A stretch of DNA of 64,000 bases, taken from an uncultured Candidatus Saccharibacteria bacterium. Its GTDB lineage: Bacteria; Patescibacteriota; Minisyncoccia; Phycocordibacterales; G965230995. This document shows positions 1 to 64,000 of the stretch, piece after piece (positions within the stretch are counted from its first letter, which is position 1; every line of letters begins with the position of its first letter). The notes under the pieces are model-generated. The model saw only the letters and a list, made by a program, of their open reading frames with translations. It did no database searches and had not been told where the DNA came from. Position numbers and translations under genes: made by a program. The stretch covers positions 73,868 through 137,867 of the forward strand of contig OZ246398.1 in NCBI GenBank assembly GCA_965230995.1. The letters are read 5' to 3'.

Positions 1-77
1 GAATTTTTGGCGGGAATGCGTTTGTGTCGGCGCTTCGCGCCGACCCCATTTCGGCTTCCAATTCCGATTTTCAATTT

Positions 78-170
78 TGGCGGAGAGTGTGGGATTCGAA
101 CCCACGAGGCCGTTTAACGGGCCTACCTCGTTAGCAGTGAGGCGCTTTCGGCCAGCTCAGCCAACTCTCC
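78..170 (-). tRNA. tRNA-Ser (anticodon GCU), class II with long variable arm, CCA encoded
   Basis: Reverse complement folds as cloverleaf: acceptor GGAGAGU/ACUCUCC, 3-bp D stem, anticodon loop CUGCUAA (GCU), long variable hairpin GGCC..GGCC, T arm GUGGG-UUCGAAU-CCCAC, 3' GCCA. Confidence 0.75.
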
Positions 171-312
171 ATTCGTACAACTATAATCTAATAATGTGAT
201 ATCTTCAAGCGCCGACAGTGTTGTAATTTTTTAAACTTAAGACTTTGTAAAATATATATTGATACATAATAAAGACTTTGGTGTATAATATTGAGAGATA
301 AAAAATATTTAT

Positions 313-990
313 ATGAACAAAAATGCACTCGTTATTGTAATCGTAATCATCGCCCTCGTGGTTTTGGGTTATTTTGCATATTTTGCAACAACAAAGACAA
401 ACCTTGAGGCAAAATCTTTTTTAACTTCTAAAGAAAATATAAATACGCAACCTATAAATACCGCACCAATAGTAACGACAAGAACTACAAGAACTTCGAC
501 CGCTAAATCTACTCCAAAAACATCTAGCACAAACACGAGCAAGCAGACTACTCCAGCCCCCAAACTTACTGCACCAAAAGCAACAACCACCCCACCGACA
601 CCACCAGTATCTCCGGACGCAAAATTACCAGACCTAATTGTTGAAAACATAACCATTTCTCCTGCTACTCCAACGATAAACAATAGTAATGTTGAGATAA
701 CAGTTACAATTAAAAATACAGGACAAGGCACTCTAACAAATACAGATCCAGTTTCTGTTACCATAGAATCAGACACAGGTTTCTTTACCGAAAAATCTCT
801 GTCGACAACACTTGCACCTGGCAAAACTGCTCAAGTAAAATACAAACCATTTCTAGACCTCGAAGAACCATTTGAACCGGGAGAATCAGTGATTAGCGCC
901 TATATAAATATTGATGCAATGGTTGAAGAAGAAGACTACGACAATAACGATAAAACCGTAACTGTAGAATTTCTAGAGGAGACAGAATAA
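313..990 (+). CDS. secreted/membrane-anchored protein with N-terminal TM helix, Thr/Pro-rich linker and CARDB-like beta-sandwich domain
   Basis: ORF 225 aa; hydrophobic N-terminus, TTRTTRTSTAKSTPKTSS linker, motif PDLIVENITISP...VTIKNTGQG typical of CARDB domains; TTGATA-N17-TATAAT promoter upstream (~260-295). Confidence 0.5.
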   Translation: MNKNALVIVIVIIALVVLGYFAYFATTKTNLEAKSFLTSKENINTQPINTAPIVTTRTTRTSTAKSTPKTSSTNTSKQTTPAPKLTAPKATTTPPTPPVSPDAKLPDLIVENITISPATPTINNSNVEITVTIKNTGQGTLTNTDPVSVTIESDTGFFTEKSLSTTLAPGKTAQVKYKPFLDLEEPFEPGESVISAYINIDAMVEEEDYDNNDKTVTVEFLEETE

Positions 991-991
991 T

Positions 992-3148
992 ATGGAACTT
1001 TCTGACGAGATAATAAAATACCATAAGCTGACCGAGATTCAGATAAAAGCTTTGAAAAGACTCGGACTCAAAAAAGTCCGAGATCTTTTATATTATTTCC
1101 CCACTCGTTATGGAAATACTTTTGCGATAAAAATGATACAGGATTTAACTGCCGGCGAAGAAGCTGAAGTCTACGGCACGATTAAAAAACTTAAAACAGG
1201 AAAGACATTTAAAACCAGAATGCCTTTTGCCGAAGCGGTTTTATATGATGAAACAGGCTCTATTTCTCTAAAATGGTTTAACCAACCATATATGGCAAAA
1301 CTGATTTCCGAAGGAAAAGTCGTAAAAGTAAGCGGAAAAATTAATCAGGACAAAAAAGGCCATCTTTCATTTTTAAATCCACATACAGAAGCAGTCAGCG
1401 ATGTCCCAATTGCAGTTGGTGATTCTTTATTTACAACAAGCGAAACTTCTTTGGGGATGCCTGTATATCCAGAAACAAAAGGCATTACATCGACATGGAT
1501 ACACCATGCAATAGTGAGAGCTTTCAAAAATGGAGCTTTAGATAAAATAAAAGATCCAATTCCAAAAGAAATTTTGACAAGATACAGTTTGCCATCACTG
1601 CGAACTGCATTGATTTGGATACATAACCCGAGAAAAAATGAAGACGCCGAATCAGCGAGGAAACGTTTTGCTTTTGAAGAAATATTTTTTGTACAACTAA
1701 AGAAACAACAAGAAAGAAAATTACACGAAGAAAGTGGGGCTTTCGTAATTGAACCAAACAACAAACACGTACAAGAGTTCATAAAGAGGTTCCCTTTCAA
1801 AGCGACAGATTCACAGATAAAAGCTATTGATCATATACTCAGTGATTTTAAAAAAGGTCACGCAATGTCTAGACTGCTCGAGGGTGATGTGGGTTCCGGA
1901 AAGACAGCAGTGGCTGCGGTCACAGCATTTGCTGTAGTCACAACCCCACCGCCAGACAACAAATATGGGAATTTGCAGGTGGCATATATGGCACCGACAG
2001 AAATTCTTGCGAACCAACATTTCGAAAGTTTTATAAAATTTTTCTCTTATCTCGGTGTCCAGGTCGGTCTCATTACTGGTAGTGGTTGCAAAAAATTTCC
2101 ATCAAAAACAAACCCGGGTCAATCAACTCCGATCTCAAAAGCTCAACTTTTGCGATGGGTGAAAAGTGGTGAAATACCGATCTTGGTCGGAACACACGCT
2201 CTCATTTCTAAAAATGTCGAATTTAAAAATTTGGCTTATATAGTAATTGACGAACAACACAAATTCGGGACAAAACAAAGACAAAAATTGCGAAACAAGG
2301 ACGACATTGTCCCCCATCTGTTATCGATGACAGCTACACCAATCCCGAGAACACTCGCTCTCACATTATATGGCGACCTTGACCTAACACTACTTGATAC
2401 AATGCCAGCAGGAAGAAAAAAGACAGAGACATTTATTGTCCGCCCAAAGGAAAGACAAAATATGTACGAAGAAATTAGAAACAGGCTCGAAGCCGGAAGA
2501 CAGTTGTATGTTATATGCCCTAGAATTTCCGAACCAGACCCAGACAAACAAACTGCCCTTCTTGTCGCATCAGCAGAGGCAGAAGCAAAAAGATTAAAAT
2601 CTGATGTTTTTCCAGAATTTGAAATTGGTTTATTGCACGGAAAGATGACTCCAAAAGAAAAAGACAAAGCAATGAAAGATTTTGAAAATAACAAAACACA
2701 AATATTGGTTTCAACATCTGTAGTCGAAGTCGGCGTAAACGTTCCGAATGCCACGATGATTATAATAGAAGGAGCAGAAAGATTTGGTCTGGCACAATTA
2801 CATCAATTGCGTGGCCGGGTTGCGAGAAGCAGTCATGATTCATATTGTTTTGTTTTTAGTGATTCAGAAAGAGAAAAAACAATTGAAAGATTAGAGAGCC
2901 TAATCAAAGCAAAAAATGGTTTCGAGCTTGCCGAATTTGATTTGAAACAAAGAGGACCGGGTGAACTATCTGGCCTCAGACAATGGGGAATTTCAGATAT
3001 AGCAATGGAAGCCATCAAGAATATCAAAATGGTAGAGGCAGCTAGAATTGAAGCAAAAAATATAATCGAAAGCGACAGAGAATTAAATAATATACCAATC
3101 ACAAAAGCCGAGTTCATTTATAGAACAGAGCATTTGCATATGGAATAG
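992..3148 (+). CDS. recG: ATP-dependent DNA helicase RecG
   Basis: 718 aa; Walker A GDVGSGKT, DEQH box (VIDEQHKFG), helicase C motifs (QLHQLRGRVAR), N-terminal wedge-like region. Confidence 0.9.
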   Translation: MELSDEIIKYHKLTEIQIKALKRLGLKKVRDLLYYFPTRYGNTFAIKMIQDLTAGEEAEVYGTIKKLKTGKTFKTRMPFAEAVLYDETGSISLKWFNQPYMAKLISEGKVVKVSGKINQDKKGHLSFLNPHTEAVSDVPIAVGDSLFTTSETSLGMPVYPETKGITSTWIHHAIVRAFKNGALDKIKDPIPKEILTRYSLPSLRTALIWIHNPRKNEDAESARKRFAFEEIFFVQLKKQQERKLHEESGAFVIEPNNKHVQEFIKRFPFKATDSQIKAIDHILSDFKKGHAMSRLLEGDVGSGKTAVAAVTAFAVVTTPPPDNKYGNLQVAYMAPTEILANQHFESFIKFFSYLGVQVGLITGSGCKKFPSKTNPGQSTPISKAQLLRWVKSGEIPILVGTHALISKNVEFKNLAYIVIDEQHKFGTKQRQKLRNKDDIVPHLLSMTATPIPRTLALTLYGDLDLTLLDTMPAGRKKTETFIVRPKERQNMYEEIRNRLEAGRQLYVICPRISEPDPDKQTALLVASAEAEAKRLKSDVFPEFEIGLLHGKMTPKEKDKAMKDFENNKTQILVSTSVVEVGVNVPNATMIIIEGAERFGLAQLHQLRGRVARSSHDSYCFVFSDSEREKTIERLESLIKAKNGFELAEFDLKQRGPGELSGLRQWGISDIAMEAIKNIKMVEAARIEAKNIIESDRELNNIPITKAEFIYRTEHLHME

Positions 3149-3151
3149 TTT

Positions 3152-4141
3152 TTAATTCGATAGATATTTTTTACCGACTGAAACTGAGATATATCCAAGA
3201 CCGATGAATATGAACCCAAGTATTATCACTAGAAATGGCCAGGCTATCGAATCTGCAAAATACTTGAATGTAATATAAGAAGAATATCCTATAAAGAATA
3301 GCGATGTGGCAACAAGAGCACTTATACTCTTTATTTTTGTTGATATTGCAAAACAGATGAAGATGACTATGAAATATAGAGCTTCACCTAAACCAGTTTT
3401 AAGTATTTCTGCAATAAGTACACCGGAAAGTATTCCTATGCTTCCGAAAAAATACAAAAGACCAGATAATCTTTTATTCCTTCCCAAAGCAAATGTCCTA
3501 CCTAGCATTAGATAAGAGATACCGACAAGTACAGTCAGGTAGCCAAACAGACTTTCCGTTCCGTTCAAACCAAATAGACCTTCAGTACCGTTCATGTCAT
3601 TTATGAACGCTCCAAGCAATGCAAAGACGAATACGGTACCATGAACAATAGAGAAAAATGATAGGATTGGGTGTTTGTGAATATAATCAAGTATCAGATA
3701 AACTACAAACAAAATAGCAAATGTAACCGCCCCCTGCCACAAAGAAGGAATAGCTGACGTCGTCTCGAATAAAGTAACAAGCGCCCCAATAGGAACAAGA
3801 ACACCTGAAATTGTATGAAATACTGCTCCAATTTGTTCGCCTGGTTTTTTGACAAATAACACAGAACCAATAGAAGCAAATACAATCCCAAGACCTAGAG
3901 TTGAGATTATTCTACCGAAAGACCCGATATCTTCCCAAATGAGCATCATAAAAAATATTATTCCGATTACAACAATTAGTGTACCAATAGAATATAATAT
4001 TTTATTTACAGTAAGCATACCTTTGGTTACAGATTGGCTATTTGCATTAGAAATACCAAAAATATTTGTTATTTCATCCTGGCGAATTTCCCCACTCTCT
4101 AATTTGCTTTTTAGCAAAGATAATAATTGTTCTTTTTCCAT
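3152..4141 (-). CDS. integral membrane protein (multi-TM, N-terminal soluble segment)
   Basis: 329 aa ORF, 8+ hydrophobic segments, no recognisable catalytic motif. Confidence 0.45.
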   Translation of the reverse strand: MEKEQLLSLLKSKLESGEIRQDEITNIFGISNANSQSVTKGMLTVNKILYSIGTLIVVIGIIFFMMLIWEDIGSFGRIISTLGLGIVFASIGSVLFVKKPGEQIGAVFHTISGVLVPIGALVTLFETTSAIPSLWQGAVTFAILFVVYLILDYIHKHPILSFFSIVHGTVFVFALLGAFINDMNGTEGLFGLNGTESLFGYLTVLVGISYLMLGRTFALGRNKRLSGLLYFFGSIGILSGVLIAEILKTGLGEALYFIVIFICFAISTKIKSISALVATSLFFIGYSSYITFKYFADSIAWPFLVIILGFIFIGLGYISVSVGKKYLSN

Positions 4142-4156
4142 TTTTTAATTATTAAT

Positions 4157-4711
4157 TTATAGCACCCAACCGATTAGCTTAAAATTGTTGTCGTTATAAT
4201 AGCTATCTGGCGATGAAATAGTATTCATCTTCATTTTTTTGCCGTCTTTCATTAGATAGTAACCTGATTCTGATCTGCCACCATCAAAAAACAAGAAGTC
4301 ACCTGAGCCTTCGTAGCTCCATTTGAGCATCACACCATCTGGAGATTGAACAAGGTCGCTAAGTTCATTTTTTTCTACTTCTGCAAGTGTAATTTCCTTA
4401 CTAATATTTTTTTCTGTATCGTGTTTAAAAATTCTGACTTTTTTACCTTTTGCAAAATTTTCAAAATCACTTCCCGCTTCTGGTTCTGTATAAGTAAGTT
4501 TTTTGTCTGCAACCTTGTAGTGAGCATTTATGAATTCGAGACAATTTGTCTTTTCATAATAGTATGATCCTCCATCGCAAGTAGCATATACAAAATCATA
4601 ATCAGTTTCGACCACCCTATTTGGAACGTAAACATACAAAGCAACCACAGCAAGGAATATAATTGGAATCAAAATTGCAATAGCAACTATATTTTTTCTT
4701 ATAAAATCCAT
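4157..4711 (-). CDS. hypothetical membrane-anchored protein (single N-terminal TM)
   Basis: ORF track gives 4157..4786. The first 25 codons translate the upstream terminator hairpin, so the start was moved to the internal Met (MDFIRKNIVAIAIL...). Confidence 0.4.
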   Translation of the reverse strand: MDFIRKNIVAIAILIPIIFLAVVALYVYVPNRVVETDYDFVYATCDGGSYYYEKTNCLEFINAHYKVADKKLTYTEPEAGSDFENFAKGKKVRIFKHDTEKNISKEITLAEVEKNELSDLVQSPDGVMLKWSYEGSGDFLFFDGGRSESGYYLMKDGKKMKMNTISSPDSYYNDNNFKLIGWVL

Positions 4712-4752
4712 AATAAGTTTTTTAATTTGTAATGTTTTTATTATAACACAAA

Positions 4753-4780
4753 ACAGCCCCGCCGTAGGCGGGGCTGTTTT
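4753..4780 (-). terminator. rho-independent terminator (bidirectional hairpin) after 4790..6196 gene
   Basis: AAAACAGCCCCGCC-GUAG-GCGGGGCUGUUUU perfect GC-rich stem flanked by A/T runs. Confidence 0.75.
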
Positions 4781-4789
4781 AATCAATTG

Positions 4790-6196
4790 TTATCTAAACA
4801 AATCTAGTAATATATCTAGTATTCCTCTTGATGATTCTCCAACTGATGCAACTGAAGAATCTGAGTCTTCAGAAGCTACTGCGGGAGCAACTATATTGAC
4901 ACCTTCTACTTTTGCAACAACTGGAGCTGACGCCTCGTCTCCTGAGTATGTAATTCTGACAGTATAGTTTTCTGATACAGGTGCATTTTTAGGAATTCTA
5001 ATCAACTGCTTTCCATCATTTGTAGAAACATCGTAAGCATAAGCGATTCCATCTTTAATTAATTCAACCAAAACTTTTTCTGAAGTCTTTAGAGATACAG
5101 ACGCCCAAGTCACAGTCATTGTTCCGCCAATTGCTGACAATACAGAATCGCTATTTGGTGACGTTATCAATATAGCCGGAGCAGGAACAGCAAGAACTTT
5201 AAACGCATCACTCTTATCCTCTGTCACCACTTCACCCTTTGTGTGAGTTACTTTGAAAAAATAGTCTGATCCAGGAACAGCATCCGCTGGGATTTTAAAT
5301 AGTTTTGATTTTATATTTGATACAAAGCTAGAAACTAGAACAGCAGATGAGTCTGTCGAGTTTACATCCCCTTTATATAGTTCAACTTTGTATGAACCGC
5401 CAACTATATTTTCAGTTGTCCATTTAACCTGTATATTTTTCCCAACCGTAACTTCTACACCAGCTGTTGGTTCAACTACAGTAATTGCAGGGAGCTTTAC
5501 TTCTGGAGCTGTGATACTAAATACACCTGACTCTGCTGACAGTGCAGCTGTTGTATTAGATTCAGCAACAACGCTGACCCTTACCTTATAATCATTTCCG
5601 GCTACCAAGGTTTTTTCTGTCTTTACTTGAAAACTCTTTGTATTAGAAATATCTTGACTTGATACAACTACTGAGCCTTTTACGAGTTCAACCTTGAGTT
5701 TCTGTGCAGCAAGCATATTTGTTGTCTTCCATATTGCTTTTATGTTTGTTCCAGCAACAAATGTTGCTCCAGCAATAGGAGCGGTGACTGTGATGGTTGG
5801 ATCTGTTGGTTTTACTCCCAAACATGAAACTTCTTTTATCTTTGCCCTAGTCAAAGGACCTGTCTTTCCATATTCTACAGATTCAGTACTTGTGTCCTTT
5901 GTTACTACTCCCACTTTCTTTTGCCAAGCGAGGAGGGCCTTTGTTGTCAAAGTTCCAAAGTACCCATATTGTCCTTCTGGAACATTAAGTGTTCCATAGT
6001 CCGTAAGGAATAGCTGAAGTTTAGTAACATCACCAACACCTGAAGCAACGCCCGCTACATCTACATCAACATCTCCTTCCCTTAAGAATTTAGTAATATT
6101 TACACATGTTGCGCTTTCTGCCTGAGCCGAAACCCCAGCGATATTAGCAGAAAATGCTAAAGCGATTACGAGAATTGTTAATAAATATTTTTTCAT
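4790..6196 (-). CDS. secreted protein: signal peptide, peptidoglycan-binding (PG_binding_1-like) domain, three tandem ~100-aa Ig-like Ser/Thr-rich repeats
   Basis: 468 aa; signal peptide MKKYLLTILVIALAFSANIAGVSA; LQLFLTDYG...GYFGTLTTKALLAWQKKVGV resembles PG-binding domain; repeats KVELVKGSVV.. / KVELYKGDV.. Confidence 0.55.
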   Translation of the reverse strand: MKKYLLTILVIALAFSANIAGVSAQAESATCVNITKFLREGDVDVDVAGVASGVGDVTKLQLFLTDYGTLNVPEGQYGYFGTLTTKALLAWQKKVGVVTKDTSTESVEYGKTGPLTRAKIKEVSCLGVKPTDPTITVTAPIAGATFVAGTNIKAIWKTTNMLAAQKLKVELVKGSVVVSSQDISNTKSFQVKTEKTLVAGNDYKVRVSVVAESNTTAALSAESGVFSITAPEVKLPAITVVEPTAGVEVTVGKNIQVKWTTENIVGGSYKVELYKGDVNSTDSSAVLVSSFVSNIKSKLFKIPADAVPGSDYFFKVTHTKGEVVTEDKSDAFKVLAVPAPAILITSPNSDSVLSAIGGTMTVTWASVSLKTSEKVLVELIKDGIAYAYDVSTNDGKQLIRIPKNAPVSENYTVRITYSGDEASAPVVAKVEGVNIVAPAVASEDSDSSVASVGESSRGILDILLDLFR

Positions 6197-6295
6197 AATT
6201 TTTTTAATAATAACTAATAGTTCAATTGACCTAATTGAATACTTAAATATTATACTATTCTTTCGTTAAAAGAAGAAATTAGTTATCAACAAAAA

Positions 6296-6893
6296 AACGA
6301 CTTCGTTATTTTGTGCGCGCGGGAGGACTCGGTCACTCTCGTGGCTTTTTATTTCGTCCATTTGATGTTCCAGGACTCGGTCACGAATCACTAAGTCTGC
6401 TCATATTGCAAAGCAATATTGCGCGGACTAAGTGTTCGCGACCCCGCCTCACTTCTGAATTCTTTTTGGCAAAAAAGAATTCAGACTCCGCTTCGCTCCG
6501 TGCGTTCCGGCCTTCTCGTCCTGTCTCGAAACACCGGACAACAAAAAAGTGTACTAAGCGTACACTTTTTTGTTGTCAGTGCGCGTGCCAGGACTCGAAC
6601 CTTACAGGTTCAGTACCCCGATTGGATAATTACTTCGTCCTAGACGGACTCGTAATTATGCTCAATCGGGCTTCGAGTCCTGGACGAAAAGTCCCCCGGA
6701 CTTTTCTCACCAGCACAAAACAACTTCGTTATTTTGTGCGCGTGCCAGGACTCGAACCTTACAGGTTCAGTACCCCGATTGGATAATTACTTCGTCCTAG
6801 ACGGACTCGTAATTATGCTCAATCGGGCTTCGAGTCCTGGACGAAAAGTCCCCCGGACTTTTCTCACCAGCACAAAACAACTTCGTTATTTTG
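6296..6893 (-). repeat. tandem repeat array downstream of tRNA-Ile: two identical 157-bp units (6579-6735, 6736-6892) each ending in the 3' 22 nt of tRNA-Ile, plus degenerate older copies and long hairpins (6296-6578)
   Basis: Period 157 bp read directly from sequence (GTGCGCGTGCCAGGACTCGAACC recurs at 6579, 6736, 6893); degenerate GTGACCGAGTCCTCCCGCGCGCACAAAATAACGAAGTCG at ~6296-6330; 18-bp perfect hairpin 6541-6580; 14-bp palindrome 6456-6490. Confidence 0.85.
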
Positions 6894-6966
6894 TGCGCGT
6901 GCCAGGACTCGAACCTGGGACCACGGAGGTATAAGCTCCGCACTCTACCAACTGAGCTACACGCGC
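6894..6966 (-). tRNA. tRNA-Ile (anticodon UAU), no encoded CCA
   Basis: Reverse complement GCGCGUG-UA-GCUC-AGUUGGUA-GAGU-G-CGGAG-CUUAUAC-CUCCG-UGGUC-CCAGG-UUCGAGU-CCUGG-CACGCGC-A; canonical cloverleaf, U33, A37, anticodon UAU. Confidence 0.7.
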
Positions 6967-7056
6967 ATTTGTATCGAAATACTATCGCAAACTTTAAAAT
7001 ACAGCAAATATTGTAAAAAAGTCCATATTGCAATAAAATTAAGTTTTGAAAAACAT

Positions 7057-8409
7057 ATGAAAATCTCTTTATCATCAATACTGGTATTTTTAATATCAGC
7101 ACCGTTTATTTTACAAGCCAATATCAATTCAGAAAACACGATTAATTATTCGTTAATTTTTATCTGGATTGTAGTGATCCTATTATCAGCAAAAATTTCT
7201 AGTCTTATAGAAAAAGTCGGTATGCCTTCTGTCCTCGGTGAACTTTGTGTTGGTATTGCACTAGGAAATCTAGCGATATTTGGCTTTCCGTATCTTGAAG
7301 GTATTAAAGGAAACGAAATAATCTCCTTCCTAGCACAACTGGGTGTTGTAATTCTCCTATTTCAAATTGGGCTTGAGTCAAACATTTCAAAATTACTTGG
7401 CGTCGGTATTCGGGCAATCGGCGTAGCGTTTGCAGGAGTGCTCGCAACCTTTCTATTAATATGGGTTGCTCTTCCTTTTGTCTTTCCAAACCTATCACCC
7501 CTTGCATATATATTTTTCGCATCAACTTTTGTATCAACGTCAGTAGGTATTTCTGCAAGAGTTTTTAAAGATTTAAAAAAATCAGACAGTGAAGAATCAC
7601 GGCTCGTTCTCAGCTCTGCTGTTTTAGACGACGTCTTGGGTCTAATTGTTCTTGCAATTGCAACAGCCCTTGTGACGAACGGCAATATAAGCACCTTTGC
7701 AATTTCTACTATAGCTCTCAAGGCTATTGCATTTTTGGTTTTGTCTATAGTCATCGGACATTTCACAGCGCCAGCATTTGGAAAAGTTTTTTCAAAAATA
7801 CACACAGGAGTCGGAATGAAATTTACAATTGCAATATCATTTGCACTCGTTTTTGCTTTTTTTGCAGAGAAACTTGGACTTGCTCCGATAATCGGCGCAT
7901 TTGCTGCCGGTTTGGTTTTGGACCCTGTCCATTTTGAATCATTTAGAAAACCTAGAATCGTTAGAAAATTTGAAGAAGTTCTCGGGCAATGTAGTGAAGA
8001 TGTAAAAAGACACGTCTTTGATGCAATAGATCATCACAAAACACACGACATCGAAGACCTCGTCGAACCTCTCGGTCTTTTTCTAATTCCAATATTTTTT
8101 GTACTAACTGGAATGGCGGTTGATCTTAAAACCTTTACTGATCCAAAAATATTTTTGATTTCTTTAATTCTTACTGCACTAGCAATTGCAGGAAAGCTAA
8201 TTGCTGGACTAATTGCAAAAAAGGGTCAGAGAGTATCTGTCGGCTGGGGACTTGTACCTCGTGGCGAAGTCCAGCTTATATTTGCTACTGTTGGTTTATC
8301 GCTCGGTATTTTAAATGAACAAATGTACACCACTGTTGTTCTTGTCGTTTTGCTCACATCTCTTATCACGCCAATAGTTTTGCCGTTTACTCTCAAAAAG
8401 AAAATCTAG
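7057..8409 (+). CDS. cation:proton antiporter (CPA1/CPA2 family Na+/H+ or K+/H+ exchanger)
   Basis: 450 aa, ~12 TM segments, GLESNISKLLGVGIRAIGVAFAGVLATF region typical of Na_H_Exchanger fold; cytosolic insertion between TM blocks. Confidence 0.65.
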   Translation: MKISLSSILVFLISAPFILQANINSENTINYSLIFIWIVVILLSAKISSLIEKVGMPSVLGELCVGIALGNLAIFGFPYLEGIKGNEIISFLAQLGVVILLFQIGLESNISKLLGVGIRAIGVAFAGVLATFLLIWVALPFVFPNLSPLAYIFFASTFVSTSVGISARVFKDLKKSDSEESRLVLSSAVLDDVLGLIVLAIATALVTNGNISTFAISTIALKAIAFLVLSIVIGHFTAPAFGKVFSKIHTGVGMKFTIAISFALVFAFFAEKLGLAPIIGAFAAGLVLDPVHFESFRKPRIVRKFEEVLGQCSEDVKRHVFDAIDHHKTHDIEDLVEPLGLFLIPIFFVLTGMAVDLKTFTDPKIFLISLILTALAIAGKLIAGLIAKKGQRVSVGWGLVPRGEVQLIFATVGLSLGILNEQMYTTVVLVVLLTSLITPIVLPFTLKKKI

Positions 8410-8422
8410 ACTGCAAACCAAA

Positions 8423-9118
8423 ATGTTTAAACAACAAATATCCCCTTCCTTTTCTATAAATCATTTTGATTCTCTGGAACAAACTGTTTTGGAAGCAAAA
8501 AAATATCTTTCTAATTTACTCGAAAAATATACAAAAGAAAATGTACCTGTTCTTTTTTGTGTCTCGGGCGGTTCGGCATTGTCCATAATACAAGATATAA
8601 CTTTCGATAAATTGGTCACAATAATCGCTCTCGACGAGAGATTTACAACTGATGAAAAAAATAACAATTCTATTTTAATTAAAGAAAGGATAGGTAATCA
8701 AAATAACCTAATACAGACCATCCCAAAACAAAACGAGACTCTAAATGAATTTGGAAAAAGATACGAGAGAGAAATATTCAAATGGATAGAAAATAATCCT
8801 CAAGGAAAAATAGTTGCAACAATGGGTATGGGAAACGACGGTCATACCGCTGGCATAATGCCATTTGAAAATATCAATAATTTTTCAAATGAAAATTTTG
8901 TTTACGTATACGAAACAGACAAAAGCGAACACAGACAAAGAGCAACGACGACTTTCACTTTTCTCAAAAAAATAGATAAAGCAATAATGTTTATTTCAGA
9001 TAAAACAAAAAAGCAGGAGGCTTTTAATAAATTAATATCAAAAGATGGAAATCTATCTGAGACTCCAGCGAGAATAATTTATGAAATGAAAGACGTCTCT
9101 GTATTTGTTGATTTTTAA
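8423..9118 (+). CDS. 6-phosphogluconolactonase-like (glucosamine-6-P isomerase/6PGL superfamily)
   Basis: 231 aa; motifs VSGGSALSI, ALDERF, GMGNDGHTAGIMP match the 6PGL signature (GxGxDGHTAS) rather than NagB. Confidence 0.55.
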   Translation: MFKQQISPSFSINHFDSLEQTVLEAKKYLSNLLEKYTKENVPVLFCVSGGSALSIIQDITFDKLVTIIALDERFTTDEKNNNSILIKERIGNQNNLIQTIPKQNETLNEFGKRYEREIFKWIENNPQGKIVATMGMGNDGHTAGIMPFENINNFSNENFVYVYETDKSEHRQRATTTFTFLKKIDKAIMFISDKTKKQEAFNKLISKDGNLSETPARIIYEMKDVSVFVDF

Positions 9119-9123
9119 TATAA

Positions 9124-9150
9124 AAGCGTCCCGCCGTAGGCGGGACGCTT
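9124..9150. terminator. bidirectional rho-independent terminator between convergent pgl-like gene and ftsH
   Basis: AAAAGCGUCCCGCC-GUAG-GCGGGACGCUUUUU. Confidence 0.75.
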
Positions 9151-9156
9151 TTTATA

Positions 9157-11088
9157 TTAATTCTGATGTTCTATGTCTTCTTTTTTCTTTAATTCAATTC
9201 CGTTTGCAACTATTATTCTTTCGTATTCGTCCTTTTCTATCGTCTCAACTTCAATCAGTCTCTTTGCAATTATGTCGAGCAACTTTCTGTTTTCTATGAT
9301 CAGCTTTTCTGCTTTTGCTTGCGACTCTGACATTATCTTTTTTACTTCACTGTCTATTTTAGCATTGACCTCTGGAGAATATTGTTTGTCATCAACCCCC
9401 CTTCCAAATAGCGCTCTGCCGTTTGATTCGAGAGCAACCGGACCGATATCATCAGACATACCATACAACGTGACCATATCCCGAGCGAGAGCAGTCGAAA
9501 CTTGCAAATCATTCGATGGTCCTGTTGTGAGATCACCAAAGACAATTTTTTCTGTAACATATCCACCAAGCGAAACAACAATATCATCGAGAAACTCTTT
9601 CTTTGATTGTAGCTTTTTATCTTCAATCGGCAATTTCAAAGTATATCCCGCAGCACGCCCTCTCGAGATAACAGATATCTTGTGAACAGGATCAGCAAAA
9701 GGAAGAAGTGAAGCCAAGATAGCATGACCTGCTTCGTGATATGCGGTTAGCTCTTTTCCTTTTTTTGAAAGCACGTGGCTTTTTCGCTCGGGGCCGAGCA
9801 TTACTTTTTCTATTGATCTAATCAAATCAAATTGCGAAACTGTTTTTCTGTCTTCTCTCGCTGCCAAAATTGCAGCCTCGTTCATAAGAGAATACAAATC
9901 AGCTCCAGAAAATCCCGGTGTCCTTTCTGCAATCAAAGAAATATTTACATCTTCTGCCAAAGGTTTTTTTCTTGCGTGTATTTTTAATATTTCCTCTCTG
10001 TCTTTTCTGTCGGGAATATCTATTGTGACTCTTCTGTCGAATCTTCCCGGACGAAGAAGTGCTGGATCGAGAACGTCTGGTCTGTTCGTTGCCGCCATTA
10101 CGATAACCTTTTCATTTGGCTCAAAGCCATCCATTTCAACCAATATCTGGTTTAAAGTCTGTTCCCTTTCATCATTTCCGCCACCGACACCTGTACCGCG
10201 AACTCGCCCAACGGCATCAATCTCGTCGACAAAAATAATTGCTGGCGAAGATGATTTTGCTAATTTAAATAAATCTCGCACACGAGAAGCACCGACTCCA
10301 ACAAACATTTCAACGAATTCAGAACCTGAAATAGAAAAGAAATTTACTCCAGCTTCCCCTGCAACCGCCCTTGCAAGTAATGTCTTTCCAGTACCGGGAG
10401 CACCCATAAGCAAAATACCTTTTGGAATACGAGCACCGATCTCAAGGAATTTTTTTGGATTTCGGAGAAAATCAACAACTTCGGCGAGCTCTTCTTTTGC
10501 TTCTTTAGCACCTGCAACATCTTTGAAGGTGATTTTATTTCTCTTGTCGTTTGGATCAGTAATTCGCGCTCTTGATTGCCCAAAAGTAAATGCTTGCGCC
10601 CCCGCACCTTTTACCTGTCTCGTTAAAAACCATACAAAGAAAAGAATAAACAGAAGAGGTATCAGGATGGGAGATAATTGGATGAGCCAATAAAAGAAAC
10701 CGCTCTCGCCTTTTATTTCTGTCTTTACCGCATTAATTGCTTCTTGTGATACACCATAAGCATCCAAAGTTTCAACAACGCCGACCCCAGATTCTTTTTT
10801 GGTAAAGTATTCAGCGCCATCTTTGTATTTAATATTTAGATCATCGCCTTTTACGACAATATCGCTAACCTTGCCTTCTGAGACAGCAGTTGCGAGTTCA
10901 GAAATAGCAATTTGTTTTGGATTATTTGTCCCTTCTGTAAACATTGTGTACAGAGCAACAATCAAAACAAATATAAAAAGTATGTTAATAAAATTTCCAA
11001 ACATACCACTACCGCCCTTGCCTATTTTAGGAATTATCCTCAGCTTGAGAGGTTTCCTTTCTTTTTTCTTTTTTTCTTTTTGTGTCAT
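9157..11088 (-). CDS. ftsH: ATP-dependent zinc metalloprotease FtsH
   Basis: 643 aa; N-terminal TM, AAA Walker A GAPGTGKT, Walker [13 protein letters not shown], zinc motif HEAGHAI. Confidence 0.95.
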
Positions 11089-11165
11089 ACGGATATTATA
11101 CCGAAATTGACTATAAATAAAAGGCGTTCTCTAACTGACCGTTTATTTAAAACACCTATTCTGTT

Positions 11166-11618
11166 ATGATGCTTTATATGGATTTAGCAAGAAACAAAAA
11201 AGCCACATTTGATTATGAAATACTCGAAAAATTCGAAGCGGGTATCGAGCTTTTTGGACATGAAGTAAAATCTACAAGAAACAAAGGAGTGACGCTTGAT
11301 GGTAGCCGAATAACAGTCCGCGGAGGTGAAGCATATATAATTGGTATGACCATAAGACCCTACCAGCAGGCAAACATAAAAGAAGCATACGAACCAACAC
11401 GCAACCGCCGTTTACTTTTACACAAAAAAGAACTCGGAAAACTCGCCACGGCAGAAGATACTAAAGGATTGACAATCATCCCAATAGCGTTGTATAATAA
11501 AGGAACGAACATCAAGGTTTCAATTGGAATAGCACGCGGAAAGAAACAGTTCGACAAAAGAGAAAGTATAAAAAAACGAGATCTCGAAAGAGATATGGGT
11601 AGAAAATTCAAACGATAG
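11166..11618 (+). CDS. smpB: SsrA-binding protein SmpB
   Basis: 150 aa; FDYEILEKFEAGIELFGHEVKS...GLTIIPIALYNKGTNIKVSIGIARGKK conserved SmpB core; directly upstream of tmRNA. True start may be the internal MDLARN. Confidence 0.9.
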   Translation: MMLYMDLARNKKATFDYEILEKFEAGIELFGHEVKSTRNKGVTLDGSRITVRGGEAYIIGMTIRPYQQANIKEAYEPTRNRRLLLHKKELGKLATAEDTKGLTIIPIALYNKGTNIKVSIGIARGKKQFDKRESIKKRDLERDMGRKFKR

Positions 11619-11670
11619 TTTTTTGACAACAACGATCATTCGCGTAGAGCCCACCTTTGGCTGGTTCTAT

Positions 11671-12054
11671 GGGGATGATCGGCTTCGACAAGAAGTTCAA
11701 TATATATGCGCAAAGTGAAGCTCCAGCAACTTCTTAAAAGGCTGGAAAAACATAAGTGCAGACAATTCTGCAGCAACTCCTTCTCCATATTTTGGAACAA
11801 AGGATTTTGCTTTCGCTCTAGCTTAATAGCGGGCGCGCCCAGCCACCTCTCGTCTCGTGAGATGGTCTTGGGTGTCATTTTCAGAGACTCGGTGTTTGCA
11901 TTTCTCTAGGCTAACACTTAAACAAAAGAGATCGGTATAGAATTGTTTTGTTATTTTCAAAGGTTCTATATCTAAATCATAAAAAATAACTAAACTTTGT
12001 AGACACATATACATTTCCTTCTCTGGACGGGGGTTCGATTCCCCCCATCTCCAC
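11671..12054 (+). ncRNA. ssrA: tmRNA (SsrA)
   Basis: 5' GGGGAUGAUCGGCUUCGACA and 3' GGACGGGGGUUCGAUUCCCCCCAUCUCCAC form the tRNA-like acceptor/T arm; internal tag frame ...GTKDFAFALA followed by UAA UAG (11824-11829); terminator hairpin 12061-12090. Confidence 0.85.
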
Positions 12055-12252
12055 ATTTCAAAAATCAGCCCTTTGGGGCGATTTTTGTTATGTGGAGATG
12101 AGAAAGGTCTGGGAGACCTTTTGTGGGGGAATCGAAAGGCTTTTGTGTTGATTTTAGAGTTCGAGGAATGAGAACGAATAAAATCACCAAAAGGCATACT
12201 GTTCATGTAATGAGAGATTCCCCCATCTCTATCACAAAATGAAATACCCTTA

Positions 12253-14310
12253 CTATGAAACAGCTTGATCAAAATCAATTAGATAGAGCCTAGGTGTCCT
12301 TGTCATATCTAATTCTCCATCTTCATCTCTAAAGAAACGTAGACAAAAATTAGCATCGTGAGTATGCCCATGCTTAATATGTAACTTATCAAGCATAGCA
12401 ATGATTCTATCTCTTTGTTCCACTAGATCTGGCGTAAATAGTGTAGTTGAAATCCTCTGCCATGAGGCTAAATCTAAATCAAGGACACCACTATATACAT
12501 CGACTAATCCATTCTCTTTTAAACTATATGATTGAATTGGTTCAATTGGTACATAATCAAAACCGGCCTCCTTCCACTCCTGATGATTTTCATATAATTT
12601 TTGCCACGTTAAAAAAGAAGTTGAATTAATGTGTCTTATAATTATTTTGTCTTTTAATGGACCCCCGACCAGCGTCGTCTCAGATCCTGTTTTTTCAAAT
12701 TTCTTTCTCGAGAATGATTCCGTATTTAAATCTGGATGTTTGTTGTATAAGGGAGCAAATATAACATATTTTAGTAATTTATTTTCTAGAAGAACGTCAA
12801 ATATTTTTTTCCTCTCTGCTTCTGAAACAGACCGAATCATTAGAGCACCTATCCTTTGAATAATAGGATCATTACTTTCGAGCGCTTGTTCAATGAGTGA
12901 AAATCTTTTTTTTACTGGAAGATACTCAATCATTTGAGCACCAATCTTTCGGACTAAAGGATTATTACTTTTGAGTGTTTGCTCGATGAGTGAGATCATT
13001 TCTTCATCCGATACAGACAGAATCATTTCGGCACCGATCTCTTGGACTAGAGGATCATTACTTTCAAGAGCCTGCTTAACAAGTAATGATCTTTCATCTT
13101 CTGGCACATACCAAATCATCCGCATGGCTTCTTTTTGGACATTTGGATCATCACTTTCAAGGAGACGTTGAATTTTTTCAGTGACTATTTGCAATAAAAC
13201 GTCTCTTTCATTTAGTGGAGCATACTTAATCATTTCGGCACCAATCTTTTGAACTGCGTAGTTATTACTTTCAAAGATTTGTCGTATTTTCTTAGTTATT
13301 GTTTTTCTAAGTGAATCTTCTTCTTCATTTCCTGAAACAAACATGGTCATTTCGGCACCAATCTTTTGGACATTTGGATCATCACTTTCAAGGAGACTTT
13401 GAATTTTTTCAGTGACTATTTGCCATAAAGAATCCCTTTCATTTAGCGGAGCAGACCGAACTGTTTGAGCACCGATCTCTTGGACTAGAGGATCATTACT
13501 TTCAAGAGCCTGCTTAACAAGTAATGATCTTTCATTTTCTCGTGCATACTCAATCATTTGAGCACCAACCTCTTGGACTTTAGGGTCTTTACTTTCAAGA
13601 GCCTGCTTGATGAGTAATGACATTTCTTTTACAGGAACAAAACGAATCATTCCAGCACCAATCCTTTGAATCGCAAGGTCATCACTTTCAAGGAGACGTT
13701 GAATTTTTTCAGTGACTATTTTTCTAAGTAAAGATCTTTCTTCATCTTCTGAAGCAGACCGAATTATTTCAGCACCGATCTCTTGAACTAAAGGATCATT
13801 ACTTTCAAGAGCTTGCTTGATGAGCGAAAATCTTTTGTGTGCTGGAGCACACCAAAACAATCCTGCGCTTATCTTTCGAACTTCAGGGTTTTTACTTTCA
13901 AGAGCCTGCTTGATGAGCGAGAACACCTCATCCACTTTAGGACAGTATCGAATCATCTTAACACCAATCTCTTGGACTTCAGGGTTTTTACTTTCAAGAG
14001 CCTGCTTGATGAGTGGATATCTTTTATCTGTTGAAAAATACTCAATCTTTTCAGCACCAATTCTCTGAATCGCAAGATTATCGCTTTCAAGAGCCTGCTT
14101 GATGAGCGAGAATATTTCATCTACAGGAGAATTATTCAATTTTCTTTCAAAATCCGCGACTAATCTTATTCTTTCATCTTGCACTTTACATCGATCATAT
14201 CTTTCGAGATCTTTCTCTGTAATCTTTCCATGACCAGAAATTTGATACATATCGACAGGAAACACCTCTTCTCTTTGTCTACCTTTCTCTGTATTTTGTA
14301 TTTTTTCCAT
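12253..14310 (-). CDS. HEAT/PBS-lyase-like repeat protein (about 13 tandem ~31-aa repeats) with C-terminal ~230-aa domain carrying kinase-like HxD..N and IDFD motifs
   Basis: Repeats of SLIKQALESNDPLVQEIGAEMIR...; C-term HIKHGHTHDANFCL...LYLIDFDQA. ORF track start at 14394 replaced by internal Met (MEKIQNTEK) because the first 28 codons look non-protein-like. Confidence 0.55.
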   Translation of the reverse strand: MEKIQNTEKGRQREEVFPVDMYQISGHGKITEKDLERYDRCKVQDERIRLVADFERKLNNSPVDEIFSLIKQALESDNLAIQRIGAEKIEYFSTDKRYPLIKQALESKNPEVQEIGVKMIRYCPKVDEVFSLIKQALESKNPEVRKISAGLFWCAPAHKRFSLIKQALESNDPLVQEIGAEIIRSASEDEERSLLRKIVTEKIQRLLESDDLAIQRIGAGMIRFVPVKEMSLLIKQALESKDPKVQEVGAQMIEYARENERSLLVKQALESNDPLVQEIGAQTVRSAPLNERDSLWQIVTEKIQSLLESDDPNVQKIGAEMTMFVSGNEEEDSLRKTITKKIRQIFESNNYAVQKIGAEMIKYAPLNERDVLLQIVTEKIQRLLESDDPNVQKEAMRMIWYVPEDERSLLVKQALESNDPLVQEIGAEMILSVSDEEMISLIEQTLKSNNPLVRKIGAQMIEYLPVKKRFSLIEQALESNDPIIQRIGALMIRSVSEAERKKIFDVLLENKLLKYVIFAPLYNKHPDLNTESFSRKKFEKTGSETTLVGGPLKDKIIIRHINSTSFLTWQKLYENHQEWKEAGFDYVPIEPIQSYSLKENGLVDVYSGVLDLDLASWQRISTTLFTPDLVEQRDRIIAMLDKLHIKHGHTHDANFCLRFFRDEDGELDMTRTPRLYLIDFDQAVS

Positions 14311-14408
14311 TATTGATAAATAATATAACGTCTTAATAAAAAATAAAACCCGTTTAAAATCCCATTGCCTATTGCGAGGGTAAACAACAATCACTAATAC
14401 TTAACCAA

Positions 14409-14454
14409 TTGACACCACTAAATAAATACATAGTCTTTAAATCAGGCCAAGGAG
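14409..14454 (+). promoter_or_regulatory. promoter and RBS of GC-rich island 1 (TTGACA ... AAGGAGG)
   Basis: TTGACA at 14409-14414, AT-rich -10 region, AAGGAGG 14448-14454 followed by GTG 14461. Confidence 0.4.
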
Positions 14455-14460
14455 GAATTG

Positions 14461-14750
14461 TGACATTAGTACAAGTCCTTGCGGTTCAGAAACAGAGCGA
14501 ACAACCGCTAACCAAAGGAATGCTCCCAGGGATCATTGCAGAATGCCACAGGTGGCCATGGCCCGGCAGAACATCTGTTCGGTATACCGCCACAAACGGC
14601 AACACCATTGTGGCAACCATGCTACAGATTAACGGTAGCCACACTGTCACGAGCATGCAAAATGCCGTACAGCTTATGCTCACCAGGGGAGAATCTGAAT
14701 TCGTAACCAAAGAAAACGGGGGGCTCATTCTATGGACTGTCGTTCCGTAA
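14461..14750 (+). CDS. hypothetical protein encoded in GC-rich island 1
   Basis: 96 aa from GTG after AAGGAGG (the ORF track uses a longer frame from 14409). Codon usage and G+C are clearly higher than neighbours. No recognisable motifs. Confidence 0.35.
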
Positions 14751-14777
14751 TGCCGGAAGACCTCCGACAGAACGGAG

Positions 14778-14804
14778 AAGGCGCGCCACGGGCGCGCCTT
14801 TCCT
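14778..14804 (+). terminator. rho-independent terminator (GGCGCGCC palindrome hairpin) ending island 1
   Basis: AAGGCGCGCC-ACG-GGCGCGCCUU then UCCUCAUUU. Confidence 0.6.
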
Positions 14805-14811
14805 CATTTAT

Positions 14812-15939
14812 CTACACCCCTTTCTCCAAAATCAAATCCCATTTTGTTCTGAGAATTCTCTCTACTGATTCGTTTATTCTATCCTCACTAATCTCACCAT
14901 TATCTACCGCCTCTAATATCCTTTCGTATATTTGTTTTTGAATGTCTCTCGAATATGTACTGATTATAATATCAACACCGGATAGAATTGCTTTCAGACT
15001 ATTTTCGGCAATGTTTCCACCTACAGAAACCATTTCCATATCATCGGAAATGATCACACCCTTAAAACCAAGCTCTCCTCTCAAAATATCAACCAAGAAT
15101 TTTTCTGAAAGCGTAGCCGGTTTATCATCGACAATTGGCACGACAATATGAGCCGTCATAATCGGAACATAAGGATATTTTTCTATTACTTTTTTAAATG
15201 GCAAAATATTATTTTCCAAATCCTCTTTTGAAATTGAAATCGAAACACCTTTTTTGTGTGGATCAAGAGAAATATTTCCATATCCTGGAAAATGTTTTGC
15301 AACTGGAATAACACCCGAAGATTCATATCCTTTTATCATTTCAATTCCAAGCTCTGATATTTTTTCTGGTGTCGTACCAAAAGTCCTTTTGTATAGATAA
15401 GAATTCCTATCGGTTACATAATCCAAAACCGGAGCAAAATTCATATTTACGCCAATAGAAGAAAGCTCCTCCCCTCTTTTCTTTGAAATTTTAAAAGCAT
15501 CCTCTGTATTTTTAATTTCAACCTGTTGTGTTAATTCAGAGAAAAAATTAAAACGAATTACATCTCCCCCTTCTTGATCGGTAGCGATAAATAGAGGAAT
15601 ATTTGCAAAGTTTTGCATTTGAGAAATCAAATCTCGGGACTGACTCTCATCTAAAATATTTCTACCGAGCAAATTAAAACCTCCAACATTATAATCCTTT
15701 ATCATTTCTATAGTATCGGGATCGAGATTTTTTCCTGGAAGACCGATAATGAGCATCTGACCAATCTTTTCTTTTATCGTCATGGATGACAATTTCTTCT
15801 CTATTTCTACCGAAACAGTATCTTCTTTTGTCTCAATATTGTTATTTTCTATGTCGACATTTTTTTCATTTTTTAAATATACAAAAGAAAAAACTAGAGC
15901 AAGGACAATTACGAGGATTACAAAAAGTTTTTTAAACAT
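14812..15939 (-). CDS. glycoside hydrolase family 3 N-terminal domain protein (beta-N-acetylhexosaminidase NagZ-like), membrane anchored
   Basis: 375 aa; N-terminal TM; KHFPGYG motif and GH3 fold order (IATDQEGG, FAPVLD). Confidence 0.65.
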   Translation of the reverse strand: MFKKLFVILVIVLALVFSFVYLKNEKNVDIENNNIETKEDTVSVEIEKKLSSMTIKEKIGQMLIIGLPGKNLDPDTIEMIKDYNVGGFNLLGRNILDESQSRDLISQMQNFANIPLFIATDQEGGDVIRFNFFSELTQQVEIKNTEDAFKISKKRGEELSSIGVNMNFAPVLDYVTDRNSYLYKRTFGTTPEKISELGIEMIKGYESSGVIPVAKHFPGYGNISLDPHKKGVSISISKEDLENNILPFKKVIEKYPYVPIMTAHIVVPIVDDKPATLSEKFLVDILRGELGFKGVIISDDMEMVSVGGNIAENSLKAILSGVDIIISTYSRDIQKQIYERILEAVDNGEISEDRINESVERILRTKWDLILEKGV

Positions 15940-15980
15940 AAAAGAAGTCTATCATGACAATATGCAAGGATTAAAGCTAT

Positions 15981-16009
15981 TTGACTTTATACACAAAGAT
16001 TGTATTATT
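15981..16009 (+). promoter_or_regulatory. sigma70-like promoter, first of three homologous promoters in GC-rich island 2 (TTGACT-N16/17-TATTAT)
   Basis: TTGACTTTATACACAAAGATTGTATTATT; near-identical copy at 16466-16496 and related copy at 16991-17019 (TTTACT-N17-TATAAT). Confidence 0.5.
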
Positions 16010-16048
16010 ATTTTGGCTTAGAGTTCCTAACACAAGCGGAGAAAAGCG

Positions 16049-16396
16049 ATGAGTGAAGTCACTGTAACCCAGCTCGTTAAACATGAGCACTTCCTGAGGG
16101 ACATCGGGTGTCTGAAGGGGTTCCTCAGTCATCTCGGCTGGCATCTTCCGGAAGATGTATTCGTGGTATGCCTACATCTTACATGGAAGGAAATCACCCT
16201 ACTCATGGTCAAGGAAACAATGGGGATCGGAGTTCCACATAAGTGCACAGTGATGGGTACCACCTCTATCACGGCGGAGAACGTTGTCCGCATGATTGAC
16301 TGGACCTTCAGACACCATTACGAACTCATCGTGAGACCTCCGGACAACAAGTTCCAGTTCCGCTTCATTCATCAACTGCAATCCCCTGGCGCCTAG
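16049..16396 (+). CDS. hypothetical protein A of GC-rich island 2
   Basis: 115 aa, GGAG RBS, GC-rich codons, followed by terminator hairpin 16424-16449. Confidence 0.4.
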   Translation: MSEVTVTQLVKHEHFLRDIGCLKGFLSHLGWHLPEDVFVVCLHLTWKEITLLMVKETMGIGVPHKCTVMGTTSITAENVVRMIDWTFRHHYELIVRPPDNKFQFRFIHQLQSPGA

Positions 16397-16537
16397 GAAG
16401 CGCCACCCTACCCACCAAGACAGCCCACCAAGGCGCGTCTGGTGGGTTTGTCATTTATGCAGAACTTTACTTTATGTATAAAGATTGTATTATAATTTTG
16501 GCTTAGAAGTTCTGAACTCACAACCGGAGACCAGGAA

Positions 16538-16900
16538 ATGGCACCCGCCACAACCAAAGATATCCACATTGGACGCGAACAATTGTATGTGTTCTTAAGT
16601 GGAAAGGATGGACACGGTGGTCTAGAGGCGCAATTCGGAGACAACGGAGTAGTCACCCTACACGTTATGCATCGAGGAGAAGGTTCTGCAAAAACCATCA
16701 CGATCCAAGTAACGATGGAGAGACGTGTTGGTTTCCAGGAAGAAAAGCTAGTGAAGGTGATCGAAGAGTTTGACGGAGAGGAAATCAATGGATGGATTTC
16801 CTCCCTGATGAAGGGAAACAACATTCCACTCTTCTTCTTACCACCCAACCGCTTCCACCTGTTCCATTTCAAAATCGATGATATACCCCCCGGCGTCTAG
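16538..16900 (+). CDS. hypothetical protein B of GC-rich island 2
   Basis: 120 aa, own promoter copy and GGAGACC RBS, followed by terminator 16928-16953 homologous to the first. Confidence 0.4.
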   Translation: MAPATTKDIHIGREQLYVFLSGKDGHGGLEAQFGDNGVVTLHVMHRGEGSAKTITIQVTMERRVGFQEEKLVKVIEEFDGEEINGWISSLMKGNNIPLFFLPPNRFHLFHFKIDDIPPGV

Positions 16901-17065
16901 GAGACGCCACCCCACCCACCAAGACAGCCCACCGAGGCACGTCTGGTGGGTTTGTCATTTATGGCTAAAATATGTGGCTTTTTTGTACTATTTACTTTTA
17001 AACGCGTTTGTTGTATAATATATGAGAAACAGTACCGTACAACAAACCAATTAGGAGACGCTACC

Positions 17066-17563
17066 ATGCGTTACTTCACCATCGTTCTATTCGCGGTCAC
17101 GATGTTCATCACCGGTAGCGGGTGCATTGCCTACTACCAGATCAACGGAAAGGAAGGAGTCCTCGCCGTTCCACCCCTTGTGGGTACGCCGGTGGTGGTT
17201 GTCGCTTCCTGCGACCGCTGTCACTACCGTCACTGCCGTTGCGAGCAGTATGAATACCGCTGGCAGTGCGAGATCTGCAACCAGTACTTTGGTCGGCTTG
17301 CCGACCAATACTGGGACGGAGGACGTCGCACCTGCCGGTGGTGCCATCATGAAAAGTGGCCCTACCGCGCGTGGCAGTGCACAGTGTGCCATGGTTACTA
17401 CTGGCCAGTGGATGTTCGCAACAACATACACCGTGGCCATAACACTTGCTGGCGGTGTCTCGTGAGAGACAACATGGAGTGCGAGCAAGGCTGTAACGAA
17501 CCAACAACACTGCCCTGTCGCAGGTGGTATCATAGCTATTTCGGACCACCTCCTCCGAAATAG
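17066..17563 (+). CDS. cysteine-rich (about 20 Cys, multiple CxxC) secreted or lipoprotein-like protein of GC-rich island 2
   Basis: Start at internal ATG after AGGAGACG RBS (ORF track starts at 16946). N-terminal TM/lipobox-like FITGSGC; CDRCHYRHCRC, CEIC, CRWC, CTVC, CWRC; terminator 17567-17615. Confidence 0.45.
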   Translation: MRYFTIVLFAVTMFITGSGCIAYYQINGKEGVLAVPPLVGTPVVVVASCDRCHYRHCRCEQYEYRWQCEICNQYFGRLADQYWDGGRRTCRWCHHEKWPYRAWQCTVCHGYYWPVDVRNNIHRGHNTCWRCLVRDNMECEQGCNEPTTLPCRRWYHSYFGPPPPK

Positions 17564-17631
17564 CCCCCCGCCAGAGAGAACCCGCCAGTACACGGCGCCT
17601 CTCTCTGGCGGGTTTTCTTTTGTCTTAAAAT

Positions 17632-18087
17632 CTATTTCTTCTTTAGATTGTTTTCGATAATAGTTTTGTATATATCACCTCTTGTGACAATACCGACTAA
17701 TTTGCCATTTTCATCCATTACGGGCATCCTGTGAATACTTCGTGCGAGCATAATTGCGCCAACTTTCATAATAGGATCATCTGGGGAAACAGAAACGACT
17801 TCACGCGACATAAATCTTTCGATTGGGTTCTTTCGTATTTCTTGTATTTTTGATTCTCTTTTTTCTGGATCAGTATAGCTCTCTGGGTTTTCGTAGAAAC
17901 TTCGGTAATAAGGGAAAAGTACTTTGTATAAATCTTTGTCAGAAATCATACCGATAACATCACCGCTTTCATTAACGACAGGACAACCTTTTATACCGCT
18001 TTTTAACAGAAAAGTGGCCGCGTCTTCATAAGTAGTATCAAAAGGTAGAGTAAGCACTGGCGAATGCATTAATTCTTTTGTTTTCAT
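17632..18087 (-). CDS. CBS-domain pair protein
   Basis: 151 aa; two CBS repeats (VMTRDV.. / GIVTRGDIYK), no fused catalytic domain. Confidence 0.7.
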   Translation of the reverse strand: MKTKELMHSPVLTLPFDTTYEDAATFLLKSGIKGCPVVNESGDVIGMISDKDLYKVLFPYYRSFYENPESYTDPEKRESKIQEIRKNPIERFMSREVVSVSPDDPIMKVGAIMLARSIHRMPVMDENGKLVGIVTRGDIYKTIIENNLKKK

Positions 18088-18185
18088 AATTATATAATAC
18101 CACTTTTAGAGAAAGTAAACATAATCTTGCAGTGTATTAAAAATAGTGCTATATTCTCTGTATTCATAAGCCTAATCACACACAA

Positions 18186-18743
18186 TTGAAACGAGACGAT
18201 CGTATCAGAATAAATGAAAGGATTCGCGCGAGAGAACTTCGCGTAGTTGATGCCGAGGGTAAAATGCTTGGTGTTTTGTCTATTGATGAAGCCTTGCGAA
18301 AATCCAGAGAAGCCGGATTAGACCTCATAGAAATATCTCCAAACGCAGTCCCTCCAGTAGCAAAAATAATGGACTACGGAAAATATCTTTACAGCGAAAA
18401 GAAAAAGGCAAAAGAAGTAAAAGCCAAAGCTCACAGTGTCGAGGTAAAAAATATACAGGTAAAAGTCGGTACCGGAGAAAACGACCTGGCCTTGAAAGCA
18501 AGAAAAGTCACCGAATGGCTATCCGAAGGAAACCGAGTAAAAATCGACTTGTTCCTACCTGGTAGACTCAAATATATGGATGAAAAATTCCTAAAAGAAA
18601 GAATTGAAAGAGTATTAAAGCTCGTCTCTGTTCCCTACAAAATTGCTGATAGTGCTAAAAAAAGCCCTAAAGGTATGACTATTGTGATAGAAAAGGACAA
18701 ATCTCAAAAGGAAAACCCTCAGGAAAAACCTGCTCAAAAATAG
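18186..18743 (+). CDS. infC: translation initiation factor IF-3 (TTG start)
   Basis: INERIRARELRVVDAEG...EALRKSREAGLDLIEISPNAVPPVAKIMDYGKYLY core. Confidence 0.9.
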   Translation: MKRDDRIRINERIRARELRVVDAEGKMLGVLSIDEALRKSREAGLDLIEISPNAVPPVAKIMDYGKYLYSEKKKAKEVKAKAHSVEVKNIQVKVGTGENDLALKARKVTEWLSEGNRVKIDLFLPGRLKYMDEKFLKERIERVLKLVSVPYKIADSAKKSPKGMTIVIEKDKSQKENPQEKPAQK

Positions 18744-18806
18744 CTAGACAAAAAGCCCGATATAGTATAGTATTTTAGCCTATACTATTTTTGGTTTAAT
18801 TATTGT

Positions 18807-19016
18807 ATGAAAACAAACAAGTCATTCACGAAGCGACTCAAAGTCACCAAAAATGGCAAGATCCTAGGCCGAAAACCAGGAAGAAGCCATTACAACGCGA
18901 AAGAAAGTCGCCGAAAGACACAGCTCGGCAAGAAAGGCCTTGTTGAAATAACCCTTGCAAGTAACAAGGTTATATCAAGATTCCTACCGGGAAAATATAT
19001 TGCAAAGAAAAAATAA
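18807..19016 (+). CDS. rpmI: 50S ribosomal protein L35
   Basis: 69 aa basic protein, KRLKVTKNGKIL..RSHYNAKESRRK pattern, infC-rpmI-rplT order. Confidence 0.8.
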   Translation: MKTNKSFTKRLKVTKNGKILGRKPGRSHYNAKESRRKTQLGKKGLVEITLASNKVISRFLPGKYIAKKK

Positions 19017-19025
19017 TACAAATTT

Positions 19026-19373
19026 ATGACACGAGTAAAAGGAGGGGTTAATGCCCTAAAAACAAGACGAAATATCCTAAAGCAGACAAAAGGATACCGA
19101 TTCGGAAGATCAACAAAAGAAGCAGATGCATACCAAGCAATAGTTCACGCTGGGGTCTATTCTTTTGCTCACCGAAGAGACAAAAAGGGAGACTTTAGAA
19201 AGCTTTGGACAGTTCGAATCAATTCTTCATTGGATGATATGGGTTATTCATACAGCAAATTCATTGGAGCTCTAAAAAAGAAAAACATCGAATTAGACCG
19301 AAAAGTACTATCTCAAATAGCGCAAGAAAACTCTGAAGTTTTCAAAAAGATCGCAGAAAAAGCAATGAATTAA
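19026..19373 (+). CDS. rplT: 50S ribosomal protein L20
   Basis: MTRVKGGVNALKTRRNILKQTKGYRFGRS...YSYSKFIGALKK matches L20. Confidence 0.9.
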   Translation: MTRVKGGVNALKTRRNILKQTKGYRFGRSTKEADAYQAIVHAGVYSFAHRRDKKGDFRKLWTVRINSSLDDMGYSYSKFIGALKKKNIELDRKVLSQIAQENSEVFKKIAEKAMN

Positions 19374-19383
19374 TTAAATAAAA

Positions 19384-19409
19384 GCCCCGCGCGAAGCGCG
19401 GGGCTTTTA
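19384..19409. terminator. bidirectional terminator after rplT
   Basis: AAAAGCCCCGCGCGAAGCGCGGGGCUUUU. Confidence 0.75.
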
Positions 19410-19411
19410 TT

Positions 19412-19714
19412 TTATTTAATACTCTCTCTCACTTTTTTGAATTCCTCTATTACTTCCCCCACTGCTCTCTTTGCTGTTTTGTCGAAATCAGGATAGATTT
19501 CTTTTATTTCAGAAAAAACTTTTTCGCCTTCTGTTTCAAACCTACTTTCTAAATCTGATAACATTTTGCTATCAATGTGATTTTTTAGGATATCAAAAAT
19601 TCTGTTATGGATAGCATTCCACACATAGCCAATTACTTCTTTTTGTTCATCTTGTGATAGTCCTGATAAGCCAATATAGGAGACAAGAAAGTCATCCAGA
19701 TTATTTGCGGTCAT
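19412..19714 (-). CDS. hypothetical small protein (start moved to MTANNLDD)
   Basis: ORF track 19412..19738. An upstream 49-aa ORF (19701..19850, minus strand, MEQKIEQLKK...) ends with its stop overlapping this start (ATGACCGCAAATAA), suggesting coupling. Confidence 0.3.
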   Translation of the reverse strand: MTANNLDDFLVSYIGLSGLSQDEQKEVIGYVWNAIHNRIFDILKNHIDSKMLSDLESRFETEGEKVFSEIKEIYPDFDKTAKRAVGEVIEEFKKVRESIK

Positions 19715-19867
19715 ATTCTTTTTCTGCAATATAAGCATTGAGAATTTCGTTTGAAAGCGCCGAGACTAGAGGAGTGTTTGCTTCTTGGTTTTCTACACCA
19801 AGTTCAGCAAATGGAGAGGCTTTTTTTAGTTGTTCAATTTTTTGTTCCATAATGTAATTATTATACT

Positions 19868-21247
19868 CTAAAGCTCAATGTCGTACATCTTGCCTTTTTC
19901 TGGATATAATGCGCTGATGTCGTATTCGTCAACAATTCTCTGTGCCAGATACAAAGAGGACTTTGGTTCACCCATAGCAACAAAAACTTTTTCTAAACTA
20001 TCTACTCCGGTACCAACAAAACCAAGCAAACCATCAGAATCTTTGTGTGACGAATATCCAAGCACACTCACAATCTCACTTTTTACTTTTACGTAATCTT
20101 CTTCGATTTTAATTTTCTTTAGTCCTTCAATTAACTGCCTCCCAACTGTGCCAACCGCCTGATAACCTACCAATATTAGAGTATTTTGTGGATCAGGTAG
20201 GTATTTTTTCTCGTGAGATTGGATCCTACCACCAGCCGACATTCCAGAACCTGCAATAATAATCTTTGCTCCTGGGATGCTATGTATAGCAGAAGAATCA
20301 ATAACGTCTTTGACTAGTTTTAGTTTTGGAAAATCAAATATATCATCACCACTTTTTATTTCTTGTTTTACAAGATTGTTAAATTGTTCTTTGTATCTGC
20401 CATAAACACCTGTGACCTTTATTGCAAGCGGAGAATCCAAAAATACAGGCACAGAAGGGATTTTATGATCTTCGACCATATTGTTTATCTCGTACAAAAT
20501 TACTTGAGTCCTTTCGAGAGAAAATGCAGGAATGAGCACCGTTCCGCCGCGTGCCAAAGTTTTCTTTATGGTCTCTTGCAATTTTCTATCTCTCTCGTCT
20601 TTTGAATCGTGATTTCTATCTCCATAGACACTCTCCATCACCAAATATTTAACTCCTTCTCCAATTGATTCTGTATCAGACAAAAGCGGTGACGGTGAAT
20701 TACCGAGATCTCCTGTAAACATAATTTTTCTGTCTTTGTTTCCGAGAGAAAATTCTACCATTACAGATCCGAGAATGTGTCCAGAATTTTTGAAAAAAAC
20801 ATTTAATTCATCAACTTTAAAATCCTTGTGATATTCTGCTTCTTTCCAAAGCGACATTGTTTTGGTCACTGCTTCTTTTTCATACAGTGGCAAGGTGCCA
20901 TATTTTTCATAGTTATATGACATTATCTTCAGCGCATCTTCAAACATAAGCCCGGCTATTTCTTTTGTTGCCGGAGTAGAATATATGTCTCCATTAAATC
21001 CCATTTCAACCAATCTAGGAATACGACCAATATGATCCATATGTGCGTGAGTCACGAAAAGTGCCGATACTTCACTTGGGTTATATTGGAAAGGTTCGTA
21101 ATTGCTTTTCTCTCCTTCGCGCCCTTCTTGGCAAAGACCACAATCAACAAGATATTTTTTACCTTGTGGTGTTGTGAGCATAAAATTAGCTCCAGTTACA
21201 CTGCCCACACCACCAAAACATGAGAGTTTTAATTTTTTTGTATCCAT
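19868..21247 (-). CDS. metallo-beta-lactamase / beta-CASP ribonuclease (RNase J-like)
   Basis: 459 aa; HAHMDHIGRIP (HxHxDH), beta-CASP order; shorter than canonical RNase J (lacks C-terminal domain). Confidence 0.55.
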   Translation of the reverse strand: MDTKKLKLSCFGGVGSVTGANFMLTTPQGKKYLVDCGLCQEGREGEKSNYEPFQYNPSEVSALFVTHAHMDHIGRIPRLVEMGFNGDIYSTPATKEIAGLMFEDALKIMSYNYEKYGTLPLYEKEAVTKTMSLWKEAEYHKDFKVDELNVFFKNSGHILGSVMVEFSLGNKDRKIMFTGDLGNSPSPLLSDTESIGEGVKYLVMESVYGDRNHDSKDERDRKLQETIKKTLARGGTVLIPAFSLERTQVILYEINNMVEDHKIPSVPVFLDSPLAIKVTGVYGRYKEQFNNLVKQEIKSGDDIFDFPKLKLVKDVIDSSAIHSIPGAKIIIAGSGMSAGGRIQSHEKKYLPDPQNTLILVGYQAVGTVGRQLIEGLKKIKIEEDYVKVKSEIVSVLGYSSHKDSDGLLGFVGTGVDSLEKVFVAMGEPKSSLYLAQRIVDEYDISALYPEKGKMYDIEL

Positions 21248-21248
21248 T

Positions 21249-21641
21249 TTATATTTTTTCTTTTTTAATTGAAATTAAAAACACAGCAAAAAATCCAACG
21301 ATGCCGCCGACTATATCCATTAGAATATCAGAGACTGTATCAGGCACATACCATTTTGTATAAGGGACGATATCAAAAACATATTCGAACACTTCCCAGC
21401 CAAGACCCACTAAAAGTGATGCTCCGATAGTATAAAAAAGTATTTCTTTAATAGAAAATTTTGTTTTATCAAACAGAAAAAGATAACCTCCAAGGGCAAT
21501 AAATAATCCCCCTAGAAAATGCATAACAATATCAGTCCAAAGAAATCTCCAATACAAAAAATAAGTCAGAGAAATATTATGAAGTATTGCAATTAAGGCA
21601 ATTAAAAAGAACAGTCCGACAATATATTTTCCTCTGGTCAT
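21249..21641 (-). CDS. small polytopic membrane protein, VanZ-like
   Basis: 130 aa, 4 TM; LLVGLGWEVFEYVFD...SDILMDIVGGIVGF resembles the VanZ family signature. Confidence 0.4.
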   Translation of the reverse strand: MTRGKYIVGLFFLIALIAILHNISLTYFLYWRFLWTDIVMHFLGGLFIALGGYLFLFDKTKFSIKEILFYTIGASLLVGLGWEVFEYVFDIVPYTKWYVPDTVSDILMDIVGGIVGFFAVFLISIKKEKI

Positions 21642-21954
21642 ACATATATTCTACCTTTTTTCTTCCAAACAAAAAACCCTTCGCAAGCGATGGGTTTTTT
21701 GTAGGGTGTCTGGTAATATTGCCCTAGATAAAATTCTAGGTGGGTGCCCTCAGCAGTCATTTCTCTGAAGAAATTAATCCTCATCGATACAAATGCAATT
21801 TGAGCTCCCTTACAATATGTTAACTAGATAATATTCCAGCTCACCCTTCTCTATTATACACCTAAATTTTTGATAGCAAAACTTTTTGCAAATTCAAAAC
21901 AAATTCCGTGGCAAGTAAAGATATATTATTATAAAAAATCCTGTACTATTTATA

Positions 21955-22252
21955 GCGGAGACTCGGTAGGGTCACTTAACTTAGTGGGAAGCAAAGGGTT
22001 ACTGACTTCTCGAGCCGAGCGAGCAACAGTCAAAACTCTTCGCCCACGGAGATAGATTTCTCTGTCTTGGGGGCTTGAGAGGCACTCATTGCGGAGGGTT
22101 TGTTCTATCTCCATCGCCGTCCTTTTTGCTTTATGGGGTAGGAACGCGTGCACAGGGATTCGCACTTGGTTTTCGCTTTTGTCCACAACACCAAGCATCC
22201 CGAACACGCCGACATGGGGAGGCTTACGCGAGTCTCCCCTGTCTTTATATAT
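21955..22252. ncRNA. candidate structured non-coding RNA of unknown class (not RNase P, not tmRNA)
   Basis: ~300-nt non-coding stretch, locally GC-rich relative to flanks, closed by a perfect 9-bp terminal helix (GGAGACUCG 21958.. / CGAGUCUCC ..22250), bracketed by hairpin terminators at 21667-21700 and 22256-22280. Strand undetermined. Confidence 0.3.
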
Positions 22253-22285
22253 ACAAAAACAGGCTTTGGGCCTGTTTCTGAAATT

Positions 22286-22891
22286 TTATTCAAGTATTCC
22301 GTCTAGGTTCACATCGTAGAGAATTTCTTCTTGCACCAATCTGTAATTTACAATTTCCCCTTCTTTAAACCAGAGATTTATTTCACCTTTTGCTTCGTCC
22401 ACTGTACCCGATGCATGAATTAGATTTCTTATTGCTCTACCAGATGTGTCGGCCATTAAATATGAATCAAGAACAAAGTCACCTCTGATAGTACCAACAT
22501 CAGATGATCTTGGTTCTGTACCTCCAGTTATTTTTCTTACTACTTCGACACTGTGCACACCCTGCCAAACCATAGCAATGACAGGCCCACTTGTAAGATA
22601 TTTTTTAAGGACTTCAACGACATTTTTTCCAACTGCAATTGGGTCATTTGATGGCGGTGTTTGTCCTTTCTTTTTGTAGCTTTCTATAGATTTTTCACCG
22701 ACTTTTCTCATCCATTCTGGATCAAGGAGATAATGCTTTTCGATCAAATCCGCTGTGGGCACAATCATTTTCATTGCAACCAGCTTTAGTCCAGCTCTTT
22801 CGTATCTTTTTATTATTTCTCCTACTAGAGTCCTTTGTATTGCATCTGGTTTAATAACGACTAAGGTTCTCTCGTTCTTTAAATTATCCAT
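22286..22891 (-). CDS. ndk: nucleoside diphosphate kinase with ~35-aa internal insertion
   Basis: ERTLVVIKPDAIQRTLVGEIIKRYE...GPVIAMVWQG...GTIRGDF..NLIHASG; insertion DPEWMRKVGEKSIESYKKKGQTPPSND. Confidence 0.85.
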   Translation of the reverse strand: MDNLKNERTLVVIKPDAIQRTLVGEIIKRYERAGLKLVAMKMIVPTADLIEKHYLLDPEWMRKVGEKSIESYKKKGQTPPSNDPIAVGKNVVEVLKKYLTSGPVIAMVWQGVHSVEVVRKITGGTEPRSSDVGTIRGDFVLDSYLMADTSGRAIRNLIHASGTVDEAKGEINLWFKEGEIVNYRLVQEEILYDVNLDGILE

Positions 22892-22953
22892 AGTAAAAAT
22901 ATTAAATTATGCCTAAAATTATGCCCGAAATAGTAAACCAACGCAATAGGACA

Positions 22954-25719
22954 CTATAGATTCTTTGTTGCCTTGTATTTTGCCATTATGGCTTCGTCGA
23001 CTTCTTTTCTGTCTTTACCATATTTTAGACCAGATAATTCTTTGAGAGGTTCGACTTTCTCTTTGTTGCCCTGTTCTGGAGGTAAAATACCTATACTAAA
23101 AGGTTTGATTGGCGTCCCATCCGACAACATTTTTATATAGGCATTTCTATTTTCAATATTCATAAGTTCCCTTGCAGTAAATACAGGTGTAAATTGTTTT
23201 TCAAGGAATTCGGCGTCTTCGGAGCCGACTCTAAAGGCGACCATCGAACCCACGTTACCAAAAACAGAATCACTAATCTTTTCATCAAGCTGTGCGATAA
23301 ATTGATGAGCAATATTTAGAGAAAGTTTATATTTTCTGGCTTCTGACAAAATTGTTGAGATAGAATCCGTGGTAATGTTCTGGAACTCGTCTATATATAG
23401 ATAGAACGGTGGCAAATCCTGACCAAAGGAATCAACACGAGAAAGTGCCGCCATAAGTATTTTACCTACAATAATGAGACCAAGAAGGTTTGCATTTATA
23501 TCACCCAGTCTTCCCTTTGAAAGGTTAACCAAAAGTATTTTCTTTTGATCCATTATTTCACGGAAATTAAAAGATGATTTTTCTTGAGCTACTATCGGAC
23601 GCATAATATCGTTCGAGAGAAAGACGTCGAATTTGCTCGTAATGTATGGCACGATGTTTTTGATATCAGCCTCACCACCAGCTTTGTCTGCGATGTCTCG
23701 CCAGTATCCAACAATTACTGGATTTTTACATCTAGAAAGTTTTAATTCTCTAAAGCCTTTGTCAGCAAGAACCCTCGAAACATCGAGTAGAGTGTTTCCA
23801 GTTTCTGGATCTTCCATCACAAGCATCACTGCATTTCTAAAATACTGTTCGAACATAGGACCACCCGCAACTTTCATATCAAACAATTTGTTGAATATAG
23901 AAAGCATTTCGTTTACCACGAAAGTTTTTTGTTCTGGAAATCTTCTGTCGTATTCAAGCATATTGAGAGAAATCGGTCTCTCAACATTACTTGGATCAAA
24001 ATAGATGACGTCTTCGTATCTTTCTTCTGGTATGGTTGCCAAAATGTCTTGGATATCCGAGCCGTGTGGATCAATCATACAAACTCCCTCTCCGTTTTTG
24101 ATATCCTGAACAACCAAATTTTTGAGGAAGGTTGATTTTCCAGTACCTGTCTGACCGATTGTGTATATGTGTCTCAATCGATCCTCTTTGGACATATATA
24201 TTGGGGTCTCAGAGCTTGAATGTCTGTTTACACCAAGCAAAATTCCCTCTTTAGTGAGCCCTGCTGGAGCCGGAGCCGTAACTAATCTATTGAATTTAAG
24301 ATTACTTGCTGTTTCTATTGCTTTTGTCTGGAAGTGCATTATTGTTGCAACCTCGGAAAGAGAAAGCGGAATATTTTGTGAAGAATTAAAAGTTCGGAAA
24401 GTAAAATTTCTAAGCATATCTGTGAGCGACCCTCGTTTTAATTCCTTCCATACAAAACTGTTGCCTTTTGTGTTTTCAAATTGATTAAAGGCAGATTCGA
24501 TGTCACCCAAAATATCTCTTGCATCTTTTTCTTCTTCTGCTGATACTACAATTCTGATATTTGTTTGAACGATCGGACTACTGATTTTCTTTTTTATTTC
24601 GTCTATAACAGTCTGATCGATTGGATCTTTTTTTTCATCTTCACCTTCTTTTTTCTTTATTGTTTTAAAAATATCTTTGGCTGTTTTGAAAAGCTCCCCT
24701 CCAATAGAATCTGGGATATCTATTGATTCGGACACGTCTTTCCCTTTCATAATTTGCTCGAGGGCATAAGAATATTTTTTTATATAATTATCACCAACTG
24801 GTTTAAAGACAAACTGTATAGATGCTCCCTCGCCTTCTTTTTTCATTTTTGAAAAAGAATTGAGTATTGCGTTTATTGGGTCATGATCAAACAAGTCATA
24901 TGTCTTTATTGGATATATTGGATTTCCACCTGATGTAGCGCAAGCTCCAACGGTGTGACCGTCTTCATTGAAAATATTATAATCGTCTCTTTTTGGTATG
25001 AGCCTTGCTGATGGATATACAGATAGAATATGTTTTTCAAATAATTCTTGTCTTGAATCTGGCATTGCAACAAAAAAAGAATATTCTTCGCCGACATTTG
25101 GCATTGCGAGCTCCATTGTAAAATATTCTAGATTTGGTTCTTTTCCTGTTTGTTGTGAGATAGACATCAAACCTGAAAATAATTGCTCCATCGAAGAAAT
25201 TAATTCTTTGAGTGGTTTTTTATCTTCGTTTTTTTGTTCGGGCAATTGTATTTCAAACAAAGTCATTTTTAATGCTTTCGTGGTCGTATCTTTCGGACTA
25301 AGCCTTGTTTCGTATCCACCTTTTACGAGAGCAACCAACATTCTATGAAAATCGTCCTCGATATGGGGATTTTTCATCTTTGAGATAACAGAAAGAGCAT
25401 TATATACACCTCTTGTTTTTACAAGTGCCATCAATTCGGAAAGTTTTGTATCGTGTTCTTCTGGAGAAATCTTCAAAACAAAACCGGATATTTCGACTTC
25501 AGTCATCTGAGATTTTGGAGCAAGAACATCGTGTGGAAGTTTTTTTCTGTGTAAATCTATTTCGGCTTTGACTAATTTTTCTGTGTCGGGAACCATACCA
25601 GCGTTTTCTGCTGTCTTTTCATGTTCGGCTACTCGTTTCCTGAGATATTCAAGTTCCTCGTAAGGAGTACTAAATTTTTTTTGTTCTTTAAAGAGATCCA
25701 TCGTCCTATTATATACCAT
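22954..25719 (-). CDS. large P-loop ATPase, VirB4/TrbE/CagE-like (type IV secretion or conjugation family, DUF87-type)
   Basis: 921 aa, no TM; Walker A IGQTGTGKST at mid-protein, Walker B LYIDEFQN, C-terminal ATPase domain. Family assignment from motif spacing only. Confidence 0.4.
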   Translation of the reverse strand: MVYNRTMDLFKEQKKFSTPYEELEYLRKRVAEHEKTAENAGMVPDTEKLVKAEIDLHRKKLPHDVLAPKSQMTEVEISGFVLKISPEEHDTKLSELMALVKTRGVYNALSVISKMKNPHIEDDFHRMLVALVKGGYETRLSPKDTTTKALKMTLFEIQLPEQKNEDKKPLKELISSMEQLFSGLMSISQQTGKEPNLEYFTMELAMPNVGEEYSFFVAMPDSRQELFEKHILSVYPSARLIPKRDDYNIFNEDGHTVGACATSGGNPIYPIKTYDLFDHDPINAILNSFSKMKKEGEGASIQFVFKPVGDNYIKKYSYALEQIMKGKDVSESIDIPDSIGGELFKTAKDIFKTIKKKEGEDEKKDPIDQTVIDEIKKKISSPIVQTNIRIVVSAEEEKDARDILGDIESAFNQFENTKGNSFVWKELKRGSLTDMLRNFTFRTFNSSQNIPLSLSEVATIMHFQTKAIETASNLKFNRLVTAPAPAGLTKEGILLGVNRHSSSETPIYMSKEDRLRHIYTIGQTGTGKSTFLKNLVVQDIKNGEGVCMIDPHGSDIQDILATIPEERYEDVIYFDPSNVERPISLNMLEYDRRFPEQKTFVVNEMLSIFNKLFDMKVAGGPMFEQYFRNAVMLVMEDPETGNTLLDVSRVLADKGFRELKLSRCKNPVIVGYWRDIADKAGGEADIKNIVPYITSKFDVFLSNDIMRPIVAQEKSSFNFREIMDQKKILLVNLSKGRLGDINANLLGLIIVGKILMAALSRVDSFGQDLPPFYLYIDEFQNITTDSISTILSEARKYKLSLNIAHQFIAQLDEKISDSVFGNVGSMVAFRVGSEDAEFLEKQFTPVFTARELMNIENRNAYIKMLSDGTPIKPFSIGILPPEQGNKEKVEPLKELSGLKYGKDRKEVDEAIMAKYKATKNL

Positions 25720-25755
25720 CTACAAAACGAAAAACATACACAGGTGTGTATGTTT

Positions 25756-26526
25756 TTATATCTTTGTTAAAACGATTGGTCCGTCTTTTGTGATCGCAAC
25801 AGTATGTTCGAAATGTGCACTTCTCTTGCCGTCTGCTGTTTTGTAAGTGTAGCCATCATCTGCCAAAATTATCTTTCCTTTTCCTTCGCAAAGCATAGGT
25901 TCTATTGCAATGACCATACCGACAGTTATTTTTTCTCCTGTTCCTTTTTTACCTTTGTTTGGAACATAAGGATCTTCGTGAACCTCGTAACCAACACCGT
26001 GACCCGATAGACCTTCGGCAACTGACAATCCTGCTTTCTTTGCAATATTTCCGATCTCGTAACCAATATCACCAATATTTCCACCAATTCTTATTGCCTT
26101 TATACCAGCTTCGAGAGATTCTCTGGTTGTTTCAACAAGCGAAACAGCCTTTGGGTCTCCACTACCTGTAATAACAGTTCTGGCAGAATCCAAAATAAAA
26201 TTTTTATGAGCAAGACCCATATCGAGACTGACAACGTCCCCATCTTTTATAATCTTTTCTTTTTCGTTGGATATGCCGTGTACGATTTCATCATTTACAG
26301 AAACACAAAGCGCTGAAGGATAAGGGCGATCTGCTCCGTGAGGAGTGTAACCCAAAAAGGCACTCGAATCGCCATAATCTTTTACCATTTTTTCCGCTTT
26401 GTCATTTAATTCTCTTGCAGTAACACCTGGCACAACCATTTTTTCAAGCTCATTTAAAATCAAGGCCAATCTCTTGCCCCCCTCTTTCATTATTTCAATT
26501 TCTTTTTCTGTTTTAAGCCTGATCAT
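25756..26526 (-). CDS. map: methionine aminopeptidase type I
   Basis: 256 aa; pita-bread fold motifs (DGDVVSLDMG, HGIG-like VHGIS, FEHTVAI). Confidence 0.9.
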   Translation of the reverse strand: MIRLKTEKEIEIMKEGGKRLALILNELEKMVVPGVTARELNDKAEKMVKDYGDSSAFLGYTPHGADRPYPSALCVSVNDEIVHGISNEKEKIIKDGDVVSLDMGLAHKNFILDSARTVITGSGDPKAVSLVETTRESLEAGIKAIRIGGNIGDIGYEIGNIAKKAGLSVAEGLSGHGVGYEVHEDPYVPNKGKKGTGEKITVGMVIAIEPMLCEGKGKIILADDGYTYKTADGKRSAHFEHTVAITKDGPIVLTKI

Positions 26527-27130
26527 TAAATAATTTTGCTTTTAATTCCGAAAAGACGCCTTCAATATCCTGATTACCATTTACTTCTATGAATCTAAAC
26601 TTATTCTTATTTCTAAAATAATCAATAGCTGGAATTACAAACTCTCTGTACCAATCCATTCTCTTTTCAACATCGCTTATGAATTGATCGTCTTTTCTGC
26701 CTTCGGTATGTGCCCGATGGAGTATTCTCCTCTTTGATTCTTCGATATCTGTGTTTATAAATACAAGTGCTGGTCTATCTATACCATAGAAATCAAAAGC
26801 TGATTCCATCAATTGCGCGTCCTCAACCCTCCTCGGAGAACCATCAATTATTATGTGCTCGTCTCCTTTTATGTTATTTACTAGATAATCAACCCAAAGC
26901 ATAACTTGAAGAAAGCTTGGCTGAAGACCACCTTTTTTGTTTATCTCTCTCGATAGGTCTGCACTAAAACCAGTTCCATCCTTCCACATAGAACGAAACA
27001 AATCTCCCATCACTAGATTAACAATCGCCGTATCAGGGTCTTGCTTTGCTAAATATTCCTTGAGCAATTTAACCTGGGTGCCCTTTCCGCATCCCGAAGG
27101 TCCAAGAAACATTAGCGCAAGTCTTTTCAT
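26513..27130 (-). CDS. adk: adenylate kinase-like NMP kinase (paralog 1, short LID, no zinc motif)
   Basis: P-loop GPSGCGKGTQ, NMP-binding GDLFRS, IIDGSPRR; position after secY as in spc operon. Confidence 0.7.
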   Translation of the reverse strand: MKRLALMFLGPSGCGKGTQVKLLKEYLAKQDPDTAIVNLVMGDLFRSMWKDGTGFSADLSREINKKGGLQPSFLQVMLWVDYLVNNIKGDEHIIIDGSPRRVEDAQLMESAFDFYGIDRPALVFINTDIEESKRRILHRAHTEGRKDDQFISDVEKRMDWYREFVIPAIDYFRNKNKFRFIEVNGNQDIEGVFSELKAKLFNDQA

Positions 27131-27727
27131 TTATATATTTATTTTGCTTATTATTTCCTTGTGCACGTCTTCAATTGGTTGCTGTCCATTTACTTCGATG
27201 AAATGATAGTCTGGATTATTTCTGTAAAAATTTACAGCGGGTAGAACCATCGTGTCATACCAATTGACTCTTTTCTTTATGGCTTCTTCGGTATCGTCTT
27301 CTCTTTTTCTTGCGAGTAGTCTTTTGTGTGATTCTTCTTTTGAAACATCAATTACAATAAAATATGGCTTTTCTCTTTTGTAGAATTTCATAGCGGAATC
27401 AAGAGATTGTGCCTCTACAAGAGTTCTTGGTGAACCATCAATAAAAATATGCTCGTCACCTTTTATATTTTTCACGAAAGCTCCTGCCCAAAGCCAAACA
27501 GCGAGAAAATTAGGCTGAAGTTCGCCTCTTTTCATTATTTCATCTGATATGGTGCTTGAATAGTTGTCTTTTTTGTCTATAAATTCTCTAAATCCGTCAC
27601 CAGAATAGTAATTAAAAATATTTTCATTAGGAAATTTTTTAACGATATATTCATTTAATAATTTCCTTTGGGTGCCCTTTCCGCATCCCGATCTTCCTGC
27701 AAATATGAATGTGTGTTTTTTATCCAT
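27131..27727 (-). CDS. adk: adenylate kinase-like NMP kinase (paralog 2)
   Basis: GRSGCGKGTQ, GDGFRE, IDGSPRT; directly abuts paralog 1 (27130/27131). Confidence 0.7.
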   Translation of the reverse strand: MDKKHTFIFAGRSGCGKGTQRKLLNEYIVKKFPNENIFNYYSGDGFREFIDKKDNYSSTISDEIMKRGELQPNFLAVWLWAGAFVKNIKGDEHIFIDGSPRTLVEAQSLDSAMKFYKREKPYFIVIDVSKEESHKRLLARKREDDTEEAIKKRVNWYDTMVLPAVNFYRNNPDYHFIEVNGQQPIEDVHKEIISKINI

Positions 27728-27786
27728 TACCTCTTATATAACCTGTTAATAATCCATTGTAACCGATTTTGGGAGCTTTTCAAAGC

Positions 27787-27808
27787 AAAAAACGCCCGAA
27801 GGCGTTTT
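27787..27808 (-). terminator. terminator after secY
   Basis: AAAAAACGCC-CGAA-GGCGUUUUUU. Confidence 0.7.
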
Positions 27809-27814
27809 TTGCTT

Positions 27815-29086
27815 TTAGTATTCTCGCATTGAGACTTGGGCATCCATTTTCTTTACCAGATCTATGACTACCGACACCACGATAAGGAGGGCTGTTCCAC
27901 CAACCATAAGCGATTGGTTTTTTGTAAGAACTTGCATAATTATAGGCAAAACGGCAATCAAACCCAGGAACAGTGCCCCAAACAATGTCAGTCTTGTTGT
28001 TATGCTGGCCAAATGGTCAACGGTTGGTTTTCCTGGTCTTACTCCTGGAATGAAGGCTCCACCCTTTTGAAGATTTTCTGCAATTTTGTTTGGATCAAAA
28101 GTTACTGCTGTATAGAAATATGTAAAGAAGAAAACCAGAACAAAATACAGACCGGCATAAATCCATTGATTCTGAAGCTGTGTAAGCAAGAATTGCGACA
28201 CGCTTGTTACGGAGCTTATATCTAGTCTACTTGCAAATGACAAGATCATCTGAGGAAATAGCAAAATGGATAGAGCAAAGATAATTGGAATAACTCCAGC
28301 CTGGTTCAATCTGATAGGAAGATATGTTGATTGACCTCCCATTGTTTTCATACCTCTAACCTGTTTTGCATAAGTTACCGGAATAGGTCTCTCTGATTCA
28401 GTTATAATCACAACAGCGTATATCACAATAACCGCAATCAACGCTCCGATAATATAAGTCGGAAGCTGTGCTGGGTCATATAATTGAAAGAATCTTATTG
28501 CTGTCTGAGGAATTGCAGAAACGATACCAGCAAAGATAATCAGAGAGACTCCGTTACCGATTCCAAATTCTGTAACCAATTCACCAACCCAAGTAAGAAG
28601 AAGTGATCCCGCAACAGCAACTGTGATAATCACTGCAATCTCAAAAGAAGTTACTTCTCCAAGAATATTTTGTGAACGAAGCAAGCTAATGAAACCAAAA
28701 CCCTGTATCACAGCGAGCGGAACAGTAAGCATTCTCGAATACTGAGTCATTTTTCTTCGTCCAGTATCGCCTTCTTCTTGGTACATAGCCTTTATCTTTG
28801 GCGACATAATTGTCGCAAGCTGCATAATGATCGAAGCTGTAATGTAAGGGCTAACACCAAGCATAATAATAGACATTTGTTTCAAACCACCTCCTGAAAA
28901 TACGTTTATCAAACCGAAAATATCGCTACTTGATAGAAAGTTTTCTAGTAGTGTTGTGTTTATACCGGGAAGCGGAATATTAGCAAAAAGCCTGAACACA
29001 AGAAGAGCACCGAGAGTAAACAAAACTCTTTTTCGCAAAACTCGGTCTTCAAATATCAGCTTTATTTTATGTAATACCTTTTTCAT
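27815..29086 (-). CDS. secY: preprotein translocase SecY
   Basis: 423 aa, 10 TM, conserved SecY segments (GVSPYITASIIMQL, GGTALLIVV). Confidence 0.95.
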   Translation of the reverse strand: MKKVLHKIKLIFEDRVLRKRVLFTLGALLVFRLFANIPLPGINTTLLENFLSSSDIFGLINVFSGGGLKQMSIIMLGVSPYITASIIMQLATIMSPKIKAMYQEEGDTGRRKMTQYSRMLTVPLAVIQGFGFISLLRSQNILGEVTSFEIAVIITVAVAGSLLLTWVGELVTEFGIGNGVSLIIFAGIVSAIPQTAIRFFQLYDPAQLPTYIIGALIAVIVIYAVVIITESERPIPVTYAKQVRGMKTMGGQSTYLPIRLNQAGVIPIIFALSILLFPQMILSFASRLDISSVTSVSQFLLTQLQNQWIYAGLYFVLVFFFTYFYTAVTFDPNKIAENLQKGGAFIPGVRPGKPTVDHLASITTRLTLFGALFLGLIAVLPIIMQVLTKNQSLMVGGTALLIVVSVVIDLVKKMDAQVSMREY

Positions 29087-29120
29087 AAAGATTGGTTAAT
29101 TAGAAAAGAAAGACGCTCGA

Positions 29121-29567
29121 TTAGTAACCGAGCACCTTTCCTCCAGCTTTAGTTATTTTTTCCAAAGCGCTTTTAGACACTTTACATTCTGCAACAGTAA
29201 TCTTTTTTGTTATTTCTCCAGTTCCGAGAATCTTTATTCTTGGTCGCTTTCCTTTTGAAATAGAAATTGCCTTTGTTGCGATTATCGTAGATGGTGTTAC
29301 TTTGTCGCCGTCTTTGAATAATTCATTTATAACAGCAAGGTTGATTGGAAACATTTTCTCATTTACAGGAGTGTTGATGTTTACACCTCGTCCTCGAAGT
29401 TTAGGAATCTTTTCGATGAATTCTCTTGCTTCTGGTCGCAATTTGCTACCAGCTCTGGCAGTCTGTCCCTTTCCTCCTCGTCCTGAGGTCTTTCCTCTCT
29501 TTCCTCCTCGTCCAATGTTCTTTGAATCCTTTAGAGGTGTTCTTCTTTTTAGTTCGTGTGTTTGCAT
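29121..29567 (-). CDS. rplO: 50S ribosomal protein L15
   Basis: Gly/Arg-rich N-terminus GRGGKRGKTSGRGGKGQ, position before secY. Confidence 0.85.
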   Translation of the reverse strand: MQTHELKRRTPLKDSKNIGRGGKRGKTSGRGGKGQTARAGSKLRPEAREFIEKIPKLRGRGVNINTPVNEKMFPINLAVINELFKDGDKVTPSTIIATKAISISKGKRPRIKILGTGEITKKITVAECKVSKSALEKITKAGGKVLGY

Positions 29568-29576
29568 ATTAGTATT

Positions 29577-30188
29577 TTATAGTTTTGCGAGCGCCTCGAT
29601 GGCAACACGAGCGTTGTTAATTTTGTTCTTTGATCTAGAAAATATTTTTGCTCCAACGTCTTTTATTCCACCTAATTCGAGCACTGTTCTAACAGATGAA
29701 CCAGCAATCAAACCTCTTTCTGGAGCTGGCATAATGAGAACTCGTGAGCTTGCGTATTTTGCTTCGACTTCTTTTGGAATTGAATTTGTCTTTGTTAATT
29801 TAACTCTGAGCATATTCTTTTCTGCATCTCTCAATGCTTTTTCAATTGCAAGAGCAGTGTCTGAAGCCTTACCCATTCCAACGCCGACTCGTCCTTTTTT
29901 GTCTCCAGCAACAATACCAACAGAGAAACTGAATCTTCGTCCACCTGAAACGACACGAGTCACTCTTCGAATACTGATTATCTTGTGTTCGAATTCTGAC
30001 TTTTGTCTTTCTGGTCGCTTTGATTGTCTTTTGTCTCCGTCTCGTCTTGGTCCGCCCTTTCCGTCTCTTCTCTGACCATTTCCACCTCTTGCCCTACCTC
30101 CAAAATCGCGTCGAGGAGGGAATTTTCGAGGCTCTGACTGTGGCTTTACCGCCTGAACTTCTTTTTTTGGTTCTTGTACGTTATCCAT
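29577..30188 (-). CDS. rpsE: 30S ribosomal protein S5 with Arg/Gly-rich N-terminal extension
   Basis: IISIRRVTRVVSGGRRFSFSVGIVAGDKKGRVGVGMGKA core. Confidence 0.9.
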   Translation of the reverse strand: MDNVQEPKKEVQAVKPQSEPRKFPPRRDFGGRARGGNGQRRDGKGGPRRDGDKRQSKRPERQKSEFEHKIISIRRVTRVVSGGRRFSFSVGIVAGDKKGRVGVGMGKASDTALAIEKALRDAEKNMLRVKLTKTNSIPKEVEAKYASSRVLIMPAPERGLIAGSSVRTVLELGGIKDVGAKIFSRSKNKINNARVAIEALAKL

Positions 30189-30198
30189 ATTGATTACA

Positions 30199-30549
30199 TT
30201 AAAATACGAGTCCGCCCTTTCGCGCTCCTTCTGCTAATTTTGCAATAACACCTGCATACGCAAATCCTCCTCTATCAAATACGACCTTTGAGATTCCTTT
30301 TTCTTTTGCTTTCTCTGCAATTTTTTGTCCTGCTTCATTCGCTCTTTCTCCAAGAGTTCCTTTCTTGATTTCCTTTGTTGATGAAGAAACGATTGTCTTT
30401 CCAGCTACGTCATCAATAACCTGCGCATAAATCGCAGTATTTGATTTAAAGATAGACAGCCTTGGTCTCTCTGCTGTACCAGACACTTTTGATCTTATTC
30501 TCTTGTGTCGTCTGTCTCTTTTTTCTGTTTTTATAGAAGTGTTTTTCAT
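30199..30549 (-). CDS. rplR: 50S ribosomal protein L18
   Basis: [18 protein letters not shown]...[26 protein letters not shown]. Confidence 0.85.
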
Positions 30550-30558
30550 ATGCGTTGA

Positions 30559-31092
30559 CTATACTGATTTCTTACCTTCTTTTCGTTTGATAACTTCATC
30601 ATCATATCGGAAACCTTTTCCTTTGTATGGTTCAGGTTTCTTTAGAGCCCGCACAGAAGCAGAGAAGCTTCCAACGAGTTCTTTGTCGATACCTGTAAAT
30701 GTAACAAGGTTTTTCTCGGCTGTTACTGTAATACCCTCTGGAATTGAAACATTTACTGGATGAGAAAATCCAAGAGCAAGCACAAGATTCTTTCCTTTTA
30801 CTTCTGATTTAAAACCAACTCCTTCGAGGATAAGTTTCTTTACGCAAGGAGTATTAACACCTTCAATCATATTTTCGATATGAGAAGCTGTTGTTCCCCA
30901 TAGAGCCTTTAGAGAACTGCTGTTTCTTGTAGGTTCAAAAGTTATTTTATTTCCATCTATTTTGATTTTTATAGCTGAATCAAACTTTCGTGTGAGTGTT
31001 CCGAGTTTACCTTTTACAGTTACGATATTTCCGTCCATTGTAACGGTAGTTCCAGCAGGGATTTCAATTTCTTTTTTTCCAATTCTTGACAT
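30559..31092 (-). CDS. rplF: 50S ribosomal protein L6
   Basis: MSRIGKKEIEIPAGTTVTMDGNIVTVKGKLG...; two L6 repeats. Confidence 0.9.
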   Translation of the reverse strand: MSRIGKKEIEIPAGTTVTMDGNIVTVKGKLGTLTRKFDSAIKIKIDGNKITFEPTRNSSSLKALWGTTASHIENMIEGVNTPCVKKLILEGVGFKSEVKGKNLVLALGFSHPVNVSIPEGITVTAEKNLVTFTGIDKELVGSFSASVRALKKPEPYKGKGFRYDDEVIKRKEGKKSV

Positions 31093-31101
31093 ATTCGTGT
31101 A

Positions 31102-31494
31102 TTACCAAACTTTTAATAGAAGTTCCCCGCCGACCTTTTGCTTTCGTGCTTCAGATCCAGACAAAATACCCTTTGGGGTAGTCATCACCAAAAGTCCAGC
31201 ACCGTTCTTTACTGGTCTTATCTCGCTAACTGAACCGTAGATTCTTTTTGAGAATTTAGAAACTTTTGATGTTCCTGTTATTTTTGGATTCTTTCCTTCG
31301 TATTTTAGAGTTATTACTATCGCTTTCTCAGAGACTTTTTTACCTTTTGTATCTACATCAGCAATGAAGCCTTCCTTTTTCAAGACTTCGCAAATCGCAA
31401 ATTTTATTTTTGAATATGGAACTTCGACGGTATCCTTTCGGACCACGCCGGCGTTCTTTATCCTTATCATCATGTCTGCTACAGAGTCGTTCAT
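31102..31494 (-). CDS. rpsH: 30S ribosomal protein S8
   Basis: DSVADMMIRIKNAG...GAGLLVMTTPKGILSGSEARKQKVGGELLLKVW. Confidence 0.9.
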   Translation of the reverse strand: MNDSVADMMIRIKNAGVVRKDTVEVPYSKIKFAICEVLKKEGFIADVDTKGKKVSEKAIVITLKYEGKNPKITGTSKVSKFSKRIYGSVSEIRPVKNGAGLLVMTTPKGILSGSEARKQKVGGELLLKVW

Positions 31495-31524
31495 AATATT
31501 ATTTCAAATTAAAGCAGGAAATTC

Positions 31525-31710
31525 CTACCACGATGACTTTTTAATACCTGGAATTACGCCTTCGTTTGCGTATTCCCTAAAACAGATTCGACACAAGTCG
31601 AAATCTCTCATAAAACCATTTGTTCGACCACATTTAAAACAACGATTTGTTCTTCGTGTGCTAAACTTTTGCTTCTTTTGCGATCTTGCAATTACTGATG
31701 TCTTTGCCAT
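31525..31710 (-). CDS. rpsN: 30S ribosomal protein S14 (zinc-binding type Z)
   Basis: 61 aa; CFKCGR...CRICFRE zinc ribbon. Confidence 0.9.
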   Translation of the reverse strand: MAKTSVIARSQKKQKFSTRRTNRCFKCGRTNGFMRDFDLCRICFREYANEGVIPGIKKSSW

Positions 31711-31879
31711 ATATGTTTTGATTGATAATTAAACAAAAATAGTCAACAAAAAGGGACTATTTTGCTTGTCTGCAATGTAGGATTGTAATCCAAACGCGCA
31801 GACTTCCCTTATGAAAGCGCCAAAACGCTTGGGTGATATACTACCATAATCAGAAAAAAGCGCAAGGAACCGCGCGCCT

Positions 31880-31902
31880 ACGGCGCGCGGTGGTTTAGGC
31901 CT
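31880..31902 (-). terminator. GC-rich hairpin terminator after inserted HExxH gene, upstream of rpsN
   Basis: ACCGCGCGCC-UAC-GGCGCGCGGU. Confidence 0.6.
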
Positions 31903-31909
31903 TAAAAAT

Positions 31910-32968
31910 CTATTCCGAAAGTAATCTTCTTACTGTTTTATGCCAGTCTTTTAGTTTCTTTAGACTTAGTAATGCAACAGCTTCTTCATTTGTATACCCA
32001 CCTTTTTTAATTAATTCATCAAATGCCTTAAAGGCAATTTCTAATTGTTTTTCATATTCACCAACAAGGGCACTGACAATTTTTTGATTTAGTTTATCGT
32101 TTTTCCCAGAGTTAATTAGACTAGCAATTTCTTCTGGAATATAAAAATAGACAGGAAGCGACCATGCAGTTTTATCAAATCTTAATAGTTTGTATATTTC
32201 TTCTGTTTCCTGATTCTCAGCCTTTTTTCTGACTAGAAACTCATCTTTTGCCTGTTCAAGCATAAATTCCTTTATGGAACGTATGTCTTTTATTGTATTT
32301 TCATCAATCTCTTTATTTATAAGTAAGGATACGGCAAGTCGAATTTTTGCTGAAAAATAATCATTAAGGGCAGCAGTACCATTTATAGCAACATAAAGCA
32401 GATAATTGCCGACGTGACCAACTTCATGAGCAACTGTAGATTGATATTCTTCTGAATCCTTATCCACGAGAAATTCTGAGACAAAAGATGGGTCTAGACG
32501 GTTGGAATTTTCTTTAATTTTCTTTGCAAGTAGTACCAATCTATCCTCGTCCTTTGTCAGTTCCTTTCGGGCAGAAAATATAACAGGTACAACGCGACCA
32601 GCAAACTCTCTAAAAACCATTAATCCTCCTCGAGATCTACCACTTGCACTATCAAAAAAAGGAGAGTCATTTTCTATATGAATATATGTAGAATGAAATG
32701 TCACTTTCGCATTTAATAATTGATTGTACTCTGCGGTTTCTGAAAGCATTCCTAATATTTCTGTTTCTGTGTATTTATTTTTTAAAAACAATAAATCAAA
32801 AAAGAATTCCTCTAGTCTACTGAACCACCTAAGCATCTTCTCTCTATCATTTTTAAACAAAAGCTTATGGTCTTCGAGATGCATAATTGCTTCAAATAAA
32901 ATACTAGAAAATTCTTCTTTTGTAACATCATCAGGAATACTATCAATGGCTTTTTCAACATCCATCAA
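31910..32968 (-). CDS. hypothetical protein with HExxH motif (possible metallopeptidase-like), inserted inside the spc ribosomal operon
   Basis: 352 aa; AHEVGHVGNY motif; no other recognisable domain. Confidence 0.4.
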   Translation of the reverse strand: MMDVEKAIDSIPDDVTKEEFSSILFEAIMHLEDHKLLFKNDREKMLRWFSRLEEFFFDLLFLKNKYTETEILGMLSETAEYNQLLNAKVTFHSTYIHIENDSPFFDSASGRSRGGLMVFREFAGRVVPVIFSARKELTKDEDRLVLLAKKIKENSNRLDPSFVSEFLVDKDSEEYQSTVAHEVGHVGNYLLYVAINGTAALNDYFSAKIRLAVSLLINKEIDENTIKDIRSIKEFMLEQAKDEFLVRKKAENQETEEIYKLLRFDKTAWSLPVYFYIPEEIASLINSGKNDKLNQKIVSALVGEYEKQLEIAFKAFDELIKKGGYTNEEAVALLSLKKLKDWHKTVRRLLSE

Positions 32969-33058
32969 AAGGGCACCAAAAACTTCTAGCTCATCATTTG
33001 CTAGTTTTACAACATCTTTTACGTGTTCTCTTCTCTCTTTTTTAGGTAGTTTTAGTAT

Positions 33059-33250
33059 TTAATTTAAAGCCTCTTTTGCTGTCATAGTATATTGAGACTT
33101 GTCTTTACTATGTAGTCGTTCAACAGTAGTGGTAATTAATTTACTTGTAGGTTTAATTGGGTTCCCTATATCTTCTTCGTCTCCAGAGGTCCTTTTTGGT
33201 CCATTCTCGCTTGTAATCTTGTTTGTTGGTATCTTGTCTAACATATACAC
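33059..33250 (-). CDS. small hypothetical ORF (63 aa) upstream of HExxH gene
   Basis: ORF only; low complexity; may be non-coding. Confidence 0.2.
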   Translation of the reverse strand: MYMLDKIPTNKITSENGPKRTSGDEEDIGNPIKPTSKLITTTVERLHSKDKSQYTMTAKEALN

Positions 33251-33270
33251 ATATTAGCATTTTAATATAC

Positions 33271-33300
33271 AAACAAAAAATACCCCGCTTTTGCGGAGTA
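33271..33300 (-). terminator. terminator after rplE
   Basis: AAAAAAUACCCCGC-UUUU-GCGGAGUAUUUUUU (one mismatch in stem). Confidence 0.55.
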
Positions 33301-33313
33301 TTTTTTGTTTTGA

Positions 33314-33859
33314 TTATTTAACTTGAGCTTTTTTGAAAGGAAAACCTAGGTGTTTAAAGAATTCGAGAGCTTGTTTTTTGTCTTTTGCTGTTGTTACGAA
33401 AGTAATTGCCATCCCGAATATATCTCTAACGTCTTCGTCTGCTGTTTCTGGGAAGATTGTATGTTCTTTGATTCCCAATGTGTAGTTTCCGATATCATCG
33501 ATTGAAGATTCAGATATTCCTCGGAAGTCTTTTGTTCGAGGAAGAGCAGTAAGAAGAAGCCTGTCAACGAAAGCCTCCATTCTTGTACCTCTCAAGGTAA
33601 CCTGATAGCCAACAATATCACCTTGTCTCAATTTGAATGTAGCAATAGACATTCTAGCTGGTCTTCCAGCTGGCTTTTGTCCTGTGATTTTTGCAAGTCT
33701 GTCCTGAATAAGCTTCATCTTGTTCTTGTCTTTTACAGAACCGACTCCAACGCTCACAATAACCTTTGAAAGTTTTGGAGCTTGCATAGGGTTCTTTAGC
33801 CCCAATGTATCTTTGAGAACTTTAAAGCTTGTATTGTTTTTTTCTTTTGTTATAGACAT
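33314..33859 (-). CDS. rplE: 50S ribosomal protein L5
   Basis: 181 aa, LKNPMQAPKLSKVIVSVGVG...ITFVTTAK conserved L5. Confidence 0.9.
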   Translation of the reverse strand: MSITKEKNNTSFKVLKDTLGLKNPMQAPKLSKVIVSVGVGSVKDKNKMKLIQDRLAKITGQKPAGRPARMSIATFKLRQGDIVGYQVTLRGTRMEAFVDRLLLTALPRTKDFRGISESSIDDIGNYTLGIKEHTIFPETADEDVRDIFGMAITFVTTAKDKKQALEFFKHLGFPFKKAQVK

Positions 33860-33873
33860 ATTCAGTTTGAAAA

Positions 33874-34179
33874 TTATATCGTTGCTGAGCTTTTCTTTGC
33901 GATTCTTTCTTTTTTGTCTCCGTTTACTTTGTAACCAATTCTAGTTCCTTTTTTTGTTTTAGGATCTACAATCATTACGTTTGAAACGTGAATAGGCATT
34001 GTCACTTCGACAATCTGGCCTTTTCCGCCTTTCTTTGTTTTTTTCTTGTGGACTTTTCTGACATTAACACCTTCGATTACTACCCTGTCTTCTTTTGGAA
34101 GTGCGTGAACAACCTTTCCAGACTTTCCTTTGTCCTTTCCGGCTATCACTATTACGTTGTCGTCTTTCTTGATTTTCAT
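33874..34179 (-). CDS. rplX: 50S ribosomal protein L24 (start at MKIKKDD; ORF track extends to 34266)
   Basis: KOW motif VIVIAGKDKGKSGKV. Confidence 0.85.
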   Translation of the reverse strand: MKIKKDDNVIVIAGKDKGKSGKVVHALPKEDRVVIEGVNVRKVHKKKTKKGGKGQIVEVTMPIHVSNVMIVDPKTKKGTRIGYKVNGDKKERIAKKSSATI

Positions 34180-34186
34180 AATGTTT

Positions 34187-34558
34187 TTATACAACCTCTG
34201 GCGCAAGGGAAATAATCTTCTGGAAACCAGCCTCTCCCACTTCTCTTGGGATTGGGCCGAAGACACGTCCTGCGATAGGTTCTTTCTTTATCTTTTCTAC
34301 CAAAACGACGGCGTTTTCATCGAATCTAACGTATGATCCGTCCTTTCGTCTGATTGGTCTCTTTGTTCGTACCACAACGGCTCGGACAACTTCTTTTTTC
34401 TTTACGCCTTTTCGTGGTTCTGCCTTTTGTATTGAAATGACTACGAGTTCACCAACTTCTGCCCATCTCTTTTTTGATGAACCAAGCACTTTGAAAATTC
34501 GTCCTATCTTGGCGCCAGAGTTGTCGGCTATTTTAACTATTGATCGTGGCTGAATCAT
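34187..34558 (-). CDS. rplN: 50S ribosomal protein L14
   Basis: MIQPRSIVKIADNSGAK... Confidence 0.95.
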   Translation of the reverse strand: MIQPRSIVKIADNSGAKIGRIFKVLGSSKKRWAEVGELVVISIQKAEPRKGVKKKEVVRAVVVRTKRPIRRKDGSYVRFDENAVVLVEKIKKEPIAGRVFGPIPREVGEAGFQKIISLAPEVV

Positions 34559-34562
34559 ATTA

Positions 34563-34823
34563 TTAAATTACTTTAAAAGTCTTTGTTTTTGAAATTGGCT
34601 TTACTTCGACAATTGTAACTGTTTCGCCAATTTTCTTTGTATTACCAGCATCGTGTGCTTTTATTCTTTTGCTTCTCTTTATGAATTTCTGATATTTTGG
34701 ATGTTTTACATATCGTCCAACTTCGACAACAATAGTGTCTTTCATTTTGTCAGAAACAACCATACCTTTGAATGTTTTCTGGCTTTTTATCTCTGTATTA
34801 TTATTTGAAGCTGTTTTTGTCAT
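34563..34823 (-). CDS. rpsQ: 30S ribosomal protein S17
   Basis: [20 protein letters not shown]...[19 protein letters not shown]. Confidence 0.9.
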
Positions 34824-34824
34824 A

Positions 34825-35007
34825 TTATGCCTTTCTTGAATTTAATTCTGTAAGAAGTCTTGCTATATCTTTTTTCAAGTTCTTGCCAAGTTTTACATTT
34901 CTAGTCTTGCTTCCAGAGAGATCAAAACGAAACTGCCTTAGTTCGGCTTTCTTATCCCTTATATCCTTTAGGATATCTTTATCTGATTTTTTGCTGATCT
35001 CTTTCAT
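34825..35007 (-). CDS. rpmC: 50S ribosomal protein L29
   Basis: 60 aa helical, [15 protein letters not shown].. Confidence 0.85.
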
Positions 35008-35050
35008 AATAAGCTACTAGACTACATTATTTATCTAAAAAACACAATGG

Positions 35051-35476
35051 TTAAGCTCTGACTACGAATTTTACCTTTACAGGGAGCTTTGCTCCTGCTT
35101 TTCGAAGCGCTTCTTTTGCAACCTCTTCAGAAACACCATCTACTTCAAACAAAACGTTTCCTGCCAAAACTGGGGCAACATAACCCTGAAGGTCTCCCTT
35201 TCCTTTTCCGAGTTTAACTTCGGCTGGCTTTTGTGTATAAGGCATATCAGGGAAAACTCTAACCCAAAGCTTTCCTGCTTTTCCGATTGTTCTTGAAACA
35301 ACCTTTCTTGCAGATTCAAGCTGGTTTGATTTTATTCGTCCCATCTCTGTTGCTTTGATACCGTATGAACCAAAAGAAACTTTTGTTCCTCTTGTGGCGT
35401 TACCAACACGGCTAGGATTTCGCCTAAATGTGTGCCACTTTCGATGTTTAACTTTCTTTGGAAAAAATTGTGACAT
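35051..35476 (-). CDS. rplP: 50S ribosomal protein L16
   Basis: KKVKHRKWHTFRRNPSRVGNATRGTKVSFG... Confidence 0.95.
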   Translation of the reverse strand: MSQFFPKKVKHRKWHTFRRNPSRVGNATRGTKVSFGSYGIKATEMGRIKSNQLESARKVVSRTIGKAGKLWVRVFPDMPYTQKPAEVKLGKGKGDLQGYVAPVLAGNVLFEVDGVSEEVAKEALRKAGAKLPVKVKFVVRA

Positions 35477-35481
35477 GGTAA

Positions 35482-36150
35482 TTAATTATTCTTTTCTTTT
35501 GCAAAAATATCACCTTTGTATATCCAAACCTTGATACCAATCACTCCATAAGGAAGGTTGGCTCGATATCTGGCAAAATCAACATTGGCTCGGATCGTTT
35601 GAAGAGGAATTCGGCCCTTTTTCATTTTTTCTGTTCTAGCCATTTCTGCTCCTCCAAGTCTTCCGCCCATTTCAAATCTAGCACCCAAGACTTCTCTGTT
35701 TGCCATTACCTTTTCAATCATTTGCTTCATTACTCTTCGGAAAGGAAGTCTTTTTTCGAGTCCTTCTGCAATCATTTCTCCTACAATTCTTGCATTTCCT
35801 TCTGGATTTCGAATTTCTTTTACATCAAGCCTAAGCTCTTCTGTTCCGAGAACATTCTTCTTTCGAAGTTCTTTTGTGATTTCGTCTCGCAATTTTTGAG
35901 CACCTTCTCCGCTTCTTCCGATAACGAGTCCCGGTCTTCCTGTTTCGATAATAATTCGAAGATATTTCTGGCTTCTTTCTATCTCGATATTACCGACGCT
36001 CATATTTCGAAGTCTCTTTTCGAGATATTCTCTTATAACAATGTCACCCCTTAGGTTCTTTTTGTAGGCATCTTTTACGCCGAACCAACGACTTTTCCAG
36101 TCTTTTATTACTCCGAGTCTATGTGAATATGGGTGAACTGTATGTGACAT
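35482..36150 (-). CDS. rpsC: 30S ribosomal protein S3
   Basis: VHPYSHRLGVIKDWKSRWFG..KH domain.. Confidence 0.95.
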   Translation of the reverse strand: MSHTVHPYSHRLGVIKDWKSRWFGVKDAYKKNLRGDIVIREYLEKRLRNMSVGNIEIERSQKYLRIIIETGRPGLVIGRSGEGAQKLRDEITKELRKKNVLGTEELRLDVKEIRNPEGNARIVGEMIAEGLEKRLPFRRVMKQMIEKVMANREVLGARFEMGGRLGGAEMARTEKMKKGRIPLQTIRANVDFARYRANLPYGVIGIKVWIYKGDIFAKEKNN

Positions 36151-36169
36151 ATTTGTTTATAATTTTCGA

Positions 36170-36625
36170 TTATTTAGTTTCTTTTTTTGCTTTTGTAGTC
36201 TTTCTTGTAGTGGTCTTTTTTACTTTTGTCGCAACTGTTTTCTTTTCTACTGTTTTCTTTTCTTTGGCTTCTGGCTTTTTTTCTTTTGGAGCCTCGGTTG
36301 ATTCAAGAGTAACTTTGAGGTGGCTTGTTCTCTTTCTGATTGGGAAAGCTCTACCTCTTGCTCTTTCCATTCGTCTCATCATTACAATTCCCTTGTCGAC
36401 TGTTAGATTCTTTACGACTAGAGATTCTTCGGAATATCCGAGTGTCTTTGCATTTGAAACCGCAGAAAGGATAAGTTTTTTAACTGGATCAGAAGCTCTC
36501 TTTGGAAGAAGAGAAAGTCTTGAGACAGCGTTTGCAATCTTTTTTCCTTTTACATAATCAGCAACAAGTCGCACCTTTCTAGGAGACTGTCTGTAGTTTT
36601 TAAGTTGTGCTGTAATATATGACAT
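36170..36625 (-). CDS. rplV: 50S ribosomal protein L22 with Lys/Thr-rich C-terminal extension
   Basis: AQLKNYRQSPRKVRLVADYVKGKKIANAV... Confidence 0.9.
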   Translation of the reverse strand: MSYITAQLKNYRQSPRKVRLVADYVKGKKIANAVSRLSLLPKRASDPVKKLILSAVSNAKTLGYSEESLVVKNLTVDKGIVMMRRMERARGRAFPIRKRTSHLKVTLESTEAPKEKKPEAKEKKTVEKKTVATKVKKTTTRKTTKAKKETK

Positions 36626-36634
36626 AATCCTTTA

Positions 36635-36973
36635 TTATTTAGATGCTGTTGTAGCCTTTGCTGATTGTGCTGCAGTAATTTCTGCCTGCTTCTTTGCGGC
36701 ATCAATTTCCTTTTGCATTTTACCTCCATGTCTGTGGAATGTTCGTGTAAGTGAAAATTCACCCAATCTGTGTCCAACCATTTCTTCTGTAACCAATACT
36801 TCGATATGAGTCTTTCCGTTGTGAACACCAAAAGTGAAACCTACCATTTCTGGAGATATTTGGCATGCTCTTGACCAAGTTTTAATAACCCCAGTTTCTC
36901 TTGGGTTCTTGCCGAGAACTTTATTTAGGACTCGTTCATCTACATATGGTCCTTTTTTTAGCGACCTAGTCAT
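36635..36973 (-). CDS. rpsS: 30S ribosomal protein S19 with C-terminal extension
   Basis: [16 protein letters not shown]...[17 protein letters not shown]. Confidence 0.9.
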
Positions 36974-37128
36974 TTGATTGCGTTTCGTAAATTAAAATGC
37001 CCCTACATAGAGCTGGGCTACATAGTAGCAAAAAATAAAAATGTGTCAAACGAAAAAACGGTTTTTTATATAAAACAGAAACACCCCACAAGGAGGAGGG
37101 GGTGTCCCTGCCCTTTTGGGGTGTAAAT

Positions 37129-37356
37129 TCACTTTTTGATTTCGAACCCGAAATCGTCTGCGAGTTTGATTACCTCGCTAGAGTCCGGGTTTTCCGCCAG
37201 CATCGCGCCAACTTTCATTGACGCATCCTTGTGGTTTGGGGAACACCCAAACACCTTTCTGAACCGCTTGAGTCGGGAATACCTCCTCGAGCGGGTGAGG
37301 CCGTAAACGGCCTGCATGAGAATCATCCCGGCAATGACAGCCAACACATAAAGCAT
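37129..37356 (-). CDS. small hypothetical protein with N-terminal TM helix, in GC-rich island 3 inserted between rpsS and rplB
   Basis: 75 aa; GC-rich codons; TATAAT promoter on minus strand (~37395-37400) and GAGGT RBS; GC hairpin downstream (~37090-37115). Confidence 0.35.
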   Translation of the reverse strand: MLYVLAVIAGMILMQAVYGLTRSRRYSRLKRFRKVFGCSPNHKDASMKVGAMLAENPDSSEVIKLADDFGFEIKK

Positions 37357-37445
37357 AGTTTACCTCGGGTTTTGGTTTCTGGCTTAGTTTCTCCGCTACA
37401 TATTATAACACACTCATTTTAAAAAAGCAACAGCGCGTAGCACTT

Positions 37446-38099
37446 CTAGTTTTCTAAAATATCTAGAAATTCCAGCTCTTTTTGAATCTTTTTCTCGTAT
37501 TCTTTTAAAAATTCTATGTAATCGACAGCAATTTGTTTTGCCTTTTCGATATGAAAAATAGGCATATAATCACGAATATTTGTCCTTATGTCATCTAAAA
37601 TGCTTTTGGGATCTGCGTATGTTGATTCTGGATTAATGCTGTATAAATAGTTATGTTCATATATGGGTAAATGGGGTGAAAATTGCCCAGATCTTATGAT
37701 TACAGAAGGTGATAGGTTTGCTAATTTATCAGAATCTTGGAGTATTTTTTGGGTCTCTGATTTATGTTCCGGAGAAATATGCGAATGCTCAAGGACTGCA
37801 AAATATATCTCTTGTTTTTCAGATTCAGAAAAATTATCTCCTGTCATTTCAATCATTTCTTTTACTTTTTTTGATACGCTATCACTCGAAACCAGTCTAT
37901 CGATAGAATGAATGAGGCCTGCGACAAAAGCAGTATTTGCAGTTTTTTCGTCACCAGCAATTTTTAGAGCATAGCTCGCAACAGAGATATCATGATCAAA
38001 GCCGTGTCCCCTATTCTTTTTTTCTGAAGTCTTGTGCAAATCTGATATCGCTTCGTATAGATTTTTGTACTTTTCCTTTAATTCTTTAAATGTGGGCAT
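37446..38099 (-). CDS. HD-domain phosphohydrolase-like protein inserted in the S10 operon between rplB and rpsS
   Basis: 217 aa; H..HD motif HGFDHDISVASYALKIA, additional His/Asp downstream. Confidence 0.55.
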   Translation of the reverse strand: MPTFKELKEKYKNLYEAISDLHKTSEKKNRGHGFDHDISVASYALKIAGDEKTANTAFVAGLIHSIDRLVSSDSVSKKVKEMIEMTGDNFSESEKQEIYFAVLEHSHISPEHKSETQKILQDSDKLANLSPSVIIRSGQFSPHLPIYEHNYLYSINPESTYADPKSILDDIRTNIRDYMPIFHIEKAKQIAVDYIEFLKEYEKKIQKELEFLDILEN

Positions 38100-38109
38100 T
38101 GATTTATTA

Positions 38110-38135
38110 TAACAAAAAGACCCCGCAGGGTCTTT
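38110..38135 (-). terminator. terminator after rplB
   Basis: AAAAGACCC-CGCA-GGGUCUUUUU. Confidence 0.7.
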
Positions 38136-38140
38136 TTGTT

Positions 38141-38980
38141 TTATTTCTTTCCAACTTTTCGTCTTCGAACAACAAGATAATTTGAGTATTTCTTTGGAGT
38201 TCTTGATTTCTGTCCTTTTCCTGTTGGTTTTCCGTAAATAGAGATTGCTCGTCTTCGTCCTCGTCCCTGTCTTCCTTCTCCACCACCATGTGGGTGATCA
38301 ACTGGGTTCATTGCAGTACCTCTAACTGTTGGTCTTATACCCTTCCATCTGCTTCTTCCGGCCTTTCCGAGATTAACCAAATGATGCTCTTCGTTTGAAA
38401 CCTGTCCGATTGATGCCCATGCTGTATCTAGAATTTTTCTTACTTCAGATGAAGGCATTTTGATATGAGCATAACCACCATCGTGAGCAATGACTTCAGC
38501 GTAGTTTCCGGCTGATCTTGCCAATTTTGCTCCACCAAGAGGTTTGACTTCGACATTGTATACAAATGTACCAACCTGAATATATTTGAGCTGTGCTCTG
38601 TTTCCTGGTTTGAGAGGGGCTTCTTTTGAGACAATCAATTCTTCACCGACTTTTACAGTCTGAGGCAAAAGGGTGTATCTCTTTTCTCCGTCTTTGTAAT
38701 TTACAAGACCGATGAAACCAGATCGGTTTGGATCGTATTCTACTGAAACAACCTTGAAAGGAATATCAATTTTGTCCATCTTGAAATCAACAAGTCGGTA
38801 TAGTTTTTTGTGTCCTGCACCCTTGTGTCTTGTGTTGATTCTACCTGTATTTCCCCTTCCTACTGATCGCTTGTAACCTTTTGTAAGAGACTTGATTGGC
38901 TCTGCCACTGTCAAAACCTTTCGGTAATTAATACCGGTCATATTTCGACGTGAAGGTGATGTTGGTTTATAGGTTTTCAT
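38141..38980 (-). CDS. rplB: 50S ribosomal protein L2
   Basis: 279 aa; GRNxxGxITxRHxGGGHK-type motifs (RHKGAGHKKLYR), C-terminal PVDHPHGGGEGR. Confidence 0.95.
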   Translation of the reverse strand: MKTYKPTSPSRRNMTGINYRKVLTVAEPIKSLTKGYKRSVGRGNTGRINTRHKGAGHKKLYRLVDFKMDKIDIPFKVVSVEYDPNRSGFIGLVNYKDGEKRYTLLPQTVKVGEELIVSKEAPLKPGNRAQLKYIQVGTFVYNVEVKPLGGAKLARSAGNYAEVIAHDGGYAHIKMPSSEVRKILDTAWASIGQVSNEEHHLVNLGKAGRSRWKGIRPTVRGTAMNPVDHPHGGGEGRQGRGRRRAISIYGKPTGKGQKSRTPKKYSNYLVVRRRKVGKK

Positions 38981-39001
38981 ATTATTTGTGGCAGTGTTTT
39001 A

Positions 39002-39358
39002 TTATACAATCTCGATTTTTTCTTTTTTATCTACATATACATAAGCTTTCTTTCCTCCTTTCTTTGTTCCCCATTTTCCTCTGATGAAAGCTGTTTTTGA
39101 TGGGACTTTTGTCACTCTGATTTTAACTGGAGTGACTTTGTATGTTTCTTTTATCGCAAGAGCAACATCGTGCTTTGTTGATTTTGTGTCTACATCAAAG
39201 ACATAAACATTTTTGTCAGCCGAAAAAGTGGCTTTTTCTGTTATTCGAGGCGCTTTGATAATTCCGCCCAATGTTCTTTCGCCCAAAGAAGCTTCTTTTG
39301 TTGTTTTAGCAACTACTTCTTCTTTTTTGTCTTCACTTTTTTTGCTGAATAATGCCAT
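39002..39358 (-). CDS. rplW: 50S ribosomal protein L23 with N-terminal extension
   Basis: ITEKATFSADKNVYVFDVDTKSTKHDVALAIKETYKVTPVKIRV. Confidence 0.85.
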   Translation of the reverse strand: MALFSKKSEDKKEEVVAKTTKEASLGERTLGGIIKAPRITEKATFSADKNVYVFDVDTKSTKHDVALAIKETYKVTPVKIRVTKVPSKTAFIRGKWGTKKGGKKAYVYVDKKEKIEIV

Positions 39359-39372
39359 ATTGGTATTTTAGA

Positions 39373-40068
39373 TTATTTTACCTTCTTTGCTAGAAGTTTC
39401 TTTGCAGAAAACATCTCTATTATTTTTTCTGGATTTTCAAAAACTACGTATTTGTTGTTTAGAACATCTAGAACATTTAGGTTTCTCGCTTCGATTGCTG
39501 AAAGATTACCAAAGTTTGCAAAACTTTTTTCTACATTGATATCTTTGCTATCAAGAGCGATTACACCAGCATTTCTTTTCTTTGATGCAAGGTATGAAAA
39601 ATTCTTTTCTGCTTTGCTAAGTGATGCGATGACTTCTTTTGCTGTCTTTGTTTTTGGAGCGTCAAAAGAAAAATCTTCTACAAAAATCACTTCGCCGTTT
39701 GTAAGTTTTCGAGAAAGCACAGTATATAGAGCCTTTGTCTTCATCTTTCTGTTTACCTTTCGGTCAAAATTCTTTTCATTTCGAGGACCGTGTGTAATAC
39801 CTCCTTTTACCCAAATAGGAGATCTAGAAGATCCGTGTCTTGCTCTACCTGTTCCCTTCTGTTGCCAAGGCTTTTTTCCACCTCCGCTCACTTCGCCTCT
39901 ATCTTTTGTGTGGGCGACAGGAGTTCTCGCGGTGCTCATCATAGAATTCGCTACTTGCGAAACTAGATCCGCGTTCCAAGACAATCCAAAGACAGCCTCT
40001 GGAAGAGTTATCTTTTTTACTTCTTTTCCTTTTTGGTTATAAACAGTTGCTTCCATAATGCTGTCCAA
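39373..40068 (-). CDS. rplD: 50S ribosomal protein L4
   Basis: 231 aa; KPWQQKGTGRARHGSSRSPIWVKGG. Confidence 0.9.
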   Translation of the reverse strand: MDSIMEATVYNQKGKEVKKITLPEAVFGLSWNADLVSQVANSMMSTARTPVAHTKDRGEVSGGGKKPWQQKGTGRARHGSSRSPIWVKGGITHGPRNEKNFDRKVNRKMKTKALYTVLSRKLTNGEVIFVEDFSFDAPKTKTAKEVIASLSKAEKNFSYLASKKRNAGVIALDSKDINVEKSFANFGNLSAIEARNLNVLDVLNNKYVVFENPEKIIEMFSAKKLLAKKVK

Positions 40069-40097
40069 TATTACTTAAAATTTATATTATGTCTAGT

Positions 40098-40706
40098 TTA
40101 GGCGGTGATTTCAACAAGAGTTCCTCTCCTTCCTGCAATTGCACCCTGAATGAAAATCTGATTATTTTCTGAATCAACTGCAACTACTTTTAGGTTCTTT
40201 GTTGTAATTCTATCTCCACCCATTCTTCCTGCCATTCTCATTCCTTTTGGTACTCGGCCTCCATTTCTAGTACCTCCAGAAATAGAACCTGGTGCGTTTT
40301 CTGAGTGTTTCTGTCCGTGTGATCTTGGGCCTCCTTTGAAACCGTGTCTTTTTATGACGCTCTGAAAACCTTTTCCTTTTGAGACTGCAGATACGGTTAC
40401 TATATCTCCAACAGCAAAAGAAGAAACATTTAGAGTATCACCGACTTTTTCTTCTCCTGCTTTTCCAAATTCGCGCACATGTGCAAAATTACCGAGATTT
40501 TTGAAATGACCTTGCTGAGCTTTGTTTATGTTTTTTACTTTTCTTTCGCCAAAGCCAACCTGCACGGCCTCGTATCCGTCCTTTTCTTTTGTTTTTATTT
40601 GTGTCACAACCACTGGCCCGGCATTTACTACCGTAGCGACGTGCACATTACCCGCATCATCGAAGATTTGGGTCATATTCAGTTTTTTTCCAAGTATGAA
40701 TTTCAT
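40098..40706 (-). CDS. rplC: 50S ribosomal protein L3
   Basis: MKFILGKKLNMTQIFDDAGNVHVATVV...FKGGPRSHGQKH. Confidence 0.9.
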   Translation of the reverse strand: MKFILGKKLNMTQIFDDAGNVHVATVVNAGPVVVTQIKTKEKDGYEAVQVGFGERKVKNINKAQQGHFKNLGNFAHVREFGKAGEEKVGDTLNVSSFAVGDIVTVSAVSKGKGFQSVIKRHGFKGGPRSHGQKHSENAPGSISGGTRNGGRVPKGMRMAGRMGGDRITTKNLKVVAVDSENNQIFIQGAIAGRRGTLVEITA

Positions 40707-40832
40707 CCCGTTTGTATTAATTTGCTATGCGCTAATTTTCATAAAGTTCACAGCCAAGTTATGAACTTTGAAACATTAATTAGCTTATTTCCGAGCCCTC
40801 TTTGAGAAGAGCTCGGATAAAGCTCGTTAATG

Positions 40833-41198
40833 CTACATCATTTTTACATCAATATTCACTCCAGAAGGAAGATTGAGGTTCGTTAGAGACTCGATCACCT
40901 TTGCGCTTGGATTGATGATATCAATTAATCGCTTGTGTGTTCGCATCTCGAATTGCTCTCGCGCGTTTTTGTAAACGAATGTTGAACGGTTAACCGTGTA
41001 CTTTTTCTTTGCAGTAGGAAGAGGGATAGGACCTAATACTTCGGCGTCGAAACGCAAAGCTGTATCCATAATCTGTTTTACTGAAAGATCAAGCACTTTG
41101 TATTCGTATGCACGAACCCTTATTCGAAGCTTGCTTCCTGTTTCCTTCTTTGTTTTTGATGTTGCCTTTGGGGCTGTTTTTGTAGCAGTTTTAGCCAT
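40833..41198 (-). CDS. rpsJ: 30S ribosomal protein S10 with N-terminal extension
   Basis: [15 protein letters not shown]...[14 protein letters not shown]. Confidence 0.9.
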
Positions 41199-41213
41199 AT
41201 TTTTTAGTTGTAT

Positions 41214-42407
<1,194 letters not shown>

Positions 42408-42640
42408 ATAAATTATTATTAATTGATTAACTAAGAGAAGTGAGCGCGCGAGAAAGGCTCAGTACTCCCAATTAATTCTGATAATTCTTATAAATTCTGT
42501 GCTTTCGTTTGAATGATAACAAACAAAAACAACGCAAAATGCGGTACCGCCCATAATAGCAGAAAGCAAGAGAGTGTCAATAGGATTAAAGGGTTTTTCT
42601 GATTTTTTTGATACTTTTGAAAATTAGAAAAATGAGCAAA

Positions 42641-42667
42641 AGAAAAAAACCGGCTTTCGCCGGTTTT
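42641..42667 (-). terminator. terminator after fusA
   Basis: AAAAAAACCGGC-UUUC-GCCGGUUUUUUU. Confidence 0.75.
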
Positions 42668-42673
42668 TTTCTT

Positions 42674-44815
42674 TTATTTTGTTCTCTTTTCAACTATTTC
42701 TTTTTCAATGTTTCCTGGAACAACTGCGTATTCTGCAAATTCCATAGTAGATGTTCCGCGACCTTCTGTCATAGAACGTAGGGCAGTAACGTATCCGAAC
42801 ATTTCAGAAAGAGGTACTTTTGCAGTGATAACCTTTAGATCGCCTCGATCACCCATACTTTCTACTTGTCCTCTTTTTGATGAAAGATTTCCAGTAATGT
42901 CACCCATGAATTTTTCTGGGACAACGACTTCGACTTTCATTATAGGTTCAAGAATAACTGGTTTTGCTCGCTTTGCCGCATCTTGGAAAGCCTGTGAAGC
43001 TGCAATCTTGTAAGCAATTTCAGAAGAGTCGACATCGTGATATGAACCAAAAGTAAGTTCTGCTGAAATATTTGTCATCTTGTATCCAGCAACAACTCCT
43101 CTTTCCATACCTTCTTTAATTCCCTTTTCAACTGCTGGGATGAATTCCTGTGGGATAACACCTCCCTTGATTGAATCGATGAATTCGAAATCAGCATATC
43201 TCTTTACGTTCTTTGGCTGTTTCTTTTCTGGATCAATAGGCGGAAGAGGTTTGATATTGATTTTAACGTGACCATATTGTCCTTTACCACCAGACTGTTT
43301 GATATATTTGTGTTCTGCTTCAGCAGTTGCCAAAATAGTTTCTTTGTAAGCAACCATTGGTTTTCCAACATTTGCTTCAACTTTGAACTCTCTTTTCATT
43401 CGGTCAACGATAATTTCAAGATGGAGTTCACCCATACCTTTGATAACAGTTTCTCCTGTCTCTGAATTAGTTTCGATTTTGAATGTTGGGTCTTCATCTG
43501 AAAGTCTCTTTAGAGCCATACCCATTTTTTCTTGGTCAGCTTTTGTCTTTGGTTCGATTCGAAGAGAGATAACTGGTTCTGGGAATTTAATTTCTTCAAG
43601 GATGATTGGATTGTTTTCATCACAGAAAGTGTGAGATGTTTTTGCTTCTTTAAGACCAACGGCAGCGGCAATTTCTCCAGCGTGTACTTCTTTTACTTCC
43701 ATTCGTTCATTTGCTTGAAGTCTCACAATTCTACCAAGTCTTTCTTTGTTTCCTGTAGTTGAGTTATACAAATATGATCCAGAAGAAACAACACCTGAAT
43801 AAACTCTAAAGAATGTAAGCTGTCCTACAAATGGATCGGCTTGCAATTTGAAAGCCAAAGCAGAGAAAGGTTCCTCGTCAGAAGCGTGTCTGACAATTTC
43901 GTTTCCTGTTTTTGGATCTATTCCTTTAATAGGAGGAACATCCAAAGGTGAAGGCAAGTAATCAACCACAGCATCCAAAACCAGTTGTACACCCTTGTTT
44001 TTCAAAGCAGATCCAGTCAAGACTGGAATAAGTTTAATATCCAAACAAGCCTTTCTAAGTGTTTTCTTTAATTCATCAACTGTGATCTCTCCTCCTTCAA
44101 AGAAACGATTCATCAGAGCTTCATCGTGTTCTACAATTTTTTCAACCAATTTTGCTCTTTCTGCTTCGGCTTCTTTTTTGTATTCTTCTGGGATTTCAGC
44201 TTCTCTGATTGCGTTTCCCATTTCTCCTTCAAAATAGAAGGCTTTCATTTTAATTAGGTCAATCACACCTTCAAATTTGTCTTCAGATCCGATAGGAAGC
44301 TGAATTTTGACAGCATTTTTGTTCAATCTGTTTAGAATTGATTGGTATGATCTTTCAAAGCTTGCTCCTGTTCGATCGAGCTTGTTTATAAAACAAATTC
44401 GTGGAACATGACTTTCGTCAGCATATCGCCAGTTAGTTTCTGATTGAGATTCAACTCCGGCAACTCCGTCGAACACGACAACAGCACCGTCGAGCACCAT
44501 AAGCGATCGCTTTACTTCTACTGTAAAGTCGATGTGTCCGGGTGTATCAATAACGTTAAATCTGTGCTTTCGAGAAAGATCCTGACCCATATAGGTAGGA
44601 TTCCAAAAACAAGTGATAGCAGCAGCGGTAATTGTAATACCTCGCTCTTTTTCCTGTTCCATCCAGTCGGTAGTTGCTTCACCATCGTGAACTTCTCCGA
44701 TTTTGTGTGATTCTCCTGTGTAATAGAGGATTCGCTCTGATGTCGTAGTTTTTCCGGCATCAATGTGAGCAATGATTCCAAAGTTACGTACTTTTTCTAA
44801 TGGATAATCTCTCAT
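42674..44815 (-). CDS. fusA: elongation factor G
   Basis: [21 protein letters not shown], 713 aa. Confidence 0.97.
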
Positions 44816-44875
44816 ATTTTTATATTAATTTTGAATTGAATAGATCTATAAAGACAAAGCGCAACGAACACAAAA

Positions 44876-45346
44876 CTACCAAGCGAAGTGTGCGAATGCT
44901 TTGTTTGCTTCTGCCATCTTGTGGACGTTTTCTCGTTTTGTAACTGCTGCTCCTTCGTTTTTGCTTGCGAGTATTATTTCATCAGAAAGCTTTTCTACCA
45001 TTGGTTTTCCCTTTCCTGACCTTGCGGCTGCGATTATCCATTTCATAGAATATTCTTCCTTTCGTTTTGGTCTGACTTCTACTGGAACCTGGTAGTTTGC
45101 TCCACCGACTCTTCTTGATCTAACTTCCATAGAAGGACCAACATTTCGGAGAGCCTGCTCGAATACTTCGATAGGATTTTCTGTTTTTGCTTTTTCTTTG
45201 ATTGACTCAAAAGCACCATAAACTATTTCCCTCGCTGTGTTTTTCTTTCCCTTCTCCATTATATAGTTAATGAACTTTTCAACTTTTTGTGAGCTGAATT
45301 TGATGTCAGGTTTTACTATATTTCGATTTTTTACCTTTCTTCGCAT
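44876..45346 (-). CDS. rpsG: 30S ribosomal protein S7
   Basis: 156 aa, conserved S7 core. Confidence 0.95.
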   Translation of the reverse strand: MRRKVKNRNIVKPDIKFSSQKVEKFINYIMEKGKKNTAREIVYGAFESIKEKAKTENPIEVFEQALRNVGPSMEVRSRRVGGANYQVPVEVRPKRKEEYSMKWIIAAARSGKGKPMVEKLSDEIILASKNEGAAVTKRENVHKMAEANKAFAHFAW

Positions 45347-45365
45347 ATTAGAAAATAGTTAAATA

Positions 45366-45779
45366 TTAAGCCTTCTTTGGCTTTTTGTTTCCGTAAAGTG
45401 ATCGACCCTTTCTTCGGCTTTCAACTCCGGCAGCATCGAGTCGTCCTCGAACCACCTTGTATCTTGTACCAACGTCTTTTGTCTTTCCACCTCGGACAAC
45501 CACCACAGAGTGTTCCTGTAGGTTGTGTCCCATTCCTGGAATATAGGCTGTAATTTCTTGTCCGTTTGTAAGACGAACTCTCGCGATTTTTCGTATAGCT
45601 GAGTTAGGTTTCTTTGGAGTTTTTGTTGTAACTTTTACACAAACACCTCTTTTAAATGGTGATGGGTAAAATGTTGGTTTGTTCTTTATGGTATTGAAAC
45701 CACGAAGCAACATTTTTGATCTCACTTTTCGTGAGACTTTCTTTCGTCCTTTTTTTACTAATTGATTTACTGTCGACAT
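45366..45779 (-). CDS. rpsL: 30S ribosomal protein S12
   Basis: [28 protein letters not shown]. Confidence 0.95.
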
Positions 45780-45913
45780 TTTATTTTAATGTTTTAACAA
45801 CTCGCTGTCCCAGCTATGAAACAGACTTTTTCTCTTTTTGTAGCATTTTAAAATTAGCCACAAAAGAAAAAACAAGTGGCAATACTTTAATACAAATTAC
45901 GTTTAAATGCAAG

Positions 45914-46528
45914 CTAAAGAAGGAGTCCTGAGATAAGCATCACAATATTTAAAAAATAGTCCCAGACAAAAAATATAAAGAAAAGTAATATTACAAAGCC
46001 ATATTTCTCTAAAATATTCTTTATGTGGCTGTATTTATATGGCAAAATAGAGAAAAGTATCTTTGAACCATCAAGAGGTGGTATCGGGACGAGGTTAAAT
46101 ATTGCCAAAATCATATTTATCATAACGATAAAACCCGTGATTTTATCGAATCCCTCATTTTGAATTCCTAAATTAGGTGCTAAATGTAGAAACACCGAGA
46201 AAACAATTGCAACACATATATTAGACAGAGGACCAGCCATAGCAACGAGTGCATCTCCCCATTTTTGATTTGATAGATTGTATGGATTATATGGAACAGG
46301 TTTTGCCCAACCAAAAACGAAATTGCCTTTTGTCGCAATTGACATAAGTAACGGGAGAATAATCGTACCAAAAGGATCGATATGCTTTACAGGATTAAGA
46401 GTTAACCTACCAGCGAGTTTTGCTGTTTTATCGCCTAGCGCAAGAGCCATATACCCATGAGAGACCTCGTGGATAATAATCGAAAAAAGTACTACTGCTA
46501 TCATTAATATCGTTTCCATAAAAAACAT
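45914..46528 (-). CDS. site-2 protease family (peptidase M50) membrane metalloprotease
   Basis: 204 aa, HEVSHG (HExxH) in TM helix, LNLVPIPPLDG motif. Confidence 0.65.
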   Translation of the reverse strand: MFFMETILMIAVVLFSIIIHEVSHGYMALALGDKTAKLAGRLTLNPVKHIDPFGTIILPLLMSIATKGNFVFGWAKPVPYNPYNLSNQKWGDALVAMAGPLSNICVAIVFSVFLHLAPNLGIQNEGFDKITGFIVMINMILAIFNLVPIPPLDGSKILFSILPYKYSHIKNILEKYGFVILLFFIFFVWDYFLNIVMLISGLLL

Positions 46529-46586
46529 TGTATCACAGAAGAAATAACTATTGCGAAAAAATATACACTATGTTAGGATAGCCCGC

Positions 46587-46829
46587 ATGGCAAAGAAATG
46601 CGCAATAACAGGAAAAGGGTCAAGAATGGCTGGTGGATACAGTAACCGAACTCGAGCCACACAATTTAACCCTACAGGAATGACAAGGAAATATCCTAAT
46701 CTTCAGAAAAAGAGGATTTATATTCCTGAACTTAAAAAGACAGTGATTCTAAACGTTTCAGCTCGCGCAATCAAAACTCTAAATAAAAACGGCGCTTACA
46801 GAACACTAAAGGAAGCTGGAATAATTTAA
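46587..46829 (+). CDS. rpmB: 50S ribosomal protein L28 (start at MAKKCAITGK; ORF track starts at 46551)
   Basis: CAITGKGSRMAGGYSNRTRATQFNPTG..VSARAIKTL. Confidence 0.75.
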   Translation: MAKKCAITGKGSRMAGGYSNRTRATQFNPTGMTRKYPNLQKKRIYIPELKKTVILNVSARAIKTLNKNGAYRTLKEAGII

Positions 46830-46842
46830 ATTAATTGTAAAA

Positions 46843-46870
46843 GCGCCCCGCCTTCGGCGGGGCGCTTTTA
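46843..46870 (+). terminator. terminator after rpmB
   Basis: AAAAGCGCCCCGCC-UUCG-GCGGGGCGCUUUU. Confidence 0.75.
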
Positions 46871-46958
46871 CTTTACTTTTACAAAAAATAATATAGGGTT
46901 TTACCCAGAGTCAGACATCCGTCTGACAAAAAAGAACCTCAAACAAAGACTGAAAGCA

Positions 46959-47570
46959 ATGGCCACAAACTGGAGAGTTCAATTCGAGAGACGTCGCGAG
47001 ATATGGGTCCACAACGGAAGCGATCACACACCGCATTTGGTGCTTCCATCCGGGCTTCACTCAGACGGCTTCTTCGATGTCGAGGGAATCAAGAACAACG
47101 ACAGTCAGCTAGCGCTCGCTTCTATTGGTCTTCTGACCAAACTTTCCGGCCACATTGACCTCTGCGAAGCAGGAGGTGTCGTTGGGCACCAACATCTCGC
47201 GGAACCACTATCGAATGACATCACCCGCCGCACGCACGGCAGTGAGAGCCTCTGGGTTTCCCCAATCGGGGAGTCAGACGAGATGTCATTTTGCGAAGAA
47301 GACGCAAAGTCACTTCTAAGGAGAACGGTCATCATCTGTGATTTCGTCGCTAGCGCTGGCCGTATCAAGTCAATGGCAGATGCTGTTCTGAGGGCTGGCG
47401 GGTTAGTACTGCCTTACGCGCTCGTCCTCCTCAACCCCATGGGCTATGCCCGAATCGACGACGACATGCTCGTCATCTCGCTCGTGAACCAGCAGATGAA
47501 CAGATGGGAGCCCCAAGACTGTCCCCTGTGCAAGATGGGGTCGTCAGCCGTCAGCACCATCGACAGTTAA
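46959..47570 (+). CDS. phosphoribosyltransferase-like (OPRTase/PyrE-like type I PRTase fold) protein with C-terminal CxxC, encoded in GC-rich island 4
   Basis: 203 aa; LPSGLHSDGFFDVEGI (PRPP-loop-like), RTVIICDFVASAGRIKSMADAV (PRTase hydrophobic-acidic motif); markedly GC-rich codons; hairpin terminator 47605-47628. Confidence 0.45.
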   Translation: MATNWRVQFERRREIWVHNGSDHTPHLVLPSGLHSDGFFDVEGIKNNDSQLALASIGLLTKLSGHIDLCEAGGVVGHQHLAEPLSNDITRRTHGSESLWVSPIGESDEMSFCEEDAKSLLRRTVIICDFVASAGRIKSMADAVLRAGGLVLPYALVLLNPMGYARIDDDMLVISLVNQQMNRWEPQDCPLCKMGSSAVSTIDS

Positions 47571-47632
47571 CCCCCTCGCCAAAAAAGAAATTGGTGAGAA
47601 CCCGGCTCCGCACACAATGCGGAGCCGAAACT

Positions 47633-48445
47633 TTAAAACTCAATTCTCCCTAATGTAATTGTGGACAAAAAAGGTATCGAGAGACTTTTTAATCTATCAA
47701 TTGTTTCTTTGCTTGGATGTCCGTATTGGTTGTTTTTGCCAGCAGAAATTATTGCAACCTTTGGTTTTACATAATTCAGAAAATCTTTTGAACTCGAAGT
47801 CTTTGAACCGTGATGCCCGAGTTTCAAAACATCACTCTGCAAATCATTTTTGAATTTAGAAATTAATTTTGCCTCTACTTTCTGTGTGGCATCCCCAGTT
47901 AAAAGAAAAGAACCTTTGTTCATTTGAACCCTTGCAACTATCGACCCCTCGTTTCCTTTTTCAACATTTTCTTTTGTAAATGGAAATAATATTTTCAAAA
48001 CTACATTATTACCTAAATCTATCACTTCCCCACTTTTGACTATTTTAACAGGAATATTCTTTGACTTTGCTTTTGATAAAAAATCGCTTGCTGTTTTTGT
48101 TGTGGTCTCCGCCCCATTTATCAAAACCAAACCAATATCATAGGAATCCAAAATATATTCAAATCCTCCAATATGATCCGCGTCAAAATGTGATGCCATA
48201 ATTACATCAATATGTTTATCTCCGTATTTCATCACTTCTCGCAATTCTGGAATAACTTCTTTCCCTCTACCCGAATCAAGCAAAAGCTGATTACCGTTTT
48301 TTGATTCAATTAAAATACTGTCCCCTTGGCCAACATCAAGAAAAACTAGTCTCTCAAAACTAACAGAAAAAGTTAGAGAATATATGAAGATAAAAATAGA
48401 AAAGAAGAAAAAAGACCAAACAGATATGACTAGATATTTCTTCAT
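47633..48445 (-). CDS. ComEC-type metallo-beta-lactamase domain protein (C-terminal half of ComEC as separate ORF with own TM anchor)
   Basis: LDVGQGDSILIE start motif of ComEC MBL domain, HFDADHIGG. Confidence 0.6.
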   Translation of the reverse strand: MKKYLVISVWSFFFFSIFIFIYSLTFSVSFERLVFLDVGQGDSILIESKNGNQLLLDSGRGKEVIPELREVMKYGDKHIDVIMASHFDADHIGGFEYILDSYDIGLVLINGAETTTKTASDFLSKAKSKNIPVKIVKSGEVIDLGNNVVLKILFPFTKENVEKGNEGSIVARVQMNKGSFLLTGDATQKVEAKLISKFKNDLQSDVLKLGHHGSKTSSSKDFLNYVKPKVAIISAGKNNQYGHPSKETIDRLKSLSIPFLSTITLGRIEF

Positions 48446-48516
48446 TCTACAATTTTAGCACCTTTTGTTTATGTGGCACCTTGTTATAATGAATACATAT
48501 AAGATAAAACAAAAAA

Positions 48517-49098
48517 ATGTACACACCAAAAACTTTTAACATTCCAAAACTTGTGGGTATTTCAGAGAAAACAATAGCCGAGCACATAAAACTTTACGAA
48601 GGTTATGTAAAAAATACAAATGGAATTATAGAAAAAATTAACGAGCTCGCAGTTGATTCAGAGAAAAATGCTTACCTGCTCGGTGAAGTCCAGCGAAGAT
48701 TCGGTTTTGAATTTGGAGGAATGAGAAATCATGAATATTATTTTGGCTCTCTTGAAAACGGACCGAAAGAAATATCAAAAGAAAGCGGTCTATATAAAAG
48801 CATAGAAAGCGAATATGATTCTTTTGAAAAATGGCTTACAAGATTTAAAGCAATCGCTCTAACGAGAGGCATTGGCTGGGCAATGCTATATAGAGATACA
48901 AAAACAAATAGACTTTTATCAACATGGATAGACGAACAACACATTGGGCATTTGGCTGGTTGCGAAATAATTCTTGCTTTGGATATGTGGGAACATTCTT
49001 TTGTTGCCGATTATATGCCGAGCGGTAAAAAGCAATATGTCGAAGATTTCTTTTCTAATTTGAATTGGGACTTTGTAACAGAAAATTACAAAGTATAG
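48517..49098 (+). CDS. Fe/Mn superoxide dismutase family protein
   Basis: 193 aa; C-terminal D-WEH-(x)4-Y motif (ALDMWEHSFVADY), conserved NH..Y; N-terminal His pair partly degenerate. Confidence 0.55.
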   Translation: MYTPKTFNIPKLVGISEKTIAEHIKLYEGYVKNTNGIIEKINELAVDSEKNAYLLGEVQRRFGFEFGGMRNHEYYFGSLENGPKEISKESGLYKSIESEYDSFEKWLTRFKAIALTRGIGWAMLYRDTKTNRLLSTWIDEQHIGHLAGCEIILALDMWEHSFVADYMPSGKKQYVEDFFSNLNWDFVTENYKV

Positions 49099-50580
49099 TT
49101 ATCTATTTTTTGAAACTATTTCATTAATATTTCTTTGGATTAATTTTACTTTCCAAAGAAAGACAAGACCATAGACAATCAAAACAAAAATGATTGAGAA
49201 ATTTTTTACGTTCAAAAATGCGAACGGTAGTTTTGCCATTATTTTTATAACAAACATTTCATACAGCAATAATACATACGCCGGAAAGCCTACAATCATT
49301 CCAAAAAAAGGAGATAGATAAGTAACCAGACCAGACAAAAATCCAAAAAGCATTGTCGGTGCAATGACAGGTAATATTAGAATATTAGATAAAATCGATA
49401 CAACAGAAACATTACCCATCTTGAGAAGAATAAAAGGAACGACAAAAATTTCTACTGCAATTGTCGAAACAACTATTTCTCTGATACCGAATTTTTTAGT
49501 AAGCCATAGAAAATATTTTTCCAAATCTACAGCTAAAATCACAAGACCGAGCGTAGCTAAAAACGAAAGCTGAAACGAAATATCATAAATAACAATAAAA
49601 GGGTTCAGCATTATCATTATGAAACCTGCAATAAGTAACGCTCTCATCGCATCATATTTTCTGCCAATATATTTTCCAAGCATAGCTAGAACTACCATTA
49701 TCGTCGCTCTCATCACTGTAGATTCCATTCCAACTGCAAGAGAAAACAACACGATTCCAGAAACAGCAAAAACGAATCTAATTTTTCTCGGGAGAAAATA
49801 TGTGATTGCCATTATCATCACGCCGACTATTGCAATATTGAAACCTGATAACACTATTATATGGCTCACACCGGCACGCCTGAACAATTCCAAATTTTCC
49901 TCACCGAGAGAACTTTTGTTTCCAACGAGCAAACCGGATAGCAGAGCTGATTCAGGAAAATTAAAAACTTTTTCTATATTTCCAATAAAACTTTTTTTGA
50001 TATCAGATAGCCTAACCAACAAACCGTTTTGTCTCTCGCCTGTTTTTTCAATCTTGGCTTTTTCAATTATGTAACCAACCTTTTGGCTCTTTAAATACCC
50101 TTTGTAATCAAAAATAATTCCAGATTCATTTTCAAAATTTTCTGGCACAGAAAGCGTTCCGTTTACGATTATTTTTTCACCAAACAAAACATCTTTTTTA
50201 TCTGCTGTTCTAATTAAAATATTTTGTTTATCGGAAGTTTTTATTTTAAAGTTTCTGTAATATTTACTGTGTGTCACATCGCTTGAAACATATCCAGATA
50301 TTTGAACCGATTGATTAACTTTAGATGAAAGGCTACTTTCATTTTCAACAAAAAATAAAACCCTTGCCATTCCAAAGGAAGAAAGGATTACAAAAAATCC
50401 TAAAGCAAAAAGATAAATTTTTTGTTTAATAAAAAAGGAAGAAGCAGTCAGCAGTATTAAACCAAAGAAAAATATAAACGTAGATGCGGAAAAATTGCTT
50501 CGCAATTTTTCCGCGACCACAATACCAAAACACAGACCAGCAACCCCTATCGAAATGATTATATTATCGCGATCTCTCAC
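49099..50580 (-). CDS. comEC: competence protein ComEC/Rec2 membrane channel portion (DUF4131 + Competence domain)
   Basis: 493 aa polytopic; AGVSHIIVLSGFNIAIV motif. Confidence 0.65.
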   Translation of the reverse strand: MRDRDNIIISIGVAGLCFGIVVAEKLRSNFSASTFIFFFGLILLTASSFFIKQKIYLFALGFFVILSSFGMARVLFFVENESSLSSKVNQSVQISGYVSSDVTHSKYYRNFKIKTSDKQNILIRTADKKDVLFGEKIIVNGTLSVPENFENESGIIFDYKGYLKSQKVGYIIEKAKIEKTGERQNGLLVRLSDIKKSFIGNIEKVFNFPESALLSGLLVGNKSSLGEENLELFRRAGVSHIIVLSGFNIAIVGVMIMAITYFLPRKIRFVFAVSGIVLFSLAVGMESTVMRATIMVVLAMLGKYIGRKYDAMRALLIAGFIMIMLNPFIVIYDISFQLSFLATLGLVILAVDLEKYFLWLTKKFGIREIVVSTIAVEIFVVPFILLKMGNVSVVSILSNILILPVIAPTMLFGFLSGLVTYLSPFFGMIVGFPAYVLLLYEMFVIKIMAKLPFAFLNVKNFSIIFVLIVYGLVFLWKVKLIQRNINEIVSKNR

Positions 50581-51277
50581 GGAAACTTTCTATTATTTGT
50601 TTCTCGTCTTCTTCAGATACAGATTTTCTATACAAAGCACCTTTGACCCCTTTCACTCTTTCTTCGCATTCTGCCCAAGTCTTGTGTATTTTTATTTCCC
50701 CATCAACCATAGATAGATACGAATAAGCCTTTGCATTTGATCTAGTTTTTTGTCCGCTCTTTGCCTCGGCTTTAATTTCGTTTATAGAAAAATCCATTAC
50801 ATTGATTCCGTAATCTCTTATTGAACCAGAATATAATTTTACATCTATCCCATCAGCAAGATCAGATGCAATTTTGTCTGCTCTTTCGTTTCCTGGAATT
50901 CCGACATGTCCCTGCAAGAGTCTCCACTCGACACTGATACCGCTAGAATTTGAGACCAATTTTTCCCAAATATCTTTATTCAAAACATCACCGCCTGTCA
51001 TTGTCTTCCATCCTTTCCTCTGCCATCCTGAAACCCATTTTGTAATTCCATTCACAAGATAGCTCGAATCTGTATAAATAATTATCGATCTGTTTTTTGA
51101 TTTTGCATATTCCAGAGCAGACAACCCCGCCATCATCTCCATTCTGTTATTTGTTGTTTTCTTTTCAAAACCACCGAACTCAGAAATACTTTCTCCAAAA
51201 ACAACTACAGATCCCCACCCACCAGGGCCGGGATTTCCTTTTGACGCCCCATCAGTAAAAGCAATAATTTTTTCCAT
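50564..51277 (-). CDS. rnhA: ribonuclease HI with C-terminal extension
   Basis: IAFTDGASKGNPGPGGWGSVV, DSSYLVNGITKW, HVGIPGNERAD. Confidence 0.8.
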   Translation of the reverse strand: MEKIIAFTDGASKGNPGPGGWGSVVVFGESISEFGGFEKKTTNNRMEMMAGLSALEYAKSKNRSIIIYTDSSYLVNGITKWVSGWQRKGWKTMTGGDVLNKDIWEKLVSNSSGISVEWRLLQGHVGIPGNERADKIASDLADGIDVKLYSGSIRDYGINVMDFSINEIKAEAKSGQKTRSNAKAYSYLSMVDGEIKIHKTWAECEERVKGVKGALYRKSVSEEDEKQIIESFRERSR

Positions 51278-51298
51278 TTTAAAATTGTAACAGCTAAA

Positions 51299-52984
51299 TT
51301 AATTTTTGAGTATATCCACCAAACGCAATCGCAATTCAATTTTCCCTCTGAAAATAGCTTTTTCCATATGAGCAATGATATTTACAATAATACCCGGCTT
51401 CAGTTCCACAGAGAAAGAATCCGGCCCCGCAAAAAATGCAATTGCTTCGGCTTTCTTTCCACTACCGTCCTGTAGTGTAAGTGAAAGATGATTTTTTTGT
51501 TTTCCAAAAAGCTTCATTCCTATTATTTCTACATTAGGAAATAGAAACAACGGCTTTCTGTTGTCTATCCCAAAAGGACTCATCATTTCAATCGTCCTGT
51601 AATTTTCTATATTTATATCCGCCAAAGACAATTTTCCGTCTAGAACTATTTCTTCAGAAATTTCTTCACGTTCAATGGTTCTGAATACTTCACATAATTT
51701 TTCTTCCATATGATGTACCGCTTCTTCAAATACTGAAAAACCTCCGGCCATTTTATGCCCGCCAAATTGTGAAAATACATCCGGAAGAGATTTCATTAGA
51801 TGGACCAAATCTGTTACTCCATCAGATCTGCAAGATCCTTTTATCATATGCTTACCCTCTCTACCCCACAAAAATACAGGGCATTTATATTCTTCTGAAA
51901 CACTGTTTGCAACCAAACCAACAAGCGAAGGTCGCCAATCTGGATTACCCATCACAATGACTTCGGGAACATCTCCCCTTGCTTTCATTCTTTTTTTTAC
52001 TTCTTTAACTATCGAAGCCACCACCCCTTTTCTTTCGTTGTTTATCTCCTCGAGTTTTCTTGCGTAAGCATCACCCTCGGCTTCATCTTTTGTTGAAAGC
52101 AAGAAAAATGCATCGGCGGGGTCACCCATTCTCGAAGCTGCATTTATTCTCGGAGCAATCATAAAACCAATATCGTCTTCAGTAATAAACCTCTGATCAA
52201 TATTTAATTTCTGTACTAGTTTTCTAATTCCCGGTCGTGGGCTTTTCCTCAAAACAAGCAAACCATATTTACCCAATATCCTATTTTCATCAACCAAAGG
52301 CACCATATCAGACAATGTTGCAATTCCAACCATATCAAGAAGCCATTTTTCTTGACCTGGTTTCAAACCAAAATCTCTAGATTGTAAAATTGCCTGCACA
52401 AGTTTCCATCCTACCCCGCTCCCACAGAGACCATCAAAAGGATAATTACAATCGTGACGTTTGGGATCAACAACAGCATATGCGGGCGGAAGTTTTTCTG
52501 GTTGTTCGTGATGATCAGTGACAATCACATCAATTCCTTTTTCGTTTGCATATGCAATTTCATCGTAATCAGCAATACCGCAATCAAGGGTGACGAGTAA
52601 ATCCACGCCATCGCGAGCAAAAGAATCTATCGCTTCACTATTTAATCCAAAACCCTCGTCGTGTCTATGGGGAATATAATTTTTTGCATTTGGATAACCA
52701 ATCAAATCAAAAAAATCCTTCATCATCACTCCAGCAGGAATTCCATCTGCATCGTAATCGCTATAAATTAAAATATTCTCACCATTATCAATTGCGCGCA
52801 GTATTCTCTCGACTGCTCTGTCCATATCACGCATTAAAAAAGGATCATGAAAGCCATCGTCAAATGACGGATTCAAAAAATCATCCGGATCTTCTATCTC
52901 CCTATTTTTTAGCAACTGGGCAAGCAAAAAATTATCTACCTGCTCCACCGCGTCTGCCAGGCGGTATCTTTTTCTCATAGACAT
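51299..52984 (-). CDS. recJ: single-stranded-DNA-specific exonuclease RecJ
   Basis: DHH motifs (DYDADG, IVTDHH), DHHA1 region, 561 aa. Confidence 0.85.
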   Translation of the reverse strand: MSMRKRYRLADAVEQVDNFLLAQLLKNREIEDPDDFLNPSFDDGFHDPFLMRDMDRAVERILRAIDNGENILIYSDYDADGIPAGVMMKDFFDLIGYPNAKNYIPHRHDEGFGLNSEAIDSFARDGVDLLVTLDCGIADYDEIAYANEKGIDVIVTDHHEQPEKLPPAYAVVDPKRHDCNYPFDGLCGSGVGWKLVQAILQSRDFGLKPGQEKWLLDMVGIATLSDMVPLVDENRILGKYGLLVLRKSPRPGIRKLVQKLNIDQRFITEDDIGFMIAPRINAASRMGDPADAFFLLSTKDEAEGDAYARKLEEINNERKGVVASIVKEVKKRMKARGDVPEVIVMGNPDWRPSLVGLVANSVSEEYKCPVFLWGREGKHMIKGSCRSDGVTDLVHLMKSLPDVFSQFGGHKMAGGFSVFEEAVHHMEEKLCEVFRTIEREEISEEIVLDGKLSLADINIENYRTIEMMSPFGIDNRKPLFLFPNVEIIGMKLFGKQKNHLSLTLQDGSGKKAEAIAFFAGPDSFSVELKPGIIVNIIAHMEKAIFRGKIELRLRLVDILKN

Positions 52985-53007
52985 ATGATAACATATAAAA
53001 ATAACTT

Positions 53008-53376
53008 TTGAACAAAAATATGGATTGTGTATTTTGCAAAATAGTAGCTGGAGAAATCCCTTGTCATAAAATCTACGAGGATGATAATTTTATTGCTTTT
53101 CTCGATATAAACCCTGTCGCACCAGGACACACACAGGTCATACCTAAAAAACATTACCGCTGGGTTTGGAATGTTCCAAACGTTGGTGAATATTTCGAAG
53201 TGGCAAGAAAAATCGCAATAGCACAAGGCAAAGCTTTTAACACAGATTTCATTCTTTCAAAAACAATCGGCAACGAAGTCCCCCACGCCCATATCTGGGT
53301 CTTTCCAAATGACACGGTTACAGGTGACAAAAAAGATTTTTCTGGCAACTCCCAAAAAATATTAGAGAATATGTAG
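53008..53376 (+). CDS. HIT family hydrolase
   Basis: CVFCKI..., histidine triad [10 protein letters not shown]. Confidence 0.8.
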
Positions 53377-53406
53377 ACAGGCATTATAAATGATATATAC
53401 GAAAAA

Positions 53407-54594
53407 ATGAAAGCTGAATCTCTCAAATCAAGTTCAGATAACAAAAAAGAGCCTGAATTTTTCGAAGACCCAGCGGTATTTAATTGGAAAGACAGTCCTT
53501 CGATTGGTGATGCCGGACTATCAGAAACAGAAATATCAATGATAAGAAATGATCTAACACCAGAGATTGCAGAGAAATTACTCCAAAAATATGATTCCGC
53601 GATAGCACAACATAAAGAATTTGTATCATATATGATTAAAGACTTCGGTCTGCAACTTGGGCAAGATTGGCTTTTAAAAAGTGGTGCATCTAGTGCAAGA
53701 TCTATGATTCTACGCATTGTATCGAGGATAAAAAAAGAAGGCTATACAAAAGAAACAGAGAGAGAAATTGAATCCATAGATGACAGAACACTTCTTATGC
53801 TTAATATAGACAAACTCTTATCAAAATTTTCCTCAAAATATACCCCCGGAAAACAGGTCGAAACCAGTAGCGAGGCATTACATACAGATATTTTTCCAGC
53901 ATCAGATCTAACAGAAAAACAATGGGAAGAAATCTTAAGGATATGCAAAGATAATTATACAGATGATAAAATATTATTGACTTATGTAACTGAAGCCCTA
54001 AAAAGGCTACGAGAAGATGCTCCGAGACTTTCAAAGACCCGTTTTCACTTAGTAAACAGTTTTGATTTGCCAATCGCTTTTTTAAGAGTAGAAGAAAGAT
54101 CCCCGGACACGGTATTTGTTGGAACATTAAATTCCAACCGCTTATATAATGGATATAATGTTGGAATTAAACTATATGAAAATGCTATAAATGAACTAGT
54201 AAAAGAAAAAGTTGTGCTTGCCGAGGCCGACCCCACTTCAGCTATTATCCTAAAATACAGTAAATCCGGTGCGTATTTCTATGACACAAAAGAAATTTTG
54301 GACAACAACGGAAATTCTCGGACACTAATATCACTCATATGGAGAAATAGACCAGAAAGAACTAGAGAATTAACAGCGGAAGAATACTCAGACGAGTACT
54401 TAAATGAAATCAAGTCAGAAGGAGAGATATTTTCCGAGAGCTGTGAAAAAAGGGAACTCCCAACGAGACTAGTAGAATTAATAAAAGAAGGAAAAGTAAT
54501 AATATATGTCTACAAAAATTCTGGTAAATTCGAAATACTTTATCAAACATTAACACCAGAACTTAAACAAAAACTACTTCAAAAGAGAGTCTAG
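53407..54594 (+). CDS. hypothetical protein
   Basis: 395 aa ORF, no recognisable motifs. Confidence 0.35.
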   Translation: MKAESLKSSSDNKKEPEFFEDPAVFNWKDSPSIGDAGLSETEISMIRNDLTPEIAEKLLQKYDSAIAQHKEFVSYMIKDFGLQLGQDWLLKSGASSARSMILRIVSRIKKEGYTKETEREIESIDDRTLLMLNIDKLLSKFSSKYTPGKQVETSSEALHTDIFPASDLTEKQWEEILRICKDNYTDDKILLTYVTEALKRLREDAPRLSKTRFHLVNSFDLPIAFLRVEERSPDTVFVGTLNSNRLYNGYNVGIKLYENAINELVKEKVVLAEADPTSAIILKYSKSGAYFYDTKEILDNNGNSRTLISLIWRNRPERTRELTAEEYSDEYLNEIKSEGEIFSESCEKRELPTRLVELIKEGKVIIYVYKNSGKFEILYQTLTPELKQKLLQKRV

Positions 54595-55341
54595 GTCCCA
54601 TATAAGATCAAAAATTGCCGTTATAGATTCCTTGATTGATATAGAATCAATTACAACACCGACAAAAACGCCTTTTCTAAAGGTTATAAATGCAACCTTG
54701 TTTTTAAATGAATATATAACTGTATCAAGCAATTTAGTAGTTTTTAATTTTACAGTTTTAAAAGTAACCCATTCATCCTTTAAAGAACTAACGAGATCTT
54801 CGTTTTCCTTTGTTTCTGGAATAATAATTCTCTTCTTAACACCTTTGTTTCTTCTAATCTTTAAGTATTCTTCATTAATCTTTGCTATTTCCCCACTAAC
54901 CGATCGCAAGTCTACAAATTGGTAAACTATTTCATCCTCACTAACATCTAGAGTTTCATCTAAAATCTTCCATATTCCTTTTTTCCCCTCAAAGAAACGT
55001 ACATTTGGCTTTCCAGAAATCAGATTAAAATCTGAAATCATTTCTCCCATTATTGCTTCCAAAGAAGATTTGGCTGTGCTTATTTTTCTAGCCCTATCAT
55101 CTACAATTTCTTCTATATGTTTTGGGTTTTTTGCAATGTATTTTAATATTTTTGAGTCTTTTACGTTCTCTATTAGATTAAGAACTAAAAGTTGCTTAAT
55201 GTTTTTGTAAACCAAAGTCCTCTCTATCCCTGTAAGGAGAGATATCCTAGCAACCTGAATAGGTCCGTTTTTTAGAACTGCTTCATATATACGGCTCTGG
55301 TCATGTGTTAAGCCTGCGTCAACTAAATATTTTTCATACAT
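54574..55341 (-). CDS. TrmB-like transcriptional regulator (winged HTH + C-terminal domain)
   Basis: N-terminal LTHDQSRIYEAVLKNGPIQVARISLLTGIERTLVYKNIKQL; C-terminal NKVAFI motif shared with three paralogs downstream. Confidence 0.5.
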   Translation of the reverse strand: MYEKYLVDAGLTHDQSRIYEAVLKNGPIQVARISLLTGIERTLVYKNIKQLLVLNLIENVKDSKILKYIAKNPKHIEEIVDDRARKISTAKSSLEAIMGEMISDFNLISGKPNVRFFEGKKGIWKILDETLDVSEDEIVYQFVDLRSVSGEIAKINEEYLKIRRNKGVKKRIIIPETKENEDLVSSLKDEWVTFKTVKLKTTKLLDTVIYSFKNKVAFITFRKGVFVGVVIDSISIKESITAIFDLIWDLDSLLK

Positions 55342-55478
55342 ACAATTTTTTATATGATTTATATACTATAATATTTTTATCTGTTATGCAAATTTCACAA
55401 AAATATTTGAAAATTTAAATATAAAAATGGCTTTTTTTATAGTTTTTTCAAGATTTAGTGATATTTAGTTATGTTTAT

Positions 55479-55513
55479 TTGACATAATTAAACGCCTAGT
55501 GTAAAGTCATGCA
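55479..55513 (+). promoter_or_regulatory. strong sigma70-like promoter of GC-rich island 5 (TTGACA-N17-TG-TAAAGT)
   Basis: TTGACATAATTAAACGCCTAGTGTAAAGT. Confidence 0.5.
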
Positions 55514-55812
55514 CAGAAAAGCCCGACAGCAATCGGGGTGAAGCACCAAAAACATTAACTGGCGGTCTAGCGTCCAAAGCAAGGACGTAGAGTGCACAAA
55601 GCCTAAGGGAAGCAAGGCAGTGCACCCCATTAGACGGGATATGGGCGTAAGTGACGCCCAGCCTACAAGTGAACTGACAGGCACTTGTTCAGCTTCCCAT
55701 GTGAAGAACTCTTTCTGTTGTGGACGGTCCAATCCCGTTGAAACAGAAGAGACGTATTGGTAGGAGAATTACCAATGTCAAAAAAATCTCCGGGCGGTTT
55801 GCTGACTGCCCG

Positions 55813-55861
55813 TCTGTCGCAGGATGGTTCCTGCCTGATGAGCCAATAATGGCGAAACAGA
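55813..55861 (+). ncRNA. hammerhead ribozyme copy 1, type III topology (closed stems I and II, open stem III), predicted cleavage after C55818
   Basis: UCUGU-C^-GCAGG-AUGGUU-CCUGC-CUGAUGA-GCCA-AUAA-UGGC-GAAAC-AGA; all catalytic-core nucleotides present. Confidence 0.8.
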
Positions 55862-56125
55862 ATATTTACCGTCGAGGACAACTCTTAACTGCTCGGGCGC
55901 ACGTGCACGATCGTAGGTCGGACGTGAACCACGCACATAAATAGAGACAACAAGGTATTGTGCTGAAAAGGCTTCGGGTAAGTGCCAGCTGTTTGCTGAG
56001 TAACTAACGGACACCCTTAGTAGGCAACCTCGCGGAGGATAGAATCTCTACTATCCCGTTGGTGTGACCATCGACAATAGTCACAAAAATTTTTGGAGAT
56101 GGTTTGCAAACACCTTCCATCTCCA

Positions 56126-56176
56126 TTCTGTCGCAGGATGGTTCCTGCCTGATGAGCCAATAATGGCGAAACAGAA
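56126..56176 (+). ncRNA. hammerhead ribozyme copy 2, type III, predicted cleavage after C56132
   Basis: 52 nt identical to copy 1 (UCUGUCGCAGGAUGGUUCCUGCCUGAUGAGCCAAUAAUGGCGAAACAGAA); stem III UUCUGU/ACAGAA. Confidence 0.8.
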
Positions 56177-56207
56177 ACAATTCCTTTGTAACTATTGGGA
56201 GGTTTGT

Positions 56208-56417
56208 ATGTTTGATTACCGAAGAGCTGAGCGTGACGCTGACATCGAAGAGCTGTACCGGGAAGACGAGCACCTCATGGTTAGTATCACAAAGCTCGAA
56301 ACCCTCAAACCCACCCCAAAAATCAAAGAAAGAATAAGTAAAATAAAGAGAAAACGTGCAGTGATACAATCACTGCTGAGGGAGGCCAAGGAAGACAGAT
56401 ACTTCCACGGCCTGTAG
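56208..56417 (+). CDS. small hypothetical protein (69 aa) downstream of hammerhead 2
   Basis: GGGAGG RBS 7 nt before ATG; charged helical MFDYRRAERDADIEELYREDEHL...; hairpin + T-run terminator ~56420-56455. The ORF-track 56064 start reads through the ribozyme and was rejected. Confidence 0.35.
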   Translation: MFDYRRAERDADIEELYREDEHLMVSITKLETLKPTPKIKERISKIKRKRAVIQSLLREAKEDRYFHGL

Positions 56418-56488
56418 CCCTCAAACCACCCGCAGGACTTAGGTCCGGGGTGTTTTTGTATTTGTGCATTATCAATTTAACCTATATT

Positions 56489-57541
56489 CTACAAAGCAAC
56501 ACATTTGTTATTTTCTACCTTTGTTAAAGTAAGATCTCTTTCAACCACCCTATCATCACCGAATTCAACTGTTCCATATAGACCATCAATTTTTGCAGTC
56601 TTTAGATATTCTCGGACTTTTTCTGGATTATCTCCGACTTTGTCTATTGCGGTTAGAAGAATCAATGTATTTTCAAAAGCAGATGTGTAGAATGTTGAAT
56701 ATTCACCACCATGACCATCAATCCATTCAACGATTTCTTTGTTTCCTACAACAGGAAACTCGTAACTTAGTGAACCTTCGAGAGAATTGGCGGTTAAAAC
56801 CCCAGGTAGAGTACAAGAAAGATAGGAAACAAACTTTTTATTGTCTATCCCAATATTATTTAAGTCTTTATAAACAGGATTGAGTGAAGAACCATATGCA
56901 ACGACAACTAATTTATCAGGATTAAACTGTTTGATTTTTGCAGCTTCAGTAGAAAAATCCTTTGCATCTCGTGCGACTGAATAGCTCGTAACTGTAATTT
57001 TATCCTTAACTGCATTACGAATATTATTTTCCCATTGTATTCCGAACTCATCATTAGTATAAATAATTGCAAGTTTTGATACTCCTGAATTCTTCATGTA
57101 TGGACCAACACCGTTTAACGAGGTAAGAAAGTTTTGAAAGAAATTATTATAGTTTCTATTAATTCCAATAGTAGTAGCGTCAGTTACCAACACAACGTCA
57201 TTTGAATTTGTGAGCGGAGCAACTGCAGCCGAGACATTACTTAATCCAATAACAGCATAATTAACACCGCTTGCAGCAAAAAGTTTCTGAGCGACAGACA
57301 CACCCACTTTTGGATCACCAACCGTATCTTCTTCGACTAGATTAACCTTAACATTGTTTTTTTCTTCAAAATATTTAACAGCGTCCCTTGCCCCTCGAAT
57401 TGACCTTTCTCCGTATGTAGAAACAGGCCCAGACTGTGCATAAAGGGCACCAATAGTTATTTCCTGTGAATCCTTCTTGATAAAGGAAATGCCCAAAATC
57501 ACCAAGACTATTACAACCAATATAATTAATTTCTTTTTCAT
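56489..57541 (-). CDS. periplasmic binding protein type 1 (LivJ/ANF-receptor-like solute-binding protein) a
   Basis: 350 aa; N-terminal TM/signal, ITIGALYAQSGPVSTYG start typical of Leu/Ile/Val-binding family. Confidence 0.65.
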   Translation of the reverse strand: MKKKLIILVVIVLVILGISFIKKDSQEITIGALYAQSGPVSTYGERSIRGARDAVKYFEEKNNVKVNLVEEDTVGDPKVGVSVAQKLFAASGVNYAVIGLSNVSAAVAPLTNSNDVVLVTDATTIGINRNYNNFFQNFLTSLNGVGPYMKNSGVSKLAIIYTNDEFGIQWENNIRNAVKDKITVTSYSVARDAKDFSTEAAKIKQFNPDKLVVVAYGSSLNPVYKDLNNIGIDNKKFVSYLSCTLPGVLTANSLEGSLSYEFPVVGNKEIVEWIDGHGGEYSTFYTSAFENTLILLTAIDKVGDNPEKVREYLKTAKIDGLYGTVEFGDDRVVERDLTLTKVENNKCVAL

Positions 57542-57695
57542 AAAATTTATTATCTACTATGTCAATAATGGTAATACAAAAAAAGAACAAGTCAACTTGT
57601 TTAGACTTTTTTTCCTTTCTACCCTTATTTTTCAACATATATAAGTTGACGTCAGTTTTATTGACACTTTTTTGTAAAAAATATATACTAAAAAT

Positions 57696-58454
57696 ATGGA
57701 AGATTTACAGAAAACATTAATAGATTCTGGTTTAAACAAAAAAGAAGCCCAAGTTTATTTAACAGCCCTAGAGCTCGGCCGTTTTAGTATGACTGCTATT
57801 TCTGCAAAATCGAGAGTAAAGAGACCGACCTGTTATCTCATACTTGAACAATTGATAAACAAAGGACTCATAAGCAAGGCTCCACAACCTAAAAAAATGA
57901 TGTATGTTGCCGAACCACCAGAAAAAATTGAGGAGGAATTAAAGAAAAAATATATCGGTTTCAGAAAGTCCCTTCCCCTACTCAAAACCCTCGGTACAAG
58001 ACAAAAGAAAAATCCAGAAATACAATTTTTTCGTGGAGCAAAGGGTGTTGAGGCAGTATATAAGCAAGTTCTCGACGACGCCCCAAAACAAGTCTGCTCT
58101 ATTTTAAATACAGATAGACTTTTTTCTGTTACGGGAAAAGAATTTTTGGATGATTGGATAAAAAAACGAACCGCAAAGGGTATCCACATTGACTCTCTGA
58201 TGACAATTCCAAATGACAAGCAATATTTTTATGAATCTGATCCAGAGATATTGCGAAAGACAACATTTTTTAAGCCAACTACAGCTCTTGGCGGTGCTTT
58301 GTGGTTTTATAATAACAAAGTAGCTTTTGTATCGAGCAAGGAAGATGATTTTAGTTTTATTGTATCAAGCGAAGAGTTCCGAAAGACAGTCCAAGGTGTC
58401 TTTGAAGTTCTAAAAGAAAAATTGGAAAAAGAAAAGACAGAGAGTGATAAATAG
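57696..58454 (+). CDS. TrmB-like transcriptional regulator a
   Basis: GLNKKEAQVYLTALELGRFSMTAISAKSRVKRPTCYLILEQLINKGLIS wHTH; divergent from the binding protein gene. Confidence 0.5.
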   Translation: MEDLQKTLIDSGLNKKEAQVYLTALELGRFSMTAISAKSRVKRPTCYLILEQLINKGLISKAPQPKKMMYVAEPPEKIEEELKKKYIGFRKSLPLLKTLGTRQKKNPEIQFFRGAKGVEAVYKQVLDDAPKQVCSILNTDRLFSVTGKEFLDDWIKKRTAKGIHIDSLMTIPNDKQYFYESDPEILRKTTFFKPTTALGGALWFYNNKVAFVSSKEDDFSFIVSSEEFRKTVQGVFEVLKEKLEKEKTESDK

Positions 58455-58520
58455 CCAAACAAAACAACCACCCCGCAGGCCTTCGGCCTGCGGGGTGGAT
58501 TTGCTTTTTAATGATCTAGA

Positions 58521-59576
58521 TTATTGCACCAGTTTTGAAATAACTACATCACTCTGAAGTATTCTGTTAGCAAATTTTGCTCCAGCATATCCCTCTGGAA
58601 TATAATTATTTGAATTAATTTTATCTATAACACAAGATGCCGACTTGGTACCACAAGATGCCAGAGCATGCCCAGTTGCCATAAGAGATTGGTACACATT
58701 AGCCATAGCAGACACCTGATCGAAAGTAGCATTCGGATACATTTGTTTTGCCTTTTCTTTAAATGCTTCACTTAGCGGTATTTCAAAGACAGTAACCTTA
58801 TTTTTTGCCGTACCCGACAGACTATTTAAATTATTTTCTGTAGCACAATCTTGCTTGTAGCAGAATACTTTTGCATTCACGCCTAATTCAACATTTTGTT
58901 TTATTAGGTTAAAAGAATCGGCTTCATACATAATGCTGAAAATATAGTCTGGGTGAAAATCCTTATTTTGAGTCAAAATAGTACGAAAATCATTACCGGT
59001 GATATTCTCGATAATCTTAATGTTTGACGTAGGTATAACTTTTTCAAGACCATTCATACAGTACGGCACAACATCAACTAATTTTGATAATATAAGTATT
59101 CTTGTGTTTGGATTTGCGTAAGCTTTTGTAAATTTTTCGCAGACCACCTCATAACCCACAAATGTTTTAACAGTATTTGGATTGTCTTCAGCAATTTTTT
59201 GATTGAACGCACTATAGACAAGCACTTTATCTGCACTTTTTGCTATAGGAGCAATGGAACTAGCCATACCAGAAAATTCGGTATAAAGCACATCCACTTT
59301 ATCTATATCAAGCATTTTTTTTGCAACTGTTGCCGCAACAGAGACATTACTTTGACTGTCTTCAACAATAATTGACACATTATTTTTGCCATACTCATTT
59401 TCCAAATCAATTCGTGCAAGGTTTATCCCCATCTTTACTCCCTCACCCCAAAAGGCACCGAAGCCGGTTTCTGGTATAGCAGCTCCTATTGAAATCATCT
59501 TTTTATCTGACGAACCAAAGAAGATTATCAATGAAACAACGACCAGAACGACTAAACTAATGATTATTTTTTTCAT
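58521..59576 (-). CDS. periplasmic binding protein type 1 (LivJ-like) b
   Basis: 351 aa, ISIGAAIPETGFGAFWG. Confidence 0.65.
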   Translation of the reverse strand: MKKIIISLVVLVVVSLIIFFGSSDKKMISIGAAIPETGFGAFWGEGVKMGINLARIDLENEYGKNNVSIIVEDSQSNVSVAATVAKKMLDIDKVDVLYTEFSGMASSIAPIAKSADKVLVYSAFNQKIAEDNPNTVKTFVGYEVVCEKFTKAYANPNTRILILSKLVDVVPYCMNGLEKVIPTSNIKIIENITGNDFRTILTQNKDFHPDYIFSIMYEADSFNLIKQNVELGVNAKVFCYKQDCATENNLNSLSGTAKNKVTVFEIPLSEAFKEKAKQMYPNATFDQVSAMANVYQSLMATGHALASCGTKSASCVIDKINSNNYIPEGYAGAKFANRILQSDVVISKLVQ

Positions 59577-59731
59577 ATGTTTAATAAATATTATTAATAG
59601 ACAATATTATATTAATAATGGCAAATTCTGTCATAACTTAATACGCATATATCTATATATGCTGTGCTATGGCTCTATATATAGATATTAATCTCTTTAC
59701 TTTCTGTCACTTTTTGTGATAGAATTGATAG

Positions 59732-60475
59732 ATGGAAAATTTAGAACAAAATCTAGAAACTTACGGCTTGGATTCAAGGGAATCTCAGATATATGTTTTC
59801 TTATTAAAAAACAAGGATATCCCAGTTACACTAATACAAAAGGAGACCGTGCTACCCAGAGCCACTATATACAAAATTCTAGATAAACTATCACACAAGG
59901 GGCTAGTTACCAGTTGGACAAAAAATAACGTCAGACATTATTCTGCAGAGTCACCTCACATCTTAGAAAAAACAATTGAAAATAGACGACTAGCACTTAA
60001 CGAAGTCATGCCAGAATTAACAAGGCTTTTTGGTATAAATACAAAAAACCCTACATCAAAGCTATACATTGGGAAAGACGGCGTAAAAACAGCATACGAA
60101 ATAATTCTAGAAAAACTAAAACAACACAGAAAGACACGCATTTTAGTTTATACCGACGGAGGATTAGTCGAAATATTGCCAAAATTTTATACAGAGTGGA
60201 AGAAAAAAAGAGATCAAACTGGAGCATTTACAGAATTACTCACACCAGCAAAACTCAGTATCGAGAGGGGCTACCAATCGGATCCTTTTCGAGAAGTTAG
60301 ATATATGCAGGGCGACCTCCCATTCAAAGGAAGTTTCAATGTTGTCGATTCATTAGTTATTTTCTTTTCATTCAAAGAAGAAAATACTTATTCGGTCGTT
60401 ATAGACTCCCCTGTCATCGCCGAAATGATGACTGGTATATTCAAATATTTCTGGAATACGCTTGGTAATAGATAA
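59732..60475 (+). CDS. TrmB-like transcriptional regulator b
   Basis: GLDSRESQIYVFLLKNKDIPVTLIQKETVLPRATIYKILDKLSHKGLV; C-terminus YSVVIDSPVIAEMMTGIFKYFWN. Confidence 0.5.
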   Translation: MENLEQNLETYGLDSRESQIYVFLLKNKDIPVTLIQKETVLPRATIYKILDKLSHKGLVTSWTKNNVRHYSAESPHILEKTIENRRLALNEVMPELTRLFGINTKNPTSKLYIGKDGVKTAYEIILEKLKQHRKTRILVYTDGGLVEILPKFYTEWKKKRDQTGAFTELLTPAKLSIERGYQSDPFREVRYMQGDLPFKGSFNVVDSLVIFFSFKEENTYSVVIDSPVIAEMMTGIFKYFWNTLGNR

Positions 60476-60527
60476 AAGTTACAATCAGTTATTGCTACAA
60501 GCAATATTCTATGATATAATATAAAAA

Positions 60528-60838
60528 CCTGTTAGATAGACGCGGGGCGTAAGCTCTGAGGAAAGTCCGAACACAGCCAAGTATTTTACTTGGAGCAAGG
60601 TAGTGGGTAACACCCATCTGTCGAAAGACACGAGGTGCGAGCAGTGACGCCAAAGGCGAAAGCCCTAGGATTCCTTTGGGAATAATTTGATAGAAATATC
60701 AAAGTGAAACGGCTAAATCCTTATCCCTGTGCAAGGCCGTGCCGGTCGCAAGATCGGAGTGCCGCTTGAGCCGGCAAGTAATTGCCGGCCTAGATTAATG
60801 GCTATCCACGACAGAATTCGGCTTACAGACAGGCATAT
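60528..60838 (+). ncRNA. rnpB: RNase P RNA (bacterial type A-like, reduced)
   Basis: P4 strands GAGGAAAGUCCGAAC (60558-) and ACAGAAUUCGGCUUAC (60811-60826); GGUAAC loop (GUGGGUAACACCCAU), GUGAAACGG, GGUGCGAGCAGUGACGCC; TATAAT at 60515-60520; P1 CCUGU/ACAGG; terminator 60841-60868. Confidence 0.8.
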
Positions 60839-60876
60839 GAAAACCGCAAGCGTTCCGCTTGCGGTTTTCTCTTTGA

Positions 60877-61995
60877 TTACAGATCAACAATCTTTCCTTT
60901 TACTATTTCTCGAAACACTGGCTTTCTATCAACTTCACAATCCTCGTTAAATGTAAGCGTTCCTGTTACCGCAGAATAATTTTCTAATTGGCTTATATAC
61001 TCTCCGACTTTCTTTGGATTATCACCAACGGCTTTTATGGCATCAAGTAATATCACGATTGGATCATAAGTAGCAACGACAAATAGAGGTGCTTCGCTTT
61101 TATATTTTTCCTGATATTTAGCTTTAAAATCTCTTGCTATATCAGAATCGCTACTCTGTATGCTCGACTGATATTCGTAATCAACAAATTTTGCATTACC
61201 AAGTAATGCTTTGTCATTCAGAGATGGATTGTTTACTGTGTAGTAATCAGTAATTATTGGCAAAACAATACCGAGTTCTCTCATTTGGTTTAACATAGGT
61301 TCAATTGTATTGGTCACTTGTGCAATTACAATGGCATCATTTTCACCCTGTCTTGCTTTTATCTTTGTGAGATTAGTTCTATAGTCACCAACAGAATTTT
61401 GTGTGTTATAAAATTCTGAAATCAATATATCCCCCTTAAATTCCTTTTTTAATTCCTCATATATTCCCCTACCATATTCATTATCTGGTAGTAGCGTTGC
61501 AATTTTTTGATATTTATTCTTTTCAAGTAGTTCAGAATATGCTGGACCAAAGTTTTTTGCAGTAAGCGCTATCCTGCATGACATATTATCTCCATCAAAA
61601 TATGCCGGCGTCGTCGGTATTCCAGTAATAATCAAATTTCCATCCTTTAATACAGTTTCTCTCAGAGAAGCAACAACAGGACTTCCGTCAGTCACAATAT
61701 ATTTAACACCGCGAAATTTCAGCTCGTTGTATGAATTAAGTGCAATTTTAGGATCATAACCTGAATCTGAAATGATTATTTCTACCGGTCTCCCATCTAT
61801 ACCGCCCTCGGCATTAATCTTTTCTTGTGCCAAATACACGGCTCTTTTCTGTGTTTCTCCCAATGCCGATGCTGGACCAGTCAAAAACAACTGAACACCA
61901 ATTTTTATTGATTCTTTATTGTCGTTTTTCAAAAACACAAAACTCACAACAACAATAACCAGAATCACTCCGAGCAGTATTTTTAATATTTTCAT
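60877..61995 (-). CDS. periplasmic binding protein type 1 (LivJ-like) c
   Basis: 372 aa, IKIGVQLFLTGPASALG. Confidence 0.65.
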   Translation of the reverse strand: MKILKILLGVILVIVVVSFVFLKNDNKESIKIGVQLFLTGPASALGETQKRAVYLAQEKINAEGGIDGRPVEIIISDSGYDPKIALNSYNELKFRGVKYIVTDGSPVVASLRETVLKDGNLIITGIPTTPAYFDGDNMSCRIALTAKNFGPAYSELLEKNKYQKIATLLPDNEYGRGIYEELKKEFKGDILISEFYNTQNSVGDYRTNLTKIKARQGENDAIVIAQVTNTIEPMLNQMRELGIVLPIITDYYTVNNPSLNDKALLGNAKFVDYEYQSSIQSSDSDIARDFKAKYQEKYKSEAPLFVVATYDPIVILLDAIKAVGDNPKKVGEYISQLENYSAVTGTLTFNEDCEVDRKPVFREIVKGKIVDL

Positions 61996-62150
61996 ATTAA
62001 TAAATCATTTATATTAATGGTCATATTATAGGTGTTTCATTGATTGACGTCATAAAATTTTACTCACAAATCACATTTTGTATATATACCCTTTATTTAA
62101 AAGGTAAAAAAGCCATTTACTTTCGTCATAAATTATGACACTATACTAGT

Positions 62151-62891
62151 ATGGATAAAATAGAGCAGAGTTTAATAAAGTATGGGCTAAGTCAAAGAGA
62201 GACCCGTGTTTATTTATTTTTGTTAAAAAATAAAGACATCGACGTAACAACCATAGGCAAATCCCTATCCTACCCTCGTGCAACTGTTTATAAAACATTA
62301 GACGATCTGAAGACTAAAAACCTTGTTTCTAGCTGGGTTAAAAACGGGATTAGACATTATTATGCTGAAAATCCAAAAACAATAGAAAAAGATGCTCAAG
62401 AAAAAATGGAGATGATCAAAGAAATAATTCCTGACCTGAGCCTTTTTTTTGGCACAGTGACAAAAAATCCAAAGATTTTTCTATACGAAGGTACAAACGG
62501 GATTAAAAATGCTTATGACATGTTGCTTGAAAAAATAAGCACAAAGAAAAATTTACGAATGTATGTCTACACCGACGGCGAACTGATTCCAAAATTACCT
62601 AGATTTTTCAAGGAATGGCGAAAAAAGAGACTTGTCGCGCCCGCAACATCACAAATAATCATACCGGAATCATTTTTGTCGTCTTCTGATTATAAAAGCG
62701 ACGCGCACAGAGAAACCCGTGTAATAAAAGGCGAGTCACCAATGGTAGGTACATTTAACATCTGTGATTCTTTGGTTTTATTTTTTTCGTATAAAGAAGG
62801 AAATATGTATTCAATTGTCATTGACTCACCTGTCATCGCCGAAATGATGACCGGAATATTCAAATATGTATGGAATAGTTTAGAGAAATAA
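62151..62891 (+). CDS. TrmB-like transcriptional regulator c
   Basis: GLSQRETRVYLFLLKNKDIDVTTIGKSLSYPRATVYKTLDDLKTKNLV; C-terminus nearly identical to regulator b. Confidence 0.5.
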   Translation: MDKIEQSLIKYGLSQRETRVYLFLLKNKDIDVTTIGKSLSYPRATVYKTLDDLKTKNLVSSWVKNGIRHYYAENPKTIEKDAQEKMEMIKEIIPDLSLFFGTVTKNPKIFLYEGTNGIKNAYDMLLEKISTKKNLRMYVYTDGELIPKLPRFFKEWRKKRLVAPATSQIIIPESFLSSSDYKSDAHRETRVIKGESPMVGTFNICDSLVLFFSYKEGNMYSIVIDSPVIAEMMTGIFKYVWNSLEK

Positions 62892-62949
62892 GAACAAAGA
62901 AAACCGCAAGCGTTCCGCTTGCGGTTTTCTTTTTGCGACAAATAATGGT

Positions 62950-64000
62950 TTATTCCAATACTTTCCACTTTCCTCCTTCTGCTTCAATCATCAACACTTC
63001 TCTGTTTGATCTTCCCTTTTCATCAAAGGTAACTAGTCCGGCAACCCCGTCATATTCTATATTCTCTACTGTCTCTGAAAAACAATCGTTATCCAGCGTA
63101 TCGTTTTTGAAACATTTTTCAAAACCAGCTTTTATAATATACATATCATCGTATGGATAGACGATAACTGGTGAGATTCCCTCTCCAAAACGTGCTTTAT
63201 ATTTTGCAATAAACTGATTTGTTTTTTCTGAATTACCAACATCGGCAAAACCATACCAAGTGCTCACAGTATTATTTTCCGAGAACAATTGCCTCATTTC
63301 TGCAGTATCGGCTACAGGGAGTGTTGGTGCAGTATATTGGAATGTTTGAGTTCCAATATGACCCATATCATTTAGCTGTTTAATGAGCAAATGTGCGTGC
63401 CTCCATGCACAAGCAATCAAAACATCGTCGTCATTTAAATCTAATTTTGTAATGCTCGTTCGCAAGTCTGTTGCATTTGATTGAAAATATTCTTGTTTTT
63501 CTACATTTATTGCAGAACCTTTTAACACTTTCTTTGCTGAATCGACATACAACTGGCAAACATCACTTTGTTCTGAAATTATTTTTACAGGACGTGAATT
63601 TCCAACACGGTTTATGACTTCGTTTGCAATTGCCACACCACTATGTTCAGTATCAAAGCTGTCTCTAAAAAATATCTCGCTTTGTTCGGCTATCCTGCCA
63701 TCGTTTGCGGAATAGAACATCGGCTTTTTTGCATCCATTACTGTTTGGCTGATTGCCTGAGTAAGATTGGTTCTACCAGAGAAAATCACATCTGCTCCAG
63801 ATAAAATGAGTTTCTGCGCAACAGATGCTGCAACTTTCGGATCACCCTGATTGTCTTCTGATATAATTTCTACTCTCTTTCCAGCAATACCTCCATTTTT
63901 GTTTATTTCTTCTGCCGCTAAAATCAGAGCATTTGTATCTGACTGCCCCAAGAAAGCAAGGCTTCCGCTCAGCGCTGAGTTATTTCCAATCTTAATTACA
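62950..64000 (-). CDS. periplasmic binding protein type 1 (LivJ-like) d, N-terminus beyond window end
   Basis: Reading frame stays open upstream of the TTG picked by the ORF track: ...VIKIGNNSALSGSLAFLGQSD continues the typical binding-protein N-terminus to position 64000. Confidence 0.6.
   Translation of the reverse strand, partial: VIKIGNNSALSGSLAFLGQSDTNALILAAEEINKNGGIAGKRVEIISEDNQGDPKVAASVAQKLILSGADVIFSGRTNLTQAISQTVMDAKKPMFYSANDGRIAEQSEIFFRDSFDTEHSGVAIANEVINRVGNSRPVKIISEQSDVCQLYVDSAKKVLKGSAINVEKQEYFQSNATDLRTSITKLDLNDDDVLIACAWRHAHLLIKQLNDMGHIGTQTFQYTAPTLPVADTAEMRQLFSENNTVSTWYGFADVGNSEKTNQFIAKYKARFGEGISPVIVYPYDDMYIIKAGFEKCFKNDTLDNDCFSETVENIEYDGVAGLVTFDEKGRSNREVLMIEAEGGKWKVLE

Follow-up and report, generated by a model that had tools for sequence, protein, structure and literature searches.

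A compact folded unit behind a tmRNA gene and its relatives 3' of tRNA and tmRNA genes in Paceibacteria

The 3' end of the tmRNA gene (ssrA) is repeated in three short copies, two inverted and one direct, immediately behind this gene in the stretch of 64,000 nucleotides of contig OZ246398.1 analysed here (the window). They are the paired strands (helix P1) of one intact folded unit of about 147 nt, 12089-12235. This unit belongs to a recurrent family of structured sequences of about 110-210 nt which are placed immediately 3' of tRNA and tmRNA genes, on the same strand, in Paceibacteria (Parcubacteria), which are CPR bacteria. The members share an architecture, a position, a junction with the gene and a folded strand, their helices covary, and they occur in tandem and patchily. 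The family has apparently not been described so far, and nothing relevant to it was found in the literature. We infer, with about even confidence, that it is a small non-autonomous mobile insertion of the homing type, and the mobility, the enzyme and the RNA or DNA active form that go with this reading are likewise putative.

The unit behind ssrA

The ssrA gene directly follows smpB and is of the standard one-piece form, as Rfam model RF00023 matches it from end to end (model positions 1-374) without interruption (Table 1). The hairpin and T-run that come after it were recognized by eye, with no call by a simple terminator scan. This hairpin is the middle of a longer palindrome (12046-12100, with arms of 26 nt that are 85% complementary) connecting the tmRNA 3' end with its own inverted copy. 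An intrinsic terminator by itself does not explain 12090-12235.

The copies of the ssrA 3' end had been noticed in the original prediction and are real, all of them lying within 180 nt of the gene. The first inverted copy, ATGTGGAGATG (12090-12100), is the exact reverse complement of CATCTCCACAT (12047-12057). The second is also present, with coordinates that had to be shifted by one (GTGGGGGAATCGAA at 12123-12136), and within it only GGGGGAATCGAA (12125-12136) is an exact complement, of 12 nt, of TTCGATTCCCCC (12034-12045). The direct copy is degenerate as had been described: GATTCCCCCATCTC at 12216-12229 equals GATTCCCCCCATCTC minus one C and is followed by TATCAC against CACAT, with two C>T changes and then divergence. 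With the exception of the tRNA-Ser T-arm, no sequence on either strand of the whole 64 kb matches the ssrA 3' 28-mer better than these copies do. When 12058-12252 was shuffled 5000 times with its dinucleotides preserved, the direct match was reached in 4 shuffles and the better inverted match in 17, while both inverted matches together, or all three copies, were reached in none (0/5000 each). Moreover, just one of 318 other windows of 195 nt contained any match of at least 11. The shuffles and this window background rule out chance or low complexity as the source of the copies, and the possibility that they are no better than shuffled sequence, which would have undone the prediction, does not hold.

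The covariance model R2 was built from six units of other organisms (L021, L071, L223, L310, L286 and L270) with no window sequence in it, and it matches 12089-12235 over its full length (model positions 1-139, 60.3 bits, E 1e-13). There are exactly three R2 matches in the window, the other two being the tandem units behind tRNA-Ile (67.3 and 66.7 bits), each of which is closed by a perfect copy of the tRNA 3' end; units of type A reach only 26-44 bits with R2, as cross-matches. The minimum free energy fold of 12089-12235 (-50.9 kcal/mol, z -4.87) has the architecture found in the tRNA-Ile unit and in L021, and the three R2-matched units of the window fold alike. Every helix of the subfamily-B order, P1a - Pa - P1b - AAG - P2 - (G/A)TAC - P3' (TGTAA loop) - direct copy, is present in this fold.

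The unit begins 33 nt past ssrA, on the same strand, and its direct copy begins at GATTCC (T-loop nucleotide 57). Hairpin Pa sits at the acceptor/T-stem junction of the inverted copy and is, by eye, about 80% identical to Pa of the tRNA-Ile units; the P1b pairs covary in the subfamily-B alignment, and the P2 flanks GGCTTTTG...CAAAAGGC are close to those of unit L270. The subfamily-B signature [G/A]TAC..TGTAA[G/T] is present as ATAC..ATGTAAT, and the stem of P3' is partly eroded, one of its six pairs being non-standard (G-A) and one a wobble (U-G). In addition, the two C>T changes in the P1 3' strand give G.U pairs with P1a. The subfamily-A model, R1, scores the unit at 23.7 bits, from which it had been considered a decayed relic; this was dropped when subfamily B and the R2 score were recognized.

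Table 1. Features of the window that are discussed in the text
Feature	Position	Strand	Basis or remarks
Short degenerate unit behind tRNA-Ser(GCU), cut by the window edge	1-77	-	
tRNA-Ser(GCU)	78-170		
Terminator hairpin, subfamily-A unit (core 6379-6515), then degenerate tRNA-Ile 3' copy (6311-6331)	6311-6578	-	32.9 bits
Two 100%-identical 157-nt subfamily-B units in tandem behind tRNA-Ile(UAU)	6579-6892	-	TRF period 157; R2
tRNA-Ile(UAU)	6893-6966		
smpB	11166-11618		SmpB Pfam match
tmRNA gene (ssrA)	11671-12056	+	Rfam RF00023, 150 bits; ARAGORN 11671-12054
Source segment TTCGATTCCCCCCATCTCCACAT: T-loop, T-stem 3' strand, acceptor 3' strand, first trailer bases	12034-12057	+	Sequence, repeat search
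Terminator-like hairpin and T-run (T-run to about 12090)	12061-12088	+	By eye: bulged 7-bp stem
Complete subfamily-B unit, P1a-Pa-P1b-P2-P3'-P1 3' strand	12089-12235	+	Model R2, MFE fold
P1a 5' strand ATGTGGAGATG: inverted acceptor 3' strand, discriminator and trailer	12090-12100	+	Sequence, repeats, fold
Hairpin Pa, GAAAGGUCU-GGG-AGACCUUUU	12102-12122	+	Fold; paired in R2
P1b 5' strand GGGGGAATCGAA: inverted T-loop and T-stem 3' strand, then conserved junction AAG	12125-12136	+	12/12 match, fold
P2, long hairpin, AT-rich version	12138-12194	+	Fold, alignment
Conserved ATAC, then small hairpin P3' with ATGTAAT loop	12196-12214	+	Fold, alignment
P1 3' strand GATTCCCCCATCTCTATCAC: direct, slightly diverged ssrA 3' copy from T-loop nucleotide 57	12216-12235	+	Sequence, fold
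Variable non-syntenic interval, unit to infC	12253-18100		HEAT-repeat protein (-), GH3 (-), CBS protein (-), four small GC-rich ORFs (+)

A family of units at tRNA and tmRNA genes

The conserved core of the units consists of hairpins P2 and P3, together with hairpin Pa, which is flanked by two segments antisense to the T-loop/T-stem 3' strand and to the acceptor 3' strand of the neighbouring gene. The 3' end of the unit is a direct copy of that gene's segment starting from T-loop nucleotide 56/57. According to the structural model, the antisense segments and the direct copy can pair as helix P1, which would close a three-way junction. The order terminator, inverted acceptor, hairpin, inverted T-arm, core and direct copy was found at about 14 of 49 related smpB-ssrA loci. 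Using R1, 45 units (E<0.01) were detected in 80 loci and the window, and 120 in 100 metagenome loci.

Changes on both sides leave the pairing intact in 22 of 28 pairs of the subfamily-B alignment. Among the 120 units 96.5% of the cells are paired and 13 of 17 pairs are compensatory, the counts for these 120 coming from alignments that were fitted to the model structure. None of 500 shuffles reached the observed pairing values, and slid controls collapse. The core sequence is highly conserved. A conserved G.U pair, present in 106 of 116 units, shows that the folding strand is the tRNA-sense one.

With Rfam 15 at gathering scores, the window and eight loci with intact units gave matches to tmRNA and tRNA only; in E-value mode the remaining matches on units were far under the gathering scores, and no intron family scored on intact units up to E=5. 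An intact unit had no blastn match in 50,697 phage records. A loose core pattern was unspecific in IMG/VR, where real units were found on just one contig end (L157).

The units are linked to the genes that precede them. In subfamily A, which is sister to the B of the window, 97 of 123 core-pattern matches are located 20-118 nt behind a tRNA or tmRNA gene of the same strand, and the targets of these 97 units comprise 38 anticodons and tmRNA. Of 63 units, 51 have a direct copy that begins at T-loop nucleotide 56. A perfect inverted T-stem was found in 28 of the 97 (2.5 expected), and 36 units have an inverted acceptor matching at 6 or more of 7 positions (8 expected). The direct copy is well preserved up to the tRNA 3' end and usually not past it. 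Where this distal copy has drifted, the antisense strand still complements the gene at 42 of 54 positions, and compensation towards the drifted copy is rare (5 Watson-Crick, 10 G.U). Selection on helix P1 with the distal copy is thus unsupported, as the antisense strand tracks the gene and seldom compensates for the copy.

Occupancy in related genomes is patchy, with a unit at 15 of 48 tmRNA genes and 6 of 69 tRNA genes. The duplicated segment ranges from 18 to 60 nt, and in young-looking units it extends up to 60 nt, trailer and terminator included. At ssrA of the nearest relative, whose SmpB is 71% identical, the unit is of type A, against the B-type of the window. The cores are not grouped according to tRNA type. 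In L005, tmRNA and tRNA-Ile are followed by an identical P2, and in the window Pa is similar behind the same two genes, such within-genome similarity being seen in few pairs only. Moreover, the units of L036 and L045 are 78% identical against 54% for their tmRNAs. Clearly decayed copies were found behind tRNA-Ser in the window and in L045 and L013. Neither a pair of empty and filled sites nor an excision junction was found; L005 and L014, whose tmRNAs have similar sequences, diverge completely past the gene, and Logan contigs of the same species match the window without differences and break off within the unit, six assemblies stopping at 12199 because of an alternative branch. A recombinase, transposase or reverse transcriptase was found neither in or beside the units examined nor among the larger ORFs covered by the Pfam scans of the 64-kb window.

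Origin of the units and the interval between ssrA and infC

If the units are homing-type insertions, their core would be recognized by a trans-encoded enzyme in the folded tRNA-sense strand (RNA or single-stranded DNA), and the antisense segments would fit the element to the 3' part of the tRNA or tmRNA gene. Insertion at T-loop nucleotide 55/56 would duplicate the gene segment downstream, and therefore the gene would remain whole with a second copy on the far side. Should this be right, Paceibacteria have a widespread, hitherto unannotated folded element which joins the 3' end of nearly any gene for a tRNA or tmRNA. It would account for GC-rich 'intergenic' blocks, tandem repeats and assembly breaks beside CPR tRNA genes, and it would caution against taking duplicated 3' ends for island boundaries. 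It may also be a new and very small way for a mobile element to land safely in tRNA genes, perhaps with guidance by base pairing. Among the structured families of RNA biology it would be a well-supported addition with two subfamilies, more than 150 examples and strong covariation, and it raises the question of which enzyme recognizes the conserved GGUCG/UGACC hairpin beside the T-loop junction.

The conservation of the core and the co-transcription in tRNA operons fit a function as host RNA equally well. The units could be non-mobile cis RNAs encoded by the host, whose antisense pairs with the 3' half of the neighbouring tRNA or tmRNA precursor or with their own 3' copy and whose P1 stacks like an acceptor/T-arm minihelix; they would be excised by tRNA-processing enzymes and serve in maturation, quality control, regulation or another tRNA-like role. 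We consider this a credible alternative, although a rather unlikely one. In tRNA operons, units are interleaved between tightly spaced tRNA genes and must therefore be co-transcribed, and it is the tRNA-sense strand, with its conserved G.U pairs, that folds. The point where Pa leaves, the acceptor/T-stem junction, is where a tRNA has its D and anticodon arms. The strongly conserved core, an antisense strand that follows the functional gene and not the distal copy, and a direct copy usually kept no further than the tRNA 3' end also speak for such an RNA. However, it does not sit well with patchy occupancy, with identical tandem copies and decayed ones (window tRNA-Ser, L045, L013), or with different subfamilies at one locus in related genomes. 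In a true tRNA mimic, moreover, the discriminator, CCA and trailer would stay unpaired, and here P1a pairs with them as well. A terminator often precedes the unit.

The reading as a homing-type insertion can be carried further. The units would then be the guide-bearing non-coding part of a new programmable homing system of CPR bacteria, in which the two-part antisense to nucleotides 54-76 of a tRNA or tmRNA gene, borne by the conserved folded scaffold of Pa, P2 and P3, would direct the putative trans-encoded enzyme to insert at 55/56 with regeneration of the gene. This is speculative and in our opinion unlikely. If it were true, every tRNA gene would be a potential landing pad and the variable genes in the ssrA-infC and tRNA-Ile-recG intervals would be its traffic. 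Either RNA or folded single-stranded DNA that enters via the competence machinery could be the active form.

The copies had originally been read as an integration-site footprint, with the DNA up to about 17.6 kb as possible decayed cargo. As a classical att footprint they would be decayed attL/attR and core-site remnants of an integrase-borne island or prophage in the ssrA 3' end, and the DNA from 12.2 to 17.6 kb would be its decayed cargo. Of this reading, the non-random nature of the copies and their connection with ssrA as a hot spot for insertions are supported. The direct copy begins in the T-loop like displaced tDNA fragments, and ssrA serves as integration site in relatives, where large serine recombinase genes abut the tmRNA 3' end at five loci (L006, L051, L068, L015 and L008) and where, in L003, L006, L052, L209 and L241, islands separate the tRNA or tmRNA gene from a distal 3' copy. 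The DNA downstream is also foreign-looking. Related smpB loci share ftsH, smpB, ssrA, infC and RNase J in synteny, and the HEAT, GH3, GC-rich ORF and CBS genes are absent from 80 of 80 of these loci, so that conserved synteny downstream of ssrA, which would have argued against an island, was not observed. The GC content rises to 47-59% at 14.4-14.8 kb and 16.0-17.6 kb against 37%, and the relatives of the HEAT protein are only 43-49% identical and found in other CPR lineages.

As the source of the three copies, the att footprint is nevertheless largely refuted, and as an account of the locus we regard it as quite improbable. The copies are not scattered remnants; they are complementary strands of one compact folded unit that matches an independent model over its full length. 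The direct repeat, which should mark the far end of the cargo, is 160 nt away from the gene, and no cargo separates the two. No further copy of the ssrA 3' end is present at or before infC (nothing scored 9 or more in 12253-18300). The search for an integrase or its pseudogene near ssrA, by Pfam on the neighbours and on 40 ORFs across the window minus the 29-46 kb block, found none, and tblastn with the serine recombinase of L006 gave no match in the window. Furthermore, the same type of unit stands behind tRNA-Ile, where it has no island signature, and in degenerate form behind tRNA-Ser, and related units stand behind dozens of different tRNA genes in related bacteria. What is left of the decayed island is the non-syntenic, foreign-looking character of the ssrA-infC DNA, with neither integrase nor distal repeat; 12253-18100 may be accessory DNA and is not demonstrably part of the unit.

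Genes between tRNA or tmRNA genes and distal units were observed in L003, L026, L052, L209 and L241. Integron-like cassettes were considered and rejected, as in L241 and L006 islands seem to have inserted separately into the tRNA 3' end and to have displaced an older unit, and because of these two loci we make no claim that units carry cargo.

Local DNA dynamics with no dedicated element (palindrome extension or snap-back synthesis at the ssrA terminator together with duplication by slippage, and perhaps a few matches by chance) would suit the inverted acceptor copy, which forms the right-hand arm of the palindrome around the terminator loop, and the clear tandem duplication behind tRNA-Ile, but they are hardly conceivable as the origin, being contradicted by the family-model match and, with chance excluded, leaving unexplained both the conserved covarying core with Pa behind about 40 genes in many organisms and the fixed junction at T-loop nucleotide 56.

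Comparison with known systems

Genomic islands integrated in tDNA, including those with the T-loop as sublocation, have been described (Williams 2002; Islander, PMC4383910). Islands and their integrase-less derivatives (CIMEs) have in common with the units that they target a tRNA or tmRNA gene in its 3' part, that the gene remains intact with a displaced or duplicated 3' fragment from the T-loop on the far side, and that tandem accretion occurs at one gene. The unit differs in having only about 150 nt and no integrase, and in its covarying folded core and antisense of the target. Moreover, one family of units serves about 40 tRNA targets, whereas islands have one integrase lineage per target. 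At ssrA the non-syntenic foreign DNA of a tDNA island is present, and an integrase or its remnant and a distal direct repeat are not.

Integron attC sites with their gene cassettes and the folded single-stranded attP of CTX phage are imperfect palindromes that contain an inverted and a direct copy of the crossover site. They share with the units paired target-derived arms which conserve structure over sequence, folding of one strand, a bulged element (Pa in the units), a variable terminal structure and arrays. In contrast to integrons, the units have no IntI or Xer recombinase nearby, their arms contain 10-20 nt of the tRNA gene instead of 7-nt R boxes, their core is conserved in sequence, and intervening genes look like separate island insertions (L006, L241). 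The T-loop GTTCRAN (GTTCGAT by eye) has only a partial likeness to the attC box GTTRRRY (the other box being RYYYAAC). A strand-specific folded palindrome with bulges in arrays was found, and an integrase was not found among the scanned ORFs. The comparison is a likeness in the possible way of working and not membership.

The non-autonomous elements of IS200/IS605 (PATEs) and the REP/RAYT elements are small and strand-specific, have no terminal inverted repeats and carry conserved hairpins with a conserved tetranucleotide at the foot. The hallmark of guide-directed homing, in the logic of TnpB omega-RNA and IS110 bridge-RNA, is a sequence borne by the element that is complementary or identical to its own insertion site. 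The units resemble the former in size, strand specificity and lack of terminal inverted repeats, with GTAC or GTGAC at the hairpin foot, and the latter in carrying sequence complementary and identical to their insertion site. They differ from IS200/IS605 and IS110 in that they duplicate 18-60 nt of the target and in that TnpA, TnpB and DEDD recombinase were not found nearby, and from the TnpB and IS110 guides in their two-part antisense, both parts of which pair with one strand. The units are not classed with PATE or REP elements, as this duplication is present and no TnpA, TnpB or RAYT was found in the scanned ORFs of the window. TIGR-Tas arrays (PMC12045711), which use guides and occur in CPR, have units of 36 nt and no resemblance.

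Group I introns are inserted in the T-loop of tmRNA (PMC11915505). Their junction is at the same few T-loop nucleotides and a structured RNA pairs across it, as in the units; in these, however, the gene is uninterrupted, its complete 3' end comes before the unit, and the core, which lacks group I helices, is too small.

Viral TLS, mascRNA and the model substrates of RNase P are examples of tRNA-like structures and acceptor/T-arm minihelices. The units differ from them in having a three-way junction in place of the T-loop, in a P1a that ties up the discriminator and trailer as well, and in that each copies its own neighbouring gene. The likeness to such structures is in the stacking of P1a and P1b as acceptor and T stems, with a hairpin exiting where the D and anticodon arms do and a 3' strand identical to that of the real tRNA.

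The unit behind ssrA

The window derives from a Paceibacteria/Parcubacteria (CPR) bacterium whose SmpB is at most 62% identical to that of species representatives, all of them Parcubacteria-type MAGs. The smpB gene is directly followed by the tmRNA gene (11671-12054/56), behind which the original prediction had placed three short copies of the ssrA 3' end. All three are present in the sequence (see the table); the second had been positioned one nucleotide off. Except in the T-arm of tRNA-Ser, nothing in the window matches the ssrA 3' 28-mer better than these copies, and the three occurred together in none of 5000 dinucleotide shuffles.

The stretch 12088-12235, folded alone, forms the helices P1a (8 bp), Pa (9 bp), P1b (9 bp), P2 and P3' (MFE -50.9 kcal/mol, z -4.87), and the tRNA-Ile unit and the unit of locus L021 fold into the same topology. 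The covariance model of subfamily A (R1) gives this unit only 23.7 bits because it belongs to subfamily B, in which (G/A)TAC and a small hairpin with a TGTAA loop take the place of P3. This subfamily comprises the ssrA unit and the 157-nt tRNA-Ile units of the window and units at the compared loci L021, L071, L223, L270, L286 and L310; in an alignment of eight sequences, 22 of 28 pairs remain paired through two-sided changes. The covariance model of subfamily B (R2), trained on six foreign units only, matched the window three times, namely at the tRNA-Ile units (67 bits each) and, at full length, at 12089-12235 (60.3 bits, E 1e-13), while cross-matching A-type units at 26-44 bits only. It follows from the fold and the R2 match that the three copies make up a single helix: the two inverted copies are its 5' strands (P1a and P1b), the direct copy is its 3' strand, and G.U pairs remain where the latter carries two C>T differences. 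The ssrA-linked unit is intact and not a scar.

Six independent Logan assemblies of the same organism (loci L321 and L322) match the window at 100% identity as far as 12199, where all of them end. This position is the exact end of P2/ATAC, at which the target-specific part of the ssrA unit starts, and no 14-mer or longer word from its surroundings is repeated elsewhere in the window. The break would point either to a sibling unit at another place of the genome or to a polymorphism in structure that starts at that boundary. The start of L321, at 6887, coincides with the edge of the tRNA-Ile repeat array.

Features of the window associated with the units and with the ssrA-infC interval
Feature	Position	Strand	Description
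tRNA-Ser(GCU) and unit	1-170	-	tRNA at 78-170, then short degenerate unit GGAATTGGAAGCCGAAATGGGGTCGGCGCGAAGCGCCGAC...ATTCCCGCC, truncated at the start of the window
tRNA-Ile(UAU) and array	6311-6966	-	two 157-nt units, terminator hairpin, A-type unit (core 6379-6515), degenerate tRNA 3' copy (the fourth)
Inverted copy 1	12090-12100		ATGTGGAGATG; exact, acceptor 3' strand and trailer
Inverted copy 2	12125-12136		GGGGGAATCGAA; exact, T-loop and T-stem 3' strand
Direct copy	12216-12229		GATTCCCCCATCTC; ssrA 3' end minus one C
HEAT-repeat protein	within 12253-18100		relatives only 43-49% identical, in other CPR lineages
GH3 enzyme	within 12253-18100		ssrA-infC interval
CBS protein	within 12253-18100		ssrA-infC interval
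Four small GC-rich ORFs	14461-14800 and 15960-17640		47-59% GC (genome 37%); no Pfam match; promoter-like and terminator modules repeated
Small GC-rich ORF, Cys-rich	17066-17563		
Upstream modules of GC-rich ORFs	~15975-16048, ~16470-16537		near-duplicates
Terminator modules of GC-rich ORFs	~16388-16460, ~16887-16965		

A family tied to tRNA and tmRNA 3' ends

The adjacency of smpB and ssrA is kept among related loci, and about 14 of 49 carry inverted and direct copies of their own tmRNA 3' end within 300 nt past ssrA, sometimes as two tandem units. The order is invariant: a terminator-like hairpin, the inverted acceptor strand, a short GC hairpin (Pa), the inverted T-arm with AAAG, about 100 nt with conserved GAGSCGGGGTCG...YGTGACC, and the direct copy. 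RNAalifold folds 13 units into a three-way junction, 11 of whose 17 pairs stay paired despite changes on both sides. R1 detected 45 units (E<0.01) across 80 loci and the window, also 3' of tRNA-Ile and tRNA-Ser genes. In the window ssrA, tRNA-Ile and tRNA-Ser are each followed by one or more units, so that all three t(m)RNA genes bear them; the two 157-nt units behind tRNA-Ile(UAU) are a 100% identical tandem according to TRF. A spurious-looking ORF (6313-6786, + strand) overlaps this array.

A metagenome scan with the A-type core pattern returned 123 matches, 97 of which sit 20-118 nt 3' of a tRNA or tmRNA gene on the same strand, representing 38 anticodons and tmRNA; where tRNA genes are closely spaced in operons, units are interleaved between them. 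The inverted T-stem is perfect to the local gene in 28 of these 97 units (2.5 expected) and the inverted acceptor matches it at 6 or more of 7 positions in 36 (8 expected). In 51 of 63 units T-loop nucleotide 56 is the first base of the direct copy, which mostly stops at the tRNA 3' end; in eight units identity extends 10-60 nt further, through trailer and terminator, as is also seen at L047 and L012. An alignment of 120 metagenome units, itself fitted to the model, has 96.5% paired cells and compensatory change in 13 of 17 pairs; these pairing values were reached in none of 500 shuffles, and slid controls collapse. Moreover, a G.U pair in P3 is kept in 106 of 116 units, which identifies the tRNA-sense strand as the folding strand. 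That the ssrA feature fully belongs to a recurring, strongly structured family tied to tRNA and tmRNA 3' ends is well supported, as is its architecture. This family has no match in Rfam or in the phage collection and no description in the literature searched.

Many units (such as those of L036, L060 and L212, and 6490-6500 in the window) share the motif GAGCGA(A/C)G(G)CGA in their P2 and P3 loops; as ACGAAGTGA, it also stands in the linker immediately 3' of some tRNAs. An optional small hairpin, GCGTACTCGC, lies within the T-loop part of the direct copy at L034, L201, L224, L233 and L270. One contig classed as viral (L157 2806-3223, IMG/VR IMGVR_UViG_3300033463_005745) ends in two tandem units fitted to a tRNA with T-arm GGGATTTGAA; the contig could be the flank of a provirus or a CPR fragment classed wrongly.

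Variable DNA beside the unit-bearing genes

The original prediction, confirmed in its observation and partly supported in its interpretation, took the copies for the integration footprint of an island. As attachment scars they do not hold, being strands of one folded unit, and the ssrA-infC interval contains neither an integrase nor a distal copy of the ssrA 3' end. The genes between ssrA and infC are indeed not conserved: those for the HEAT, GH3 and CBS proteins and the GC-rich ORFs are absent from all 80 related loci, in which ftsH, smpB, infC and RNase J are syntenic. The interval is thus variable, partly foreign-looking DNA, and its four GC-rich ORFs resemble small gene modules of recent acquisition or duplication. 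That it represents decayed cargo, proposed up to about 17.6 kb, agrees with this variability but not with the missing integrase and distal copy, nor with its position beyond the unit and not between repeats; such an origin is possible but unproven.

A second variable interval lies beside a unit-bearing tRNA gene. Downstream of the tRNA-Ile array, 3152-6196 (- strand) encodes a PG-binding/Ig-like protein of 468 aa, a 209-aa protein and a DUF2157-like membrane protein; the 80 related loci lack all three but keep the flanking recG.

Large serine recombinase genes adjoin the tmRNA gene on the opposite strand at the compared loci L006 (10825-12450), L051, L068, L015 and L008. In L006 the final codons (..GGIEPP..) overlap the tmRNA T-arm, and beyond the island lie a displaced 3' fragment and a structured unit of older date.

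Possible mobile insertion or host RNA

Guide-directed homing elements typically carry sequence antisense to their own insertion site, and the units might in this respect be likened to group II introns, IS110 bridge RNAs and TnpB omega-RNAs. We infer that there is an even chance of the unit being a small non-autonomous homing-type element, which would insert at a t(m)RNA gene and duplicate the 3' segment of its target. Mobility is favoured by the identical tandem units 3' of tRNA-Ile, by decayed copies and by the patchy A-type occupancy in relatives (15 of 48 tmRNA and 6 of 69 tRNA genes). Moreover, ssrA of the nearest relative found (SmpB 71% identical) bears an A-type unit, in contrast to the B-type one of the window, and the units of L036 and L045 are 78% identical while their tmRNAs share just 54%. 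The cores are not grouped by tRNA type, median identity being 0.626 for the same tRNA on different contigs against 0.624 for all other pairs. Hairpins are common to different targets within a genome: P2 of locus L005 is identical behind tmRNA and tRNA-Ile, and Pa of the window is nearly alike behind both. No recombinase, transposase or reverse transcriptase was found in or beside the examined units or among the larger ORFs scanned of the 64-kb window, and comparison of L005 with L014, which diverge after the gene, revealed no empty target site.

The main and serious rival is a host RNA function, for which it speaks that the antisense strand keeps pairing with the gene where the distal copy has changed. 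At 54 positions (77 units) at which the distal copy differs from the gene, the antisense still pairs with the gene at 42, and with the distal copy at 5, plus 10 G.U. As the antisense follows the gene and not the distal copy, selection on P1 is not demonstrated, and the antisense is apparently tied to the gene itself.

Genes lie between the t(m)RNA gene and a distal unit in L003, L026, L052, L209 and L241. Since in L241 and L006 islands seem to have inserted separately into the tRNA 3' end, we make no claim that units carry cargo. The window also encodes a VirD4/TraG-like coupling ATPase (DUF87, T4SS-DNA_transf) and ComEC (22954-25719 and 49099-50580), functions in DNA uptake or transfer that may be relevant should the units move as single-stranded DNA.

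Elsewhere in the window, a GC-rich (47%) ORF of 203 aa without Pfam match (46959-47570) has GGGGTCG motifs nearby on both strands (47537, 47948). At 54574-63951 a two-gene module, consisting of a TrmB-type regulator and a Peripla_BP_6 binding protein, occurs four times in succession.

Follow-up and report, generated by a model that had tools for sequence, protein, structure and literature searches.

The GC-rich segments scattered through this AT-rich locus raise the question of whether they are acquired genes, genes native to the host or traces of a mobile element. The host is a tiny, AT-rich, deep-branching member of the Patescibacteria (CPR), and the window analysed here is a stretch of 64,000 nt within a 742-kb contig. 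An earlier note, made by eye, had marked five such segments as self-contained units of promoter, small ORF and terminator, and had read them as repeatedly acquired foreign cassettes or as tiny mobile or satellite elements.

Composition and expression signals

G+C was 0.499 in segment 1 (14400-14810), 0.502 in segment 2 (15975-17625), 0.472 in segment 3 (37040-37420), 0.527 in segment 4 (46880-47640) and 0.481 in segment 5 (55480-56460). The impression of higher G+C was borne out by these values, 47-53% against a background of about 37% (window mean 0.377). Compared with non-island windows of the same length, all five segments were at or above the 99th percentile and three lay above the maximum; segment 3 had the weakest contrast and was not visible with 400-nt bins. 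The GC-rich codons noted earlier were also real, GC3 being 0.53-0.67 in island ORFs and 0.23-0.34 in backbone genes (n = 27). Codon usage of the island ORFs was coherent and unlike that of the backbone, and one C-ending regime was common to island genes; RSCU of the window's islands correlated with that of relatives' islands at r = 0.61, and the values with the backbone were -0.11 and -0.47. A G+C bump near 60.5 kb was rejected as an island and corresponds to RNase P RNA.

The backbone genes for EF-Tu, EF-G, S12, S7, S19, L2, L20, RecJ and SOD had no Shine-Dalgarno (SD) sequence, whereas canonical SD sequences preceded six of the seven island ORFs in the window and about 14 in relatives. Scored against an anti-SD that may not be the host's, SD energy was -6.6 to -11.2 kcal/mol in these six ORFs against a backbone median of 0.0 (n = 51); under a generous control the backbone median was -2.9 (p = 0.0015 versus islands). 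The claim that island SD sites are stronger than those of host genes was thus strongly confirmed, with the ORF of island 4 (-1.1 kcal/mol) as the sole exception. G+C with GC3, codon regime and SD use are three independent foreign signatures on the same units.

Sigma70-type promoters, assigned by the earlier note to every segment, were recovered by a scanner at islands 2a, 2b, 2c and 5 and by eye only at islands 1, 3 and 4; promoter-like matches of the scanner were not enriched in the AT-rich DNA of the window. The terminator of island 1 satisfied the scanner rule, and the others, whose GC hairpins precede T-tracts but have loops beyond the limit of that rule, were called by direct reading; most terminators, like the promoters, are thus assigned from consensus matches or by eye. 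The promoter/SD/terminator layout was common to units across all genomes compared (island 4 without a clear SD). The G+C step matched the transcribed region, including the non-coding RNA of the island 5 leader and of a unit at 21932-22287.

Structure and content of the units

Island 1 (14409..14811, + strand; GC 0.499, GC3 0.54) had a -35 box TTGACA at 14409, read by eye, an SD AAGGAGG at 14449-14456 (SD energy -11.2), a 96-aa ORF with a GTG start at 14460-14750 and a terminator, called by the scanner, with its hairpin at 14777-14801 and then a T-tract. The ORF, an ORFan, was the best of six frames (z = 3.4), and the searches gave no family and no homolog for its product.

The five segments were real as regions, but segment 2 proved to be three cassettes on the + strand, the first two being tandem paralogs. 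Island 2a (15981..16458; GC3 0.63) consisted of a promoter TTGACT-16-TATTAT (15981-16008, scanner), an SD GGAG, a 115-aa ORF (16049-16396) and a terminator module (16383-16459). In L086 the syntenic position encoded a homolog of its product (28-29% identity, E about 1e-10); the AF2 model of the product had a pLDDT of 60, and a fold search gave no match. Island 2b (16466..16962; repeat families D8 and D18) had a promoter 88% identical to that of 2a (16466-16493, scanner), an SD GGAG, a 120-aa ORF (16538-16900; frame test z = 4.6) and a terminator module 91% identical to that of 2a (16887-16963). The exact 2b protein was found in the same context in three independent assemblies. Island 2c (16991..17624) had a promoter TTTACT-17-TATAAT (16991-17019, scanner), an SD AGGAG, a 165-aa ORF (17066-17563) and a long-loop terminator (17567-17624). 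Its product is a predicted lipoprotein in which the lipobox (G19-C20) is conserved and about 12 Cys, arranged as CxxC pairs, are invariant. The only homologs found among 1.8 billion representatives were P0007 (52%) and P0008 (39%), from sister genomes; each has a GC-rich gene (GC3 0.62 and 0.73) at the syntenic position, upstream of CBS-IF3-L35-L20.

Integron gene cassettes are usually promoterless. Islands 2a-2b-2c resemble them as short units with one ORF each, all oriented alike, with variable cargo at a fixed locus and a conserved structured 3' element of about 77 nt on successive cassettes. They differ in that each island has its own promoter, the islands are scattered over many loci, and the 3' element reads as a stop-codon hairpin with an intrinsic terminator, not attC; neither an IntI integrase nor attI was seen.

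Two further GC-rich segments absent from the earlier note were observed at 6295-7014 and 21932-22287. The latter (+ strand, about 300 nt, GC 0.486) is a sixth unit that had been overlooked, with a terminator at 22216-22248 and an AT-rich region upstream. It had no coding frame and is therefore a probable ncRNA; an Rfam search gave no family, and L085 carried a diverged GC-rich counterpart in the same place.

The reported insertion inside ribosomal operons was verified for island 3, between rplB/HD and rpsS, and island 4 adjoined rpmB. Island 3 (37072..37410, - strand; GC3 0.67), located in the S10 operon between the HD gene/rplB and rpsS, had an extended -10 TGTTATAAT (37402-37410, by eye), an SD GAGG (SD energy -7.2), a 75-aa ORF (37356-37129; frame test z = 4.0) encoding an N-terminal TM helix followed by a basic stretch, and a terminator hairpin (37124-37072). 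Immediately downstream of this terminator was a strong sigma70-like promoter on the same strand, TTGACA-16-TACTAT with TG (37022..37049; 10/12 matches), which by its position would allow rpsS and the remaining operon genes to be transcribed anew.

Island 4 was an insertion of ~760 bp (46872..47632, + strand) between the bidirectional terminator of L28 (46837-46871) and the MBL stop codon (47633). It comprised a 5'UTR hairpin (46910-46927), a 203-aa ORF without a clear SD (46959-47570) and a second hairpin (47603-47627), and the region was identical in Logan assembly L001. The product appears to be a divergent phosphoribosyltransferase, PyrE-like but altered in its PRPP loop (PF00156, E = 0.04; TIGR01367, 24 bits where the cutoff is 150). 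Only two homologs, both distant, were found among 5.8 billion proteins.

Segment 5 departed from the claimed promoter/ORF/terminator build, since it is mostly non-coding and apparently a ribozyme-processed RNA unit: some 700 nt of non-coding RNA, in which two type III hammerheads lie, precede a 69-aa ORF, all on the + strand. A promoter TTGACA-17-TAAAGT (55479-55507, scanner) opened a roughly 300-nt GC-rich leader (promoter and leader 55479..55810; fold z = -3.4), for which neither a coding frame nor an Rfam family was found. The hammerheads at 55811..55863 and 56125..56177 scored 43.1 bits (E = 7.6e-8) and 47.7 bits (E = 4e-9) with RF00008, whose gathering score is 48.5 bits. Copy 1 had the full CUGAUGA...GAAA core and GUC triplet. 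The copies were 100% identical over 50 nt, forming a perfect direct repeat (D16) with a spacing of 314 nt, and cleavage is predicted after C55818 and C56132. The 314-nt unit between these sites (55819..56132) was structured (fold z = -2.95) and had no coding frame in the frame test, and Stem III (AUUCUG/CAGAAU) was fully paired only when the ends of this unit were joined. An excised 314-nt RNA would bear a 5'-OH and a 2',3'-cyclic phosphate and might circularise. Copy 2 ended 31 nt upstream of the ORF start. The coding part (56196..56465) contained an SD GGGAGG (SD energy -10.9), the ORF for a charged 69-aa ORFan protein (56208-56417; frame test z = 3.3) without homologs in the searches, and a terminator (56426-56465).

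Evidence for real genes came from the Cys pattern and lipobox of 2c, the homolog of 2a and the codon-model frame test of islands 1, 2b, 3 and 5. The lack of host-like homologues, as noted before, was upheld by the family and homolog searches, and no donor of island genes was found among 15 billion proteins, IMG/VR and GenBank phages.

Turnover at fixed slots in related genomes

Slots were compared in six related genomes, which were reached via RecJ (85-68% identity). The MBL|L28 slot held island 4 in the window, was empty in L182, and contained another ORF of 58 aa with a methyltransferase in L174. The RecJ|RNaseH slot was empty in the window and held four different ORFs in L172, L174, L175 and L182. 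In the orthologous BP1 slot, the hammerhead unit of the window was replaced by an unrelated GC-rich gene of 145 aa in L172, which also carried a GC-rich PurC-PurE fusion. The fact that the same slots were empty or occupied by different GC-rich, SD-led ORFans indicates that the cassettes turn over; as an example of small genes being exchanged at fixed slots, the case is real and unusually clear.

Islands 2a and 2c were syntenic across three lineages, in which their promoters and SD sites were conserved as well, and their GC4 was 0.62-0.74 despite saturated fourfold sites (11-29 sites per pair in the saturation test). Their composition has thus been maintained or re-imported, and the possibility that they are recent un-ameliorated imports was rejected. 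Synteny of the ORFs across the lineage, which the earlier note held to be incompatible with its reading, was found for 2a and 2c. The reading of repeated acquisition is partly supported, by gain, loss and replacement at fixed slots.

Origin of the islands

With slightly better than even confidence, we regard the islands as moron-like autonomous cassettes from an SD-using gene pool of ~50-55% G+C that are gained, lost and replaced at slots. Each would be expressed as a single gene from an AT-rich sigma70-type promoter, with an SD, a GC-rich ORF and a hairpin terminator. The pool, with SD-dependent translation, could be a mobile or viral reservoir not yet sampled, or a different bacterium. The cassettes may have entered through illegitimate or homology-facilitated recombination, at those few sites between genes where a compact genome can bear an insertion, for instance where genes converge or in gaps beside terminators, possibly after uptake through ComEC, which is encoded within the window. 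Turnover would be fast relative to backbone divergence. The cargo would be mostly small ORFans (membrane peptides, a Cys-rich zinc-ribbon-like lipoprotein and small cytosolic beta-rich proteins), with a degenerate PyrE-like PRTase in island 4 and others in relatives, including the PurC-PurE fusion. Islands 2a and 2c may have been retained since before these genomes diverged, with selection or ongoing exchange with the pool preserving their G+C, C-ending codons and SD. Island 5 may be a ribozyme-bearing version of the kind seen in phage genomes; viral contigs (IMG/VR L177-L181) had hammerheads of the same build directly upstream of SD and small ORFs, including a same-strand pair. The two hammerheads of island 5 would divide a primary transcript of about 950 nt into three RNAs: a leader, the 314-nt middle piece and an mRNA, hairpin-capped and with a 5'-OH, that encodes the 69-aa protein.

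Morons, described by Hendrix and colleagues and reviewed in PMC3594210, have deviant GC and their own promoter and terminator and are located inside phage or prophage genomes. The islands resemble them as independent promoter/terminator units with GC unlike their neighbours, lying between genes of a syntenic backbone, detected as 'more DNA' against relatives and often carrying small cargo of obscure function. However, they lie in a cellular chromosome (S10 operon, rpmB and recJ regions) and have no phage genes as neighbours, and an SD set against an SD-less backbone is outside the moron concept. Patescibacteria commonly carry islands and singly transferred genes, metabolic patches among them (PMC12455944), and nucleotide-metabolism genes occur here too (PyrE-like in island 4, PurC-PurE in L172). 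The present islands differ as single genes of 0.3-0.8 kb, mostly ORFans without a detectable donor, that recur at the same slots with other cargo and of which the oldest are un-ameliorated. Plain foreign DNA does not predict this non-amelioration of the vertically inherited 2a and 2c, so that an added assumption of selection or re-import is needed, and SD use by phages of an SD-less host would be contrary to expectation.

The islands might instead be a native, lineage-specific class of small-protein and RNA genes with GC-rich, SD-led transcripts whose composition is under RNA selection, a reading that we consider possible but unlikely. GC-rich structured 5' ends might be incompatible with the SD-independent, AU-rich initiation of core genes, or the genes might form a separately regulated sub-translatome or have unusually stable mRNAs; differences between genomes would reflect fast divergence, duplication and loss. 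The synteny of 2a and 2c with their high GC4 at saturated sites, the single codon regime throughout all genomes, the G+C step that also follows ncRNA with its counterpart in L085, the local tandem duplication of 2a and 2b and the absence of a donor among 15 billion proteins fit such a class. The slots argue otherwise, since unrelated genes share one slot between genomes and a clean empty site exists, and ordinary metabolic families such as PurC-PurE and the PyrE-like gene look imported. Moreover, high-expression native genes showed none of the island features, and no mechanism is known that keeps GC3 high gene by gene. Translation in Bacteroidota is SD-independent with few SD-led exceptions, which are native and regulatory. 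The window is similar in that core genes lack an SD and a small minority have a strong one, but its SD-led genes coincide with foreign composition and slot turnover.

It is improbable that the islands are remnants or cargo of a specific mobile agent, either a decayed prophage or satellite or, at island 5, an integrated copy of a hammerhead circular-RNA replicon, that is, a retrozyme- or viroid-like DNA copy of greater than unit length (314 + 50 nt). The moron-like unit structure (PMC3594210), the identical same-strand hammerheads and the Stem III that closes only in the joined form would suit such an agent, and the hammerhead unit was missing in all sampled relatives, which suggests recent arrival. 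The hammerheads of the same build in viral contigs would suit it too; in phage contigs these are intergenic mRNA-processing sites, and the pair at island 5 is thereby explained without a circular replicon. Prokaryotic and phage hammerheads flank small non-conserved ORFs (PMC6155905), and island 5 agrees with them in that its canonical type III copies lie close together on the same strand and immediately precede an SD and a small ORFan; it differs in lying in a CPR chromosome between housekeeping genes and in the non-coding segment between identical copies. Eukaryotic retrozymes carry target-site duplications, PBS/PPT and direct repeats some 350 bp long, and they need a retrotransposon reverse transcriptase (PMC6155905). 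A same-strand type III pair would likewise free a unit of a few hundred nt with circularisable ends, yet the direct repeat at island 5 is the 50-nt ribozyme only, and long LTR-like repeats and the other retrozyme features are absent. No phage genes, PHROG matches, integrase or reverse transcriptase were found beside any island, and the flanking genes are ribosomal and housekeeping. At the only junction that could be compared with an empty site (L182), neither an att-type repeat nor a target-site duplication was seen. As the earlier note had stated, no integrase, transposase or terminal inverted repeats were seen; because these, a target-site duplication and any extrachromosomal contig with island genes are all lacking, its suggestion of tiny mobile or satellite elements is unsupported.

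Finally, sharp compositional steps resemble chimeras, but a chimeric assembly or contaminant reads from a GC-richer organism can be practically dismissed, since the islands are short with the same backbone on either side, misassembly is excluded by identical contexts in three independent Logan assemblies from different runs (L001 with 0 mismatches over 8,885 bp), and like units occur in related genomes from other studies.

Composition of the GC-rich segments

The earlier note had described five GC-rich segments in a conserved AT-rich backbone, and this observation holds because measured G+C, G+C at third codon positions (GC3) and a systematic scan agree. In a 400-nt profile the backbone lay at 0.30-0.40 G+C, with sharp rises at 14.4-14.8, 16.0-17.6, 46.8-47.6 and 55.6-56.4 kb. 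Segments 1 to 5 had G+C contents of 0.499, 0.502, 0.472, 0.527 and 0.481 against a window mean of 0.377. Every segment was at or above the 99th percentile of non-island windows of equal length and three of the five exceeded the maximum, segment 3 being the weakest. GC3 was 0.53-0.67 in the seven island ORFs and 0.23-0.34 in 27 backbone genes. A 120-nt scan recovered the five segments, the tRNA, tmRNA and RNase P genes and two previously unlisted segments, at 6295-7014 and 21932-22287.

Island 4 and island 2b (I2b, the second of three units in segment 2) were found as exact proteins in identical contexts in three independent Logan assemblies from different runs, and comparison of one Logan contig (L001) with the window over 8,885 bp showed 0 mismatches. 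An assembly artefact is excluded as the cause of the islands. Strand or replication skew was also rejected, since AT-rich backbone genes on either strand adjoin the islands. Known RNA genes were considered as well: Rfam at gathering and permissive thresholds found only the tmRNA, two tRNAs, RNase P and two hammerheads, with no match in islands 1-4 or in the 21.9-kb unit. The class A RNase P RNA (60524-60841, plus strand) accounts for the raised G+C at 60.4-60.8 kb; it was missed by the default Rfam scan because its score of 99.3 bits is just below the 100-bit gathering threshold.

The region 6295-7014 (G+C 0.48) contains tRNA-Ile(UAU) at 6966-6893 on the minus strand, followed by two perfect 157-nt tandem units. 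Each unit ends in the same T-arm/acceptor 3' half of the tRNA (GGTTCGAGTCCTGGCACGCGCAC), and a third, diverged 3' half lies near 6331-6310 (minus). ARAGORN and Rfam called a tRNA for the first copy only. The tandem units could be tRNA-like RNAs or att-type duplications. The tmRNA at 11671-12056 (plus) encodes an unusually long tag peptide, ADNSAATPSPYFGTKDFAFALA.

Anatomy of the units and the hammerhead pair

Each segment had been taken for a self-contained unit of promoter, small ORF and terminator. That description fits segment 1, a single unit with a TTGACA box, an AAGGAGG site, a 96-aa ORF with GTG start and an 11-bp GC hairpin terminator; segment 2 comprises three units (I2a, I2b and I2c) and segment 5 is mostly ORF-less. 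Between I2a (115 aa) and I2b (120 aa) the promoter module is 88% identical and the 77-nt 3' module, two hairpins ending in a T-tract, 91% identical; the two are therefore a tandem duplication, the coding parts of which have diverged past recognition. No protein similarity was found among the other islands, and promoter and terminator modules were common to I2a and I2b only. The I2c product, of 165 aa, is a lipoprotein that has a lipobox as well as repeated CxxC pairs.

Segment 3 reads on the minus strand; its 75-aa product has a transmembrane helix at the N terminus, and the segment lies between rpsS on one side and an HD-domain gene and rplB on the other. The HD-domain gene (37446-38099, minus) itself lies in the interval from rplB to rpsS, within the S10 ribosomal operon. 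Directly beyond the island 3 terminator, a strong promoter-like site (37049-37022, minus) could, judged by its sequence, restart transcription of that operon. Segment 4 encodes a 203-aa divergent PyrE-like phosphoribosyltransferase (PRTase). It scored 24.1 bits with TIGR01367 (cutoff 150.25) and 13.6 bits with PF00156 (cutoff 26.3), and its PRPP loop reads CDFVASAG as compared with EDTISTGG and EDVVTRGG in homologs; an intact loop was defined as an acidic pair followed by T/S-G-G. With scores below the curated cutoffs and an altered loop, the protein falls outside PyrE; it likely belongs to the PRTase fold family, and enzyme activity is doubtful.

Promoter-like sites were detected by the scanner in four of the seven units and a rule-conforming terminator in one, the rest being called by eye from -10/-35 boxes and from GC hairpins with T-tracts. 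When a codon model was trained solely on homolog-supported island genes, it ranked the proposed frame best of six for I1, I2b, I3 and I5 (z = 3.3-4.6). The same model found no coding frame in the island 5 leader, in the 314-nt unit of that island or in a unit at 21.96-22.24 kb. The last belongs to a GC-rich promoter-to-terminator unit of about 300 nt (21932-22287, plus), whose counterpart in a related genome is at 5887-6270 of contig L085; position is kept and sequence weakly kept. Neither a coding frame nor an Rfam family was found for this unit, which is probably an unclassified ncRNA.

In segment 5, a TTGACA-17-TAAAGT promoter is followed by about 700 nt lacking a convincing ORF. This stretch contains two type III hammerhead ribozymes, 100% identical and 314 nt apart on the same strand. 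Both matched model positions 1-54 including all core positions in cmscan, and both have the CUGAUGA ... GAAA core and the GUC triplet, with stems I and II closed and stem III open. Their RF00008 scores, 43.1 and 47.7 bits, are just below the 48.5-bit gathering threshold because the outer pairs of stem III fall short (E = 7.6e-8 and 4e-9 on the 1.1-kb region; 4.4e-6 and 2.3e-7 on the whole window). The second ribozyme stops 31 nt short of GGGAGG-N5-ATG, where a 69-aa ORF starts; a terminator comes after this ORF.

Cleavage is predicted after C55818 and C56132 and would yield three RNA products: first a leader about 300 nt long, then a 314-nt RNA bearing a 5'-OH and a cyclic phosphate at its ends, and last an mRNA beginning with a 5'-OH and the stem I and stem II hairpins. 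Against shuffled controls, the leader and the 314-nt piece both gave better folds (z = -3.4 and -2.95). The Watson-Crick pairs of stem III number 4 and 5 in the two genomic contexts and 6 (AUUCUG/CAGAAU) when the ends of the 314-nt piece are joined, which is compatible with, and does not prove, a tandem or circular template ancestry. Hammerheads of the same build were found in five IMG/VR contigs; L177, one of these, carries a pair spaced by 486 nt, and each copy is framed by a stop-codon hairpin and the Shine-Dalgarno (SD) site of a small ORF. Prokaryotic hammerheads have been described as lying close together beside small non-conserved ORFs, with phage association (PMC6155905). Because the placement in IMG/VR matches that description, mRNA processing would be the economical reading of the pair. 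The hammerhead unit was absent from all relatives sampled, and no ribozymes occurred in the islands of those relatives.

Initiation signals, conservation and turnover

Anti-SD pairing energies were -6.6 to -11.2 kcal/mol in six of the seven island ORFs and had a median of 0.0 in the backbone (n=51), a contrast even larger than the stronger SD sites claimed at first. Plain A/T-rich leaders precede the genes for EF-Tu, EF-G, S12, S7, S19, L2, L20, RecJ and SOD; the SD-less leaders of four of them lie upstream of 42407 (EF-Tu), 44815 (EF-G), 45779 (S12) and 38980 (L2) in the window. In a generous control, which took the best SD over all in-frame starts within the first 40 codons of each backbone gene, the backbone median was just -2.9 (p = 0.0015). 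In relatives, GGAG, AGGAG or GGAGG stood before each GC-rich ORF examined and was missing from backbone genes. From these leader sequences, core genes of the lineage appear to use SD-independent initiation. The island codon regime (AAC 0.90, TTC 0.85, ATC 0.60, ACC 0.48) is shared with the islands of relatives (RSCU, r = 0.61) and not with the backbone (r = -0.11 and -0.47). The SD contrast and the common codon regime indicate that the islands are a distinct gene class, beyond GC-rich DNA.

Synteny through the GH3 gene (GTDB representatives, best 41%) and the M50 gene (JGI metagenomes, best 58%) reached distant genomes only, and these differ from the window in base composition. The right-hand neighbour of island 5 failed as an anchor because it lies in an array of paralogous pairs of a TrmB-family regulator and a periplasmic solute-binding protein (54574-63951, at least 4 repeats). 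This array encloses both island 5 and the RNase P RNA, and its repeats 60347-60458 and 62766-62877 are 81% identical. RecJ was a workable anchor and gave relatives with 85, 74, 71 and 68% RecJ identity. Below these, RecJ identity falls from 68% directly to about 57% (Parcubacteria/Paceibacteria), and the GH3 gene has about 40% identity to the nearest species representatives (Dojkabacteria or 'Saccharibacteria'-labelled MAGs). The host is therefore placed in a sparsely sampled Patescibacteria lineage.

I2c had two genuine relatives among 1.8 billion representatives. The third match, a 2,374-aa protein (P0009), was spurious because it is a Cys-free repeat adhesin. Both relatives are syntenic, upstream of CBS-IF3-L35-L20 in other metagenomic genomes, and have GC3 of 0.62 and 0.73 against about 0.25-0.35 in their AT-rich genomes. 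In one of them (L086) an I2a homolog lies directly upstream of I2c (28-29% identity, E ~1e-10); L085 has a different GC-rich ORF of 113 aa at the I2a position. Conservation is still recognisable in the promoters (TTGACTTT...TAnTAT), in the SD-start regions and in the CCCCGCC...GGCGGGG-T terminators. Identity to relatives was 76-90% for backbone proteins, 36-51% for I2c and about 30% for I2a. Fourfold-degenerate sites were at or near saturation in both the backbone and I2c (0.31 observed vs 0.27 expected), and G+C at these sites was 0.62-0.74 in I2c vs 0.1-0.4 in the backbone. For I2a and I2c, syntenic conservation in related genomes thus counts against the acquisition of foreign cassettes first suggested; the earlier note had itself named such conservation as evidence against its reading. 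Synteny and saturated sites of high G+C together indicate that the composition has been maintained or re-imported and is not a residue of recent transfer.

Other units vary between related genomes, with slots empty or differently filled in L172, L174, L175 and L182. The slot between the MBL and L28 genes is empty in L182 (51 nt with a bidirectional terminator); in the window, island 4 fills the roughly 760 bp from this terminator to the MBL stop, and L174 has a 58-aa SD-led ORF and a methyltransferase there. Between RecJ and RNase H the window has only 21 nt, where the four relatives have ORFs of 169 aa (L172), 201 aa (L175), 89 aa (L174, Cys-rich) and 77 aa (L182, membrane protein), all of them GC-rich and SD-led. 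The slot convergent with an orthologous solute-binding gene (66% identity) contains the hammerhead unit in the window and, in L172, a GC-rich 145-aa membrane protein gene unrelated to island 5. L172, the closest relative, also has a PurC-PurE fusion (8369-9859, plus) with G+C 0.56 and GC3 0.64 (backbone G+C 0.39), so ordinary metabolic genes too can fall into this compositional class.

Possible origins of the islands

The island ORFs had been said to lack host-like homologues, and the curated-family and protein-set searches agreed. I1, I2a, I2b, I2c, I3 and I5 had no match in Pfam, PHROGs, PADLOC or NCBIfam; the weak PRTase/PyrE signal of I4 was the only one in these collections, and just two distant PRTase relatives of I4 were present among 5.8 billion proteins. 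AlphaFold2 models had pLDDT of 60 (I2a) and 37 (I2b), and Foldseek of both against PDB and BFVD gave no match with E < 0.05 or TM > 0.35. A viral origin was rejected: IMG/VR protein scans and tblastn of GenBank phages yielded no viral relatives of the islands, and the 24% identity of I4 to one viral-contig PRTase is uninformative.

We lean towards moron-like autonomous cassettes inserted at a few permissive gaps; their source would be an SD-using pool, so far unsampled, with a G+C of about 50-55%. The closest concept is the phage moron, an extra unit of deviant G+C with its own promoter and terminator (PMC3594210). The islands likewise differ from their neighbours in G+C and are extra units relative to related genomes, but they lie outside any phage or prophage, and PHROG gave no match for their proteins. 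Their neighbours are rpsS, rplB, rpmB, rpsL, recJ, infC, GH3 and a solute-binding gene, in line with the insertion between core, including ribosomal, genes noted at the outset. Because this backbone is cellular, they are not morons proper. Gene transfer into Patescibacteria is well documented (PMC12455944). Such cassettes would turn over quickly at permissive gaps of a compact genome, and in a retained subset both composition and SD site would be preserved by selection or by ongoing exchange.

The main rival, a native gene class that requires GC-rich and SD-led RNA, is rather unlikely; it would better explain why composition has not ameliorated, and it accounts less well for the turnover and for cargo of an ordinary metabolic kind.

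An origin from a specific mobile agent or a circular RNA is improbable, since none of its defining parts was seen. With part of the window's ORFs screened for integrases, neither integrase, repeat nor target duplication was seen at the island junctions, which gives no support to the mobile or satellite elements once proposed; no repeat flanks the island 4 junction as defined by the empty site of L182, and none of the repeat families of the whole window brackets an island. Integron arrays have IntI and attI, an attC at each cassette 3' end and promoterless cassettes, whereas the I2 array is flanked by GH3 and CBS-domain genes, each unit has its own promoter-like site, and the 77-nt 3' module consists of two hairpins and a T-tract. 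Classical genomic islands or integrative elements carry an integrase or transposase, direct repeats or a tRNA target, and several genes; the islands are 0.3-0.8 kb each. Retrozymes have two same-strand hammerheads in long direct repeats, PBS/PPT, a target-site duplication and a circular RNA, but in island 5 the direct repeat is 50 nt, the ribozyme itself, with no longer repeats found. On the features seen, the islands fall outside these three classes.

We give equally little credence to two gene-expression 'dialects' on one chromosome: a core that is AT-rich and SD-less, and a GC-rich, SD-led class of mini-genes with C-ending codons and ribozyme-processed RNAs, which is maintained and exchangeable and is neither decaying foreign DNA nor ordinary native genes; the second class might be (a) a dedicated sub-translatome switched by anti-SD availability, (b) a pool of cassettes that an as yet unrecognised vector carries from one related cell to another, or (c) genes made for expression in a partner or host cell of this presumably episymbiotic bacterium.

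CPR/Patescibacteria genomes are tiny and streamlined, and the clade is a clean system for studying how they gain and hold accessory functions. Here accessory genes are recognisable from sequence alone, by G+C, codon regime and an SD set against an SD-less core. Since the slots are few and differ between close relatives, rates of gain and loss, source and selective value become measurable. The oldest units have not ameliorated, which raises the mechanistic question of how composition is held gene by gene, and the SD contrast is a direct handle on translation initiation in an SD-less bacterium.

With the hammerhead pair, the biology of bacterial hammerheads beside small ORFans gains an example from a CPR chromosome; a literature search returned no paper combining hammerhead and CPR. 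Further hammerhead-like cores with closed stems I and II were seen in L016, a contig of the Dojkabacteria MAG AnMBR.bin475 (about 5694, plus), and in contig L164 (about 16092). Hammerheads may be commoner in CPR genomes than the literature indicates. Separately, the largest direct-repeat families of the window come from the gene for a 713-aa HEAT-repeat protein (12253-14394, minus) with many internal 31-aa (93-nt) repeats, LIKQALESxDPxVQxIGA....

Follow-up and report, generated by a model that had tools for sequence, protein, structure and literature searches.

A probably ancestral island of promoter-ORF-terminator units with shared regulatory shells next to infC in a CPR bacterium

Analysis of a 64-kb stretch of DNA (the window) from a tiny candidate-phyla-radiation (CPR) bacterium revealed three small stand-alone GC-rich genes (A, B and C) amid housekeeping genes, arranged as three autonomous promoter-ORF-terminator units in an island of 1.7 kb. 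Based on comparison with related species, we consider it on balance probable that the island represents an ancestral, lineage-specific and recombination-prone hypervariable locus of a CPR (Patescibacteria) clade and not a recent import. It would be an old locus rather than a freshly imported mobile array because the island is also present in related species, where its contents have diverged or are different. The sequence-only reading had proposed a cassette array in which regulatory shells are duplicated and the cargo is exchanged. Autonomous units are indeed present and the shells of A and B are near-identical around unalike ORFs, however, the cargo does not behave as freely exchanged foreign DNA.

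The island is bordered on the left by a glycoside hydrolase family 3 (GH3) host gene (14812-15939, reverse strand, GC3 = 0.27) and on the right by a CBS-domain host gene (17632-18087, reverse strand) followed by infC-rpmI-rplT, the conserved island anchor in all relatives. An RNase J-like gene is also found among the neighbors, and a VanW gene located between GH3 and the island in relatives is missing in this genome. All island features lie on the forward strand. The expected ORFs of 115 aa (A, 16049-16396), 120 aa (B, 16538-16900) and 165 aa (C, 17066-17563) are present, and all three units have a Shine-Dalgarno sequence properly spaced from an ATG. The ORFs occupy the whole promoter-to-terminator interval, exceed the stop-free runs of shuffled sequences (p = 0.0085, 0.006 and 0.0025 for A, B and C) and show coding-type GC by codon position (GC1>GC2, GC2 lowest, GC3 high). 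Strong hairpins are formed at all three 3' ends, with folding energies of -32.4 kcal/mol for A (z = -3.4), -32.9 kcal/mol for B (z = -4.6) and -34.2 kcal/mol for C (z = -5.8). No presence/absence polymorphism was seen among strains, the island being identical and of the same length in all five contigs that represent this species. The sequence TTCTTTTGTCT recurs as a direct repeat of 11 nt (15823 and 17615), but was rejected as a target-site duplication because the left copy is part of the GH3 coding sequence. Gene callers have mis-annotated the island units, with antisense ORFs in Logan assemblies and ORF A missing from protein databases. Elsewhere in the window, tmRNA and RNase P RNA are encoded, and a tRNA-Ile with repeated 3' halves as well as twin hammerheads can be found.

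Promoters were located by a sigma-70 scan. The 5' shell, consisting of promoter and 5'UTR, is present at 15978-16048 (copy 1; TTGACT-16-TATTAT at 15981-16008, GGAG Shine-Dalgarno) and 16463-16537 (copy 2; TTTACT-16-TATTAT at 16466-16493). A repeat search gave 88% identity over 42 nt between 15981-16022 and 16466-16507, in agreement with the near-identity of these promoters originally noted. The 3' shells (16383-16459 and 16887-16963) are 91% identical over 77 nt and each comprises two hairpins and a T-run (TTTGTCATTTATG in copy 1). While the terminators had correctly been recognized as homologous, their nested hairpins extend over 16410-16447 and 16914-16951 and not only over 16424-16449 as first given for A. 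The shared 3' block begins 13 nt before the stop codon and holds an extra hairpin (hairpin 1, 16387-16405 in copy 1) with the stop codon, TAG in ORF A, in its loop; hairpin 1 of copy 2 carries a compensatory C-G to U-A change. Promoter B adjoins terminator A and the two form one contiguous block of about 150 nt. Self-BLAST of the window likewise recovers the shell repeats, and the core motifs of the A/B promoter and 3' shells are confined to these two sites within the 64 kb, where shuffles predict 0.

Beyond the window, promoter A is 80% identical over 55 nt to promoter P1 of a related locus (L086). No genuine match to the shells was found in IMG/VR, phage records or plasmid records: two further viral scans as well as phage BLAST and plasmid BLAST with the shell motifs were all empty, and one IMG/VR match (L001) is a chance match within a GC-rich phage gene. 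The single metagenome match (L084) is located after ahpF on a Firmicutes-like contig and consists of a 23-mer of the -10/UTR region and a TCATTTATG tail (left-flank p = 0.007). It has no hairpin and no cassette and was rejected as a shell relative, being probably due to chance.

The proteins encoded inside the A and B shells are dissimilar, as had been proposed (BLASTP E = 3; permutation z = -0.7, below shuffles), and the two ORFs show no DNA similarity in their first 60 nt (z = -1.6) or middle (z = 0.4). An apparent C-terminal motif common to A and B was discarded, as it is not significant at the protein level; weak residual likeness is seen in the DNA only. When ORF B was compared with the A family by profile, the sole match fell at equivalent positions and was non-significant (E = 0.54). 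ORF A has no signal peptide and is predicted to be beta-rich. Profile searches of A, B and C against Pfam, PHROG, PADLOC and NCBIfam gave no usable match. A word-indexed search of 5.8 billion protein clusters returned self-matches only, and none at all for ORF A, which is unannotated there. AlphaFold without an alignment yielded pLDDT values of 60 (A) and 37 (B), and Foldseek against the PDB with the low-confidence ORF A model (pLDDT 60) gave nothing below E = 0.05.

Cassette C differs in its regulatory elements. Its promoter and 5'UTR (16988-17065; TTTACT-17-TATAAT at 16991-17019, AGGAG Shine-Dalgarno) had been regarded as related to those of A and B. This holds for the generic elements TTTACTTT and TTGTATAAT only; overall identity is 54-58% and not above that of other cross-comparisons of island promoters (52-61%). 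Promoter C occupies the same slot, just upstream of the ORF C gene, as promoter P2 of the related loci L085 and L086, and all three begin with TTTACTTT. Cassette C represents a separate promoter lineage that is orthologously conserved. Terminator C (17567-17625) consists of a perfect 13-bp stem (17567-17579/17600-17612), with a second copy of the 5' arm in its loop, followed by a T-run, and ends 7 nt from the convergent CBS stop codon. At 60-63% identity to the A and B terminators it is of related design.

ORF C encodes a conserved Cys-rich lipoprotein-like protein with predicted lipidation, found at the same site in relatives. A lipoprotein-type signal (MRYFTIVLFAVTMFITGSG/C) precedes the Cys-rich domain, and a lipobox pattern (PROSITE PS51257-type) matches ORF C and both of its homologues (ITGSGC, IITTGC and VTGTGC), with the Cys at position 20 in each. 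The signal and the paired cysteines had been anticipated, however, the protein contains 16 cysteines and five CxxC pairs instead of about 20 cysteines. Fourteen mature-domain cysteines are invariant across the family (five CxxC, one CxC and one Cx3C). ORF C was also considered as a multihaem c-type cytochrome, a reading rejected because CxxCH motifs are not conserved: three are present here, two and one in the homologues, with only CR[WY]CH conserved. PDB matches of ORF C to small tetrahaem cytochromes are insignificant (E = 0.33 with the single sequence and 0.015 with a profile).

The homologues of ORF C were missed by the word-indexed search and recovered by an exhaustive HMMER search (P0003, E = 3e-41; P0004, E = 9e-15; loci L085/L088 and L086/L087). 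A fourth match of this search, P0005, is a repeat-driven artefact. In both related CPR species a single small GC-rich ORF, equipped with a separate promoter and terminator, comes first and is followed by the ORF C homologue directly upstream of CBS(-)-infC-rpmI-rplT. The orthologue of ORF A in L086 (1863-2192) is about 30% identical at the protein level (tblastn E = 1e-7; permutation z = 16.8; dN 0.88), making ORF A a fast-evolving member of a small lineage-specific family. The proposed status of the ORFs as something other than conserved host genes is thus overturned for two of the three, since C (51% and 37% aa identity) and A have syntenic orthologues. ORF B is the only one confined to this genome: no homologue was found in any search and it is absent from the islands of both related species. 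A GH3-based search for relatives yielded nothing but distant, non-syntenic genomes (identity of 41% or less).

Pairwise identities of ORF C (51%, 37% and 35%) track the host-gene identity trend, with the window and L085 usually forming the closest pair. This parallel with the host tree supports vertical descent of ORF C. Evolution of ORF A and ORF C is 3-10 times faster than that of the neighboring genes: dN amounts to 0.44-0.72 in ORF C and to 0.76-0.88 in slot 1, the position of ORF A, compared with 0.03-0.18 for CBS, IF3, L35 and L20. pS is saturated at 0.5-0.8.

The seven island terminators of the three species can be aligned as a single family and share their nested fold, including a co-ordinated change from CCCGCC/GGCGGG to CCCACC/GGTGGG. 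The motif was found nowhere else in the window, nor in 80 other loci from GH3 relatives (CPR and other bacteria), and in the relatives it is confined to their islands. Classification as REP/MITE-type dispersed repeats was rejected on account of this restriction to the islands within the 64-kb window and the related loci. Terminators cluster by genome and not by position. The non-orthologous terminators L085_T2 and L086_T1 are 88-95% identical while the orthologous pair L085_T2 and L086_T2 reaches 68%; the A and B terminators of the window are 94% identical. In addition, L088 and L086 share 91% identity across the 1420 nt leading up to the -35 element of P1, compared with 74.6% beyond the island, and the slot-1 cargo between them (X and A1) can hardly be aligned, if at all. 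This genome-wise terminator grouping, together with the 91%/75% identity break exactly at the island, points to recombination at the shells. The comparison spans three species only, from which the direction and frequency of exchanges are not inferable. Shell conservation might instead reflect purifying selection alone, and extreme divergence instead of replacement is possible for A and B as well as for X and its counterparts.

Based on these data, we propose the following model. Each monocistronic unit has a strong sigma-70-type promoter, from which it would be expressed, followed by a short 5'UTR with Shine-Dalgarno sequence and a small GC-rich ORF, and is closed by an intrinsic terminator of the family-specific nested-hairpin type. 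In the three species the basic form comprises two slots, the first occupied by a small cytoplasmic protein (A in this genome, A1 in L086 and X in L085) and the second by the Cys-rich lipoprotein-like protein (ORF C). The proteins change much faster than their neighbors while the promoter and terminator shells stay recognizable, presumably because they are functional. Being repeated, the shells could also serve as homology patches for recombination, which would homogenize them within a genome, move them between positions and species and turn over the intervening content. The genome analyzed here has the extra unit B between A and C, with flanking shells 88-94% identical to those of A. Unit B may have originated by tandem duplication with later shell homogenization or by recombinational insertion of a promoter-ORF-terminator unit.

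As to the proteins themselves, we speculate that they act at the cell surface or in conflicts and are under diversifying selection. Alternatively to the hypervariable-locus model, the slot-1 protein and the Cys-rich lipoprotein may constitute a conflict module, for example a toxin/effector with its immunity protein or a phage/host exclusion system at the cell surface, with diversifying selection driving the turnover. ORF B would then be an extra orphan slot-1 variant, comparable to the orphan immunity genes of polymorphic toxin loci. The constant pairing of a small cytoplasmic protein with a lipoprotein in three species, the very high dN of both genes, the recombination signatures beside the locus and the array-like addition of B with its own promoter are all in keeping with such a module. 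However, similarity to toxin, immunity or defence families was not detected (the best PADLOC match, E = 0.012, is below a usable level), dN/dS is not estimable because dS is saturated, and neither the unusable structure models nor the empty fold search lend it help. We regard a conflict module as a conceivable but rather unlikely explanation.

A related and similarly tentative possibility, to which we assign a low likelihood, is that the clade keeps a dedicated diversification locus in which shells act as swap handles for cytoplasmic and Cys-rich surface proteins, possibly in host/phage conflict, and in which GC is upheld by GC-biased gene conversion or mRNA selection. If true, this would be a cellular counterpart of the shuffling mediated by promoter-early stem-loops (PeSLs) of phages, tied to a long-lived compositional island. 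If the hypervariable-locus model holds, the island would provide a conserved pair of very fast-evolving genes, one of them a Cys-rich lipoprotein, in uncultivated CPR bacteria, with a bearing on their surface biology and host interactions.

Recently acquired mobile cassettes (an integron-like array, phage morons or a prophage remnant) inserted next to infC from a GC-richer donor would explain several features of the island, specifically, a GC3 of 0.53-0.66 compared with 0.26-0.34 in host genes, the promoter and terminator of each unit and the return of nothing except self-matches from 5.8 billion protein clusters. The tRNA-Ile and twin hammerheads could be taken as other signs of integration in the window. 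Recent import is nevertheless improbable in our view. C and A have syntenic orthologues in two related species that diverge along the host tree, and the shells are unmatched in viral, phage and plasmid records. No integrase, attC core (GTTRRRY) or phage gene is present within about 10 kb of the island, an integrase domain is absent among the called genes within about 6-10 kb, and no recombinase or other dedicated machinery was found near the island. GC3 of the island genes is equally high in all three species (0.53-0.73, compared with 0.28-0.43 in neighbors), and is kept so although synonymous sites are saturated. It should be noted that the hypervariable-locus model does not account for this persistent GC-richness. 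If the model holds, a GC3 near 0.6-0.7 maintained through saturated divergence where genome GC3 is near 0.3 contradicts the equation of atypical GC with recent transfer, and the island could serve as a compact system for testing biased gene conversion against selection.

It is just as doubtful that B is a plain tandem duplicate of A which diverged by point mutation under strong positive selection and without recombination, the shells being alike since the duplication is recent. A and B are indeed arranged head-to-tail, and their homology has the -35 region and the T-run end as its exact limits. Weak similarity at the DNA level persists in the 5'UTR up to the start codon (z = 4.0) and over the final ~60 nt of the ORFs (z = 3.3), and slot-1 proteins evolve extremely fast between species. 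However, at 88-94% shell identity the synonymous and conservative sites of the ORFs should align as well, which they fail to do by the DNA and protein z-scores given above. Point mutation alone cannot explain A and B because the shells are this similar yet the ORF interiors are without DNA similarity, and an old duplication would require shell homogenization, which is itself recombination.

That the GC-rich segments are structured non-coding RNAs with accidental ORFs is highly improbable: other GC-rich islands of the window in this AT-rich genome are RNAs (tmRNA, RNase P RNA and the hammerhead unit), and folding of the A and C coding regions is somewhat more stable than that of shuffled sequences (z = -2.6 for A and -3.3 for C), however, there is no Rfam match, the translation signals, ORF lengths (p < 0.01 each) and codon-position GC described above are those of genes, and the ORF C protein with its invariant cysteines is conserved while its third codon positions are scrambled between species (41-47% identity).

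The closest analogue of the island is the PeSL cassettes of T4-type phages, in which a strong sigma-70-type promoter comes directly after a terminator stem-loop (Arbiol et al. 2010, PMC2839356; Comeau et al. 2014, PMC4122927). PeSLs flank small ORFans, are present in dozens of copies in phage hyperplastic regions and act as homology patches for ORF insertion, deletion and replacement, with recombination giving indels, replacements and mini-circles (PMC2839356; PMC4122927). As read from sequence, the block joining terminator A to promoter B (16383-16537) matches this layout exactly, hairpin 16410-16447 (block -32 kcal/mol) being followed 19 nt later by the -35 and -10 elements at 16466-16493. 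The ORFans A and B are surrounded by two copies each of the promoter (88% identity) and the terminator (91-94%). In contrast to PeSLs, the island is located in a cellular CPR chromosome next to infC, with no phage match and no T4-type hyperplastic region, and its shells have no sequence relationship to PeSLs. It contains only two or three copies instead of dozens, two of its three genes are vertically conserved orthologues and its genes are stably GC-rich relative to the genome. If the hypervariable-locus model holds, gene turnover organized by promoter-terminator shells, to date described only in T4-type phages, would extend to a cellular genome of minimal size.

The island also shares features with other systems. 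Phage morons are independent promoter-gene-terminator units of atypical composition, located between (pro)phage genes and absent from related genomes. The island units are similarly autonomous, with their own promoter and intrinsic terminator, and differ from neighboring genes in base composition, however, there is no prophage context, A and C are found at the same site in related species and the composition has not ameliorated. Presence at the same site in three species implies that the island is old. Chromosomal integron arrays (e.g. Vibrio VCR) carry attC sites with R''-L''/L'-R' boxes and a GTTRRRY core, an adjacent intI/attI/Pc and mostly promoterless cassettes. The likeness lies in hairpin-forming repeats of about 80-150 nt between unrelated small ORFan genes. 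Unlike attC sites, the island repeats (16383-16465 and 16887-16969) are terminators with a T-run, the sequence after the stem in the A/B 3' blocks being GGGTTTGTCATTTATG, and lack both the R/L boxes and the GTTRRRY core. Unlike most integron cassettes, the island units are each equipped with a promoter, and neither intI nor attI is found nearby.

Hypervariable islands of streamlined free-living bacteria, such as SAR11 HVR2 and capsule or O-antigen loci, are diversifying loci with recombining flanks. Similar to these, the island has a fixed position between conserved genes, content that differs among close relatives and abrupt breaks in flank identity, however, it is much smaller (1.7 kb) and built from monocistronic units with shared regulatory shells.

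The island (15975-17625) is bounded by a minus-strand glycoside hydrolase 3 (GH3) gene (14812-15939) on the left and a minus-strand CBS-domain gene (17632-18087) on the right, with infC-rpmI-rplT next, and its GC content is 0.46-0.59 as compared with about 0.35 around it. The island belongs to a CPR bacterium, and the nearest GH3 relatives, at most 41% identical, carry Saccharibacteria or Dojkabacteria labels. On the plus strand there are three ORFs (A, B and C; 115, 120 and 165 aa), each with a Shine-Dalgarno sequence and a sigma-70-type promoter in front and a strong hairpin plus T-run behind. A sigma-70 scan placed the promoters on the plus strand at 15981-16008 (TTGACT-16-TATTAT), 16466-16493 (TTTACT-16-TATTAT) and 16991-17019 (TTTACT-17-TATAAT), and the 3' hairpins were calculated at -32.4, -32.9 and -34.2 kcal/mol (z = -3.4 to -5.8). 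All three ORFs are protein-coding: GC by codon position (0.55/0.34/0.63, 0.57/0.33/0.53 and 0.54/0.49/0.66) follows a coding pattern, GC3 is about twice the host-gene value (0.26-0.34) and their lengths exceed the stop-free runs of shuffled sequence (p = 0.0085, 0.006 and 0.0025). No Rfam family matches the island units.

Cassettes A and B, each comprising promoter, ORF and terminator, share a 5' block of 42 nt (15981-16022 and 16466-16507, 88% identity) and a 3' block of 77 nt (16383-16459 and 16887-16963, 91%), bearing out the shared regulatory shells claimed in the sequence-only reading. Neither shell motif has a further copy in the 64-kb window, the chance expectation being 0. In a global alignment of the two cassettes the ends align and the interior is unalignable. 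Similarity of the 5'UTRs persists to the start codon (permutation test, z = 4.0) and the final 60 nt or so of the ORFs are weakly similar in DNA (z = 3.3), but no similarity was found for their initial 60 nt and middle part (z = -1.6 and 0.4) or between the two proteins (BLASTP E = 3; permutation z = -0.7). The 3' block begins 13 nt ahead of the stop codon, which falls in the loop of a first hairpin; a nested terminator hairpin comes next. Its two copies show 7 differences: two of these together make a compensatory C-G to U-A exchange in the first hairpin, a single one adds a base pair and the remainder fall at unpaired positions. Terminator A directly adjoins promoter B, so the repeat unit can equally be read as a single composite of terminator and promoter spanning about 150 nt. 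The promoter of cassette C has only TTTACTTT and TTGTATAAT in common with those of A and B (54-58% overall), and its terminator is 60-63% identical to theirs.

None of the three ORFs matched anything in four family libraries, and a word-indexed search of 5.8 billion protein clusters returned self-matches only, with ORF A unannotated there. An exhaustive HMMER search with ORF C yielded two true homologues, P0003 (about 51-52% identity, E = 3e-41) and P0004 (about 37-39%, E = 9e-15), as well as one repeat-driven artefact. Their contigs have matching neighborhoods and represent two further species, one comprising L085 and L088 and the other L086 and L087. The conserved order is VanW, a small GC-rich ORF (slot 1) and the ORF C homologue, both with their own promoter and terminator, then CBS on the minus strand, infC, rpmI and rplT; VanW is not present in the window. 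Host proteins of these relatives share 74-94% identity with their counterparts in the window, and their islands are likewise GC-rich (0.46-0.62) within AT-rich contigs. ORF A has a homologue in A1, the slot-1 ORF of L086 (1863-2192; tblastn E = 1e-7; permutation z = 16.8), whose promoter is homologous to promoters A and B (80% over 55 nt). For X, the slot-1 ORF of L085, any relationship to A1 is marginal at most (E = 0.038; z = 1.6), and none was found to A or B. ORF B had no counterpart in any search, including the relatives' islands. Gene calls in the public assembly contigs L002/L090 and L003/L091 chose antisense ORFs (55 and 148 aa) over ORF A and ORF C, and in L086 a 123-aa out-of-frame ORF stands in place of A1. 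Such miscalled GC-rich genes are under-represented in protein databases, and their apparent orphan status is thereby inflated.

Between species, dN is 0.03-0.18 for host genes, 0.44-0.72 for ORF C and 0.76-0.88 for slot 1. The pairwise identities of ORF C (about 51%, about 37% and 35%) parallel the host-gene trend, in which the window and L085 are usually the closest pair, and this indicates vertical descent of ORF C. GC3 is high in the island genes of all three species (0.66-0.73 for ORF C and 0.58-0.72 for slot 1, host genes 0.28-0.43) and synonymous sites are saturated among them (pS 0.5-0.8). Since GC3 has stayed away from the genomic value throughout this divergence, it is no leftover of a recent transfer; its persistence requires selection, biased gene conversion or repeated re-import. 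Folding of coding regions A and C is somewhat more stable than that of shuffled sequence (z = -2.6 and -3.3; B, z = -1.2), a weak hint of RNA-level selection. No other element of the island is as surprising or as poorly explained as this persistent GC-richness.

Across the three species, all seven terminators can be aligned as a single family with a common fold, namely an outer stem, a loop whose second copy of the 5' arm makes an inner stem, and a T-run. In terminators A and B, CCCGCC/GGCGGG is changed to CCCACC/GGTGGG in a co-ordinated manner in all three arm copies. Terminator identities cluster by genome rather than position: A and B are 94% identical and the two L085 terminators and that of L086 slot 1 are mutually 77-88% identical (95% over 56 nt by BLAST), whereas orthologous pairs behind ORF C reach only 62-68%. 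L088 1-1420 is 91% identical to L086 371-1789 over 1420 nt, from the 5' end of GH3 via VanW to the -35 element of the slot-1 promoter, whereas L088 2547-4352 and L086 2947-4752, spanning CBS to rplT, are only 74.6% identical; the slot-1 cargo between these tracts is essentially unalignable. This mosaic implies homologous recombination between species that would have ended at the island, and one sample (ERZ27247358) gave both L086 and L085, the latter from the same species as L088 and 99.8% identical to it. For cassettes A and B, shells of 88-94% identity around interiors without DNA similarity cannot have come about by point mutation following a recent duplication. The pattern may reflect either gene conversion homogenizing the shells or arrival of B by recombination via the shells. 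The comparison covers three species, and all contigs of the window's species are identical in the island.

Known systems offer partial parallels. Promoter-early stem-loops (PeSLs) of T4-type phages likewise repeat a terminator and promoter module around ORFans and provide homology for shuffling (PMC2839356, PMC4122927). The island differs in its context, a cellular chromosome, and in sequence; as an analogy for a candidate mechanism, PeSLs still hold. Phage morons are similar units, yet those of the island are old residents. The proposed cassette array holds with respect to shared shells and recombination but not as an array of freely exchanged foreign cargo, given that homologues of ORF A and ORF C occupy the matching site in related species. 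Dispersed REP-like repeats are ruled out for the terminators within the 64-kb window, and the terminator motif is confined to islands in the window and relatives' loci searched. Integron cassettes are dismissed, as there is no attC core or intI and every unit has its own promoter.

ORF C and both homologues fit a PROSITE-type lipobox pattern with the cysteine at position 20; their mature domains have 14 invariant cysteines in common, arranged as five CxxC, one CxC and one Cx3C. A multihaem cytochrome was rejected: the three CxxCH motifs of ORF C are unconserved, the homologues carrying two and one, and its weak PDB matches, to an NZF zinc finger and small tetrahaem cytochromes, lack significance. 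ORF C is therefore read as a predicted Cys-rich lipoprotein-like protein, which may be either rich in disulfides or metal-binding. No signal peptide was found in A, A1, X or B. Single-sequence AlphaFold models were poor (pLDDT 60 for A, 37 for B), and a Foldseek search with the poor-confidence model of A found nothing. Rates and pairing hint at a possible role of the island proteins in conflict or surface variation.

Other GC-rich or repetitive features were observed. Beyond the GH3 gene, a second stand-alone GC-rich unit (14409-14812) comprises a TTGACA promoter, an AAGGAGG RBS, two 3' hairpins and a 96-aa ORF starting with GTG (14460-14750), for which no family match and no likeness to A, B or X was found. 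Behind its terminator, the T-run (CCTCATTTATC) resembles that of cassettes A and B (GTCATTTATG). Directly upstream of this unit, a 713-aa minus-strand ORF (12253-14394) with many HEAT-like repeats and extensive internal DNA repeats (74-93% identity) is possibly a variable repeat protein. In L084, a Firmicutes-like metagenome contig, TCATTTATGTAGA behind the ahpF terminator and TTGTATTATTATTTTGGCTTAGA 24 nt further (7489-7575, minus strand) match the A/B T-run and -10/UTR without hairpin or cassette, probably by chance (left-flank p = 0.007). A 203-aa ORF (46959-47570, within 46880-47640; GC 0.55, GC3 0.64) with its own promoter-like region and terminator shows the compositional anomaly of the island genes and a weak phosphoribosyltransferase signature (TIGR01367 pyrE-type, E = 2.3e-5, far under cut-off; PF00156, E = 0.04). 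A GC-rich (0.47) minus-strand segment behind a terminator-like hairpin (21950-22260), whose sole ORF (85 aa) has a doubtful coding pattern, has no Rfam match at E <= 1 and could be an unclassified structured RNA or a further small GC-rich gene.

A class A RNase P RNA with its own promoter (60524-60841, E = 3e-31) scores 99.3 bits against the Rfam gathering threshold of 100 and is hence missed there. On one side of it lies a TrmB-like gene (59732-60475), on the other a terminator (60839-60875) that matches the terminator of a TrmB-like paralogue (62899-62935) at 97%; at their 3' ends the two genes share 81% identity over 116 nt. Ahead of a minus-strand tRNA-Ile(TAT) (6893-6966, region 6294-6966), a sequence is repeated exactly in tandem with a period of 157 nt. 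Positions 6579-6759 equal 6736-6916 (100% over 181 nt), a third, partial copy lies at 6294-6331, and the 3' half of the tRNA (GTGCGCGTGCCAGGACTCGAACC) is duplicated at the head of every repeat. These look like att-site remnants left in a stack by integrative elements, or like a repeat derived from the tRNA. Finally, a GC-rich unit at 55480-56455 with its own promoter (TTGACA-17-TAAAGT, at about 55480) contains two type III hammerhead ribozymes (55811-55863 and 56125-56177) that lie 314 nt apart, have an identical common 50-nt core and score 43.1 and 47.7 bits (E = 8e-8 and 4e-9), slightly below the Rfam cut-off of 48.5. The unit continues with an RBS, a 69-aa ORF (56208-56417) and a terminator, and double cleavage would free an RNA of about 314 nt, which could circularize.
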